Assembly: GCA_032718475.1 (NCBI GenBank)
Contig: JAUCBJ010001989.1
Coordinates: 1 to 64,000 of the forward strand
Source: Nemertoderma westbladi
Lineage: Eukaryota; Animalia; Xenacoelomorpha
DNA: 64,000 nucleotides
Direction of reading: 5' to 3'
Each line of letters opens with the position of its first letter. Within the stretch, counting starts at the first letter, position 1. Shown piece after piece: positions 1 to 64,000 of the stretch. A model generated the notes under the pieces. The model saw only the letters and a list, made by a program, of their open reading frames with translations. It ran no database searches and was not told the origin of the DNA. The translations under genes were made by a program, and so were the position numbers.

Positions 1-3000
1 AGAACTTACACAAAATATGGGACAGTTCCAGGCAACAAACAGAACTTACACAAAATTATCCGGACAGTGTCCAGCCAACAAACAGAACTTACACAAAATA
101 TCGACAGTTCCAGCCAACAAACAGAACTTACACAAAATATCCGACAGTTCCAGCCAACAAACAGAACTTACACAAAATATCCGACAGTTCCAGGCAACAA
201 ACAGAACTTACACAAAATATCCGACAGGTCCAGCCAACAAACAGAACTTACACAAATTATCCGACAGGTCCAGCCAACAAACAGAACTTACACAAAATAT
301 CCGACAATTCCAGCCAACAAACAGAACTTACACAAAATATCCGAGAGTTCCAGCCAACAATCAGAACTTACACAAAATATCCGACAGTTCCAGACAAAAA
401 CAGAACTTACACAAAATATCCGACAGTTCCAGACAAAAAACAGAACTTACACAAAATATGGGACAGTTCCAGGCAACAAACAGAACTTACACAAATTATC
501 CGACAGGTCCAGCCAACAAACAGAACTTACACAAAATATGGGACAGTTCCAGGCAACAAACAGAACTTACACAAATTATCCGACAGGTCCAGCCAACAAA
601 CAGAACTTACACAAATTATCCGACAGGTCCAGCCAACAAACAGAACTTACACAAAATATCCGACAGGTCCAGCCAACAAACAGAACTTACACAAATTATC
701 CGACAGGTCCAGCCAACAAACAGAACTTACACAAAATATCCGACAGTTCCAGCCAACAAACAGAACTTACACAAAATATGGGACAGTTCCAAGCAACAAA
801 CAGAACTTACACAAATTATCCGACAGGTCCAGCCAACAAACAGAACTTACACAAATTATCCGACAGGTCCAGCCAACAAACAGAACTTACACAAAATATC
901 CGACAGTTCCAGCCAACAAACAGAACTTACACAAAATATGGGACAGTTCCAAGCAACAAACAGAACTTACACAAATTATCCGACAGGTCCAGCCAACAAA
1001 CAGAACTTACACAAAATATCCGACACTTCCAGCCAACAAACAAAACTTACACAAAATATCCGACAGGTCCAGCCAACAAACAGAACTTACACAAAATATC
1101 CGACTGTTCCAGCCAACAAACAAAACTTACATAAAATATACGACAGTTCCAAGAACTTACACAAAATATCCGACAGTTCCAGCCAACAAACAAAACTTAC
1201 ACAAAATATCCGACAGTTCCAGCCAACAAACAAAACTTACACAAAATATCCGACAGTTCCAGCCAACAAACAGAACTTACACAAAATATCCCACAGTTCC
1301 AGCCAATAAACATAATTTATACAAAATATCCGACAGTTCCAGCCAACAAACAGAACTTACACAAAATATGGGACAGTTCCAGGCAACAAACAGAACTTAC
1401 ACAAATTATCCGACAGGTCCAGCCAACAAACAGAACTTACACAAAATAACCGACACTTCCAGCCAACAAACAAAACTTACACAAAATATCCGACAGGTCC
1501 AGCCAACAAACAGAACTTACACAAAATATCCGACTGTTCCAGCCAACAAACAAAACTTACATAAAATATACGACAGTTCCAAGAACTTACACAAAATATC
1601 CGACAGTTCCAGCCAACAAACAAAACTTACACAAAATATCCGACAGTTCCAGCCAACAAACAAAACTTACACAAAATATCCGACAGTTCCAGGCAACAAA
1701 CAAAACTTACCCAAAATATCCGACAGTTCCAGCCAACAATCAGATCTTACACAAAAGATCCGACAATTCCAGCCAACAAACAGAACTTACACAAAATATC
1801 CCACAGTTCCAGCCAATAAACATAATTTATACAAAATATCCGACAGTTCCAGCCAACAAACAGAACTTACACAAAATAATGCGACAGTTCCAGTCAACAA
1901 ACAGAACTTACACAAAATATGGGACAGTTCCAGGCAACAAACAGAACTTAGATAAAATATCCGACAGTTCCAGTCAACAAACAGAACTTACACAAAATAT
2001 GGGACAGTTCCAGGCAACAAATAGAACTTACACAAATTATCCGACAGGTCCAGCCAACAAACAGAACTTACACAAAATATGGGACAGTTCCAGCCAACAA
2101 ACAAAACTTACACAAAATATCCGACAGTTCCAGGCAACAAACATAACTTACACAAAATATCCGACAGTTCCAAGCAACAAACAGAACTTACACAAAATAT
2201 CCGACAGTTCCAGCCAACAAACAAAACTTACACAAAATATCCGACAGTTCCAGGCAACAAACAAAACTTACCCAAAACATCCGACAGTTCCAGCCAACAA
2301 ACAGAACTTACACAAAAGATCCGACAGTTCCAGCGATCAATCAGAACTTACACAAACGATCCGACAATTCCAGCCAACAAACATAACTTACACAAAATAT
2401 CCCACAGTTCCAGCCAATAAACATAATTTATACAAAATATCCGACAGTTCCAGCCAATAAACAGAACTTACACAAAATATCCGACAGGTACAGCCAACAA
2501 ACATAATTTATACAAAATATCCGACAGTTCCATCCAACAACAGAACTTACACAAAAGATCCGACAATTCCAGCCAACAAACAGAACTTACACAAAATATC
2601 CGACAGGTACAGCCAACAAACATAATTTATACAAAATATCCGACAATTCGAGCCAACAAACAGAACTTACACAAAATATGCGACAGTTCCAGTCAACAAA
2701 CAGAACTTACACAAAATATGGGACAGTTCCAGGCAACAAACAGAACTTACATAAAATATCCGACAGTTCCAGTCAACAAACAGAACTTACACAAAATATG
2801 GGACAGTTCCAGGCAACAAATAGAACTTACACAAATTATCCGACAGATCCAGCCAACAAACAGAACTTATACAAAGTATGGGACAGTTCCAGCCAACAAA
2901 CAAAACTTACACAAAATATCCGACAGTTCCAGGCAACAAACAGAACTTACACAAAATATCCGACAGTTCCAGGCAACAAACAGAACTTACACAAAATATC

Positions 3001-6000
3001 CGACAGGTACAGCCAACAAACAAAACTTACAAAAAATATCCGACAGTTCCAGCCAACAAACAGAACTTACACAAAATATGGGACAGTTCCAGGCAACAAA
3101 CAGAACTTGCACAAAATATCCAACAGGTCCAGCCAACAAACATAACTTACACAAAATATCCGACAGTTCCAGCCAATAACCAAAACTTACACAAAATATC
3201 CGACAGTTCCAGACAAAAAACAGAACTTACGCAAATTATCCGACACTTCCATCCAACAAACATAACTTAAACAAAGGATTCGACAATTCCAGCCAACAAT
3301 CAGAACTTACACAAAATATCCGACAGTTCCAGACAAAAACAGAACTTACACAAAATATCCGACAGTTCCAGACAAAAAACAGAACTTACACAAAATATCC
3401 GACAGGTACAGCCAACAAATATAATTTATACAAAATATCCAACAGTTCCAGCCAACAAATATAATTTATACAAAATATCCGACAGTTCCATCCAACAACA
3501 GAACTTACACAAAATATCCGACAGGTACAGCCAACAAACATAGTTTATACAAAATATCCGACAGTTCCAGGCAACAAACAGAACTTACACAAAATATCCG
3601 ACAATTCGAGCCAACAAACAGAACTTACACAAAATATCCGACAGCTCCAGCCAACAAACAAAACTTACACAAAATATCCGACAGTTCCAGGCAACAAACA
3701 AAACTTACCCAAAATATCTGACAGATCCAGCTAACAAACAGAACTTACACAAAAGATCCGACAGTTCCAGCCAACAATGAGAACTTACACAAAAGATCCG
3801 ACAATTCCAGCCAACAAACAGAACTTACACAAAATATCCCACAGTTCCAGCCAATAAACATAATTTATAGAAAATATCCGACAGTTACAGCCAACAAACA
3901 GAACTTACACAAAATATGCGACAGTTCCAGTCAACAAACAGAACTTACACACAATATGGGACAGTTCCAGGCAACAAACAGAACTTACACAAAATATGGG
4001 ACAGTTCCAGGCAACAAATACAACTTACACAAATTATCCGACAGGTCCAGCCAACAAACAAATCTTACACAAAATATGGGACAGTTCCAGCCAAAAAACA
4101 AAACTTACACAAAATATCCGACAGTTCCAGGCAACAAACAGAACTTACACAAAATATCCGACAGTACCAGGCAACAAACAGAACTTACACAAAATATCCG
4201 ACAGTTCCAGCCAACAAACAAAACTTACACAAAATATCCGACAGTTCCAGGCAACAAACAAAACTTACCCAAAACATCCGACAGTTCCAGCCAACAAACA
4301 GAACTTACACAAAAGATCCGACAGTTCCAGCCAACAATCAGAACTTACACAAAAGATCCGACAATTCCAGCCAAAAAACAGAACTTACACAAAATATGGG
4401 ACAGTTCCAGGCAACAAACAGAACTTGCACAAAATATCCGACAGGTCCAGCCAACAAACATAACTTACACAAAATATCCGACAGTTCCAGCCAATAACCA
4501 AAACTTACACAAAATATCCGACAGTTTCAGGCAACAAACAGAACTTACACAAAATATGGGACAGTTCCAGGCAACAAATAAAACTTACAAAAAAATTCCG
4601 ACAGTTCCAGACAAAAAACAGAACTTACACAAATCATCCGACACTTCCATCCAACAAACATAACTTAAACAAAAGATTCGACAATTCCAGCCAACAAACA
4701 AAACTTACACAAAATATCCGACAGTTCCAGGCAACAAACAGAACTTACACAAAATATCCGACAGTTCCAGGCAACAAACAGAACTTACACAAAATATCCG
4801 ACAGGTACAGCCAACAAACAAAACTTACAAAAAATATCCGACAGTTCCAGCCAACAAACAGAACTTACACAAAATATGGGACAGTTCCAGGCAACAAACA
4901 GAACTTGCACAAAATATCCAACAGGTCCAGCCAACAAACATAACTTACACAAAATATCCGACAGTTCCTGCCAATAACCAAAACTTACACAAAATATCCG
5001 ACAGTTTCAGGCAACAAACAGAACTTACACAAAATATGGGGCAGTTCCACGCAACAAACAAAACTTACAAAAAATATCCGACAGTTCCAGACAAAAAACA
5101 GAACTTACACAAATTATCCGACACTTCCATCCAACAAACATAACTTAAACAAAGGATTCGACAATTCCAGCCAACAATCAGAACTTACACAAAATATCCG
5201 ACAGTTCCAGACAAAAACAGAACTTACACAAAATATCCGACAGTTCCAGACAAAAAACAGAACTTACACAAAATATCCGACAGGTACAGCCAACAAATAT
5301 AATTTATACAAAATATCCAACAGTTCCAGCCAACAAATATAATTTATACAAAATATCCGACAGTTCCATCCAACAACAGAACTTACACAAAATATCCGAC
5401 AGGTATAGCCAACAAACATAATTTATACAAAATATCCGACAGTTCCAGGCAACAAACAGAACTTACACAAAAGATCCGACAGTTCCAGCCAACAATCAGA
5501 ACTTACACAAAAGATGCGACAATTCCAGCCAACAAACAGAACTTACACAAAATATCCCACAGTTCCAGCCAATAAACATAATTTATAGAAAATATCCGAC
5601 AGTTACAGCCAACAAACAGAACTTACACAAAATATGCGACAGTTCCAGTCAACAAACAGAACTTACACAAAATATGGGACAGTTCCAGGCAACAAACAGA
5701 ACTTACACAAAATATGGGACAGTTCCAGGCAACAAATAGAACTTACACAAATTATCTGACAGGTCCAGCCAACAAACAGAACTTGCACAAAATATGGGAC
5801 AGTTCCAGCCAAAAAACAAAACTTACACAAAATATCCGACAGTTCCAGGCAACAAACAGAACTTACACAAATTATCCGACAGGTCCAGCCAACAAACAGA
5901 ACTTACACAAAATATCCGACAGGTCCAGCCAACAAACAGAACTTACACAAATTATCCGACAGGTCCAGCCAACAAACAGAACTTACACAAAATATCCGAC

Positions 6001-9000
6001 AGTTCCAGCCAACAAACAGAACTTACACAAAATATGGGACAGTTCCAAGCAACAAACAGAACTTACACAAATTATCCGACAGGTCCAGCCAACAAACAGA
6101 ACTTACACAAAATATCCGACAGTTCCAGCCAACAAACAGAACTTACACAAAATATGGGACAGTTCCAAGCAACAAACAGAACTTACACAAATTATCCGAC
6201 AGGTCCAGCCAACAAACAGAACTTACACAAATTATCCGACAGGTCCAGCCAACAAACAGAACTTACACAAAATATCCGACAGTTCCAGCCAACAAACAGA
6301 ACTTACACAAAATATGGGACAGTTCCAAGCAACAAACAGAACTTACACAAATTATCTGACAGGTCCAGCCAACAAACAGAACTTACACAAAATATCCGAC
6401 ACTTCCAGCCAACAAACAAAACTTACACAAAATATCCGACAGGTCCAGCCAACAAACAGAACTTACACAAAATATCCGACTGTTCCAGCCAACAAACAAA
6501 ACTTACATAAAATATACGACAGTTCCAAGAACTTACACAAAATATCCGACAGTTCCAGCCAACAAACAAAACTTACACAAAATATCCGACAGTTCCAGCC
6601 AACAAACAAAACTTACACAAAATATCCGACAGTTCCAGCCAACAAACAGAACTTACACAAAATATCCCACAGTTCCAGCCAATAAACATAATTTATACAA
6701 AATATCCGACAGTTCCAGCCAACAAACAGAACTTACACAAAATATGGGACAGTTCCAGGCAACAAACAGAACTTACACAAATTATCCGACAGGTCCAGCC
6801 AAAAAACAGAACTTACACAAAATAACCGACACTTCCAGCCAACAAACAAAACTTACACAAAATATCCGACAGGTCCAGCCAACAAACAGAACTTACACAA
6901 AATATCCGACTGTTCCAGCCAACAAACAAAACTTACATAAAATATACGACAGTTCCAAGAACTTACACAAAATATCCGACAGTTCCAGCCAACAAACAAA
7001 ACTTACACAAAATATCCGACAGTTCCAGCCAACAAACAAAACTTACACAAAATATCCGACAGTTCCAGGCAACAAACAAAACTTACCCAAAATATCCGAC
7101 AGTTCCAGCCAACAATCAGATCTTACACAAAAGATCCGACAATTCCAGCCAACAAACAGAACTTACACAAAATATCCCACAGTTCCAGCCAATAAACATA
7201 ATTTATACAAAATATCCGACAGTTCCAGCCAACAAACAGAACTTACACAAAATAATGCGACAGTTCCAGTCAACAAACAGAACTTACACAAAATATGGGA
7301 CAGTTCCAGGCAACAAACAGAACTTACATAAAATATCCGACAGTTCCAGTCAACAAACAGAACTTACACAAAATATGGGACAGTTCCAGGCAACAAATAG
7401 AACTTACACAAATTATCCGACAGGTCCAGCCAACAAACAGAACTTACACAAAATATGGGACAGTTCCAGCCAACAAACAAAACTTACACAAAATATCCGA
7501 CAGTTCCAGGCAACAAACATAACTTACACAAAATATCCGACAGTTCCAAGCAACAAACAGAACTTACACAAAATATCCGACAGTTCCAGCCAACAAACAA
7601 AACTTACACAAAATATCCGACAGTTCCAGGCAACAAACAAAACTTACCCAAAACATCCGACAGTTCCAGCCAACAAACAGAACTTACACAAAAGATCCGA
7701 CAGTTCCAGCGATCAATCAGAACTTACACAAACGATCCGACAATTCCAGCCAACAAACATAACTTACACAAAATATCCCACAGTTCCAGCCAATAAACAT
7801 AATTTATACAAAATATCCGACAGTTCCAGCCAATAAACAGAACTTACACAAAATATCCGACAGGTACAGCCAACAAACATAATTTATACAAAATATCCGA
7901 CAGTTCCATCCAACAACAGAACTTACACAAAAGATCCGACAATTCCAGCCAACAAACAGAACTTACACAAAATATCCGACAGGTACAGCCAACAAACATA
8001 ATTTATACAAAATATCCGACAATTCGAGCCAACAAACAGAACTTACACAAAATATGCGACAGTTCCAGTCAACAAACAGAACTTACACAAAATATGGGAC
8101 AGTTCCAGGCAACAAACAGAACTTACATAAAATATCCGACAGTTCCAGTCAACAAACAGAACTTACACAAAATATGGGACAGTTCCAGGCAACAAATAGA
8201 ACTTACACAAATTATCCGACAGATCCAGCCAACAAACAGAACTTACACAAAGTATGGGACAGTTCCAGCCAACAAACAAAACTTACACAAAATATCCGAC
8301 AGTTCCAGGCAACAAACAGAACTTACACAAAATATCCGACAGTTCCAGGCAACAAACAGAACTTACACAAAATATCCGACAGGTACAGCCAACAAACAAA
8401 ACTTACAAAAAATATCCGACAGTTCCAGCCAACAAACAGAACTTACACAAAATATGGGACAGTTCCAGGCAACAAACAGAACTTGCACAAAATATCCAAC
8501 AGGTCCAGCCAACAAACATAACTTACACAAAATATCCGACAGTTCCAGCCAATAACCAAAACTTACACAAAATATCCGACAGTTCCAGACAAAAAACAGA
8601 ACTTACGCAAATTATCCGACACTTCCATCCAACAAACATAACTTAAACAAAGGATTCGACAATTCCAGCCAACAATCAGAACTTACACAAAATATCCGAC
8701 AGTTCCAGACAAAAACAGAACTTACACAAAATATCCGACAGTTCCAGACAAAAAACAGAACTTACACAAAATATCCGACAGGTACAGCCAACAAATATAA
8801 TTTATACAAAATATCCAACAGTTCCAGCCAACAAATATAATTTATACAAAATATCCGACAGTTCCATCCAACAACAGAACTTACACAAAATATCCGACAG
8901 GTACAGCCAACAAACATAGTTTATACAAAATATCCGACAGTTCCAGGCAACAAACAGAACTTACACAAAATATCCGACAATTCGAGCCAACAAACAGAAC

Positions 9001-12000
9001 TTACACAAAATATCCGACAGCTCCAGCCAACAAACAAAACTTACACAAAATATCCGACAGTTCCAGGCAACAAACAAAACTTACCCAAAATATCTGACAG
9101 ATCCAGCTAACAAACAGAACTTACACAAAAGATCCGACAGTTCCAGCCAACAATGAGAACTTACACAAAAGATCCGACAATTCCAGCCAACAAACAGAAC
9201 TTACACAAAATATCCCACAGTTCCAGCCAATAAACATAATTTATAGAAAATATCCGACAGTTACAGCCAACAAACAGAACTTACACAAAATATGCGACAG
9301 TTCCAGTCAACAAACAGAACTTACACACAATATGGGACAGTTCCAGGCAACAAACAGAACTTACACAAAATATGGGACAGTTCCAGGCAACAAATACAAC
9401 TTACACAAATTATCCGACAGGTCCAGCCAACAAACAAAACTTACACAAAATATGGGACAGTTCCAGCCAAAAAACAAAACTTACACAAAATATCCGACAG
9501 TTCCAGGCAACAAACAGAACTTACACAAAATATCCGACAGTTCCAGGCAACAAACAGAACTTACACAAAATATCCGACAGTTCCAGCCAACAAACAAAAC
9601 TTACACAAAATATCCGACAGTTCCAGGCAACAAACAAAACTTACCCAAAACATCCGACAGTTCCAGCCAACAAACAGAACTTACACAAAAGATCCGACAG
9701 TTCCAGCCAACAATCAGAACTTACACAAAATATGCGACAGTTCCAGACAAAAACAGAACTTACACTAAATATCCGACAGTTCCAGCCAACAAACAGAACT
9801 TAAACAAAAGATTCTACAATTCCAGCCAACAAACAGAACTTACACAAAATATCCGACAGTTCCAGCCAATAAACATAATTTATAGAAAATATCCGACAGT
9901 TACAGCCAACAAACAGAACTTACACAAAATATGCGACAGTTCCAGTCAACAAACAGAACTTACACAAAATATGGGACAGTTCCAGGCAACAAACAGAACT
10001 TACACAAAATATGGGACAGTTCCAGGCAACAAATAGAACTTACACAAATTATCTGACAGGTCCAGCCAACAAACAGAACTTGCACAAAATATGGGACAGT
10101 TCCAGCCAAAAAACAAAACTTACACAAAATATCCGACAGTTCCAGGCAACAAACAGAACTTACACAAAATATCCGACAGCTCCAGCCAACTAACAAAACT
10201 TACACAAAATATCCGACAGTTCCAGGCAACAAACAAAACTTACCCAAAATATCTGACAGATCCAGCTAACAAACATAACTTACACAAAAGATCCGACAGT
10301 TCCAGCCAACAATCAGAACTTACACAAAAGATCCGACAATTCCAGCCAACAAACAGAACTTACACAAAAAATCCCACAGTTCCAGCCAATAAACATAATT
10401 TATAGAAAATATCCGACAGTTACAGCCAACAAACAGAACTTACACAAAATATGCGACAGTTCCAGTCAACAAACAGAACTTACACAAAATATGGGACAGT
10501 TCCAGGCAACAAACAGAACTTACACAAAATATGGGACAGTTCCAGGCAACAAATAGAACTTACACAAATTATCCGACAGGTCCAGCCAATAAACATAAAC
10601 TTACACAAAATATGGGACAGTTCCAGCCAAAAGACAAAACTTACACAAAATATCCGACAGTTCCAGGCAACAAACAGAACTTACACAAAATATCCGACAG
10701 TTCCAGCCAACAAACAGAACTTACACAAAATATGGGACAGTTCCAGCCAAAAGACAAAACTTACACAAAATATCCGACAGTTCCAGGCAACAAACAGAAC
10801 TTACATAAAATATCCGACAGTTCCAGGCAACAAACAGAACTTACACAAAATATCCGACAGTTCCAGCCAACAAACAAAAATTACACAAAATATGCGACAG
10901 TTCCAGACAAAAACAGAACTTACACTAAATATCCGACAGTTCCAGCCAACAAACAGAACTTAAACAAAAGATTCTACAATTCCAGCCAACAAACAGAACT
11001 TACACAAAATATCCGACAGTTCCAGCCAACAAACAGAACTTACATAAAATATCCGACAGGTCCAGGCAACAAACAGAACTTAAACAAAATATCCGACAGT
11101 CCCAGCCAACAAATAGAACTTCACAAAATATGCGACAGTTCCAGCCAACAAACAGAACTTACATAAAATATCCGACAGGTCCAGGCAACAATCAGAACTT
11201 ACACAAAATTTCCGACAGTTCCAGCCAACAAACAGAACTTACATAAAATATCCGACAGTTCCAGCCAACAAACATAACTTACATAAAATATCCGACAGGT
11301 CCAGGCAACAAACAGAACATACACAAAATATCCGACAGTTCCAGACAAAAACAGAACTTACACTAAATATCCGACAGGTCCAGGCAACAATCAGAACTTA
11401 CACAAAATTTCCGACAGTTCCAGCCAACAAACAGAACTTACATAAAATATCCGACAGTTCCAGCCAACAAACGGAACTTACACAAAATATCCGACAGTTC
11501 CAGCCAACAAACAGAACTTACATAAAATATCCGACAGTTCCAGCCAACAAACGGAACTTACACAAAATATCCGACAGTTCCAGCCAACAAACAGAACTTA
11601 CATAAAATATCCGACAGTTCCAGCCAACAAACGGAACTTACACAAAATATCCGACAGTTCCAGCCAACAAACAGAACTTACATAAAATATCCGACAGGTC
11701 CAGGCAACAATCAGAACTTACACAAAATTTCCGACAGTTCCAGCCAACAAACAGAACTTACATAAAATATCCGACAGTTCCAGCCAACAAACATAACTTA
11801 CATAAAATATCCGACAGGTCCAGGCAACAAACAGAACATACACAAAATATCCGACAGTTCCAGACAAAAACAGAACTTACATAAAATATCCGACAGTTCC
11901 AGCCAACAAACATAACTTACATAAAATATCCGACAGGTCCAGGCAACAAACAGAACATACACAAAATTTCCGACAGTTCCAGCCAACAAACAGAACTTAC

Positions 12001-15000
12001 ATAAAATATCCGACAGTTCCAGCCAACAAACGGAACTTACATAAAATATCCGACAGGTCCAGGCAACAATCAGAACTTACACAAAATTTCCGACAGGTCC
12101 AGGCAACAATCAGAACTTACACAAAATTTCCGACAGTTCCAGCCAACAAACAGAACTTACATAAAATATCCGACAGTTCCAGCCAACAAACAGAACTTAC
12201 ATAAAATATCCGACAGTTCCAGCCAACAAACGGAACTTACACAAAATATCCGACAGTTCCAGACAAAAACAGAACTTACACTAAATATCCGACAGGTCCA
12301 GGCAACAATCAGAACTTACACAAAATTTCCGACAGTTCCAGCCAACAAACAGAACTTACATAAAATATCCGACAGTTCCAGCCAACAAACGGAACTTACA
12401 CAAAATATCCGACAGTTCCAGCCAACAAACAGAACTTACATAAAATATCCGACAGTTCCAGCCAACAAACGGAACTTACACAAAATATCCGACAGTTCCA
12501 GCCAACAAACAGAACTTACATAAAATATCCGACAGTTCCAGCCAACAAACGGAACTTACACAAAATATCCGACAGTTCCAGCCAACAAACAGAACTTACA
12601 TAAAATATCCGACAGGTCCAGGCAACAATCAGAACTTACACAAAATTTCCGACAGTTCCAGCCAACAAACAGAACTTACATAAAATATCCGACAGTTCCA
12701 GCCAACAAACATAACTTACATAAAATATCCGACAGGTCCAGGCAACAAACAGAACATACACAAAATATCCGACAGTTCCAGACAAAAACAGAACTTACAT
12801 AAAATATCCGACAGTTCCAGCCAACAAACATAACTTACATAAAATATCCGACAGGTCCAGGCAACAAACAGAACATACACAAAATTTCCGACAGTTCCAG
12901 CCAACAAACAGAACTTACATAAAATATCCGACAGTTCCAGCCAACAAACGGAACTTACACAAAATATCCGACAGTTCCAGCCAACAAACAGAACTTACAT
13001 AAAATATCCGACAGGTCCAGGCAACAATCAGAACTTACACAAAATTTCCGACAGTTCCAGCCAACAAACAGAACTTACATAAAATATCCGACAGTCCCAG
13101 CCAACAAACATAACTTACATAAAATATCCGACAGGTCCAGGCAACAAACAGAACATACACAAAATATCCGACAGTTCCAGACAAAAACAGAACTTACACT
13201 AAATATCCGACAGTTCCAGCCAACAAACAGAACTTAATCAAAAGATTCTACAATTCCAGCCAACAAACAGAACTTACACAAAATATCCGACAGTTCCAGC
13301 CAACAAACAAAACTTACACAAAATATGCGACAGTTCCAGACAAAAACAGAACTTACACTAAATATCCGACAGTTCCAGCCAACAAACAGAACTTAAACAA
13401 AAGATTCTACAATTCCAGCCAACAAACAGAACTTACACAAAAGATCCGACAATTCCAGCCAAAAAACAGAACTTACACAAAATATGGGACAGTTCCAGGC
13501 AACAAACAGAACTTGCACAAAATATCCGACAGGTCCAGCCAACAAACATAACTTACACAAAATATCCGACAGTTCCAGCCAATAACCAAAACTTACACAA
13601 AATATCCGACAGTTTCAGGCAACAAACAGAACTTACACAAAATATGGGACAGTTCCAGGCAACAAATAAAACTTACAAAAAATTTCCGACAGTTCCAGAC
13701 AAAAAACAGAACTTACACAAATTATCCGACACTTCCATCCAACAAACATAACTTAAACAAAAGATTCGACAATTCCAGCCAACAAACAGAACTTACACAA
13801 AATATCCGACAGTTCCAGACAAAAAAACAGAACTTACACAAAATATCCGACAGGTCCAGGCAACAAACAGAACTTACACAAAATATGCGACAGTTCCAGG
13901 CAACAAATAGTACTAACACAAAATATCCGACAGTTCCAGACAAAAAACAGAACTTAAACAAAAGATTCGACAATTCCAGCCAACAAACGGAACTTACACA
14001 AAATATCCGACAGTTCCAGCCAACAATCAGAACTTACACAAAATATCCGACAGTTCCAGACACAAAAAACAGAACTTACACAAAATATCCGACAGTTCCA
14101 GCCAACAATCAGAACTTACACAAAATATCCGACAATTCGAGCCAACAAACAGAACATACACAAAATATCCCACAGTTCCAGACAAAAACAGAACTTACAC
14201 TAAATATCCGACAGTTCCAGCCAACAAACAGAACTTAAACAAAAGATTCTACAATTCCAGCCAACAATCAGAACTTACACAAAATATCCGACAGTTCCAG
14301 ACAAAAAACAGAACTTAAACAAAATATCCGACAGTTCCAGGCAACAAATAGAACTTACACAAATTATCCGACAGGTCCAGCCAACAATCAGAACTTACAC
14401 AAAATATCCGACAGTTCCAGCCAACAAACAGAACTTAAACAAAAGATTCTACAATTCCAGCCAACAAACAGAACTTACACAAAATATCCGACAGTTCCAG
14501 CCAACAAACAAAACTTACACAAAATATGCGACAGTTCCAGACAAAAACAGAACTTACACTAAATATCCGACAGTTCCAGCCAACAAACAGAACTTAAACA
14601 AAAGATTCTACAATTCCAGCCAACAAACAGAACTTACACAAAATATCCGACAGTTCCAGCCAACAAACAGAACTTACATAAAATATCCGACAGGTCCAGG
14701 CAACAAACAGAACTTAAACAAAATATCCGACAGTCCCAGCCAACAAATAGAACTTCACAAAATATGCGACAGTTCCAGCCAACAAACAGAACTTACATAA
14801 AATATCCGACAGGTCCAGGCAACAATCAGAACTTACACAAAATATCCGACAGTTCCAGCCAACAAACAGAACTTACATAAAATATCCGACAGTTCCAGCC
14901 AACAAACATAACTTATATAAAATATCCGACAGGTCCAGCCAACAATCAGAACTTACACAAAATATCCGACAGTTCCAGACAAAAACAGAACTTACACTAA

Positions 15001-18000
15001 ATATCCGACAGTTCCAGCCAACAAACAGAACTTAAACAAAAGATTCTACAATTCCAGCCAACAAACAGAACTTACACAAAATATCCGACAGTTCCAGCCA
15101 ACAAACAAAACTTACACAAAATATGCGACAGTTCCAGACAAAAACAGAACTTACACTAAATATCCGACAGTTCCAGCCAACAAACAGAACTTAAACAAAA
15201 GATTCTACAATTCCAGCCAACAAACAGAACTTACACAAAATATCCGACAGTTCCAGCCAACAAACAGAACTTACATAAAATATCCGACAGGTCCAGGCAA
15301 CAAACAGAACTTAAACAAAATATCCGACAGTCCCAGCCAACAAATAGAACTTCACAAAATATGCGACAGTTCCAGCCAACAAACAGAACTTACATAAAAT
15401 ATCCGACAGGTCCAGGCAACAACCAGAACTTACACAAAATATCCGACAGTTCCAGCCAACAAACAGAACTTACATAAAATATCCGACAGTTCCAGGCAAC
15501 AACCAGAACTTACACAAAATATCCGACAGTTCCAGCCAACAAACATAACTTACATAAAATATCCGACAGGTTCAGGCAACAAACAGAACTTACACAAAAT
15601 ATCCGACAGTTCCAGCCAACAAACATAACTTACATAAAATATCCGACAGGTCCAGGCAACAACCAGAACTTACACAAAATATCCGACAGTTCCAGCCAAC
15701 AAACATAACTTACATAAAATATCCGACAGGTCCAGGCAACAAACAGAACTTACACAAAATATCCGACAGTTCCAGCCAACAAACATAACTTACATAAAAT
15801 ATCCGACAGGTCCAGGCAACAAACAGAACTTACACAAAATATCCGACAGTTCCAGCCAACAAACATAACTTACATAAAATATCCGACAGGTCCAGGCAAC
15901 AACCAGAACTTACACAAAATATCCGACAGTTCCAGCCAACAAACATAACTTACATAAAATATCCGACAGGTCCAGGCAACAAACAGAACATACACAAAAT
16001 ATCCGACAGTTCCAGACAAAAACAGAACTTACACTAAATATCCGACAGTTCCAGCCAACAAACAGAACTTAAACAAAAGATTCTACAATTCCAGCCAACA
16101 AACAGAACTTACACAAAATATCCGACAGTTCCAGCCAACAAACAAAACTTACACAAAATATGCGACAGTTCCAGACAAAAACAGAACTTACACTAAATAT
16201 CCGACAGTTCCAGCCAACAAACAGAACTTAAACAAAAGATTCTACAATTCCAGCCAACAAACAGAACTTACACAAAATATCCGACAGTTCCAGCCAACAA
16301 ACAGAACTTACATAAAATATCCGACAGGTCCAGGCAACAAACAGAACTTAAACAAAATATCCGACAGGTCCAGGCAACAAATAGAACTTCACAAAATATG
16401 CGACAGTTCCAGCCAACAAACAGAACTTACATAAAATATCCGACAGTTCCAGCCAACAAACATAACTTACACAAAATATCCGACAGTTCCAGCCAACAAA
16501 CATAACTTACATAAAATATCCGACAGGTCCAGGCAACAAACAGAACTTACACAAAATATCCGACAGTTCCAGGCAACAAATAGAACTTCACAAAATATGC
16601 GACAGTTCCAGCCAACAAATAGAACTTACACAAAATATCCGACAGTTCCAGACAAAAAAACAGAACTTAAACAAAAGATTCGACAATTCCAGCCAACAAA
16701 CAAAACTTACACAAAATATGCGACAGTTCCAGACAAAAACAGAACTTACACTAAATATCCGACAGTTCCAGCCAACAAACAGAACTTAAACAAAAGATTC
16801 TACAATTCCAGCCAACAAACAGAACTTACATAAAATATCCGACAGTTCCAGCCAACAAACATAACTTACATAAAATATCCGACAGGTCCAGGCAACAAAC
16901 AGAACTTACACAAAATATCCGACAGTTCCAGGCAACAAATAGAACTTCACAAAATATGCGACAGTTCCAGCCAACAAATAGAACTTACACAAAATATCCG
17001 ACAGTTCCAGACAAAAAAACAGAACTTAAACAAAAGATTCGACAATTCCAGCCAACAAACGGAACTTACACAAAATATCCGACAGTTCCAGCCAACAATC
17101 AGAACTTACACAAAATATCCGACAGTTCCAGACAAAAAACAGAACTTACACAAAATATCCGACAGGTCCAGGCAACAAACAGAACTTACACAAAATATGC
17201 GACAGTTCCAGGCAACAAATAGTACTAACACAAAATATCCGACAGTTCCAGCCAACAAATAGAACTTACACAAAATATCCGACAGTCCAGACAAAAAACA
17301 GAACTTACACAAAATATCCGACAGTTCCAGCCAACAAATAGAACTTACACAAAATATCCGACAGTTCCAACCAACAAATAGAACTTACACAAAATATCCG
17401 ACAGTTCCAGCCAACAATAAGAACTTACACAAAATATCCGACAGTCCCAGCCAACAATAAGAACTTACACAAAATATCCGACAGTTCCAGCCAACAAATA
17501 GAACTTATACAAAATATCCGACAGTCCAGACAAAAAAACAGAACTTACACAAAATATCCGACAGTTCCAGCCAACAAATAGAACTTACACAAAATATCCG
17601 ACAGTTCCAGGCAACAAATAGTACTTACACAAAATATCCGACAGTCCCAGCAAACAAATAGAACTTACACAAAATATCCGACAGTTCCAGGCAACAAATA
17701 AAACTTACACAAAATATCCGACAGTTCCAGGCAACAAATAGTACTTACACAAAATATCCGACAGTTCCAGACAAAAAACAGAACTTAAACAAAATATCCG
17801 ACAGTTCCAGGCAACAAATAGAACTTACACAAATTATCGGACAGGTCCAGCCAACAATCAGAACTTACACAAAATATCCGACAATTCGAGCCAACAAACA
17901 GAACATACACAAAATATCCGACAGTTCCAGACAAAAACAGAACTTACACTAAATATCCGACAGTTCCAGCCAACAAACAGAACTTAAACAAGAGATTCTA

Positions 18001-21000
18001 CAATTCCAGCCAACAAACAGAACTTACACAAAATATCCGACAGTTCCAGCCAACAAACAAAACTTACACAAAATATGCGACAGTTCCAGACAAAAACAGA
18101 ACTTACACTAAATATCCGACAGTTCCAGCCAACAAACAGAACTTAAACAAAAGATTCTACAATTCCAGCCAACAAACAGAACTTACACAAAATATCCGAC
18201 AGTTCCAGCCAACAAACAGAACTTACATAAAATATCCGACAGGTCCAGGCAACAAACAGAACTTAAACAAAATATCCGACAGTCCCAGCCAACAAATAGA
18301 ACTTCACAAAATATGCGACAGTTCCAGCCAACAAACAGAACTTACATAAAATATCCGACAGGTCCAGGCAACAATCAGAACTTACACAAAATATCCGACA
18401 GTTCCAGCCAACAAACAGAACTTACACAAAATATCCGACAGTTCCAGACAAAAACAGAACTTACACTAAATATCCGACAGTTCCAGCCAACAAACAGAAC
18501 TTAAACAAAAGATTCTACAATTCCAGCCAACAAACAGAACTTACACAAAATATCCGACAGTTCCAGCCAACAAACAAAACTTACACAAAATATGCGACAG
18601 TTCCAGACAAAAACAGAACTTACACTAAATATCCGACAGTTCCAGCCAACAAAAAGAACTTAAACAAAAGATTCTACAATTCCAGCCAACAAACAGAACT
18701 TACACAAAATATCCGACAGTTCCAGCCAACAAACAGAACTTACATAAAATATCCGACAGTTCCAGCCAACAAACAGAACTTACATAAAATATCCGACAGG
18801 TCCAGGCAACAATCAGAACTTACACAAAATATCCGACAGTTCCAGCCAACAAACAGAACTTACATAAAATATCCGACAGTTCCAGCCAACAAACATAACT
18901 TACATAAAATATCCGACAGGTCCAGGCAACAAACAGAACTTACACAAAATATCCGACAGTTCCAGGCAACAAATAGAACTTCACAAAATATGCGACAGTT
19001 CCAGCCAACAAATAGAACTTACACAAAATATCCGACAGTTCCAGACAAAAAAACAGAACTTAAACAAAAGATTCGACAATTCCAGCCAACAAACGGAACT
19101 TACACAAAATATCCGACAGTTCCAGCCAACAATCAGAACTTACACAAAATATCCGACAGTTCCAGACAAAAAACAGAACTTACACAAAATATCCGACAGG
19201 TCCAGGCAACAAACAGAACTTACACAAAATATGCGACAGTTCCAGGCAACAAATAGTACTAACACAAAATATCCGACAGTTCCAGACAAAAAAACAGAAC
19301 TTAAACAAAAGATTCGACAATTCCAGCCAACAAACGGAACTTACACAAAATATCCGACAGTTCCAGCCAACAATCAGAACTTACACAAAATATCCGACAA
19401 TTCCAGACAAAAAAACAGAACTTACACAAAATATCCGACAGTTCCAGCCAACAATCAGAACTTACACAAAATATCCGACAATTCGAGCCAACAAACAGAA
19501 CATACACAAAATATCCCACAGTTCCAGACAAAAACAGAACTTACACTAAATATCCGACAGTTCCAGCCAACAAACAGAACTTAAACAAAAGATTCTACAA
19601 TTCCAGCCAACAATCAGAACTTACACAAAATATCCGACAGTTCCAGACAAAAAACAGAACTTAAACAAAATATCTGACAGTTCCAGGCAACAAATAGAAC
19701 TTACACAAATTATCCGACAGGTCCAGCCAACAATCAGAACTTACACAAAATATCCGACAGTTCGAGACAAAAAAACAGAACTTACACAAAATATCCGACA
19801 ATTCCAGCCAACAAACAGAACTTACACAAAATATCCGGCAGGTACAGCCAACAAACAAAATTTATACAAAATTTACGAAAACTGGTGCGCGCCCTGGTCA
19901 CTGGAGGTATCATAGCTTCAAATCTTTAAGGTGTGTGTAAACTGGATCTTTTACTAGTGACCGTGTATATAATTAATTTCAGTTATATTGCGGCCAACAG
20001 GCCTTTAACGAACTGATAGGTACCTACCTACAAAGTGCAGTTGGCAGTCTGTATAGTAGTGAGTTTTGTAGGTAGGTACCTATCAGTCCGTTAAAGGCCT
20101 GTTGGCCGCAATATAACTGAAATTAATTATATACACGGTCACTAGTAAAAGATCCAGTTTACACACACCTTAAAGATTTGAAGCTATAATTTATACAAAA
20201 TATCCGACAGTTCCAGGCAACAAACAGAACTTACACAAAAGATCCAACAGTTCCAGCCAACAAATATAATTTATACAAAATATCCGACAGTTCCATCCAA
20301 CAACAGAACTTACACAAAAGATCCGACAATTCCAGCCAACAAACAAAACTTACACAAAATATCCGACAGTTCCATCCAACAACAGAACTTACACAAAAGA
20401 TCCGACAATTCCAGCCAACAAACAGAACTTACACAAAATATCCGACAGGTACAGCCAACAAACATAATTTATACAAAATATCCGACAGTTCCAGCCAACA
20501 AATATAATTTATACAAAATATCCGACAGTTCCATCCAACAACAGAACTTACACAAAAGATCCGACAATTCAGGCCAACAAACAGAACTTACACAAAATAT
20601 CCGACAATTCCAGCCAACAAACAGAACTTACACAAAATATCCGGCAGGTAAAGCCAACAAACATAATTTATACAAAATATCCGACAATTCGAGCCAACAA
20701 ACAGAACTTACACAAAATATTCGACAGTTCCAGCCAACAAACAAAACTTACACAAAATATCCGACAGTTCCAGGCAACAAACAGAACTTACACAAAATAT
20801 CCGGCAGGTAAAGCCAACAAACATAATTTATACAAAATATCCGACAATTCGAGCCAACAAACAGAACTTACACAAAATATCCAACAGTTCCAGCCAACAA
20901 ATATAATTTATACAAAATATCCGACAGTTCCATCCAACAACAGAACTTACACAAAAGATCCGACAATTCCAGCCAACAAACAAAACTTACACAAAATATC

Positions 21001-24000
21001 CGACAGTTCCATCCAACAACAGAACTTACACAAAAGATCCGACAATTCCAGCCAACAAACAGAACTTACACAAAATATCCGACAGGTACAGCCAACAAAC
21101 ATAATTTATACAAAATATCCGACAGTTCCAGCCAACAAATATAATTTATACAAAATATCCGACAGTTCCATCCAACAACAGAACTTACACAAAAGATCCG
21201 ACAATTCAGGCCAACAAACAGAACTTACACAAAATATCCGACAATTCCAGCCAACAAACAGAACTTACACAAAATATCCGGCAGGTAAAGCCAACAAACA
21301 TAATTTATACAAAATATCCGACAATTCGAGCCAACAAACAGAACTTACACAAAATATTCGACAGTTCCAGCCAACAAACAAAACTTACACAAAATATCCG
21401 ACAGTTCCAGGCAACAAACAAAACTTACCCAAAATATCTGACAGTTCCAGCCAACAAACAGAACTTACACAAAAGATCCGACAGTTCCAGCCAACAATCA
21501 GAACTTACACAAAAGATCCGACAATTCCAGCCAACAAACAGAACTTACACAAAATATCCCACAGTTCCAGCCAATAAACATAATTTATAGAAAATATCCG
21601 ACAGTTCCAGCCAACAAACAGAACTTACACAAAATATGCGACAGTTCCAGTCAACAAACAGAACTTACACAAAATATGGGACAGTTCCAGGCAACAAACA
21701 GAACTTACACAAAATATGGGACAGTTCCAGCCAAAAAACAAAACTTACACAAAATATCCGACAGTTCCAGGCAACAAACAAAACTTACCCAAAACATCCG
21801 ACAGTTCCAGCCAACAAGCAGAACTTACACAAGAGATCCGTCAGTTCCAGCCAACAATCAGAACTTACACAAAAGATCCGACAATTCCAGCCAACAAACA
21901 GAACTTACACAAAATATGGGACAGTTCCAGGCAACAAACAAAACTTACCCAAAACATCCGACAGTTCCAGCCAACAAACAGAACTTACACAAAAGATCCG
22001 TCAGTTCCAGCCAACAATCAGAACTTACACAAAATATCCGACAATTCGAGCCAACAAACAGAACATACACAAAATATCCGACAGCTCCAGACAAAAACAG
22101 AACTTACACTAAATATCCGACAGTTCCAGCCAACAAACAGAACTTACATAAAATATCCGACAGGTCCAGGCAACAAACAGAACTTACACAAAATATCCGA
22201 CAGGTCCAGCCAACAAACAGAACTTACACAAAATATCCGACAGTTCCAGCCAACAAACAAAACTTACACAAAATATTCGACAGTTCCAGGCAACAAATAG
22301 AACTAACACATAATATCCGACAGTTCCAGGCAACAAATAGAACTTCACAAAATATGCGACAGTTCCAGCCAACAAATAGAACTTACACAAAATATCCGAC
22401 AGTTCCAGGCAACAAATAGAACTAACACAAAATATCCGACAGTTCCAGGCAACAAATAGAACTTCACAAAATATGCGACAGTTCCAGCCAACAAATAGAA
22501 CTTACACAAAATATCCGACAGTTCCAGGCAACAAACAGAACTTAAACAAAAGATTCGACAATTCCAGCCAACAAACGGAACTTACACAAAATATCCGACA
22601 GTTCCAGCCAAAAATCAGAACTTACACAAAATATCCGACAGTTCCAGACAAAAAAACAGAACTTACACAAAATATCCGACAGTTCCAGCCAACAATCAGG
22701 ACTTACACAAAATATCCGACAATTCGAGCCAACAAACAGAACATACACAAAATATCCGACAGTTCCAGACAAAAACAGAACTTACACTAAATATCCGACA
22801 GTTCCAGCCAACAAACAGAACTTAAACAAAAGATTCTACAATTCCAGCCAACAAACGGAACTTACACAAAATATCCGACAGTTCCAGCCAACAATCAGAA
22901 CTTACACAAAATATCCGACAGTTCCAGACAAAAAAACAGAACTTACACAAAATATCCGACAGTTCCAGCCAACAATCAGAACTTACACAAAATATCCGAC
23001 AATTCGAGCCAACAAACAGAACATACACAAAATATCCGACAGTTCCAGACAAAAACAGAACTTACACTAAATATCCGACAGTTCCAGCCAACAAACATAA
23101 CTTAAACAAAAGATTCTACAATTCCAGCCAACAAACAGAACTTACACAAAATATCCGACAGTTCCAGCCAACAATCAGAACTTAAACCAAATATCCGACA
23201 GTCTAGATAAAAAACAGAACTTACACAAAATATCCGACAGTTCCAGCCAACAATCAGAACTTACACAAAATATCCGACAGTTCCAGCCAACAAATATAAT
23301 TTATACAAAATATCCGACAGTTCCATCCAACAACAGAACTTACACAAAATATCCGACAGTTCCAGTCAACAATCAGAACTTACACAAAATATCCGACAGT
23401 CCAGATAAAAAACAGAACTTACATAAAAGATCTGACAATTCCAGCCAACAATCAGAACTTACACAAAATATCCGACAGTTCCAGCCAAAAACATAATTTA
23501 TACAAAATATGCGACAGTTCCAGCCAACAGATATAACTTACATAGCATATCCGACAATTCCAGCCAATATACATAAACTTACACAAAATATCCGACAGTT
23601 CCAGCCAACAAATAGGACTTACACAAAATATGCGACAGTTCCAGACAGCAGATATAACTTACATAGCATATCCGACACTTCACGCCAATAAACATAAACT
23701 TACACAAAATATCCGACAGTTCCAGCCAACATATAGGACTTACACAAAATATCCGACAGTTCCAGCCAATAAACATAAACTTACACAAAATCGACAGTTA
23801 CAGGCAACAAATAGAACTTACACAAAATATCCGACAGTCCAGACAATAAACATAAACTGACACAAAATATCCGACAGTCCAGACAAAACAACAGAACTTA
23901 CACAAAATATCCCACAGTTCCAGGCAACAAATATAACTTACACAAAATATCCAACAGTTCCAGGCAACAAATAGGACTTACACAAAATATCCGACAGTCC

Positions 24001-25774
24001 CAGCCAATAAACATAAACTTACACAAAATCGACAGTTCCAGGCAACAAATAGGACTTCCACAAATTATCCGACGGTTCCAGGCAACATATAGAACTTACA
24101 CAAAATATCCGACAGTTCCAGGCAATAAACATAAACTTACACAAAATCGACAGTTACAGGCAACAAATAGAACTTACACAAAATATCCGACAGTCCAGAC
24201 AAAAAAACAGAACTTACACAAAATATCCCACAGTTCCAGGCAACAAATAGAACTTACACAAAATATCCGACAGTTCCAGCCAACAATAAGAACTTGCACA
24301 AAATATCCGACAGTTCCAGCCAACAATAAGAACTTACACAAAATATCCGACAGTCCCAGCCAACAATAAGAACTTACACAAAATATCCGACAGTTCCAGC
24401 CAACAAATAGAACTTACACAAAATATCCGACAGTCCAGACAAAAAAAACAGAACTTACACAAAATATCCGACAGTTCCAGCCAACAAATAGAACTTACAC
24501 AAAATATCCGACAGTTCCAACCAACAAATAGAACTTACACAAAATATCCGACAGTTCCAGCCAACAATAAGAACTTACACAAAATATCCGACAGTCCCAG
24601 CCAACAATAAGAACTTACACAAAATATCCGACAGTTCCAGCCAACAATAAGAACTTACACAAAATATCCGACAGTTCCAGCCAACAATAAGAACTTACAC
24701 AAAATATCAGACAGTTCCAGCCAACAAATAGAACTTACACAAAATATCCGACAGTCCCAGCCAACAAATAGAACTTACACAAAATATCCGACAGTCCCAG
24801 CCAACAATAAGAACTTACACAAAATATCCGACAGTCCCAGCCAACAATAAGAACTTACACAAAATATCCGACAGTCCCAGCCAACAAATAGAACTTACAC
24901 AAAATATCCGACAGTCCCAGCCAACAATAAGAACTTACACAAAATATCCGACAGTTCCAGCCAACGATAAGTACTTACACAAAATATCCGACAGTTCCAG
25001 CCAACAATAAGAACTTACACAAAATATCCGACAGTCCCAGGCAACAATAAGAAGTTACACAAAATATCCGACAGTTCCAGCCAACAAATAGAACTTACAC
25101 AAAATATCCGACAGTCCAGACAAAAAACAGAACTTACACAAAATATCCGACAGTTCCAGCCAACAAATAGAACTTACACAAAATATCCGACAGTTCCAAC
25201 CAACAAATAGAACTTACACAAAATATCCGACAGTTCCAGCCAACAATAAGAACTTACACAAAATATCCGACAGTCCCAGCCAACAATAAGAACTTACACA
25301 AAATATCCGACAGTTCCAGCCAACAAATAGAACTTACACAAAATATCCGACAGTCCAGACAAAAAAACAGAACTTACACAAAATATCCGACAGTTCCAGC
25401 CAACAAATAGAACTTACACAAAATATCCGACAGTTCCAGGCAACAAATAGTACTTACACAAAATATCCGACAGTCCCAGCAAACAAATAGAACTTACACA
25501 AAATATCCGACAGTTCCAGGCAACAAATAGAACTTACACAAAATATCCGACAGTTCCAGGCAACAAATAGTACTTACACAAAATATCCGACAGTCCCAGC
25601 AAACAAATAGAACTTACACAAAATATCCGACAGTTCCAGGCAACAAATAGGACTTACACAAAATATCCGACAGTCCCAGCCAACAAATAGGACTTACACA
25701 AAATATCCGACAGTTCCAGCAAACAAATAGAACTTACACAAAATATCCGACAGTCCCAGCTAACAACCGACAGT
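1..25774. repeat. 40-bp tandem satellite array (consensus CAGAACTTACACAAAATATCCGACAGTTCCAGCCAACAAA), about 635 units, running off the left edge of the window
   Basis: The 40-bp period is directly visible. Units are contiguous with point variants (e.g. ATGGGAC, CAGGCAAC, CATAAAA, AATAG) and occasional 39-, 41- or 30-bp units. The + strand is strongly A/C-rich. The array ends at ...CCGACAGT 25774. Confidence 0.99.
19873..20187. mobile_element. Foldback/MITE-like insert in the satellite: 123-bp inverted arms (19912-20034 / 20065-20187) around a 30-bp spacer, plus 39 unpaired bp on the left
   Basis: The arms are reverse complements with one mismatch (20011/20088). The insert is flanked by a 14-bp direct repeat AATTTATACAAAAT (19859-19872 and 20188-20201), which is itself satellite sequence. 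Confidence 0.8.
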
Positions 25775-25878
25775 ATTTGTCTCGGTCCGTAATCTTCCGA
25801 TAATCAATAATTGTGGCTTCAGCAGTAAATATATTGCGGAAATTAATTCGTAACAAAGCAATCTTTGAATCGATCAAA
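25734..25878 (-). CDS. Giant cadherin-like gene, exon 18 in window (C-terminal part of 7th MAD-like domain); 3' boundary ambiguous, abuts the satellite
   Basis: Strong acceptor TTTAATTTCTTCTGTTTTATAG, phase 2, matching the previous exon. Translates SLIDSKIALLRINFRNIFTAEATIIDYRKITDRDKYC. Candidate donors lie after 25768, 25765 or 25738 (GTAAGT); otherwise TAA at 25736-25734. Confidence 0.75.
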
Positions 25879-26908
25879 CTATAAAACAGAAGAAATTAAA
25901 AATATTAATTTAAATATAAATATAAATATAGAGGGCGGTGCACTCGATTTTCGAATTTTGATATATTTTTAAAAATGACCCAATAAAAATTTAAAAAATT
26001 TAAAAAATAATATACTTTTTGCGCCAATACACATATATATTTTTGAACAAAAATGCATACATTAGGTCCTATCTTAGATATTTGTATCTCCGCAAAATCA
26101 ATTAAACAATTAATGACAATTAAATGCTTTCTGCGTCAAATAAATTTCAACCCTTTCGCACGTAATTCAAGATTCTATGTGCTCCCCCAAAAACATAAAG
26201 TAAAATCACATATATCTAAAGTCTGTCGGTCTTTCTGTCAGTTTGTCTGTCAAGACTTAAGAAGAATAAAATCTACTATCGTTTGGGGGTTTTAAGGGTT
26301 TGTAATTTCATTTCTGATGTCAGTTTTCACGTTTACATAAATCTTGTCTGTCTGTCTGTCGGTCTGTCTGTCAGTCTGTACTACTGTACAACTTGGTTGG
26401 CATTACGCCATATACCTAACACTAATAATACTGTCTACAAAGTGCAGAAGTAGTAGAACGACATCCAGACTCGATAATACCTACTGTAACATTTGCCTAA
26501 ATGCGCTAAAAACAGCAATATAGTAATAGTTAAGCACATAATATGATCTACAAACCCATAGAGTTAAATACAAACCCGTGACGCATACGCCGGCGTCATA
26601 GTGCATATGGTGGAGACGCATATACGCCTGTATCATAGGTCCGAACGGTTAAAGTATGGTTAGAAAGTACTAGCAGTAATTAAATTTACCGGTAAGTTGT
26701 TGGGTAAGTTAAACTAATAATGATATCATTACTAATTGGGATCCCAAGAAAAGATTGCTCCATTTCCTATAGCTCCTACTGTCTCAAAGTAAATCTCAAT
26801 AAAAAAAACGGCGTCATAAATCTCAAAATATGCAATAAGTTCAGTGTACTATTTATTATACTTACAGTATATATTACAATATTAGATTATCTTTAATGAG
26901 TCGCAAAC

Positions 26909-27079
26909 CTCTTTATTTGAGCATCAGAAATGAGTGAATATTGATCGTTATTATTTACAATGAATATGGCGATAGTCAATGTGGAAGACACCGGTGTGGC
27001 ATATTGGCATTCAAATATTCGAGTTTCTATACGTTCCACATTCACAATGTATTCTGTACCGAAAGCCAATTCCAAAGTC
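26909..27079 (-). CDS. Giant cadherin-like gene, exon 17 (MAD-like domain)
   Basis: Acceptor TTTTCTATTCCTAG, donor AG|GTTTGC, phase 2-2. Translates TLELAFGTEYIVNVERIETRIFECQYATPVSSTLTIAIF. Confidence 0.8.
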
Positions 27080-27214
27080 CTAGGAATAGAAAAAAAGGGG
27101 CGAATAAAAACAAAGTATATTTAATTTATTATTTTATATTTATTCATTCAATATTATATTCCTCATTGTAATTAAATATATTATTGGCGACTACCTATAC
27201 TACTAGCAACATAC

Positions 27215-27491
27215 CTTTCTATTTCGAATCGTTTTTGGTAGGAATCAATAGGAGCGATGTTGGTATGTATTAGTATACTGGTACTATCTCCACTAAGACC
27301 AACCACAACCTGGGCGGGTTCACTTTCTTTGCCCGTATCATCAGTGGCCACTGCTTCTATGACATATACTGCACCCTCGTCACTGCTTTGGAACGCTTTC
27401 ACATTTCTTATCAACCCAGTTTCATACATAATTTCAAATGGTGCTGTATTTGGGTTGTTTAGAGTGTAGAATATATTATTTGCTCGGGGCA
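27215..27491 (-). CDS. Giant cadherin-like gene, exon 16 (cadherin domain end plus MAD start)
   Basis: Acceptor TTTTATCTTCTTAG, donor AG|GTATGT, phase 1-2. ETGLIRNVKAF...VATDDTGKESEPAQVVVGL...HTNIAP resembles the PCDH15 EC11-MAD12 junction (recalled pattern VIATDDYGKG..ADVLVSVVN...SNVPP). Confidence 0.88.
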
Positions 27492-27755
27492 CTAAGAAGA
27501 TAAAATGTAGTATTAGACAAAATATTCTAATAAACTACATATACGTTCGCAGAACACTTTATACATGTCGTTTGTAGGCTCTATCTATATCTTACTGTAT
27601 TTTGCCCAGATTATAATAATTTTGTTGGTAGGCTTAGGGTATTTCGAGCGCCATATTCATTTATCAATCAATCCATATAAATTGAAATATTTGAAATTAA
27701 CTTTAAAACTATTTAGTTCAGTTTATATGAATAACACAATACATGGTTCGATGCA

Positions 27756-28586
27756 ACTACTACTACGATCGGCATGCTGCATTGCAGCTGCATTATATAT
27801 ATCTTACATATATATTAAGAAGGCTGTGCCGACTTGTCGACGAAATTGCGCCGCCACAACTCCCTATCACCCATGACATTTGCTAGATCATCCGCATATT
27901 CATGGCCAGTGTCTTTAAAGATGCGTCTCAAGAACGTTATGGGCTGTCCACCAAGCTTACTCGCTCCATGAGGGCGCCAAAGCACGAGATTATGCACTGG
28001 CTGGTCATCACGGCGAAAGCAATGTCCTGCAAAGCGGGGGCGGTGCCGTTCAAGTGTCAAGCTATGGGAGATTAATGGAACTCCTCCAATTTTGTATAGA
28101 GTCTGATTGGAGATGTGTTCATTGTACTTCACAAAATGAACACGGCGCAACGTTCTTGTGAATGTGCCATCCAGAGATTTGGTATCCTCTGCAGTTAGAG
28201 CCCAGCAGCATGGACTCCCATATAAGAGAACTGGTACTACTACTACCATAAATAATCGAACCTTAAGGTTCCGTTGTATTCTATGGGACTTCCAAATCCT
28301 AGACAGACTATTTAACGCTGCCCATGCCTTCCCCTTACGTATCCGAAGGTCTTCACCTGACTTTCTGATCCATGATCCCAAGTAGCAGAAGTCATCCACG
28401 TGCTCAGCAAGCCGTCCCTAGAGCTTATGGCCTTACGATCAGACATTTATTGAGGGCTGTCAAGGTTCACTGTCATACTTTTGGTCTTCTTGGAGATTAC
28501 AAAAAGACAAACACTAGAAGCAACCTCGTCCAATGAGCAGAGGAGCCTTTGGGCTCCCTCTAGTGATTCTAACAGTACCCCTAAGT
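27756..28586 (-). mobile_element. 5'-truncated, decayed RTE-like LINE copy (same family as 41973-43180)
   Basis: ORF 27815-28399 (DDFCYLGSWI...LLYGS..WALT...RFAGHCFRR) is nearly identical to the C-terminus of ORF 42016-43089. It shares the same 3' end, TGCAGCTGCAATGCAGCATGCCGATC plus a (TAG)n tail. Frameshifts occur upstream of 28400. Confidence 0.92.
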
Positions 28587-28696
28587 GGTACTGTCAGTAG
28601 TAACCTAAATAATACCCTAGACAATGATTTTTCGTCAATAGACTCACCCCACCCCCCCCCCCCCCCCCCCGTATTAGAATTGTGTTTCTTACTCAC

Positions 28697-28858
28697 CCAA
28701 CAAATCAGAATCAACCGCTGATAAACGGATTACGCTGCTGTAGGCTGGCGACATTATCTGCATGGAACCAACGTAGGGAATATTTTCAGCTGGAAATACT
28801 GGCGGTGCGTCATCCACATTGGTAACTATGACAACCAATTGAGCGACATCGCGTACCA
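28697..28858 (-). CDS. Giant cadherin-like gene, exon 15 (cadherin linker; not in the supplied ORF track)
   Basis: Acceptor TTTTATTCCCATCAG, donor G|GTGAGT, phase 1-1. Translates VVRDVAQLVVIVTNVDDAPPVFP...LSAVDSD, with DxxDxxPxF and AxDxD cadherin motifs. Confidence 0.9.
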
Positions 28859-29567
28859 CTGATGGGAATAAAATAATGTTATATAAGTTATAAGTTATAA
28901 ATATTAATTATTAATTTTCAATATTTAATTTAATAAGTCTGGCAGTTCGTTTCCAGCTACTCATTTTAACTATCGTATACGTAAAATCTTATAATATCGC
29001 TTTCTCGCAAATAATTTAACCTTCGGGTATAACGCCCCCTAGCGGTGTCCTGGATAACCGCCTAGTGATAAACGTTCTCATAAAAAGGCAACCAATGCTG
29101 CAGTACATATCTGCTAAATTTTAGTTTGAAAAGTCTGAGTCTGATTGTGTAATTTCTGGAGCGGTTTTGCCACTCCAGCTAACCGAAATAATTGCCCAAA
29201 TGAATGTAAAATACACAGTATAACAATAACAAAATAGCCCAAATTTATTACATATTACGCATTCACGCAAACATTAAATTATAAACGCGTGAAACAAGGC
29301 TCAAGATAGCGACGGTTCATGCCCCCCTACGGATTTCCCAGGACAGTATACAGATGGTCTGCGTAATGTAAGTACTTGGTTTAGTATCTATTCTGGTGTA
29401 CCGAAACAGGCCTAAATCCTATGCTGAGTCCAATGGACGCTGCTACTGAATTATGGATACTCACATTGACCCGTCATATAAAGTCACCTACCGTAAGTTA
29501 TACGTACATTATACGCCTCCTGTCCTCCGGGATTATATTATATCGAATTGCAATAATTTTGTATTAC

Positions 29568-29779
29568 CTGCACCGTCCCGCAGTGCGATAGATAATGAAT
29601 ATTCTTTCCCACTTTCATAATCTAAAGACTTTTTGAGAACAACTTGGTTATTGTCTATATGGAATATATTGAAAGGGTTTCCATTGGATATCTCGTAGAC
29701 GGACCCGGTAGGTGGGTCGGGTAGTTTATCGCCGATCGGTTTGTCAGTGCTAACAGACTCGGGTACGTGAATCATTCCT
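29568..29779 (-). CDS. Giant cadherin-like gene, exon 14 (cadherin domain)
   Basis: Acceptor CATTTTGCAG, donor CAG|GTAATA, phase 2-1. Motifs VPES, YEISNGNP..FHID, LDYE. Confidence 0.9.
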
Positions 29780-30062
29780 CTGCAAAATGTACAAAATTAT
29801 TATTCTAAGGTCGGGGAAAAAATAGACGGAAAACAAATTATAAAGGTAGTATAAAGGTCTTACTGTAGTATAAATTTTATAAATTTTATAAAGTTTCTCA
29901 TGAGAACGGCTGAGCGAATAATAGTTGCTAAAGAAAGAAAATATAAGGGTTTCACATATAAAGGTAGCATCAAAGAGGGTACACAATTAAGCAACACATA
30001 TTTTAATTTAGTTTAATTAAATTAATTAAACTAATACGATAATACTAAATGCAATAACGACA

Positions 30063-30720
30063 ATGGCCTTAGACCTACAAAAACATCCGATCCCGGCAGT
30101 AGCTATATTAAATTCTGCTTCACAAGTTAGGCCTGATGTGTGTAGGTTCTTCTACTGGCTCAAGTCCTACCTGTCAAAAAGAGGTCAAACTGTAGTCGTT
30201 AGCAAAATACAGACTATTGTACAAAAATTAGCCCGTGGTGTCCCGCAAGTTAGTATATTTGGTCCCCTACTTTTCGTATGCTATGTAAATGATATGATAG
30301 ATCTCGATTTTCCAACCGGTTTACAGGCCGACGAGAGTGCTCTTATTTTCTCTCATACAGATCCTGTCCATATTTCTCGATGGTTAAGTGGAGTACTACA
30401 ACACTGTGGTGCGTGGTTTGTTTAAGCTATCCTTTCACTACGGTAATACGTAATGTATTTTTTTTGGATCCAAACGAAAGTAAAAATATGTGAATAAGTT
30501 CGAAGACATTTGTGAGTAGTTTGAAGTGGATTAAGCATGGTGAAAAATATTTTCTCGAAAGTTAACAGTAAACTTAAGTTACTTTTCAGAACTATAAATA
30601 GTGTAAATACCGATTTCTCACAAGTTGCTTTGCTCTTCTTTAATACAAAATCATCTAGAATATGCCTGCAATTCTTGGTAGGAAGGCTTAACCAAACACC
30701 AATGTAAATTCCAATTACGG
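30063..30720 (+). mobile_element. Degenerate CR1/L2-clade LINE reverse-transcriptase fragment, antisense to the host gene
   Basis: WLKSYLSKRGQTV...GVPQVSIFGPLLFVCYVNDM...QADES is a decayed GVPQGS.LGPLLF..YIND / YADD. A downstream HLEYACNSW-like remnant is present. Multiple stops; ends approximate. Confidence 0.8.
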
Positions 30721-30954
30721 TTTAAGTGTGATTTATGATATGTACTTCATGCAAATAGATACATATTTTTCTTGGGGTCTGGACAAATTTTAATTAATTT
30801 CGTTTTATATCAGTTTTATAGCTTGAATAATAATGTATTTGTAACCAAGTAACATAAAGGACCCCCTTGGAAATAAGCTGCAAATATTTAGAGGTAATCC
30901 TATAGGTTATGTTGGACAGACAATAGCTACTGTATATACATTGTTTGGTGTATT

Positions 30955-31846
30955 GACCCCCCCTTTCGTCACAAATCGTCACGAAATGGCTACCCCCCCT
31001 ACCCCCCTCCCCTATGTCACGTCACACTATATAAAATTAAATGATTACTCTTATAATATTAGAACAATAAATCTGGAATAAATTTGTCAACTATAAACTA
31101 TAGCTATAATGCTCCCATGGGCACGACAGGTGGTCTATAATGCTTATAATGGCCATTGGTCTATCAGCTACTGGGTGTGGGTTCGCAGGGGATTGATAAT
31201 CAAAAAGGGTTTTGGAACTACCGCTAACTTGAAGGGATATAAGATTTTTAGTAAAACTTTCGATGCAAAGTAAAGATGACATTCTTTACAAACACAATCT
31301 CTAATTTTACCAATTATGGAAGGGCAGTAGAGGTTGTAAGGTAAGATTTTAAGAGACAGGGGGGAAACTGGACGCAAAACCCGCCTTGGCGAAAATATCC
31401 CGCCTCAATGTTAAATTCTCAATTTAGGGAAAGGAGGAGGTTACAGTGGCACGTTATTTTAACCAAAACAATAAACTAAGCACAATAGAACAGGTTACAG
31501 TTTTATTTTTGAGAATAATCAGCTGTTATTTGCGTCCAATTTCCCCTGGAGCGGGATTAATATTTATTACGTCCATTCCTCCCCCCCCCCCCCCCCCCCC
31601 CACATGGAGTTTTAATGGTTGTCATTGGAAGAGGTAATCGTTTAATAGTAAACACGTTAATAGTATACACGTTTAATAAGTATACAAGTATACACGTTAT
31701 GTATTTAATATACAGTAATTTTATCGGAAACTTATAATGTGACGTCACGATATTGCGGGCACCCCCCCTCCCCCTCGTCACAAATCGTCACGAAATACCA
31801 AACCTCCTCCTCCCTGTCCAGCGTGACGTCATTTATGGATGACCCT
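30955..31846. mobile_element. Non-autonomous DNA-transposon remnant with TIR-like right end and a transposase-like fragment
   Basis: Right end GCGTGACGTCATTTATGGATGACCC is TIR-like. Direct repeat CGTCACAAATCGTCACGAAAT at ~30967 and ~31776. Internal minus-strand fragment LPYNLYCPS...VCKECHLYFAS. No matching left TIR found. Confidence 0.5.
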
Positions 31847-32039
31847 TTATTAGACATTATAGTCACACGAAAAATGCTAAAATATAAGATATACGAAATT
31901 TTGTTTTGATTGTATTTCTATAATGTTTTTTTTGATTGCAGTGAAAAATGAGTTTGCGGATCTCATGCGCTTTTGGGGTGCATTATAATATTATTGATTT
32001 TCGTCAGTTGAAAGATGATATACCCAGAGATTTACTAAC

Positions 32040-32267
32040 AGGAATATTATTCCATTGGTGTCTTGTGATACACAAGGTTGGTTCACTGCATCCTTGAACA
32101 ATGTAATATCGAGTGGTTGTTTGCCAATAACCTTTTCCATACTCTGCACGATATCATCTTTCCAACCCGGCACGTTTTCTTCAGTCGATGTGAAATGATC
32201 CACCAAATTGGTCACCAAGTCGCATGATGTGGCTGTGCAGCTCACCCCGTGCATCAAAATCATTACC
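32040..32267 (-). CDS. Giant cadherin-like gene, exon 13 (MAD-like C-terminal half plus linker)
   Basis: Acceptor CATTTTTTGAAG, donor CT|GTTAGT, phase 2-2, consistent with both neighbouring exons. Lies within ORF 31991-32263. Confidence 0.72.
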
Positions 32268-32433
32268 CTTCAAAAAATGTGTTTTAATACTAGTTATCTT
32301 TATATATAGATACAGCTCCGGTCAGGGTAAAATATTCTAGGACTTAAAATCCAAACATTAAGTAAACACACCCACATATAAATATATAATACATCATATA
32401 TATCTTTTATCCTACAATTATTTGAAACACTAC

Positions 32434-32618
32434 CTGGATGGATCTGGTATGTTGCATTCCGTATCGTAAACTGGAAGTATTCGATCTATGGACATTGATG
32501 TGAGCGCGAAATTAGTCTGAAGTATTTCTTCCAGGGCAGTTTGATGGTTCATTACATCAGTTGGTGTAGCTCCGGACAATTGAAATTGAACTCTGTCAGC
32601 TTCAGTAACGACTAAAAT
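32434..32618 (-). CDS. Giant cadherin-like gene, exon 12 (MAD-like N-terminal half; not in the ORF track)
   Basis: Acceptor TTTTCTTTTTTGCATAG, donor AG|GTAGTG, phase 0-2. Translates ILVVTEADRVQFQLSGATPTDVMNHQTALEEILQTNF...VYDTECN. Confidence 0.85.
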
Positions 32619-32817
32619 CTATGCAAAAAAGAAAATGCATTAGATATTAGGTACTTCCATTTTACTCGCCTTTCTAACATGTGGGGCATAATTTCTAGAC
32701 AAATCACTTCCAGGCTAATTTATTAGGCATAAATCTGGCGATGGTCTAGTTCGGTTAGATTCTCTTGCAATTTACCTGTTTTCTAGAAGAAGGCACTATA
32801 ACTATGAAAATACGTGA

Positions 32818-33148
32818 GGTGGTCAGTGTGTGTTGTAGAACTATGTGGTGGTCAGTGTATGTGGTAGAACTATGTGGTGGTCAGTGTATGTGGTAGAACT
32901 ATGTGGTGGTCAGTGTGTGTGGTAGAACTATGTGGTGGTCAGTGTGTGTGGTAGAACTATGTGGTGGTCAGTGTGTGTGGTAGAACTATGTGGTGGTCAG
33001 TGTGTGTGGTAGAACTATGTGGTGGTCAGTGTGTGTGGTAGAACTATGTGGTGGTCAGTGTGTGTGGTAGAACTATGTGGTGGTCAGTGTGTGTGGTAGA
33101 ACTATGTGGTGGTCAGTGTGTGTGGTAGAACTATGTGGTGGTCAGTGT
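32818..33148. repeat. 29-bp minisatellite (GGTCAGTGTGTGTGGTAGAACTATGTGGT) x ~11.3
   Basis: GGTCAG recurs at 32821, 32850, 32879 ... 33140. Units are near-identical. Confidence 0.97.
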
Positions 33149-33155
33149 TACTTAC

Positions 33156-33347
33156 CCAAACTTTTGCGGTGTCCACCTTCTCTGCCTTTTCGTAAAGATC
33201 CACATCAAAATTATACGATTTTCCTGAATTATTTTCCATAGAGGTTATTAGATATATATTTCCATTGACAGGATTCAAACTAAAGGAACTGGATAAAGAT
33301 GAACCATCAGCTAATTTGTAGGAAACATCGATAGTTGGAGTTGTCAC
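33156..33347 (-). CDS. Giant cadherin-like gene, exon 11 (cadherin domain)
   Basis: Acceptor TTTTTTATGTAG, donor TGG|GTAAGT, phase 0-0. Translates VSYKL...FSLNPVNGNIYL. Confidence 0.88.
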
Positions 33348-33419
33348 CTACATAAAAAATACAGGTATATGGATATCTAGTGTTGTTGAAGAGCAATAAC
33401 CGCAGATGAGGTTGAAGTA

Positions 33420-33522
33420 GAACCACTTGGATTTGAACCTGTTAAAACTTAACACCTGTACCTGGATTCGAACCTGACATCTCTTACAATCCATGTGGTA
33501 ACTCTCTTCCACTCAGCTCCCC
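33420..33522 (-). mobile_element. tRNA-derived SINE-like head (Pol III A/B boxes)
   Basis: Minus strand has AGCTGAGTGG (A-box-like, 33518-33509), then GGTTCGAATCC (B box, 33474-33464) and a second GGTTCAAATCC (33439-33429). No clean cloverleaf. Confidence 0.55.
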
Positions 33523-35589
33523 ATAATATGAAATGATCACAAACTTTGATGGCCTTGAAAGGAGAGAACAACACGGGTTAGCCATCAGAAAAACTATAAA
33601 CTTAGGCTAAGCCCCAAATGACCAGGGTTAATATATTAAACCACATCTCATTCATTTCCATCTTTAGTGATACCGGTACACATTAAATAAAACTGCAGTA
33701 ACATACCAGGTGTTCCACAATGTCACAGAATTAAAAATCTGTATTTCCTCCATTTGCATTGCGAAAAGTAGACACTCATCTGGGAAAAGTTGATATAAGT
33801 TTCTCTGCCATCAGCCACACTTTCCAGCACAGAATTCAGGTGTTGTTTGAGTACAACTTATTTCATATCGTATTTTATATCGGTATTTTATATTGGTGCA
33901 ATATAGAGGTGCCTTGGGTAATCCTTTGTCCAGCTGATGAGGTGTCGATATTACCGCGTACTGGGTCTCAGACACCGAAACGCAACCATATTTTTGATAA
34001 AATTAATTATTTTTGCCCTAGTCCTACCCCTTTACGGCGACAAAATGTCATATATTTTTCCATAGAATATAGGCTTAGCTTTTGTGCAGTTTACTACCGG
34101 TATCATTTAGTGTATGGCGGTTAGGTTAGGGTTAGGGTGCGATACATACTTGTATGTTGAGCATGGTTTAATATATTTGTTTTTTGTTTATGTCATTCTT
34201 ATTTGTATTGTTTGTGTTGTTTTTTGATGGCCTTAGGGCTGAGTACTACTTTGGGCGTAATGTTTTGATTCTATGTTTTTTGTTAGTTTGGAGGGTATAA
34301 GACTCTAGGCTCTTACAATTAGATTTTATATCGGGTTGTTCCATCGGCTTTTCCATCTTTTCATTACTTTTGACTTTGCCACGATTAAGAAACATTTCTT
34401 TTTAGATGCCCGCGCTACTGATTTCTTAGGGCGGCCTGCACGCACACTCAGCAAGAATATCCTTAAATTCTTGTGAAAAAGAAAATGGTCTTCCAGTTGT
34501 TTTCACCTTCCGGCAATTATGTGGATCTCGATTCCTAGTTTCGCTTTACAAAATCTTCACTACGCATTACAGCATTATCTTCCCCGCGATCCACTTCCTT
34601 GATATTTGCACACCATTTGCCACAGAATCACGAGACTCTCTAAAAGAAACAGCTCTGATGCTATCAACCCAACCATACGCATTTCTTCAGAGTCATCGAA
34701 GATTGCACTGGAACTTGTGATTTTAATTACTTCTGTTAGGCCTAATTCAGTAAAATTAACAAAGAAACACTAATACCGGTAACCTAATACTGTAATATAT
34801 TGCAATACAGCAAAAGTCAGGCAGTAATAACGATTTAAACAGGGCTGCAAAGCTGATGACTAACGCTGGATAAATTATATTTTTTTTTTTGTGATTAAAT
34901 CAAAAATATTGAAAAATAAGATAGGTTTAACGAATTGCCTATAAAATTGTTTTACTTTAGTATTGGATCATCAATTTTTGCATGCTCAAAATTAAATTCT
35001 CTTTCGAATGGTATATTACACTAAGGTGCATGTCTGGCAGTTTTGGTTGGCCAGTGGGGGGGGGGGGGGGGGGGGGGGCAATCATTATGGAACACCCGGT
35101 ATAATACAGAAAAAGGCTAGGCCGACTGATTTATTTATTTACCTTCATGTAATCGATTTTTCGCGCCTCCGTAGGCAAACATACAAAATACACTTCCTCG
35201 GGACTCTGATTTTAATAACGAAATAATTATAATATAATTATTCCCCCTTTCCTTACTCAGTCGTAATATTTATCTCAAAATATTCGACGCAATATTCATC
35301 CCGAAAATATTCACCAAAATATTCTTCTAAGAATATTATCCCATATCTCACATTATGATTTATTGCCCCAACCCAGACATCCTTAGTCGTGGCGGGCGTG
35401 TCATCCTTGCCTGATCCGCCCAATACACTCCATCCAATGCACTATCCAGGGTCCATTGTTATGCAATACACCCCTTCCCTTACACCGGCCCCCAGCACGC
35501 AGCCTATGGCCGCCACCCAATAGCAGTAGGAAGTGATTGACAAGTCACCTTCAAAACTCCATCCAGGCACCAATATTAATTGGTCTATA

Positions 35590-36203
35590 TTATTGAGTAA
35601 TTATATTTAACATTATTTGAACGTAAAGTCTCTGCCTAGAAAGTCCACCCGCGCGCAGGTGATAATTTTGGGTCAACTCCATATTGACCCCACAGCAGGC
35701 TATAAATAGGGGCGCATCGGGACTAAAACTTCAAGAGTTTTCACTCTGCCTCAGGCATAACTGTTGAGCCCTGCTCCTCAGTACAGCAGAGGTCCCTGGC
35801 CTAGAAGTCAGCTCCTCTGTTCCGAGTTGGGGCCATCTTTGTTGCTGGATCGGGCCTGCGGAAGGCATTGCGGTCGACAGTAACTTAAGACGATTCCGCC
35901 GTTGGTCGGCTGTACTATCTGGCCTAAAAGCCAGCTCTGTTCCAAGTTGGGGCCCTCTTTGTTGCTGGGTCGGGCCTGTGAAAGGCTTTGCGGTCGCCAG
36001 TAACGTAAGACGATTCCGCCGTTGGTCTGAGCACATTGGCTAGACAAGCCCGGAGCGCTTGTGTGCTCGCTATTGCCTACCAGGCAAAAGTGGCAGCGTC
36101 TCCACCGATTCGGCTCTCCTGCCCACGGTAGTGCTGGTGCACTGTCCGCAGGCTATATGTTTATTTGTGGTTCGCCCGAATAAACCTCTATGGTCTGAGA
36201 ACA
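35590..36203 (+). mobile_element. Solo-LTR-like or other TE segment with TATA box, internal 120-bp-period duplication and polyA signal
   Basis: GC-richer island with TATAAATA at 35701, ~92-bp direct repeats at ~35815-35907 and ~35935-36027, and AATAAA at ~36179 followed by ...GAGAACA. Left end and TSD not identified. Confidence 0.4.
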
Positions 36204-37295
36204 AATTGCAGCTAACCTTTTAAGTCCAATCGGTACCACCCCTGTTTGGACTCAGACGGCAACCTGCTGTTCTGCACTATCGCCAATAGTTCCAATAGCG
36301 TGAAGCTGCACCAAGTTTATTACGACTTTATTAGCCCATGACTTTTTCACGATTTATTAAGACGTTTTTCAAAACAATTGATTATTATTAGATTTTTTCC
36401 CTTTATTTGTATATTTTTTCCGGTGTATTTTTAGCAAAACAAAACGGCTAAAAATACGATATATTTTCTCTGCTTTTGGATTATTTAGATGCTATACTTT
36501 GGATCCTAACGGACCCAAAGCATCCCTCACCCGGTTTCTATCTTTTTCCTCATCCCAGAGGTTTTTCTACAGTGTTACAGTAAGCTAATTAATTTCTTTA
36601 GAAGGAAGCAATATACAGTATTATTTGGGAAGAATAGAAAATCACTGATGTTTTTGTACTATATTGAAAAGTTGTGGATGTCCGTAAATAACAAGTCATT
36701 GAAGGACCGTGTTCAAGTGGAAATATTTATGTTAGCCGGAAAACCAAAACACTAAGCGAAAGTAGAGCTACCTGGAACCTTTTTGAGATTCAAGGCCGTT
36801 TTAGGAGCTTATCGTGCTAAGGAGAACGAGAAATCCATTACACTTCATTTATAGGGTACAAGTACCTGGAATCATAATTGTTGTTTTATTGGCAGGCTAA
36901 TAAGCGTTTAAGTAGACCAACTAATCCTAACCAAAACAATAAACCAAACATAGATGTTCGAAATGTAAAACGAAATAATGTCAAACAAACATGCCTCAAA
37001 TACTTAACTAAATAAGAGTACCTCATATTTTCAAATAGATTGCTGTGTGGTACTGGTCCACTAAACAAACCAGAATAGGTCAGTACAGTAGGTAACCAAA
37101 ACACTACACTAAAATATCTACAGAAACAGGCAACATAATAAGCTGCAAAGGTACTAACACTACTGTTCCGGTATACTGTACTGCTGTAGGGGGACTGCCA
37201 GACAGCTGAGATGCTGATTCTAGAGATACTCATTTTCACATACACGCCACGGTATGGAAATGTTTAACAGAATCAATTACTATAAATTATCTTAC

Positions 37296-37423
37296 CTGAA
37301 CACTGGCAATATTTGTATAAGCAGGTGTATCACTAGATATTCCAAATATGTAGGGGTATAGGGACTTCTCAAAGTTTGGTGAGTCCTTTACAAGTACAAC
37401 CGTTGCAATTGTCCTGGAAAGAC
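37296..37423 (-). CDS. Giant cadherin-like gene, exon 10 (cadherin linker; not in the ORF track)
   Basis: Acceptor TTTTATATTTTAG, donor CAG|GTAAGA, phase 1-0. Translates GLSRTIATVVLVKDSPNFEKSLYPYIFGISSDTPAYTNIASVQ. Confidence 0.88.
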
Positions 37424-38681
37424 CTAAAATATAAAAGCAAATACGATAGATTGATTTATTTTTCCGTTAAGTAAAACAACACCAATGGGATTACCATGCA
37501 CCATACGTACCAGGCTGACCAGGATTTGGAAGTGACATAAAATGCATCGGAAACGTAAGGTTCGACTGTTCCAACACTTCTGGGTGTCGATGCTGGGCTC
37601 TAACTGCTGGGGATACTAAATCTCTGGAAGGCACATTCACAATAATGCTACGTCGGGATCACTGTGTCAAGTATAATCTAACCAGACAATATACAACATT
37701 CGAGGTGTCTTATTCACCCCCCCCCCCCCCCCCCACCAAACACAAAGCAGCCACCGCTTCACAGGGCATTTGTTTTGCTGTGTAGACCATCCTGTACACA
37801 ATCTTGTGCTTTGGCTGCCTCATGGAGATAATGGATGAAACAGTGCATGATTTTGTTGAGAGGACTCTGGAAGGACACTGGACTTGAAGTTGCGTATAAT
37901 TTCGCAAAAGTCATCGGGAATATGGAGTTGTGGTGGGTCAATTTTTCAATAAGCTGGGATAGCATTCTTAATGCAAGTTGTATTGCACCATGCAGATTGT
38001 GACTTGCATATAGTGGCAGCACAATTTTATTGTAAAGCCGGCATAGCAATCTCAATGTGCAGGTTCAATGCATCAGGCCGATTATATTAGTCGTATACGT
38101 GTACTAGGGGAGGGAACAGCCCGGAATTTTTCTAGGGTCCGGTTAAGACAAACAAATTAATAATAGGTATAGAGCATTTAAGGAGGGTCTGTAATTTTTC
38201 AGCGATTTTAGGCGCAATTCACCATTCCAATGAAAACAAAGGTACAACTACGATATTAGCAATAGGCACCCCTATGATATTTTTAGGATGTTATACTTTT
38301 TCTAAGACCTCCTGCGTGCATTTTGGAATACAGTACTCTGGTACAAACTTTATACATTTCTGTCACTCTAGAACACGAGGAGCGCATGGAGGACCTCTAC
38401 CAATGACTTGCCACCTTCTTCCTCGACTAAAACATCCTCATTTGTGAATCCGGAATCCCCATATTGATGCCCCATGGCCTGCCCATAGCCAAAGAAGAAG
38501 ATATGCAACCATCTTTAGAAAATCCACGTACGTGTTTGGAATGTCCCATTTTTTACAGCGAGGTGAAACTTTACTGGAAAAGTTTAAAACGCCTCATACT
38601 ATTTGATTAAAAGACTTGACACAAATAGTTATAATGAGTGCTGATACAGTAAGTAACTTTATACTGCGATTAGGCACATAC

Positions 38682-38890
38682 CTGTATTGGTATCCAAGAT
38701 AAAATTCAAAACATGATTCGATGCGACATCGTAATCCAATGATTTAATCAAGGAAATCTTTCCATTGTTATCGACATTGAATGTGTCGCTTGTAGGGTCT
38801 ATATGGTAACCTTCTATAGACGGGTTGGTTGGTAGTTGACCTATCACAGTTCCCGGGGACTCATTCTCTTTAACCGTTATCTCTGGAGAC
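38682..38890 (-). CDS. Giant cadherin-like gene, exon 9 (cadherin domain)
   Basis: Acceptor CTACATTTCAAG, donor CAG|GTATGT, phase 2-1. Translates VKENESPGTVIG...FNVDNNGKISLIKSLDYD. Confidence 0.9.
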
Positions 38891-39462
38891 CTTGAAATGT
38901 AGATACAAAAATTGTATGTGATTATTAATGTTTAATATATTATATGAAAATTGTGCTATATATCTATGCTCAAATTCATTAATGATTAATGAACATTGTT
39001 GTTGAATAATCTCACTTCACTTCAGTCACATGTTTCAATATTTCATAAACCCACTTCGCTTGTTCATAAAAGTATTTGCACATGAGACTACAGTAAAATA
39101 AAGTCCTTCTTTATACCCAATATAATAATAATAAAGCTGATCCCTGAATCTAACAAAAACAAACTAAAACTTGGTGAACGGGTGCTGCAGGTATTAGCTG
39201 TTTCAGTTTTTCGTCCATCAAGCTGATTTTTTCGTTTAAAAAATATATTAGGATAAAGATTGATTGAGCTATATAAAGTTGCAGTGACACATATTATAAT
39301 GTAATACAACTTTTCCACTACCATGAAAGTGATCATGATCCACATTATTGTTGAAAAATCAACCTGACATAGCATTTTCCAGAACAAATTGATGGGTTCA
39401 ATGGTGACCATGTGGTTCCGTTTTAATATTTAGTCTTTATTTTCTTCCATAATGCCACTTAC

Positions 39463-39564
39463 CAATTAACGGTGTGTCCATATCCGAGATCGCAAACTGT
39501 AGGCAGGGCGAAATTGAGAAAGTGTTTATCTTCTGGTAGAACCCGGTCTATTTCCACAGATATA
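39463..39564 (-). CDS. Giant cadherin-like gene, exon 8 (MAD end/linker)
   Basis: Acceptor TTTCTGTGTTACAG, donor TG|GTAAGT, phase 2-2, open frame. Confidence 0.78.
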
Positions 39565-39955
39565 CTGTAACACAGAAATATGAATACTGAAATCAATTCG
39601 GAAGAAAATTTAGACCAACAACTATGGCTGGAGTCATCCATGTTCACAGTCAACTCATTAGCAGTAAACTATGTTGACAGGTAGTCGAAATAGCTGAATA
39701 AAATATACCACTAATATTGTTTACTGTCAGAATTTATAGGTATTGTGTGTATGCCCTCAACCTACACCAGGAATGAATATGTTGTAATATATTCGTATGA
39801 ATATTTGTATTCAAAATATGCACGGAAATACTTCATAAAATGTGTTCAGGTAGGGTGAGCACATATATAGCAATTATTGAGTATCCTCTACCTGTGTACT
39901 TATAACCAAATGTTAAACAGCAGTTTTCACACTTAAAAAAGGAATTGAACACTAC

Positions 39956-40165
39956 CTTTCGCTAAATGGTAATAATCTTGATTGGATCTGTTGACCGGCT
40001 AGTATTACGGACTTGGTATCCTCCCTAGCATAAGCTACCACAGAAATGGTTGAAGTAGTGGGGTCATATTCGCACTGATCGGTTATGCCGGGAGTAATAG
40101 AAACACCCATCACGTTGACATGCAGCAAAGGTGGACTGCTCTTCTCTAAATAATATCTCAATATC
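39956..40165 (-). CDS. Giant cadherin-like gene, exon 7 (MAD-like domain)
   Basis: Acceptor TTTTAATTTTACCAG, donor AG|GTAGTG, phase 2-2. Translates ILRYYLEK...TDQCEYDPTTSTISVVAYA. Confidence 0.82.
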
Positions 40166-40454
40166 CTGGTAAAATTAAAACAAGAATAAGGATGATATTT
40201 AAATAATTAAAACCCTGACAAAAGCTTGTTATAGACATCTAAGTTTAACTTGTCCCATTTACAAGTTCACTTACAGTAAATAAATGACAATTGTTAATGA
40301 AATTTGCCAAAAAATAAAAATATTGTGATACAATTTTGAGCATTAATATTCAAAGTAATAATAATGTACAACCCATTTTATTTCAACAGAAAATAAGTAC
40401 CGAAAAATATTAATTTATTATGTAGTAGATTTATAAGATTATTGATAAACTAAC

Positions 40455-40591
40455 TCAGTTATAAATGACGAACTGCCATGTAGTAGTGCAGCTGATATGT
40501 CAGTCGTAACAGCTAACCGACTATCTCTATTATATCCACAGATACTCAATTCATCATGGTTAGGGGTTGTTACGCCATCACTAACGTCAAC
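40455..40591 (-). CDS. Giant cadherin-like gene, exon 6 (cadherin end plus MAD start; not in the ORF track)
   Basis: Acceptor TTTCACATTCTAG, donor GA|GTTAGT, phase 0-2. Translates VDVSDGVTTPNHDELSICGYNRDSRLAVTTD. Confidence 0.8.
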
Positions 40592-40949
40592 CTAGAATGT
40601 GAAATCATTTGAAAGTTAAAATTTTGAACTGTTTAAATGGAGTGGAGTTAATTAATTTAAATTAAACAATAACAGTGGAGCGAAAACCATGTAACTTTTA
40701 AACGCCCATATCTGAGCTATTTTTCAAAGAATTTCGAATTGTGTTACATATTAGCAATCCTTATATGGCCAGCTTTCTATCAGTACCAACAATTAACTAT
40801 AAGATTGAAGAATAACTGCAGTGTGGACAGGTGAACTAACACCTTTTTCAAACGCTTCTAGCTAAATATTGAGAGCATAAATATAAATATATAGAGAATA
40901 TAGTGATAGAGATAAATTCTGGATCACACACGGAGGAGGAAAGAGAGCT

Positions 40950-41635
40950 ACAGCCTATGCTTTCCTAACTTCTGTGTCTTTTTTGCTACTCTCTATCCAT
41001 AACCCAAAGTACTGGAAGTCGTCAACTTTCCTTAGTTAATTATTATCAATTGTGGTCAAATTTCCATTAGCTTTAAAAGTCATGAATTCGGTCTTGGCAA
41101 CATTCATATGCAATCCAACCTCCTTCGCAGCCCTCTCCACTTTATTCAGTAGAAGCTGTGCATCTGCTAGCATATTAGAGAGCAGGGCGATGTCATACAC
41201 AAAGTCGGTGTCTGTGACTGTAGTTGCCGGATATCTACTTCTTCTGCGTTCTTGAAGTGTGAATCCCAGATCTTCACCCTTTGTGGCCGTCCTCATTGCG
41301 TAATCCAGCACAATTACAAATAGTAATGGTGCTGATGTGTCACCTTGCAGTACGCCAGCCAGGATTGAGAAGATCTCAGTCTCGCCATCGGGTGAGAGTA
41401 CATACGTATGCTTCTGTGTCACAATATTAGTGTCACAATATAAGAATTCAGGCTAGAGACAAATGCTTCTGTTATTCCATAAGCTCTTAGGTTTTCCAGC
41501 ATTTTACCTCTAAGGATGGAGGTGAATGCTTTGTCCACAATCAGAACTTCAGGAAGGTTCTTTGACTTAATTCCTTCAACCAGCCTCCGTCATAACACTA
41601 GTATCTGAGCTATTGTTGATATATTTGGTCGAAAT
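40950..41635 (-). mobile_element. Degenerate RTE-like LINE RT fragment (second family)
   Basis: ORF 41036-41422 reads GVLQGDTSAPLLFVIVLDYAM...TDFVYDIALLS (catalytic FADD mutated). Flanking frameshifted remnants are RRLVEGIKSKNLP and VDDFQYFG. Confidence 0.88.
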
Positions 41636-41705
41636 TATTAGTTAGAAATGAATGAACCCAGAAATGTACACAATAAATTACTTGTAATGCATAATATATA
41701 CTTAC

Positions 41706-41852
41706 CCCACATACAATGCATGTGGGCTGTAGAAAAGGTGGTGTGTAAACCTCACCAGTTGTCGGATTTATTGAACTAGAGTCGCAACTATGGTCGTTAG
41801 TAGGACTGTAGAGAGAATATGTTAAACTGCTGATGTCATCTTTGTCAGTAGC
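41706..41852 (-). CDS. Giant cadherin-like gene, exon 5 (cadherin domain; not in the ORF track)
   Basis: Acceptor TTTCCGAATACAG, donor GGG|GTAAG, phase 0-0. Translates ATDKDDISSLTYSL...SINPTTGEVYT. Confidence 0.9.
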
Positions 41853-41972
41853 CTGTATTCGGAAACAATAATATTACTAATGAACTCTCTACTATCATTC
41901 TATTTTGTTCAAACTGTGATACAATAAATGTGCCAGTCGTAACAGGATGGGTTTATTCTTCGTATTATATGT

Positions 41973-43180
41973 ACTACTACTACTAGGATCGGCATGCTGC
42001 ATTGCAGCTGCATTTTTAAGAATGCTGTGCCGGCTTGTCAACAAAATTGCACCGCCACAACTCCCTATCACCCATGACATTTGCTAGATCATCCGCATCT
42101 TTAAGGCCAGTGTCCTTTAAGATGCGTCTCAAGAAAGTCATGGGCTGTCCACCATGCTTATTCACTCCATGAGGCTGCCAAAGTACAAGATTATGCACTG
42201 GCTGGTCCTCACGGCGAAAGCAATGTCCTGCAAAGCGGAGGCGGTTTTGTTCTAGTGTCAAGCTTGGGGGAACCAATGAGACACCTCCAATGTTATATAG
42301 TGTCTGGTTGGAGATGTGTGCATTGTACTTGACACAATGAACCCGGCGTAGCATTCTTGTGAATGTGCCATCCAGAGATTTGGTGTCCTCAGCAGTTAGA
42401 GCCCAGCATGGACTCCCATAGAGGAGTACTGGAACTACTGCTGCTCTAAATAATCGGACCTTAAGTTTCCGATTAATTCTCGGTGACTTCCAAATCCTGG
42501 AAAGCCTATTCAAGGCTGCCCATGCCTTTCCCTTACGTATTCGAAGGTCCTCACCTGACTTCCGGATCCATGATCCCAGGTAACAGAAGTCGTCCACATG
42601 CTCAAGCATACCATCCTTTGAGCTTATGCTCATCCGATCAGAGACTTGCTGAGGACTTTCAAAGTTAACGGTCAGAATTTTGGTCTTTCTGGAGTTAATA
42701 AAAAGACCAACACTAGAAGCAGCATGTTCTAATGAGCTGAGGAGCCGTTGGGCTCCCTCTAATGATTCTGAGAGTACTCCTAAGTCATCAGCAAAGTCTA
42801 GATCAGTTAGGTACTTGGCAGGATTTCCTCGACTTCTGGAGCCAGTAGGTGGAGTTATCATCACCCCATCATCATTATGATGATCTAAGGACATGCGTAG
42901 AACATAGTCAACCACAATAATGAACAAGAATGGTGCAAGTGTGTCTCCTTGGAGGACGCCCCATAACACTTCAAATGGTTCTGTGTCACCGTCAACAGTA
43001 GACACAAATGTTGTCGAACCATCGTATACTGATCTGATTGCTGCAATAATTTCATCAGGAATCCCATATAATGAAAGTATGCTGAACATACGTGAGCGAG
43101 AGACTGAATCAAAGGCCTTGAAGAAGTCAACAAAGATAACAGCCAGATGCCTGTCTTTCTTTTTTGATAATTCTTCATGT
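41973..43180 (-). mobile_element. Young 5'-truncated RTE-like LINE with intact RT C-terminal frame, (TAG)n tail and 11-bp TSD
   Basis: VIFVDFFKAFDSV...GVLQGDTLAPFLFIIVVDY...LDFADD...FCYLGS is uninterrupted to the stop at 42016. TSD GTATTATATGT at 41962-41972 and 43181-43191. Confidence 0.95.
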
Positions 43181-43214
43181 GTATTATATGTGAATGTATT
43201 ATATGTGAATGTAC

Positions 43215-43435
43215 CTTAACTGTAGCTATGGGCCCGTAGCTCGCCTTGGAGACTGCAACCAATGAAATAAGACTAGATGGGTCAAAGATGGGTCTCTCAT
43301 CATCAATATTGATTACATAGACATCCAAGAATGTCGTGTAAGAGCATTGCATATTGTTGGCATAAACTTTGACCCTCATTGAAAGCAAAGGTGAAGTTTC
43401 ATAGTCGAGCGGGATAGCCAATACCATTTCCGTAC
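43215..43435 (-). CDS. Giant cadherin-like gene, exon 4 (cadherin domain)
   Basis: Acceptor TTTTATTGTAG, donor AAG|GTACAT, phase 1-0. Motifs PLDYE and VINIDDERPIF. Confidence 0.9.
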
Positions 43436-43851
43436 CTACAATAAAATCCACAATATTAATGTTAACAATTAATTATGGTATGGTAGATCACATAATAGAC
43501 ATTCTCGCAATGCCATAAACACGAAATGTATAAATATAAGATAAAAACTCTAGTTTATTGGCCCCGCTGCACTAATATAGATTGAGACCAATTACCAAAA
43601 ACAAACAAAAAACACTTTTTTATCATTTTCGTTGGGCAAAAAGTAGCAAAGTCGAAAGTGACATCCATGTGTGATCGAACTGGTTTTTCTCCAGATAATT
43701 TTTTGGTTTACAGTTTGCAATGCAAATCTCAATGAAACTAAGTTCAATAGAATAGTTATGAGTAGCGAATCTTGAAATATAATTTGATGGTAAAAAGTAT
43801 TAATGGTAGAAACGAATATACATGGAATAATCGATATTAATTACAACAAAC

Positions 43852-44039
43852 CATGTCCAATCGGTCCACCATTGGGTAAAATTGCAAAAAAATTATTAGA
43901 GTCGATATCACATCCATCAGTATCATCAATGATAGAAACACCATCAAGCAATTCTTTAGGAAATGCATGGGTGAAATCGAACACAATTGAGCATTTTATA
44001 TCATCACACACTGGTGTATTCTCCGGTATGTATAAATCT
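43852..44039 (-). CDS. Giant cadherin-like gene, exon 3 (not in the ORF track on this strand)
   Basis: Acceptor TATTTCATTGCAG, donor ATG|GTTTGT, phase 2-1. Translates DLYIPENTPVCDDIKCSIVFDF...NNFFAILPNG. Confidence 0.8.
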
Positions 44040-45142
44040 CTGCAATGAAATACATTAACATTATTCCATTCTATACTTTATACTTGAAACAATGAAATAT
44101 ATTTTATTAAATGTTACTAAAGGTTATTAAATTCGAAAAAGTTACACTTGTTCTTATGCATCATATTATATTATCCTAACGAAACCCCCTTTTTGTATCT
44201 ACCTTTATCTATCTGGTCATCAAAATATATATAAACTAAAGCATTCCAGCTATAGGTGCGGATTTAAATTATATATCGTTAAAAATATATAGCATTAAAA
44301 ATTATTGCATTCGTCTTGTAAATCTGGTTGCCAAAATATACAGCTAATTGTCAGATTCCACCCGATTTTATATTATTTTGTACAATCTTAAAAGATTTTA
44401 GCCCAATACAGAAAAACCATTTTCCCTGTACATGGTATAAACTATGAGTGCAAATAGTTACACTGCACATAAAGTTTGTTGGTATGTAATTTCTGTATAG
44501 AAATTTCTGTGAGTTTAATAGTTTAGACCTAATGGTTTTGTATACTGCTGTACTGCTCAGGTAGGTTTTGACTGCTGTTCATGTTTATGTTTTGTATTCT
44601 AATAATTATTTCGATATATTTTTTGCTAGTTTATTACTCAATAAATTTAACTAACTAACTACTTTGAGCGTCATATGTATCAGATGGTCTAAATCTGAAA
44701 TTAGACTTGAATTTTATATCAGACAGAGTTTAAACCCAACACATCATAATCGTCAACACAACAAGTCATCATCATTACACACTGCAAAATCTGATATTAG
44801 CATTAGAGATACAATACAAAGGAAGATTTTGGTGAATAAAATAACAATGTTGGATATGCCGCACATATAAGAATTAAATTTTATAGAGTTACAGCGTACC
44901 AGCTCTATCATGCATTACTTAAAGCAAGTCAGTAGTCAGAGATATCATTGGGTGATCATCATGTTCACAATCTTGTGCTATGGCAACCTCCTAGCTCGAA
45001 ACACACATGGTGGCCGGCCAATAACACTCCTTCAGCTGCTTTTCAAGCCTATTAATGAATCAGCCTGCTGAATTGTTGCACAATATAACAGGTACTTCAC
45101 AATTCGACCAATTATCTATATAAATATGTATTGTGTACTTAC

Positions 45143-45422
45143 ATGTTTGCAGCATTAACATTACAGCATGTAGGAAGTTTCCCGAATGTTGGTAACACAG
45201 TAGTCGATACAACTGTAGTAGGACATGGCTCTGGTGTAGCAGGACAACTTATTGGTTGAATTGTCGTTGGATCAACATCAATACAATCCACTGACACTAC
45301 GACTGACCCATACCCAACACAACCAGTTCCTTTGCGAACGATAAGTTGGATAAAGGCATCCGTGTCGAAGCAGTTGAGTGGCTTTACCAAAGTAATATGC
45401 CCGTTGTTTAAAGTATAATAGT
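45143..45422 (-). CDS. Giant cadherin-like gene, exon 2
   Basis: Acceptor CAACTTTCTCCAG, donor AT|GTAAGT, phase 1-2. Completes the last Cys-rich repeat (DYYTLNNGHITLVKPLNCFD...GYGSVVVSVDC). Confidence 0.88.
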
Positions 45423-45691
45423 CTGGAGAAAGTTGAAATTTGTTAAACGGCAAGTATGCTTAGACTATAAAATTTTCATCATCATATGCTCAAAATATAG
45501 CATGAAAACCAACATAATGCAGCAAAGGTCTGAAAGAAAATATTTCTATACTAATATAGATAGCAGGGCTGCTGATACAGCTAAAACTAATTGTAAATGT
45601 TATATATAAAGTAAGTAGTATGTAACAACATTACTACTGATGGTCAATTAATAATGTAATTTATTTTTCATTAAATTACTAAATAACTTAC

Positions 45692-48600
45692 CATGGTAAA
45701 AATGGGAAGTATCCATAGAAACGAAAACATTCCTTCCTATCCACTCATTTAAATCTAGCAGCAAGATGTCAAAAACCCTTGATGGCACCTCAATTTGTGA
45801 ATTAATTGTTGAGAGCTTGCAGCACTTGAGGGGTAAATTCGTTGTATAAGGAGTTGGAATAGGTATTGTTATAGTAGCAGTACAACTTGTTGCACTATAT
45901 GTAGTTGGACAGGATACCGGTGAAGTTATGGTTGTTGATTCAAAACAGTCAAAATTTATATATACTGATCCATAACTGTGGCAGTTATTATTGGTAAATT
46001 TCAGTTGCAAATAATATTCTTTAGTATTAAAACAGTCCATTTCTTCCAACACAATTATTTTGTTGTCTTTTATAGCAAAATAATTGTTCTTTGAATCTTG
46101 GGTTATAAGATAAACTGAAGGCAGTTCTCCATTAAAAAATGTTGAAATGTCGAATAATGGGGTTGTTGGAGATGTATTTTCTGGAATAGATAATTCAGCT
46201 TGGAATGACGGAATATCACAGCATGGCCTAGGAAGTTTTGTTGCACAAGGAGTTGGAGTAGGTGTGGTTGCAGTAATAGGACATGAAGTTGCTTTATATG
46301 TAGTTGGGCATGATACTGGTGTAGTTATAGTTGATATATCCATGCAGTCTATATTTATATTTACTGACCCATAACTGTTGCAGTTATTATTGGTAAATTT
46401 AAGTTGTAAATAAAACTCATTCATATCAGAACAGTCAAGTTCTTTAATCAAAACTATTAAATACTCATTTAGAGCAATATAATTGTTCTTTGGATCCACA
46501 TATATAAGATTAACTGAAGGAACTTTTCCTTGAAAAACAGTCGATATGTCCAATAATGATGCTGTTGGAAATGAATTATCTGGAATTGATAATTCAGCGT
46601 GAAGTGATGGAATATCACAGCAGTGCCTGGGAAGTTTTGTTGACCAAGGAGTTGGTGTAGGTGTGGTTATAGTAGCAGGGCATGATGTTGCCTTATATGT
46701 AGTTGGACAATATACAGGAGTAGTTGTAGTTGTTGACTCGATGCAGTCTACAATAATATTTACTGATCCAAAGCTGTTGCAGTTATTGTTAGAGAATTTA
46801 ATTTGCAAATAAAACTCTTTAGTCTCGAAACAATCAAGTTCTTTCATCAAAACTAGTAAATACTGATTTAGAGTGAAATAATTGTTCTTTGAATCCATAT
46901 TTATGAGATTAGCTAAAGGCGCTTCCCCTTGAAAGGCATTTGATATGTCCAATAATGATATTGATGGAGAAGCATTGTCTGGAATAGATATTTCAGCATG
47001 GAATGACGGAATATCACAGCATGGGTGGGGAAGTTTTGTAGTATATTGAGTTGGAGTGGGTGTGGTTGCAGTAATAGGACATGAAGTTGCTCTATATGTA
47101 GTTGGACATGATACAGGAGTAGTTATAGTTGATACTTCAATACAGTCTATATTTATATTCACTGACCCATATCTGTTGCAGTTATTATTGGTAAATTTAA
47201 ATTGTAAATAAAACTCTTTCGCATCGAAACAGTCAAGTTCTTTCATCAACACAATTAAATTCTGATTTAGAGCGAAATAATTATTCTTTGGATCCATATT
47301 TATGAGACTAGCTGAAGGTACTTTCCCTTGAAAGACAGTTGATATGTCCAATAATGATATTGATGGAGATGCATTGTCAGGAATAGATATTTCAGCATGG
47401 AATGATGCAATATCACAGCATGGCCGAGGAAGTTTTGTTGCACAAGGAGTTGGAGTATGTGTGGTTGCAGTAATAGGACATGAAGTTGCTCTATATGAAG
47501 TTGGGCATGATACAGGAGTAGTTATAGTTGATATTTCAATGCAGTCTAGAATTATATTCACTGAACCATAACTGTTGCAGTTATTATTGGTAAATTTAAG
47601 TTGTAAATAAAACTCTTTTGCATCAAAACAGTCAAGTTCTTTCATCAACACAATTAAATACTGATTTAGAGCAAAGTAATTGTTCTTTGAATCTTGGGTT
47701 ATGATATAAACTGAAGGCAGTTCTCCATTAAAAAATGTTGAAATGTCGAATAATTGGGATGTTGGAGATGTATTTTCTGGAATAGATAATTCAGCTTGGA
47801 ATGACGGAATATCACAGCATGGCCTAGGAAGTTTTGTTACACAAGGAGATGGATTAGGTATGGTCGCCGAAATTGGACATGAAGTTGCTCTATAAGTAGT
47901 TGGACATGATACAGGAGTAGATACAGTTGATACTTCAATACAGTCTATATTTATATTTACTGAACCATAACTGTTGCATTTATTATTGGTAAATTTAAAT
48001 TGTAAATAAAACTCTTTCGCATCGAAACAGTCAAGTTCTTTCATCAACACAATTAAATTCTGATTTAGAGCGAAATAATTATTCTTTGGATCTATATTTA
48101 TGAGACTAGCTGAATGCACTTTCCCTTGAAAGAGAGTTGATATGTCCAATAATGATATTGATGGAGATGCATTGTCTGGAATAGATATTTCTGCATGGAA
48201 TGACGGAATATCACAGCATAGGTGGGGAAGTTTTGTAGTATATAGAGTTGGAGTAGGTGTGGTTTCAGTAATTGGACATGAAGTTGCTCTATATGAAGTT
48301 GGGCATGATACAGGAGTAGTTATAGTTGATATTTCAATGCAGTCTAGAATTATATTCACTGAACCATAACTGTTGCAGTTATTATTGGTAAATTTAAGTT
48401 GTAAATAAAACTCTTTTGCATCAAAACAGTCAAGTTCTTTCATCAACACAATTAAATACTGATTTAGAGCAAAGTAATTGTTCTTTGAATCTTGGGTTAT
48501 GATATAAGCTGAAGGCAGTTCTCCTTTAAAAAATGTTGAAATGTCGAATAATTGGGATGTTGGAGATGTATTTTCTGGAATAGATAATTCAGCTTGGAAT

Positions 48601-51600
48601 GACGGAATATCACAGCATGGCCTAGGAAGTTTTGTTACACAAGGAGATGGATTAGGTATGGTCACCGAAATTGGACATGAAGTTGCTCTATAAGTAGTTG
48701 GACATGATACAGGAGTAGATACAGTTGATACTTCAATACAGTCTATATTTATATTTACTGAACCATAACTGTTGCATTTATTATTTGTAAATTTCAGCTG
48801 TAAATAAAACTCTTTCGCATCAAAACAATCAAGTTCTTTCATCAAAACAATTAAATACTGATTTAGAGCGAAATAATTATTCTTTGGATCCATATTTATG
48901 AGACTAGCTGAAGGCACTTTCCCTTGAAAGAGAGGTGATATGTCCAATAATGATATTGATGGAGATGCATTGTCTGGAATAGATATTTCAGCATGGAATG
49001 ACGGAATATCACAGCATAGGTGGGGAAGTTTTGTAGTATATAGAGTTGGAGAAGGTGTGGTTTCAGTAATTGGACATGAAGATGCTCTATATGTAGTTGG
49101 GCATGATACAGGAGTAGATACAGTTGATACTTCAATACAGTCTATATTTATATTCACTGACCCATATCTGTTGCAGTTTTTATTGGTAAATTTTATTTGT
49201 AAATAAAACTCTTTCGCATTAAAACAGTCAAGTTCTTTAATCAAAACAATTAAATAATTATCATTTAGAACAAAATAATTGTTCTTTGGATCTTGGTTTA
49301 AGAGATTAACTAAAGGAAATTTCCCTTGAAAGACTGTTGATATATCAAATAATGGTATTGATGGAGATGTATTGTCTGGAATAGATAATTCAGCATGGAG
49401 CGAAGGAAGATCACAGCATGGCTGGGGAAATTTTGTTGTATATGGAGTTAGTGTTGGTGTGGTTGCAGTTATTGGGCAAGAAATTGCTCTATATGTGGTT
49501 GGACAAGATACTGGTAGTGAGGATACGGGAATATTTTCACATTTAATATTAATCTTCACTGATCCATAGCCCCTACAGTTTAAATTTTCAAAAGATAGTT
49601 GAAGATACATGTCTTCTATATCGTTACATTCGAGTTGATTTACAATCATTAGTCTGTATGAATCTATTAGAAAGTATTCATTTTTTGGATCTCTGTTCCA
49701 GATCTTTATCGTGGTATTCGAGCCTTGAAAATACTTCGCAAAGTTATAAATAAGTGATGGTACACGAACAATCTGACCATAAATTGATAGTTCAGCATTG
49801 ATTGTTGGTATTATGCAGCACTTTCCTGGAAGTTTTGTTGTACAAGGAGTTGGAGTAGGTGTGGTTGCAGTAATAGGACATGAAGTTGCTCTATATGTAG
49901 TTGGACATGATACAGGAGTAGTTATAGTTGATATTTCCATGCAGTCTATTATTATATTCACTGATCCATAACTGTTGCAGTCATTAGAGCTAAATTTAAG
50001 TTGTAAGTAAAACTCTTTCATATCAGAACAGGCAAGTTCTTTCATCAAAACAATTACATGCTCATTAAGAGCAAAATAATTGTTCTTTGGATCCACGTAT
50101 ATAAGATAAACTGAAGGAACTCTTCCTTGAAAGACAGTAGATATGTCCAATAATGATGCTGTTGGAGATGAGTTATCTGGAATAGATAATTCAGCGTGAA
50201 GTGATGGAATTTCACAGCATGGCCTGGGAAGTTTTGTTGCACAAGGAGTTGGTGTAGGTGTGGTTATAGTAGCAGGGCATGATGTTGCCTTATATGTAGT
50301 TGGACAATATACAGGAGTAGTTGTAGTTGTTGACTCGATGCAGTCTACAATAATATTTACTGATCCAAAGCTGTTGCAGTTATTGTTAGAAAATTTAAGT
50401 TGCAAATAAAACTCTTTGGTCTCAAAACAGTTAAGATTTTTTACCAAAACAATCATGTAGTCTTTTAGAGAAAAATAAATGTTCTGAGGCTCTGTGATTA
50501 AGAGATAAACTGAAGGCAGGTTTCCTTGAAGAGCTGCTGATATGTCAAATAATTGCGCTGCCGGATTTGTATTTTCTGAAATAGAGATTTCAGCACTGAA
50601 AGAGGGAAGGTCACAGCAGCTTATTGGCAAATTTGTTGGACATGGAGTTGGGGGAAGCATTGTAGGCAAAACCTCAGATGCAGGACAAATCAATGGACAG
50701 ATAGGTCGCAGCAGCACTTCAGAAATAGATATTGGAAATCGATCAGGTTCTAGAATATTACTACTTTTTAGTGCATCTTCAAGTTGAATACTGGTAGCAA
50801 GCTTCTGGTTTGATTTATCAATTGCAGTCAAAATAATTGCATTTGTAGACAACAATGCATTACAATCTTTGTCATAATGTTGCTTTATTGCATATATAGC
50901 TGTTTGATATGAATTAGTAATTTCAGCATTTATTGCTTCTAAAAATCCATTCTCATTAGATGCAATTTCATCTCTACCTTCATTTGTAAGCAATATTAAT
51001 TGGTATTCTTCATTTGTTACACACATATCAATCATAACAGTATTGCTTTCTGAAGTTCCAATATCTGTTGCTTTGGTTTCACATTGGAAGCATTCACCTT
51101 TTAGTGTTGTAATATAATCGGAGGTTCGCAGTATGCCAGAAGTTTTATCAATAGCAAATAATGAACATTCAGTTGAGCTTTGTAGACTATATTCTGTTTT
51201 TCCATTGCCAACTATATCAACATCACTTGTAGTTAGTGCCGCTATAAAACTATATGGAGGTAGACAAGCATCAAAAGTAAATTGATAAAGGCCCTCAAAT
51301 TGTGGTGGATTATCATTTGTATCCAGAATGCTAATGTCAATAACAGCTATAGATATGCATAATTCACCAATTAGATTTATTTTAATTGTATGCCTATTCT
51401 TAATTTCATAATCAGAACCTTTTATATCAATAGCTTTATTGCGAACTACAAAGTTATCAAAATCATTTCCACCATCAACTTTTTCAATTGTAATACTTTG
51501 CAAAGAAGCCAAGTTATCAAAATCATGAACTTCAACAAATTGTGAATTTTCAGTTACTTCTGCAGTTTCATATAACCCATGGCACCAGTCTGGAAGAGGA

Positions 51601-54600
51601 GATGAACACTTACTGAAACATTTTACTGCATCATGATGGTCGATGTAATTCAATCCAATGTCAAGCAGTTCTTTAGTTGTATCAGTCAGATCACTGCTTA
51701 GTATTGTATATATCTGTTTGGAGGTCATCAGTACATACTTATCACTGGAAGTAAAATCACCTAAACGTACTGCAGTAAATTCAATAGTGCTTTCACCAGC
51801 TTTGGGGTTACAACTTTGGTCATAACGTAGAGCTACATTTCTAATCATAATGTTGCGAAATGATTCTAAACTTAATGTACGTGAAAGTATTTGTTTTACT
51901 TCAGATATCGAATTTTCAACATCTTTTAGTGGATTATTGAAATGCACACCAGCCACATTTGCATCAGTATGAATACAAAGATTAGCATTGGTATTTTTTG
52001 TGTGACCATTGGCATCCACAACCTGTGGTGAGCATAATTTGCATATACCAATGTCAGTTGAATCAGCCTCACTATCCATACGAACCATACCTGTACTCCC
52101 ATGGACAGAAAATGGTAAACAATTTGGTAAACTGTAAGTGAGAGTATCTTTAGGATCAACATCTTGGGCAACAAGTTTAACAACATCAGTTCCCAATTTG
52201 TCACATTTATTAGCAACACCAAAAAATGTATTCTCAGTAAACCGCGGAAATTCATCGTTTATATTTCTCACAATTACAGTCACTGTAGCAAAACGTATAC
52301 AATGCTGTAACAACACTTTAACACTAAGAACGTATTGAATTTCACCTGTATCAAAGTCAAGTGGAGTAAGTGTTACAATTTTATTTGGATTTTCTACACC
52401 AAATAAACCTTGTATGTCCCCTTTAACAATTTCAATTTCAGTTACACCTTCTACATTTATAATTCCAACTTCAGTATCAGCACTATTTTCTACTACATTG
52501 AATGTTTCATAAATAGCATCTGAAAAGATACATGATAACATTGGAGTTGTAGTAGGGCACAGTACTGGCTCAGCTGTTGTCATTAATTCATAATAATTTA
52601 TATTTATATTCACTGACCCATAACTGTTGCAGTTGTTGTTGGTGAATTTAAGTTGCAAATAAAACTCTTTAGTATCATAGTAGTCGAGTTCTTTGTTCAA
52701 AAATATTATATAGTCCTTTACAGCAAAATAATTGCTCTTTGGATCTGGGTTTATGAGAAAAACTGAAGGCAGTTTTCCTTTAAAGGCTGTTGATATGTCC
52801 AATAATGATGTTGCTGGAACTGTGTTGTCTGGAATAGATAATTCAGCATGGAGTGAAGGAATATCACAGCATGGCCTAGGAAGTTTTGTTGTACAAGGAG
52901 TTAGAGTAGGTGTGGTTGCAGTAATAGGACATGAAGTTGCTCTATATGTAGTTGGGCATGATACTGGTGTAGTTATAGTTGAAATTCCAATACAGTCTAT
53001 ATTTATATTTACTGAACCATAACTGTTGCAATTATTAATGGTAAATTTCAGTTGTAAATAAAACTCTTTCACATCAAAACAATCATGTTCTTTAATCAAA
53101 ACTATTAAATTCTCATTTAGAGCAAAATAATTGTTCTTTGTATCAGGGTTTATCAGATTAATTAAAGGCATTTTCCCTTGAAAGGAAGTTGATATGTCCA
53201 ATAATGATATTGATGGAGATGTATTGTCTGGAATAGATATTTCAGCATGGAGTGAAGGAATATCACAGCATGGCCTAGGAAGTTTTGTTGCACAAGGGGT
53301 TGGAGTAGGTATGGTTGCAGTAATGGGACATGAGGTTGCTCTATAGGTAGTTGGGCATGAAACTGGTGTAGTTATAGATGATATATCAGTACAGTCTATA
53401 ATGATATTCACTGACCCATAACTGTTGCAGTTATTATTGGTAAGTTTCAGTTGTAAATAAAACTCTTTTATATCAGAACAGTCAAGTTCTTTAATCAAAA
53501 CTATTAAATACTCGTTTAGAGCAAAATAATTGTTCTTTGTATCAGGGTTTATGAGATTAATTAAAGGCATTTTCCCTTGAAAGGAAGTTGATATGTCCAA
53601 TAATGATATTGATGGAGATGTATTGTCTGGAATAGATAATTCAGCATGGAGTGAAGGAATATCACAGCATGGCCTAGGAAGTTTTGTTGCACAAGGGGTT
53701 GGAGTAGGTATGGTTGCAGTAATGGGACATGAGGTTGCTCTATATGTAGTTGGGCATGATACTGGTAGTGATGATATGGGAATATTTTCACATTTAATAT
53801 TAATCTTCACTGATCCATAGCCCCTACAGTTTAAATTTTCAAAAGATATTTGAAGATATATGTCTGTGATATGATTACATTCTAGTTGATTAACAATCAT
53901 TAGTCGGTATGAATCCATTAGAAAATATTCATTTTTTGGATCTCTGTTCCAGATCTTTATCGTGGTATTCGAGCCGTGAAAATACTTAGCAAAGTTATAA
54001 ATAAGTGATGGTACACGAACAATCTGACCATAAATTGATAGTTCAGCATTGATTGTTGGTATTATGCAGCACTTTCCTGGAAGTTTTGTTGTACAAGGAG
54101 TTGGAGTAGGTGTGGTTGCAGTAATAGGACATGAAGTTGCTCTATATGTAGTTGGACATGATACAGGAGTAGTTATAGTTGATATTTCAATGCAGTCTAC
54201 ATTTATATTCACTGACCCATAACTGTTGCAGTTATTATTGGTAAATTTCAGGTGTAAATAAAACTCTTTCATATCAGAACAATCAAGTTCTTTCATCAAA
54301 ACAATTAGATACTCATTAAGAGCAAAATATTTGTTCTTTGGATCTTTACTTACAATATTAACTAAAAGTAATTTCGCTTGAAAGACTGTTGATATGTCAA
54401 ATAATGGTATTGATGGAGATGTATTGGCTGGAATAGATAATTCAGCATGAAGTGAAGGGATATCACAGCATGGCTGGGGAAGTTTTGTTGCACAAGGAGT
54501 TGGAGTAGGTGTGGTTGCAGTAATAGGACATGAAGTTGCTCTATATGTAGTTGGACATGATACAGGAGTAGTTATAGTTGATATTTCAATGCAGTCTACA

Positions 54601-57600
54601 TTTATATTGACTGACCCATAACTGTTGCAGTTATTATTGGTAAATTTCAGTTGTAAATAAAACTCTGTAGCATCAAAACAGTTAACTTCTTTCATCAAAA
54701 CAATTGAATACCCGTTTAGAGCAAAATAATTGTTCTTCAGATCTGGATTTATGAGATTAACTAAAGGCACTTTCCCTTTAAAGATAGTTGATATGTCCAA
54801 TAATGATTTTAATGGAGATGCATTGTCTGGAATAGACATTTCAGCATGGAATGACGGAATATCACAGCAAGGTTTCTTTGGAAGTTTGGTTGTACATGGA
54901 GTTGGTGTTGGTGTGGTTGAAGTTATTGGACAAGAAGATGCTCTATATGTGGTTGGACAAGATACTGGTAGTGAGGATACGGGAATATTTTCACATTTAA
55001 TATTAATCTTCACTGATCCATAGCCCCTACAGTTTAAATTTTCAAAAGATAGTTGAAGATACATGTCTATTATATCGTAACATTCGAGTTGATTAACAAT
55101 CATTAGTTGGTATGAATCCATTAGAAAGTAATCATTTTTTGGATCTCTGTTCCAGATCTTTATAGTTGTATGCGAGCCATGAAAATACTTAGCAAAGTTA
55201 TAAATAAGTGATGGTACTCTATCAATCTGACCATATATTGTCAATTCAGCATTGATTGTTGGTATTATGCAGCACTTTCCTGGAAGTTTTGTTGTACAAG
55301 GAGTTGGAGTGGGTGTGGTTGCAGTAATAGGACATGAAGTTGCTCTATATGTAGTTGGGCATGATACAGGTGTAGTTATAGTTGATATTTCGATGCAGTC
55401 TATATTTATATTCACTGAACCATAACTGTTGCAGTTATTATTGGTAAATTTCAGTTGTAAATATAACTCTTTCATAACAGAACAGTCAAGTTCTTTTATC
55501 AAAACAATTAAATACTCATTTAGAGCAATATAATTGTTCTTTGGATCTGGATTTATGAGATTAACTAGAGGAACTTTCTCTTCAAAGACAGTTGATAAGT
55601 CAAATAATGATGTTGCTGGAATTGTATTGTCTGGAATCGATAACTCAACATGGAGTGAAGGAATATCACAGCATGGCATAAGGGGTTTTGTTGCACAAGG
55701 AGTTGGAGTAGGTGTGGTTGCAGTAATAGGACATGAAGTTGCTCTATATGTAGTTGGGCATGATACAGGTGTAGTTATAGTTGATATTTCGATGCAGTCT
55801 ATATTTATATTCACTGAACCATAACTGTTGCAGTTATTATTGGTAAATTTCAGTTGTAAATATAACTCTTTCATAACAGAACAGTCAAGTTCTTTTATCA
55901 AAACAATTAAATACTCATTTAGAGCAATATAATTGTTCTTTGGATCTGGATTTATGAGATTAACTAGAGGAACTTTCTCTTCAAAGACAGTTGATAAGTC
56001 AAATAATGATGTTGCTGGAATTGTATTGTCTGGAATCGATAACTCAACATGGACTGAAGGAATATCACAGCATGGCATAAGGGGTTTTGTTGCACAAGGA
56101 GTTGGAGTAGGTGTAGTTGCAGTAATAGGACATGAAGTTGCTCTATATGTAGTTGGGCATGATACTGGTGTAGTTATAGTTGATATTTCAATGCAGTCAA
56201 TTTTTATATTCACTGACCCATAACTGTTGCAGTTATTATTGGTAAATTTCAGTTGTAAATAAAACTCTGTAGCATCAAAACAGTTAACTTCTTTCATCAA
56301 AACAATAAGATACTCATTTAGAGCAAAATAATTGTTCTTTGGATCAGGGTTTATGAGATTAACTAGAGGAACTTTTCCTTGAAAGACTGTTGATATATCT
56401 AATAATGGTATTGATGGAGATGTATTGTCTGGAATAGATAATTCAGCGTGGATTGATGGAATATCACAGCAAGGCTTTGGAAGTTTGGTTGTAAAAGGAG
56501 TTGGTGTTGGTGTGGTTGAAGTTATTGGACAAGAAGATGCTTTATATGTGGTTGGACAAGATACTGGTAGTGAGGATACAGGAATATTTTCACATTTAAT
56601 ATTAATCTTAATTGCTCCATAGCCCCTACAGTTTAAATTTCCAAAAGATATTTGAAGATACATGTCTGTTATATCATTACATTCGAGATGTTTAACAATC
56701 ATTAGTCGGTATGAATCCATTAGAAAGTATTCATTTTTTGGATCTCTGTTCCATATCTTTATGGTGGTATCCGATCCAGAAAAATATTTAGCAAAATTGT
56801 ACAATAATGAGGGTACACGTTCAATCATACCATTGATTGTCAATTCAGCATTGAGAGTTGGAATTGCACAGCACTTTATTGGAAGATTAGTTGTACACGG
56901 AGTTGGTGTCGGTATGGTTGCAGTGGCAGGACAAGATGTTGCTCTATATGTAGTTGGACAGGATACAGGAGTAGTTAGAGTTGTTGCCACAACACAGTCT
57001 GTAATTACATTTACTGACCCATAACTGTTGCAGTTATTGTTGAAGAATTTAAGTTCCAAATATAATTCTTTATTATGAAAACAATCAAGTTCTTTAATCA
57101 AAACTATTAAATAGTTATTTAGAGCAAAATAATTTTTCCTTGGATCAGGGTTTATGAGATAAACAGAAGGCAGCTTTCCAGTGAAAAATGTTGAAATGTC
57201 CAATAATGATGTTGCTGGAACTACATTGTCTGGAATAGATAATTCAGCATGGAGTGAAGGAATATCACAGCATGGCCTAGGAAGTTTTGTACTATATGGA
57301 GTTGGAGTAGGTGTGGTTGCAGCTATAGTACAAGGAGATGCTCTATATGATGTTGGACAAGATACTTCTGGCAAAGTTGCAGAAATTAGTTTACACTTAA
57401 TATTGATCTTTACTGATCCATAACCTATACAGTGGAAATTTGAAAATGAAAGTTGAAGATACATGTCTTCTATATCATTACATTCGAGTTGCTTAACAAT
57501 CATTAGTCTGTATAAATCTATTTGAAAATATTCATTTTTTGGATCTCTGTTCCATATCTTTATAGTGGTATCCGATTCAGGAAAATACTTAGCAAAGTTA

Positions 57601-60600
57601 TAAATAAGTGATGGAACACGAACAATCTGACCATAAATTGATAGTTCAGCATTGAGAGTTGGTATTATGCAGCAATTTCTTGGAAGTTTTGTTGTACATG
57701 GAGTTGGAGTTGGTATGGTTGCAGTAATAGGACATGAAGTTGCTTTATATGTAGTTGGACATGATACAGGAGTAGTTATAGTTGATATTTCAATGCAGTC
57801 TATATTTATATTTATGAACCCATAACTGTTGCAGTTATTGTTTGCAAATTTAAGCTGTAAATAAAATTCTTTTGTAACATAACAGTTAAGTTCTTTCATC
57901 AAAATAATTAAATACTCATTTAGAGCAAAATAATTGTTCTTTGGATCAGGATTTATGAGATTAACTAGAGGAACTTTTCCTTGAAAGACGGTTGATATGT
58001 CAAATAATGATATTGATGGAGATGTATTGTCTGGAATAGATAATTCAGCATGGAGTGAAGGAATATCACAGCATGGCCGGGGAAGTTTTGTTGCACAAGG
58101 GGTTGGAGTAGGTGTAGTTGCAGTAACAGGACATGAAGTTGCTCTATATGTAGTTGGGCAGGATACTGGTGTAGTTATAGTTGATATATCCATGCAGTCT
58201 ATATTTATATTCACTGAACCATAACTGTTGCAGTTATTATTGGTAAATTTCAGTTCCAAATAAAACTCTTTTATATCAGAACAGTCAAGTTCTTTTGTTA
58301 AAACAATTAAATACTCATTTAGAGCAAAATAAATGTTCTTGTGACCAGGATTTATGAGATTAATAAGGGGAACTTTTCCTTTAAAGACAGTTGATATGTC
58401 CAATAATGATATTGATGGAGATGTATTGTCTGGAATAGATAATTCAGCATGGAGTGAAGGAATATCACAGCATGGCCGAGGAAGTTTTGTTGTACAAGGA
58501 GTTGGAGTTGGTGTGGTTGCAGTAATAGGACATGAAGTTGCTCTATATGTGGTTGGACATGATATGGGAGTAGATACAGTTGATACTTCAATACAGTCTA
58601 TATTTATATTCACTGAACCATAACTGTTGCAGTTATTATTATTGGTAAATTTCAGTTGTAAATAAAACTCTTTCACATCAAAACAGTCAAGTTCTTTCAT
58701 CAAAATGATTAAATGCTGATTGAGAGCAAAATAATTATTTTTTGGATCAGGATTTATGATATTAACAAGAGGAACTTGACCATTAAAGATTGTTGATATG
58801 TCTAATAATGATATTGACAGAGATGTATTGTCTGGAATCGATAATTCAGCATGAAGCGAAGGAATATCACAGCATGGCCTAGGGAGTTTCGTTACGCAAG
58901 GAGTTGGAGTAGGTGTGGTTGCAGTAATAGGACATGAAGTTGCTCTATATGTGGTTGGACATGATATGGGAGTAGATACAGTTGATACTTCAATACAGTC
59001 TATATTTATATTCACTGAACCATAACTGTTGCAGTTATTATTATTGGTAAATTTCAGTTGTAAATAAAACTCTTTCACATCAAAACAGTCAAGTTCTTTC
59101 ATCAAAATGATTAAATGCTGATTGAGAGCAAAATAATTATTTTTTGGATCAGGATTTATGATATTAACAAGAGGAACTTGACCATTAAAGATTGTTGATA
59201 TGTCTAATAATGATATTGACAGAGATGTATTGTCTGGAATCGATAATTCAGCATGAAGCGAAGGAATATCACAGCATGGCCTAGGGAGTTTCGTTACGCA
59301 AGGAGTTGGAGTAGGTGTGGTTGCAGTAATAGGACATGAAGTTGCTCTATATGTAGTTGGACATGATACAGAAGTAGTTATAGTTGATATTTCCATGCAG
59401 TCTATATTTATATTCACTGAACCATAACTGTTGCAGTTGTTATTGGTAAATTTCAGTTCCAAATAAAACTCTTTTATATCAGAACAGTCAAGTTCTTTTG
59501 TTAAAACAATTAAATACTCATTTAGAGCAAAATAAATGTTCTTGGGACCAGGATTTATGAGATTAACTAGGGGAACTTCTCCTTTAAAGACAGTTGATAT
59601 GTCCAATAATGATATTGATGGAGATGTATTGTCTGGAATAGATAATTCAGCATGGAGTGAAGGAATATCACAGCATGGCTGGGGAAGTTTTGTTGCACAA
59701 GGAGTTGGAGTAGGTGTGGTTGCAGTAATAGGACATGAAGTTGCTCTATATGTGGTTGGACATGATATGGGAGTAGATACAGTTGATACTTCAATACAGT
59801 CTATATTTATATTTACTGACCCATAACTGTTGCAGTTATTATTATTGGTAAATTTAAGTTGTAAATAAAACTCTTTCACATCAAAACAGTCAAGTTCTTT
59901 TGTTAAAACAATTAAATACTCATTTAGAGCAAAATAAATGTTCTTGGGACCAGGATTTATGAGATTAACTAGGGGAACTTTTCCTTTAAAGACAGTTGAT
60001 ATGTCCAATAATGATATTGATGGAGATGTATTGTCTGGAATAGATAATTCAGCATAGAGTGAAGGAATATCACAGCATGGCTGGGGAAGTTTTGTTGCAC
60101 AAGGAGTTGGAGTAGGTGTGGTTGCAGTAATAGGACATGAAGTTGCTCTATATGTAGTTGGACATGATACTGGAGTAGTTGTAGTTGTTGACTCAATGCA
60201 GTCTACAATAATATTTACTGATCCAAAGCTGTAGCAGTTATTGTTAGAAAATTTAATTTGCAAATAAAACTCTTTGGTCTCAAAACAGTTAAGATTCTTC
60301 ACCAAAACTATCATGTAGTCTTTTAGAGTAAAATAAATAATTTTTGGCTCCGTGATTAAGAGATAAACTGAAGGCAGGTGTCCTTGAAGAGCTGCTGATA
60401 TGTCAAATAATTGCGCTGGTGGATTTGTATTTTCTGAAATAAAGATTTTAGCACTGAAAGAGGGAAGGTTACAGCAGCTAATTGGCAAATTTGTTGGACA
60501 TGGAGTTGGGGGAAGCATTGTAGGCAAAACCTCAAATGCAGGACAAATCAATGGACAGATAGGTCGCAGCAGCACTTCAGAAATAGATATTGGAAATCGA

Positions 60601-63233
60601 TCAGGTTCTAGAATATTACTACTTTTTAGTGCATCTTCAAGTTGATTACTAGTAGCAAGCTTCTGGTTTGATCTATCAATTGCAGTCAAAATAACTGCAT
60701 TGGTAGACAACAATGGATTACATTCGTTATCATAATGTTGCTTTATTGCATATATAGCTGTATTATATGAATTAGTAATTTCAGCATTTATAGCAGCTAA
60801 AAATTCACGCTCATTTGATGCAATTTCATCTCTACCTTCATTTGTAAGCAATATTAATTGGAATTCTTCATTTGTTACACACATATCAATCATAACCGTA
60901 TTGCTTTCTGAAGTTCCAATATCTGTAGCTTTGGCTTCACATTGGAAGCAATCGCCTTTTAGTGTTGTAATATAATCTGAGGTTCGCAATATGCCAGATG
61001 TTTTTTCAATAGCAAATAATGAACATTCAGTTGAGCTTTGTAGACTATATTCTGTTTTTCCATTGCCAACTTTATCAACATCACTTGTAGTTAGTGCTGC
61101 TATAAAACTATGTGGAGGTAAACAAGCATCAAAAATAAATTGATAAAGGCCTTCAAATTGTGGTGGATTATCATTTGTATCCAGAATGTTAATGTCAATA
61201 ATAGCTATAGATATGCATAATTCACCAATTAGATTTATTTTAATTGTATGCCTATTCTTAATTTCATAATCAGAACCTTTTATATCAATAGCTTTATTGC
61301 GAACTACAAAGTTATCAAAATCATTTCCACCATCAACTTTTTCAATTGTAATACTTTGCAAAGAAGCCAAGTTATCAAAATCATGCACTTCAACAAATTG
61401 TGTGTTTTCAGTTACTTCTGCAGTTTCATATAACCCATGGCACCAGTCTGGAAGTGGAGATGCACACAGAGTGGCGCATTTTGCTGCATCATGATGGTCG
61501 ATGTAATTCAAACCATTATCAAGGAGTTCTTTAGTTGTATCAGTCAGATCACTGCTTAGTATTGTATATATCTGTTTGGAGGACATCAGTACATACTTAT
61601 CACTGGAAGTAAAATCACCTAAACGTACTGCAGTAAATTCAACAGTGGTTTCACCAGCTTTGGGGTTACAACTTTGGTCATAACGTAAAGCTACATTTGT
61701 AATCATAATGTTGCGAAATGATTCTAAACTTAATGTACGCGAAAGTATTTGTTTTACTTCAGATATCGAATTTTCAACATCTTTTAGTGGATTATTGAAA
61801 TGCACACCAGCCACATTTGCATCAGTGTAAATACAAAGATTAGCATTTGTATTTTTTGTGTGACCATTGGCATCCACAACCTGTGGTGAGCATAATTTGC
61901 ATATACCAATGTCAGTTGAATCAGCCTCACTATCCATACGAACCATACCTGTACTCCCATGCACAGAAAATGGTAAACAATTTGGTAAACTGTAAGTAAG
62001 AGTATCTTTAGGATCAACATCTTGGGCAACAAGTTTAACAACATCAGTTCCCAATTTATCACATTTATTAGCAACACCAAAAAATGTATTCTCAGTAAAC
62101 CGAGGAAATTCATCGTTTATATTTGTCACCATTACAGTCACTGTAGCAAAACGTATACAATGCTGTAACAACACTTTAACACTAAGAACGTATTGAATTT
62201 CACCTGTATCAAAGTCAAGTGGAGAAAGTGTTACAATTTTATTTGGACTTTCTACACCAAATAAACCTTGTATGTCCCCTTTAACAATTTCAATTTCAGT
62301 TACACCTTCTATATTTATAATTCCAACTTCAGAATCAGCACTATTTTCTACTACATTGAATGTTTCATAAATAGCATCTGAAAAGATACATGATAACATT
62401 GGAGTTGTAGTAGGGCACTGTACTGGCTCAGCTGTTGTCATTATTTCATAATAATTTATATTTATATTCACTGACCCATAACTGTTGCAGTTGTTGTTGG
62501 TGAATTTAAGTTGCAAATAAAACTCTTTAGTATCATAGTAGTCAAGTTCTTTGTTCAAAAATATTATATAGTCCTCTACAGCAAAATAATTGCTCTTTGG
62601 ATCTGGGTTTATGAGAAAAACTGAAGGCAGTTTTCCTTGAAAGACTGTTGATATGTCCAATAATGATGTTGCTGGAACTGTGTTGTCTGGAATAGATAAT
62701 TCAGCATGGAGTGAAGGAATATCACAGCATGGCCTAGGAAGTTTTGTTGCACAAGGAGTTGGAGTAGGTGTGGTTGCAGTAATAGGACATGAAGTTGCTC
62801 TATATGTAGTTGGACAAGATACTGGCGCATGTGTTGTTGATATCATTATTTGACATGCAATGTTGATCAGCAGAGATCCATGCTGAAGGCAATTTCCTTT
62901 TTCAAATGAGAGTTGAAGATAAATTTCATTAACATTATGGCAATTAAGATCTCTTACAAGAACCAGTCTATTGAAATCTATTTCAAAGAAGTCGTTTTTA
63001 GGATCTCCATTACCTATATTTATAGTTACATCAGATTCCGATATATAGTCACCAAAATCCAAGATTGTAGATAGCGCATAACTGTCAGGCACATTCAGTT
63101 CAGAGTTCAGTGTAGTCATGCTGCAACAGTTGGGTGGTTGGGAGGTTGGGCATGGTGTAGGTCCAATCACGGTCTCTGGTGCTGTGATGCTCACTACCAA
63201 ATACCCACTTCTTATTGGGTCAACAGTCTCTGC
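45692..63233 (-). CDS. Giant cadherin-like gene, 17,542-bp internal exon: ~35 Cys/Thr/Pro-rich cadherin-like repeats plus 4 cadherin-cadherin-MAD modules
   Basis: Lies in the 5850-aa ORF. Acceptor AATTAATTTTAG|GCA at 63233 (phase 0), donor ATG|GTAAGT at 45692 (phase 1). Canonical cadherin motifs VVEN, LDFD, NINDEFPRF, AQDVD and DTNDNPPQF occur in two blocks. Confidence 0.95.
50312..62820 (-). repeat. Intragenic segmental duplication: ~2.65-kb blocks at ~50312-52962 and ~60170-62820 (offset 9858 bp, in frame)
   Basis: Paired ORF-track entries are offset by 9858 (50542/60400; 51926/61784). The DNA and protein are near-identical. Confidence 0.95.
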
Positions 63234-63339
63234 CTAAAATTAATTGGCATGAATTATTTCCGTAAATCACATTAATAGGATATTAGGTAATTAAAGATTG
63301 CACTCGACATACTGACTAACAGGGGGCTATTGTATATAT

Positions 63340-63468
63340 ATATAAAATAAACAGGTAAAACCTAGTCTTAAACGTGATTGTTAATATGAGCGTTAATGTC
63401 CTGATACTATGTTTTTTGTTGGTTGGTGGGGTTTAAAAGACTCTAGGTTTTACCTGTTTATTTGATAT
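63340..63468. mobile_element. Small MITE-like element with terminal inverted repeats
   Basis: AAATAAACAGGTAAAACCTAG (63345-63365) is the exact reverse complement of 63443-63463, in TA-rich flanks. A related internal fragment lies at ~34271-34310. Confidence 0.6.
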
Positions 63469-64000
63469 AAGGATATTAGGTGAAATATTACTATACACAT
63501 TTTAATGGAGTATCGAGTACATAATGGCTATAAAATATATTACTGTATTATAATCTAAATAGTAGCACTTCATTCATTCATTACTTCAGAGTATATTTCT
63601 TAGTAAAATCCTCCAATCAGCAATCAGAAAGCAGCATAGCCACACTGTAAGCTTTGAGAATAAGGCACATTAATTAGGTATTGTGAAGTTGCATTACAAC
63701 TGTATGGTTGACTTTTCAATAGGTACCGGTATGTTATGATAATATGGTATGTTATGTTAATATTCTAATAGAATATTTTTTTGTTGTATCTTTTACTTTC
63801 AATACTGTATACGAATAATACTACTAGCTATCATAATAACTATTTATATTTCGTTATTCACTGAATTAGAAATAAATTTTGAGTCAATTAATATAATTAT
63901 TACATCGCCCATGTGAAGAATTTGTGTTTTCACTTTTATTGTTTTTGGTTAGATGCAGCCCTTCTGAAACCAGTGGTTTTATTGAAAACCTGGTATTCTT

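Follow-up and report, generated by a model that had tools for sequence, protein, structure and literature searches.

Can a gene still be spliced normally when the end of one of its exons, together with the 5′ splice donor, is followed by hundreds of tandem copies of itself, and do the extra donors then do anything? This question is raised by the window (the whole 64,000-nt stretch of Nemertoderma westbladi DNA analyzed here), which opens in a long array that runs directly into an exon on the minus strand. The explanation preferred, and considered quite probable, is that the array is a minisatellite whose unit spans a splice donor: the first donor is used in the one spliced contig found, while the other copies, likely without any selected function, are probably spliced out in a single, very long intron.

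The array and its unit

TRF finds a 40-bp unit in 646.0 tandem copies at positions 1–25766, with 87% matches. Position 1 of the window is already array sequence, so that the array is open at its left edge and the copy number is a lower bound. Read on the minus strand, the unit is composed of the final 29 nt of the exon at 25878–25738 and the first 11 nt of the intron; there is no gap between array and exon, the array overlapping those final 29 nt. No match to the unit longer than 13 nt was found elsewhere in the 64-kb window. By unit parsing, and by the splice point seen in the contigs described below, the founder unit (25727–25766, minus strand) lies across the real exon-intron junction. Three of its bases depart from the array consensus, one in the intron part and two at codon positions; both coding differences are silent, where 21 of 81 possible changes would be, too few to count.

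The minus (sense) strand of the array contains 515 copies of the hexamer GTAAGT and the plus strand none; of the 638 units parsed, 515 carry it. In the 545 units that are exactly 40 nt long, positions +1 to +6 read GTAAGT in 437, GTATGT in 12 and GCAAGT in 8. The motif is expected in 1.7% of shuffled units, with the 515 copies counting as one event rather than as independent ones. An earlier, sequence-only reading of this DNA had described a satellite of more than 25 kb abutting the exon 3′ end without a spacer, with a sense-strand GTAAGT in most units and donor-like GTATGT and GCAAGT variants, all of which these counts bear out. It had also held that there is no YAG acceptor, which is true of the consensus unit but not of its variants: these supply 23 CAG and 57 TAG on the sense strand, of which just one of the 79 counted has a pyrimidine-rich stretch in the 20 nt upstream. 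The arrangement that marks recursive (ratchet) splicing, AG directly before a GT donor, is nearly absent from the array (AGGTAAG, 0; AGGT, 4). On the plus strand, open frames in the array reach 650 codons, because the unit is free of stops.

Internally, positions 674–4062 recur at +5376 with 4 mismatches over 3389 bp, giving a higher-order duplication at 674–9438. An insertion of 324 nt (19859–20182) is mostly one long palindrome with arms of about 120 nt, and is likely a foldback or MITE-like element; a search of 19500–26000 gave no Rfam match. The array probably started as a tandem duplication spanning the exon-intron junction, and then grew by slippage and unequal crossing-over, with a recent 5.4-kb block duplication and a mobile-element-like insertion.

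The host gene, its last exon and the donor used

The host is a cadherin-like animal gene. Five minus-strand exons (32618–32434, 32267–32040, 29779–29568, 28858–28697 and 27491–27215) are joined in one spliced contig (record 25 of run X4) and encode cadherin-domain sequence, by Pfam Cadherin (with a match at 29536–29796, on the third) and by Atlas cadherin clusters. Together with the final two exons they make 458 open codons. The first of these two (26909–27079, minus) is joined directly to 25878 by X4 record 24, which skips a further candidate exon at about 26790–26690; no reading frame stays open through that candidate, and it was rejected. Counting candidate exons, the window's last is number 18 or 19, depending on how a doubtful 42-nt exon is handled, so that its earlier label of “exon 18” holds in one case only. 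Farther upstream, a minus-strand open frame of 5861 codons (45651–63233), with cadherin domains and internal repeats by domain and repeat analysis, probably belongs to this gene as an upstream exon. BLASTP with the host protein returned no close relative, the best identities (22–38%) being to generic cadherins; the 46 aa of the last exon, searched against longer proteins, gave three candidates, none of them scoring.

The spliced contigs come from a single public run, X4; they are assembled contigs, and their RNA nature is inferred from the spliced joins. Three other runs compared at the junction (X1, X2, and X3) are DNA, while X5 and X6 contained none of the search words. The analysis covered contigs built from short reads, and none of the runs is catalogued as RNA.

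The last exon (25738–25878, minus) is 141 nt long, phase 2 at both ends, bounded by AG and GT, open in frame and covered by an X4 contig. Record 24 joins 26909–27078 to 25878–25738 and continues for 187 nt that do not map within 25650–32810; the first 30 of these are open in frame. Two X4 contigs share a 30-letter loose end here, with an agreement of 0.93, which translates by hand, in frame, to V-Q-A-T-V-S-E-L-A-T. A motif taken from this peptide does not occur in any of the six reading frames of the window; the next exon lies outside it. The used donor is therefore the first GTAAGT copy, at 25732–25737 (minus): both of the X4 contigs on 25650–25892 depart exactly at 25738 (one run, and contigs only), none lies on the array units at 25650–25730, and no read-through or later-donor form was seen among the X4 contigs at the junction. 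Minor use of later donors is possible, because contig assembly loses forms of low abundance and decay would conceal the products of later donors. In this run, then, the first donor gives a normal mRNA from the array-bearing junction (two of two contigs). The sequence-only reading had ended the exon at ...GACAAATACTGTCGG, which is 30 nt too short; of the three donors it proposed, after 25768, 25765, and 25738, the last is used and the first two are skipped. Its description of the array as a giant intron is supported at the 5′ end of the array, where the splice point falls inside the first unit. The presumed intron would measure at least 25.7 kb, and rough read depth points to tens of kb.

A sister copy of the last exon, about 86% identical (11–12 differences over 80–86 nt), is present in all four runs compared, with an identical splice point. 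In the DNA runs X1, X2, and X3 the match extends across the donor as far as 25732, beyond which come 143, 523, and 109 nt of non-repeat sequence; X4 contigs show it to be expressed and spliced without any array. Local growth of the array from the exon-intron junction, as the sequence-only reading had proposed, is supported because the splice point lies inside the first unit and the sister junction is array-free.

That a foreign satellite was joined to the exon in assembly, through the 29 shared bases, is exceedingly improbable. It would fit the finding that no DNA contig among those listed crosses from exon to array with 31 letters to either side, but the unit is made of this very exon's end and the donor that it uses, and the X2 contig of the array-bearing exon stops at 25737, where the repeat starts. 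Among 98, 419, and 107 DNA contigs at the junction, the shares that enter unlike sequence are 0, 0, and 0.01; the sole long unique flank among the loose ends listed is that of the sister copy. Summed unit depth in X1 and X2 is about 1000–2000 times single-copy, which is not a copy number but is of the order expected for one array.

Possible roles for the spare donors

The first donor probably wins because of where it lies: no other copy is so close to the upstream acceptor or transcribed so early, and position was shown to decide in human F7. Structure does not explain the preference, as the first donor is predicted to be less open than 98% of the 511 copies that follow it; masking of the later donors by hairpins was accordingly rejected. 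Each unit has a weak predicted hairpin over +4 to +9, but the fold of the consensus unit is not clearly below that of shuffled sequences (72 of 1000 were as stable), and pair-preserving double changes are rare.

Use of any later donor would include an in-frame TAA at 25736–25734 (minus). Read-through meets this TAA too, as the sequence-only reading had pointed out, with the product ending ...LLAGTVGYFV*. Later-donor products would likely be removed by nonsense-mediated decay, which would make the array cheap to carry.

The same stop codon could instead serve as a rheostat or truncation switch, with leakage to a later donor or read-through leading to decay or to a short form ending LLAGTVGYFV, and array length tuning the dose. 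Each later donor has the TAA attached and is predicted to be as accessible as the first or more so; later copies are used in two of the human cases discussed below, 6-16 and CBS (PMC1557585), and the expanded ABCA7 VNTR yields read-through forms with premature stops (PMC13747324). On the other side, X4 contigs are absent from the neighboring units and the exon contig is unbroken through the junction, the array offers a truncated mRNA neither of the canonical poly(A) hexamers, and the sister copy is expressed and spliced with no array at all. This rival, whose truncation switch is one of two functions suggested by the sequence-only reading, is quite unlikely and finds no support in X4.

The other suggestion, protection from premature polyadenylation, would make the array a landing strip where hundreds of donors would recruit U1 snRNP to the nascent RNA, preventing early polymerase termination in a long intron. 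U1 shields nascent transcripts from premature ending. It is tethered to Pol II and pairs with real as well as cryptic 5′ sites (PMC8316553). Sense-strand GTAAGT reaches 20 per kb in the array vs. 0.37 per kb in the gene's other introns, but the origin of the array alone accounts for the strand bias. Moreover, the intron is long only through the array, which lacks the cryptic signals that U1 would shield: neither AATAAA nor ATTAAA occurs in its 25,737 nt, whereas the other introns have 28 and 19 of them over 16,433 nt. The weaker hexamer TATAAA occurs 38 times in the array. Donor bases do show a trend to lower variation (0.046 vs. 0.078 for base-matched columns), but this is not significant (p 0.105 for all units, 0.074 for distinct units), i.e., there is no clear extra conservation; G+1 is changed in 14% of the 545 units, a higher share than at 8 of the 11 remaining G columns. 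A shielding role for the array is very unlikely and went unsupported.

A further possibility is that the array began locally but was kept for a chromosomal or timing role, as a heterochromatin block or a transcription delay, of the kind discussed for giant introns filled with satellite. Its satellite scale and higher-order duplication would suit this. Satellites in Drosophila Y introns are simple repeats, not known to derive from exons. There too, tandem repeats lengthen the introns, to giant size, in genes that exceed 4 Mb (PMC11207136, PMC6508621); the array here, at 25.7 kb in the window (an intron of at least that length), is far short of such megabase cases, and the sister copy does without one. 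This role is judged highly improbable.

More generally, it seems unlikely that the satellite-scale junction acts as a length-dependent control, which from its sequence might work through U1 loading or diversion to a premature stop and would set output relative to the array-free sister.

Comparison with other donor-spanning repeats

Donor-spanning minisatellites are already known as a kind; the array mainly extends their range, from tens to at least 640 copies, with the gene still yielding a correctly spliced sequence. Having the array and an array-free sister junction in one genome provides a natural test of position-based choice of 5′ splice sites, and the pair is equally suited to asking whether hundreds of spare U1 sites matter.

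The closest human parallel is the 37-bp VNTR of F7 intron 7, with kindred repeats in 6-16, CBS IVS13, LMNB2, and PDGF intron 4 (PMC1557585). The first unit in these genes likewise spans the exon-intron boundary, so that further copies of the donor follow along the intron. Splicing takes the most upstream donor, which is the sole one used in F7, LMNB2, and PDGF; in 6-16 and CBS it also takes the two copies that come next. The human repeats have 5–25 copies, vs. at least about 640 here, and the exon contributes 4 of 37 nt in F7 but 29 of 40 in N. westbladi (PMC1557585). The perfect GTAAGT of the repeated unit, the higher-order duplication and the inserted element also set this array apart from the human cases as described there.

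Among invertebrates, the “mirage” minisatellites of the lancelet Adh3, globin, and PGBD5 genes are tandem copies of exon-intron boundaries, with splicing reported to be undisturbed, and show concerted evolution and divergent edge units (PMC3087553, PMC3902484). The globin and PGBD5 examples compared have just 3–6 units, and some copy acceptors instead. The VNTR of ABCA7 intron 18 is a large repeat (12–440 copies) abutting a donor, but it adjoins the donor, with a unit of about 25 bp and a calculated length of up to about 11 kb, whereas the unit here contains both the donor and the exon end; ABCA7 also gives read-through forms with premature stops, of a type not seen here in the X4 contigs (PMC13747324).

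No donor-containing array of comparable size was found in the literature searched, which omits most subscription journals, and no record is claimed. The donor-spanning examples compared have roughly one fifteenth to one twenty-fifth as many copies. The N. westbladi array is thus best seen as a probable case, tolerated and of unusual size, of the repeat type known from these human and lancelet genes.

The array and the splice donor in use

The array occupies positions 1-25766 as 646.0 copies of a 40-bp unit with 87% matches (Tandem Repeats Finder); position 1 of the window is already within it. Parsed in register, the array gives 638 units, of which 545 measure exactly 40 nt, and one 324-nt insertion interrupts them. 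GTAAGT is found 515 times on the minus strand, the strand of the host gene, in 515 of the 638 units, and 0 times on the plus strand. Apart from small corrections, the sequence-only reading described the array accurately; its remark that YAG is lacking holds for the consensus unit only, as variant units contain 80 such trinucleotides. The recursive splicing signal AGGTAAG has no occurrence in the array. Near ratchet sites (TTTAG, one base, GTAAGT) are present in 21 variant units, probably by chance.

Four of the six sequencing runs listed contain this stretch, and none of the six is on record as RNA. Runs X1, X2 and X3 are DNA; X4 is inferred to be an RNA run, because its contigs skip introns at the predicted boundaries. 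One such contig (record 25) links five exons between 32619 and 27235; another (record 24) connects 26909-27078 with the last exon in the window (25878-25738, minus strand), followed by 187 nt more. The record lengths suggest a link between the two. The exon before the last has a weak donor, GTTTGC (26903-26908, minus strand), backed by the spliced contig.

Two X4 contigs are placed on 25650-25892. Both end at 25738, and X4 depth is zero over 25650-25730 (about three array units; contigs of one run); splicing in these contigs thus takes place at the first GTAAGT (25737-25732). The sites after 25768 and 25765, proposed earlier as candidate donors, are passed over in these contigs, and the exon extends to 25738. 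The consensus of their loose ends, 30 letters long, translates by hand in frame to V-Q-A-T-V-S-E-L-A-T, and a motif taken from it is absent from the window. The gene therefore extends outside the window, and the simplest place for its continuation is beyond the array.

Origin, growth and reality of the array

Given a splice point at 25738, the founder unit (25766-25727) is composed of 29 nt of exon and 11 nt of intron; both it and the array consensus encode the peptide LLAGTVGYF. The second X4 contig represents a sister copy, which departs from the window by 11 differences across 25738-25817 and has an identical splice point. In X1, X2 and X3 (two samples) its match reaches 25732, and a count from totals allows no more than about one change among the six donor bases. 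Past this point it continues for 143 (X1), 523 (X2) and 109 (X3) nt in sequence that did not place on the repeat, and the 30 letters given for the X3 flank are non-repeat. That the sister junction exists without an array fits local amplification of the junction, and the earlier proposal that the array arose from an exon-intron junction is supported by a unit made of exon end and intron start.

This array-free copy of the last exons is found in all of X1-X4, matching 25732-25817 at about 86% identity; summed depths suggest that it also matches part of the exon at 27491-27215, over 27215-27322. It may belong to a second gene, represent a module further along this one, or be an allele that has diverged; the identity level, together with the 3 nt by which the two X4 contigs differ in length, favors a duplicate.

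Similarity to the founder unit is 0.92 in the 2 kb beside the exon, versus 0.83-0.88 elsewhere. A second version of the segment 674-4062 lies 5376 positions further on and differs by 4 mismatches over its 3389 bp; shorter exact repeats are numerous at various other offsets. The 5.4-kb repeat may be a collapsed or duplicated assembly block; the array's history as a whole reads as ordinary tandem-array turnover. The insertion (19859-20182), MITE- or foldback-like, consists of a near-perfect palindrome, whose arms (about 120 nt each) flank a 30-nt spacer, and a tail of about 40 nt.

An assembly break joining the exon to a satellite from elsewhere was also considered. The X2 contig of the last exon ends at 25737, where the repeat starts, and no contig among those listed bridges exon and array. 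The fractions of junction contigs running on into unlike sequence are 0, 0 and 0.01 (of 98, 419 and 107 DNA contigs), and the sole long unique flank listed at the junction is that of the sister copy, 10 further loose ends lying outside the list. As a test for other loci this is weak, because the array's far flank and the flanks of the insertion likewise failed to appear. Peak summed depth over the unit is 27,644 in X1 and 39,868 in X2, with single-copy values of about 28 and 20; in X3 the ratio is lower and noisier, and a LINE fragment reaches 1.1 million in X1. Summed depths are not copy numbers, and these indicate about a thousand unit copies as an order of magnitude only.

The host gene

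The minus strand of the window carries a cadherin-like gene. A large open frame of 5861 codons (63233-45651, 17.6 kb) is probably part of it and apparently forms one exon; the others are short and bounded by AG and GT. Pfam Cadherin matches fall in the large frame and in the exon at 29779-29568, and the exon at 27491-27215 lies near cadherin clusters (Atlas, score 0.90). The protein search returned 49 generic cadherins and no close relative. The last seven exons provide 458 open codons. The window's remaining introns measure about 0.1-3.9 kb, so even the longest is at most a sixth the length of the array-filled one.

Within the large frame, two 399-bp arrays together hold some 30 copies of a 133-aa repeat rich in cysteine and threonine, and a block of cadherin domains is duplicated as well. 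A second intronic array (32818-33148; 29 bp × 11.4, 99% matches) begins a few bases past the donor at 33155, which it excludes. An exon-like stretch at 26690-26800 (minus strand) has plausible splice signals and a broken frame, and is skipped by the spliced contig. Non-LTR retrotransposon fragments lie in introns at 27815-28417, 41036-41452 and 42016-43215 (minus strand), in the gene's sense direction; the last includes an RVT_1 match (42019-43215), and summed depth in the DNA runs is very high at 27800-28500, in the region of the first.

Function, and comparison with known systems

The array is real and its origin was correctly inferred from sequence; a function for it is unsupported. Shielding of the intron from premature polyadenylation, one earlier suggestion, finds no backing in an array with 0 AATAAA and 0 ATTAAA in 25,737 nt, whereas 16,433 nt of the gene's other introns hold 28 and 19; TATAAA is about equally frequent in both. 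As for constraint on the donors, donor columns vary less than base-matched ones (0.046 vs. 0.078; p 0.105, or 0.074 for the 166 distinct units), a trend that leans slightly toward the sequence-only reading but is not significant, with p values that are rough as columns share ancestry. G+1 is altered in 14% of units.

Predicted folding was rejected as selector of the used donor, since opening it is predicted to cost 7.8 kcal/mol, and opening the 511 later copies 3.7 on average. A transcript spliced at any later donor would contain the TAA at 25736-25734, and such products would probably be degraded and escape view. By analogy with F7, where mutagenesis shows that position decides and that later copies are functional but unused (PMC1557585), the first donor would prevail through its position; a possible route would be retention of U1 on it while tethered to Pol II (PMC8316553). 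The best reading is that the array is a tolerated by-product.

The arrangement itself is shared with several known genes. PMC1557585 gives donor-spanning repeats in F7 (5-9 copies), CBS (15-20), LMNB2 (10-15) and PDGF (16-18), and 25 extra donor sites in the 6-16 gene; the lancelet “mirages” have this arrangement too, and are reported not to disturb splicing (PMC3087553, PMC3902484). A human survey (PMC2812944) attributes 27 intron modifications to repeats lying at exon-intron boundaries. The ABCA7 repeat reaches 440 copies, but is described in PMC13747324 as adjacent to the donor. Against this known arrangement, what stands out here is the size of the array and the array-free sister copy, which serves as a control.

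What the first reader, a model, noticed from the sequence alone, without database searches (positions are those of the whole stretch)
25734..63233. Giant cadherin built from seven tandem cadherin-cadherin-MAD (SEA-like) modules
Seen: 18 phase-consistent exons give about 6900 aa with the layout Rep x2 - (EC-EC-X) x2 - Rep x20 - (EC-EC-X) x2 - Rep x13 - (EC-EC-X) x3. X is a ~110-aa non-cadherin domain, e.g. MCVTNEEFQLILLTNEGRDEIASNEREFLAAIN...VILTAIDRSNQKLATSNQLEDAL. Established: PCDH15, CDH23 and related CDHR proteins have ONE ferredoxin/SEA-like membrane-adjacent domain (MAD12/PICA, MAD28) after their last EC repeat; in PCDH15 it helps cis-dimerisation and is mechanically weak. Inference: X is that domain, here repeated seven times and placed far from any membrane. 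I do not know this architecture. It could act as a multi-point dimerising or serial shock-absorbing filament.
Basis: partly seen in the sequence, partly recalled or inferred. Interest (0 to 1): 0.9.

Follow-up and report, generated by a model that had tools for sequence, protein, structure and literature searches.

The report
Giant cadherin with seven SEA-like domains
An animal gene encodes at least 6,900 amino acids in which a two-cadherin unit capped by a predicted SEA-like domain, which the known cadherins checked here carry once, occurs seven times between 35 cysteine-rich, mucin-like cadherin repeats, likely making a long extracellular filament of a layout not found in the databases or papers searched.

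Summary
The gene is real. Intron-free contigs from a public run match exons 1–16. A model of X2 (pLDDT 59.5) folds as βαββαβ. Its top five matches among 48,161 solved chains are all PCDH15 MAD12 (Z 8.2–6.7), then CDH23 MAD28 and the IA-2 SEA domain. The other six X (five distinct types in all) were not folded and rest on weak mutual homology. New here: 'Rep' is a calcium-free, cysteine-rich copy of the module's first cadherin repeat plus a Thr/Pro linker. Every X has a loop cysteine and an exit cysteine. Novelty is lower than claimed: Nematostella dystroglycan has six tandem Ig/cadherin-like + SEA modules, and FAT/CELSR MADs already lie far from the membrane. No close relative with this layout turned up. 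Both ends are unresolved: no start codon or signal peptide, no transmembrane helix, and the stop overlaps a donor-like site in a satellite. Dimerisation and shock absorption are untested. The scan's earlier notes held nothing on this. Verdict: new variant of a known kind.

The parts
45692..63233 (-). Exon 1, 17,542 nt, aa 1-5847: 34 Reps, the start of the 35th, and modules 1-4; begins at an AG acceptor, no ATG
   Evidence: 3' tail in an intron-free contig
62424..63161 (-). Rep x2
61476..62390 (-). Module 1, EC-EC-X1 (X1 61826-61476)
60558..61466 (-). Module 2, EC-EC-X2 (X2 60878-60558, the domain that was folded: MAD/SEA-like)
52569..60521 (-). Rep x20: about 133-aa units, a calcium-free cadherin-like domain plus a Thr/Pro/Cys linker
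50700..52532 (-). Modules 3 and 4 (X3 51968-51618, X4 51020-50700), a recent duplicate of modules 1 and 2
45175..50666 (-). Rep x13 (the last one split by intron 1)
45143..45422 (-). Exon 2
43852..44039 (-). Exon 3 (module 5, first EC)
   Evidence: contig arithmetic
43215..43435 (-). Exon 4 (module 5 EC-EC junction)
41706..41852 (-). Exon 5
40455..40591 (-). Exon 6 (start of X5)
39956..40165 (-). Exon 7 (core of X5)
39463..39564 (-). Exon 8 (end of X5)
38682..38890 (-). Exon 9 (module 6, first EC)
37296..37423 (-). Exon 10
33156..33347 (-). Exon 11 (module 6, second EC)
32434..32618 (-). Exon 12 (first half of X6)
32040..32267 (-). Exon 13 (second half of X6)
29568..29779 (-). Exon 14 (module 7, first EC)
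28697..28858 (-). Exon 15
27215..27491 (-). Exon 16 (second EC of module 7, start of X7)
26909..27079 (-). Exon 17 (core of X7); not checked against RNA
25734..25878 (-). Exon 18 (end of X7); runs into the 40-bp satellite; stop codon or donor unresolved

Best explanation
This is a spliced animal gene whose product of at least 6,911 aa strings together seven units of two cadherin repeats plus a predicted MAD/SEA-like domain and 35 calcium-free, cysteine-rich cadherin-derived repeats with Thr/Pro linkers, and it likely works as a very long extracellular spacer or tether filament, a cadherin that behaves like a mucin. Shown: the frame, the layout, splicing of exons 1-16, and the cadherin nature of the EC pairs and of Rep. 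Predicted: the MAD fold, for X2 directly and for the others by homology. Inferred: in six of seven modules Ca2+ would stiffen the EC-EC junction. The MAD would tuck against the second EC as in PCDH15 and put a bend or joint in the chain. The Reps would be disulfide-stapled beads that need no calcium, held apart by O-glycosylated linkers, giving roughly 0.5-0.65 micrometre if extended. The conserved X cysteines would cross-link domains or chains. Whether it is secreted or membrane-anchored is open.
For: Frame and splicing. Purifying selection: 39 synonymous against 65 non-synonymous changes between the duplicated blocks, pN/pS 0.47; Rep pairs differ most at codon position 3. EC identity: Pfam Cadherin E 7e-9 for the first 1000 aa and 2.5e-8 for exon 14; first and second ECs against a FAT/DCHS/CDH23 profile, prob 98.4 and 98.5. 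DxNDxxP-type and DxD motifs occur in 6 of 7 modules. [quoted passage not shown] Foldseek ranks 1-11 are PCDH15 MAD12, CDH23 MAD28, ACE2 chains, Nup54 and a nuclear-pore chain. VIA over 48,161 chains gives PCDH15 residues 1223-1340 at Z 8.2, rmsd 4.0, 105 aligned, against 5.5 for the best unrelated fold. Leave-one-out profiles recover each of the 5 distinct X above shuffles: 0, 1, 3, 0 and 0 of 300. An X-only profile scores the CDH23 MAD and three FAT-like MADs above shuffles (3, 4, 5, 9 of 500), while five non-MAD segments stay at chance. The Atlas neighbours of EC4-X2 are FAT3, CELSR/DE-cadherin, CDH23, dystroglycan and PCDH15. Rep profile hits CDH23 EC at E 0.001 and the module's first EC at prob 95, but not the second EC. 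0 of 35 Reps keep DxND, 33 of 35 have 7-9 Cys per unit, and linkers are 50-61% T/S/P.
Against: Only one X was modelled, at moderate confidence from 7 rows. No Foldseek match reaches E 0.001 (best 0.03), and Z 7-8 is within what the tool says unrelated models can reach. Sequence evidence for MAD identity is weak. A FAT/CDH23 MAD profile lifts only X7 above shuffles (3 of 500; the other six 31-189 of 500), and the profile-profile probability is 3.4. There is no Pfam hit for X1 or X2, no PDB hit for the X profile, and the post-EC segment of a sponge giant cadherin scored at chance (237 of 500). No signal peptide is in the window, so export is inferred from the domains. No localisation, glycosylation or disulfide data exist. 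Contigs do not prove one transcript across the 17.5-kb exon.
Confidence: 0.6

Rival explanations
1. Multi-point parallel dimer and serial shock absorber: each EC-MAD unit pairs in cis as PCDH15 EC11-MAD12 does, and unrolls under force.
For: The closest structure is PCDH15 MAD12, which induces parallel dimers and is predicted weak in simulations. Every X follows an EC, as MAD12 does.
Against: A MAD does not imply a dimer: in CELSR1 the EC-MAD orientation differs and the surface is hindered (PMC12038025). X is only 13-15% identical to MAD12. All 7 X carry a loop Cys and a second Cys 55-72 residues on, at the domain exit. If these pair, the beta4 unzipping described for MAD12 would be limited; the pairing is not shown.
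Confidence: 0.25
2. A giant membrane-anchored ectodomain. The transcript splices at the donor-like site in the first satellite unit to further exons beyond the window that give a transmembrane helix, so that X7 is an ordinary juxtamembrane MAD and X1-6 are internal copies. This is compatible with the main reading.
For: The stop overlaps GT|GTAAGT, no AATAAA lies on the coding strand below 25734, and the satellite fills 1-25766 apart from one 280-bp foldback insert. A terminal MAD followed by a TM is the usual ending, as in CDH23 and apparently in a 6,174-aa Dysidea avara cadherin.
Against: No TM-like segment in the 6,911 aa: the best 19-residue hydropathy windows are EC strands. No candidate exon in the remaining 25.7 kb.
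Confidence: 0.4
3. The SEA-like domains are cleavage points or force-gated proteolytic switches that cut the precursor into several subunits.
For: Cadherin-like + SEA tandems of dystroglycan, PCDH15 and CDHR2 act as proteolytic switches in a Notch chimera assay (PMC6586460). One RxxR site precedes X5.
Against: None of the 7 X has a Gly-Ser in the beta2-beta3 loop; the only GS lies in the first helix region of X5.
Confidence: 0.15
4. Assembly or annotation artefact: an expanded repeat, or exons from separate genes.
For: Exon 1 is highly repetitive, with four exact repeats of 200-443 nt. No long read was seen.
Against: The Reps are diverged: 34 different rows of 35. pN/pS is below 1. Intron-free contigs link exon 1 to exon 16. 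At most the Rep count could be off by one or two.
Confidence: 0.06

Closest known systems
PCDH15 EC11-MAD12 and CDH23 EC27-MAD28 (also CDHR2 MAD10)
   Same: An EC followed directly by a ferredoxin/SEA-like domain; best structural matches of X2, Z 8.2 and 5.7.
   Different: These have one MAD, next to a TM, after 9-27 ECs. Here there are seven, each after only two ECs, with further repeats behind them, 8-15% identity, and a conserved loop cysteine.
Dystroglycan IG2_MAT_NU tandems (2x in arthropods, hemichordate, placozoan; 6x in Nematostella; PMC4582122, PMC5216574)
   Same: Tandem repetition of a cadherin-like + SEA module in one chain, with mucin-like Ser/Thr regions; proposed there to lengthen and stiffen the ectodomain. 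That IG2_MAT_NU equals cadherin-like + SEA rests and on my recall.
   Different: One Ig/cadherin-like domain per module there, two true ECs with calcium-linker motifs here. No Gly-Ser site, no DAG1 Pfam hit, and no TM or dystrophin-binding tail in the window. The 35 Reps have no counterpart.
FAT1-4, CELSR1-3 (MAD33-35, MAD10/Flamingo box)
   Same: Giant cadherins with a MAD that is not next to the membrane. FATs are the commonest hits of the EC parts.
   Different: One MAD at the end of the EC run, then EGF/LamG. My FAT/CDH23 MAD profile found exactly one hit in each of the 32 of 86 fetched proteins that it hit at 8 bits or more. No EGF or LamG here.
CDHR5 (mucin-like protocadherin)
   Same: Cadherin repeats combined with a mucin-like region (PMC8691648).
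   Different: 4 ECs and one mucin block there; here short Thr/Pro linkers alternate with 35 degenerate ECs.

Membership tests
Cadherin superfamily | Two or more tandem EC repeats | tested here: met
   Pfam PF00028 hits; profile matches prob 98 for both EC positions
Cadherin superfamily | Calcium-binding linker motifs (xE, LDxE, DxNDxxP, DxD) | tested here: met
   DxNDxxP-type and DxD motifs in 6 of 7 EC pairs; absent in module 6 and in 35 of 35 Reps
Cadherin superfamily | Signal peptide, transmembrane helix and cytoplasmic tail | tested here: inconclusive
   None in the 6,911 aa, but both ends of the gene are open
MAD/SEA-like domain | [quoted passage not shown] | tested here: met
   Model pLDDT 59.5; top five VIA hits PCDH15 MAD12, Z 8.2-6.7
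MAD/SEA-like domain | The same fold in X1/X3, X5, X6, X7 | tested here: inconclusive
   Not folded; leave-one-out homology to the other X supports it; the MAD profile supports only X7
MAD/SEA-like domain | EC-MAD-induced parallel dimer as in PCDH15 | not tested
Autoproteolytic SEA (MUC1, dystroglycan type) | Gly-Ser cleavage motif in the beta2-beta3 loop (motif position recalled) | tested here: not met
   0 of 7 X have GS there
Dystroglycan | Single Ig/cadherin-like domain per SEA module and DAG1 profile match | tested here: not met
   Two ECs per module; no DAG1 hit in 28 Pfam scans of window pieces
Dystroglycan | TM and dystrophin-binding tail | tested here: inconclusive
   3' end unresolved
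FAT/CELSR cadherins | Uninterrupted EC run, one MAD, then EGF/LamG domains | tested here: not met
   ECs occur in pairs separated by X; no EGF/LamG hit in the pieces scanned

The most novel reading that the evidence does not exclude
The first true cadherin in which the MAD is a repeating building block inside the rod rather than a terminal domain. Seven EC-EC-MAD joints pair chains side by side and are locked by their loop cysteines, while 35 calcium-free, glycosylated cadherin beads act as spacers. The protein would then polymerise into a half-micrometre rope or a gel-forming 'cadherin mucin' of the extracellular matrix.
Probability: 0.3. Interest if true: 0.8.

Novelty: new variant of a known kind. 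Interest (0 to 1): 0.57.

Why it matters
The EC-MAD unit is central to hair-cell tip-link mechanics and to FAT and CELSR structure, but in the cadherins described it occurs once. A natural protein with seven copies of five distinct types offers a ready series for asking which EC-MAD features give dimerisation or mechanical weakness, and whether a disulfide can switch these off. It suggests that repeating a cadherin-like + SEA module, known from dystroglycans, also happened with true EC pairs. It also shows a traceable route from a calcium-binding EC to a calcium-free, cysteine-stapled, mucin-spaced repeat. Pfam recognises neither X nor Rep, so similar proteins in other genomes would be under-annotated.

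Tried and rejected
No own genome is held, so flanks and paralogues could not be read, and the organism was not determined. Single-sequence folding of 759 aa gave pLDDT 32 and was discarded. No close relative appeared in metagenome contigs, among 343-1,094-aa proteins (22 generic cadherin hits), among 206-2,000-aa proteins with the X alignment (0 of 7,992 scored), or among 3,223-10,255-aa proteins (64 generic FAT/DCHS/CDH23-type hits). The X profile against 1.84 billion representatives gave 2 hits, both rejected as summed chance matches to a cohesin-repeat and a cystatin-repeat protein. The X profile found no domain at 8 bits or more in 86 fetched cadherins. The Atlas gave nothing for X2 alone, and the PDB sequence search gave nothing for the X profile. 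No RNA holder was listed by the run search; run X5 is labelled 'DNA?' but its contigs lack the introns. RNA support for exons 17-18 and the 3' end was not obtained. The non-satellite island at 19909-20190 was checked as a possible TM exon and rejected: it is a foldback element. Literature: nine searches listed no paper on a multi-MAD cadherin. Pei and Grishin 2017, the main survey of SEA domains in cadherins, is not held; it may bear on novelty. Passages of PMC5968619, PMC13245172 and PMC6526912 were read and did not bear on the question. No supplements were read. Three look-ups in the scan's notes gave one unrelated note.
Full report
Observation. The window is AT-rich eukaryotic DNA. Bases 1-25766 are a 40-bp satellite, and no assembly is held for it. 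On the minus strand, 63233-45651 is a stop-free frame of 5,861 codons. The other five frames hold 206-595 stops, and 50 shuffles reached at most 144 codons. Reading the sequence below it gave 17 more exons. All have AG acceptors and, apart from the last, GT donors; joined, they give 6,911 aa with one stop, at the end.

Expression. Four of six listed runs were laid on 26500-46499. Contigs of X1 and X3 follow the genomic sequence through introns; they may be the source sample. Two contigs of X5 lack the introns. Record 25 (1,887 nt) has part of exon 16 at 1-257 and exon 13 from 632, exactly the summed lengths of exons 16, 15 and 14, and its total length reaches the exon 7/6 boundary. Record 29 (1,280 nt) holds the exon 1 tail, exon 2 and exon 4, with room for exon 3. 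Only five pieces of these two records were listed, so the junctions in between rest on length arithmetic. The tool guesses X5 to be DNA, but intron-free contigs point to cDNA. Exons 17-18 and most of exon 1 were not tested. Selection agrees with a working gene: modules 1-2 and 3-4 are a 2,825-bp duplicate at 95.5%, with 39 synonymous and 65 non-synonymous changes, pN/pS 0.47.

Open ends. Exon 1 starts at an AG acceptor with no ATG, and 63234-64000 holds no signal-peptide exon, so the N-terminus lies outside the window. Exon 18 runs into the satellite, and its stop overlaps a GT|GTAAGT donor-like site that recurs 432 times in the array. The model has no transmembrane segment. The only non-satellite island below it is a foldback element. 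Secreted or anchored is therefore unresolved, and 'far from any membrane' is not established for X7.

The EC pairs. Pfam Cadherin hits several of them. Profiles of the seven first and seven second ECs match a FAT/DCHS/CDH23 EC profile at probability 98.4 and 98.5. DxNDxxP-type and DxD motifs are present in 6 of 7 pairs; module 6 lacks them.

The X domain. X1/X3 are 95% and X2/X4 90% identical; other pairs are 12-27%. Leave-one-out profiles recover each of the five distinct types above shuffles (0, 1, 3, 0 and 0 of 300; boundaries set by eye). [quoted passage not shown] Foldseek found nothing at E 0.001, but ranks 1-11 were PCDH15 (6c10, 6eet, 6bxz), CDH23 EC25-MAD28 (8tri), ACE2 chains, Nup54 and a nuclear-pore chain, at E 0.03-0.18. 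VIA on Foldseek's top 1000 put PCDH15 MAD12 first, then ACE2 residues 608-726 (that this ACE2 part is SEA-like is my recall). VIA over 48,161 representatives gave five PCDH15 MAD12 entries first (Z 8.2, rmsd 4.0, 105 aligned, residues 1223-1340; down to 6.7), then CDH23 MAD28 and IA-2 (5.7 each), then HMG-CoA reductase (5.5). The tool warns that Z of 7-8 can be chance; the case rests on the top hit being the very domain expected after an EC. Against this, sequence evidence is thin. A FAT/CDH23 MAD profile lifts only X7 above shuffles (3 of 500; the others 31-189), and the profile-profile match has probability 3.4, E 0.013, though in register. Pfam, the PDB sequence search and the Atlas gave nothing for X alone. 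In the reverse test on 13 post-EC segments, the X profile lifted the CDH23 MAD and three FAT-like MADs (3, 4, 5, 9 of 500). It did so less for a fifth FAT MAD (35), not for two truncated ones (92, 100) or five non-MAD segments (135-379), and one segment gave no score. The post-EC segment of a Dysidea avara giant cadherin also stayed at chance. The Atlas neighbours of EC4-X2 were FAT3 (0.93), CELSR/DE-cadherin (0.91), CDH23, dystroglycan and PCDH15 (0.84). I put about 0.85 on X2/X4 being MAD/SEA-like and about 0.75 on all seven.

Rep. The 35 units of about 133 aa consist of a 95-aa domain and a linker that is 50-61% Thr/Ser/Pro. The domain profile hits CDH23 ECs (E 0.001), a general EC profile (prob 82) and the module's first EC (prob 95, E 2e-8), but not the second EC. 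None of the 35 keeps DxND, and 33 have 7-9 cysteines. Rep is therefore most likely an amplified, calcium-free derivative of the first EC. Disulfide stapling and O-glycosylation are inferred. All seven X carry a cysteine in the loop between the second and third strands and another 55-72 residues later; five also have one 53-59 residues before, at the end of the EC. None has a Gly-Ser in that loop.

Mechanism. The best reading is a long extracellular spacer or tether: calcium-stiffened EC pairs, MAD joints, and calcium-independent beads on glycosylated linkers, about 0.5-0.65 micrometre if extended (with recalled per-domain lengths). CELSR1 shows a MAD whose dimer surface is hindered (passages of PMC12038025), and the cysteine pair could limit unzipping. 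A proteolytic-switch role is a third option (passages of PMC6586460).

Comparison. MADs away from the membrane are known in FAT and CELSR. Tandem IG2_MAT_NU modules are known in dystroglycans, six in Nematostella (passages of PMC4582122 and PMC5216574). The idea of a chain of cadherin-like + SEA modules is thus not new. What I could not find is a protein with true EC pairs and several MADs, or anything like the Rep array. Homology searches returned only generic cadherins. My MAD profile found one domain in each of the 32 fetched proteins that it hit, though it would miss divergent MADs. Nine literature searches listed no such case. Pei and Grishin 2017 was not held (known to me only from recall and a reference list). 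The gene is a member of the cadherin superfamily. It is not a dystroglycan, FAT or CELSR by the features tested.

Verdict. Real, transcribed over at least exons 1-16, and undescribed as far as searched: a new variant of a known kind, interest 0.57.

Noticed in passing
window 1-25766: A 40-bp satellite array of at least 25 kb abuts the last exon. A perfect donor-like GT|GTAAGT recurs 432 times in it on the gene's strand.
   Followed up: partly
window 19909-20190: Foldback, MITE-like insert in the satellite: 126-nt arms, 98% complementary, 30-nt spacer.
   Followed up: partly
window 42019-43215, 27818-28584, 40898-41547, 37512-37945: Fragments of a high-copy LINE reverse transcriptase in four introns (RVT_1, DUF6451); one begins about 35 nt after the exon 4 donor.
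   Followed up: partly
window 32818-33148: 29-bp minisatellite, 11.4 copies at 99%, in intron 11.
   Followed up: no
window 45692-63233: A 17.5-kb single coding exon, while modules 5-7 are split over 17 small exons. The Reps form subfamilies, including five divergent ones with a longer first loop spaced through the arrays.
   Followed up: partly
P0089: A 6,174-aa Dysidea avara cadherin annotated Fat4-like has 56 ECs, one unannotated segment of about 130 aa that looks MAD-like by eye (profile support weak, 22 of 500), and a TM, with no EGF/LamG.
   Followed up: partly
P0023 and P0085: Unnamed giant cadherins with EC runs interrupted by 450-920-aa blocks of other repeated domains that my EC profile missed.
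   Followed up: no
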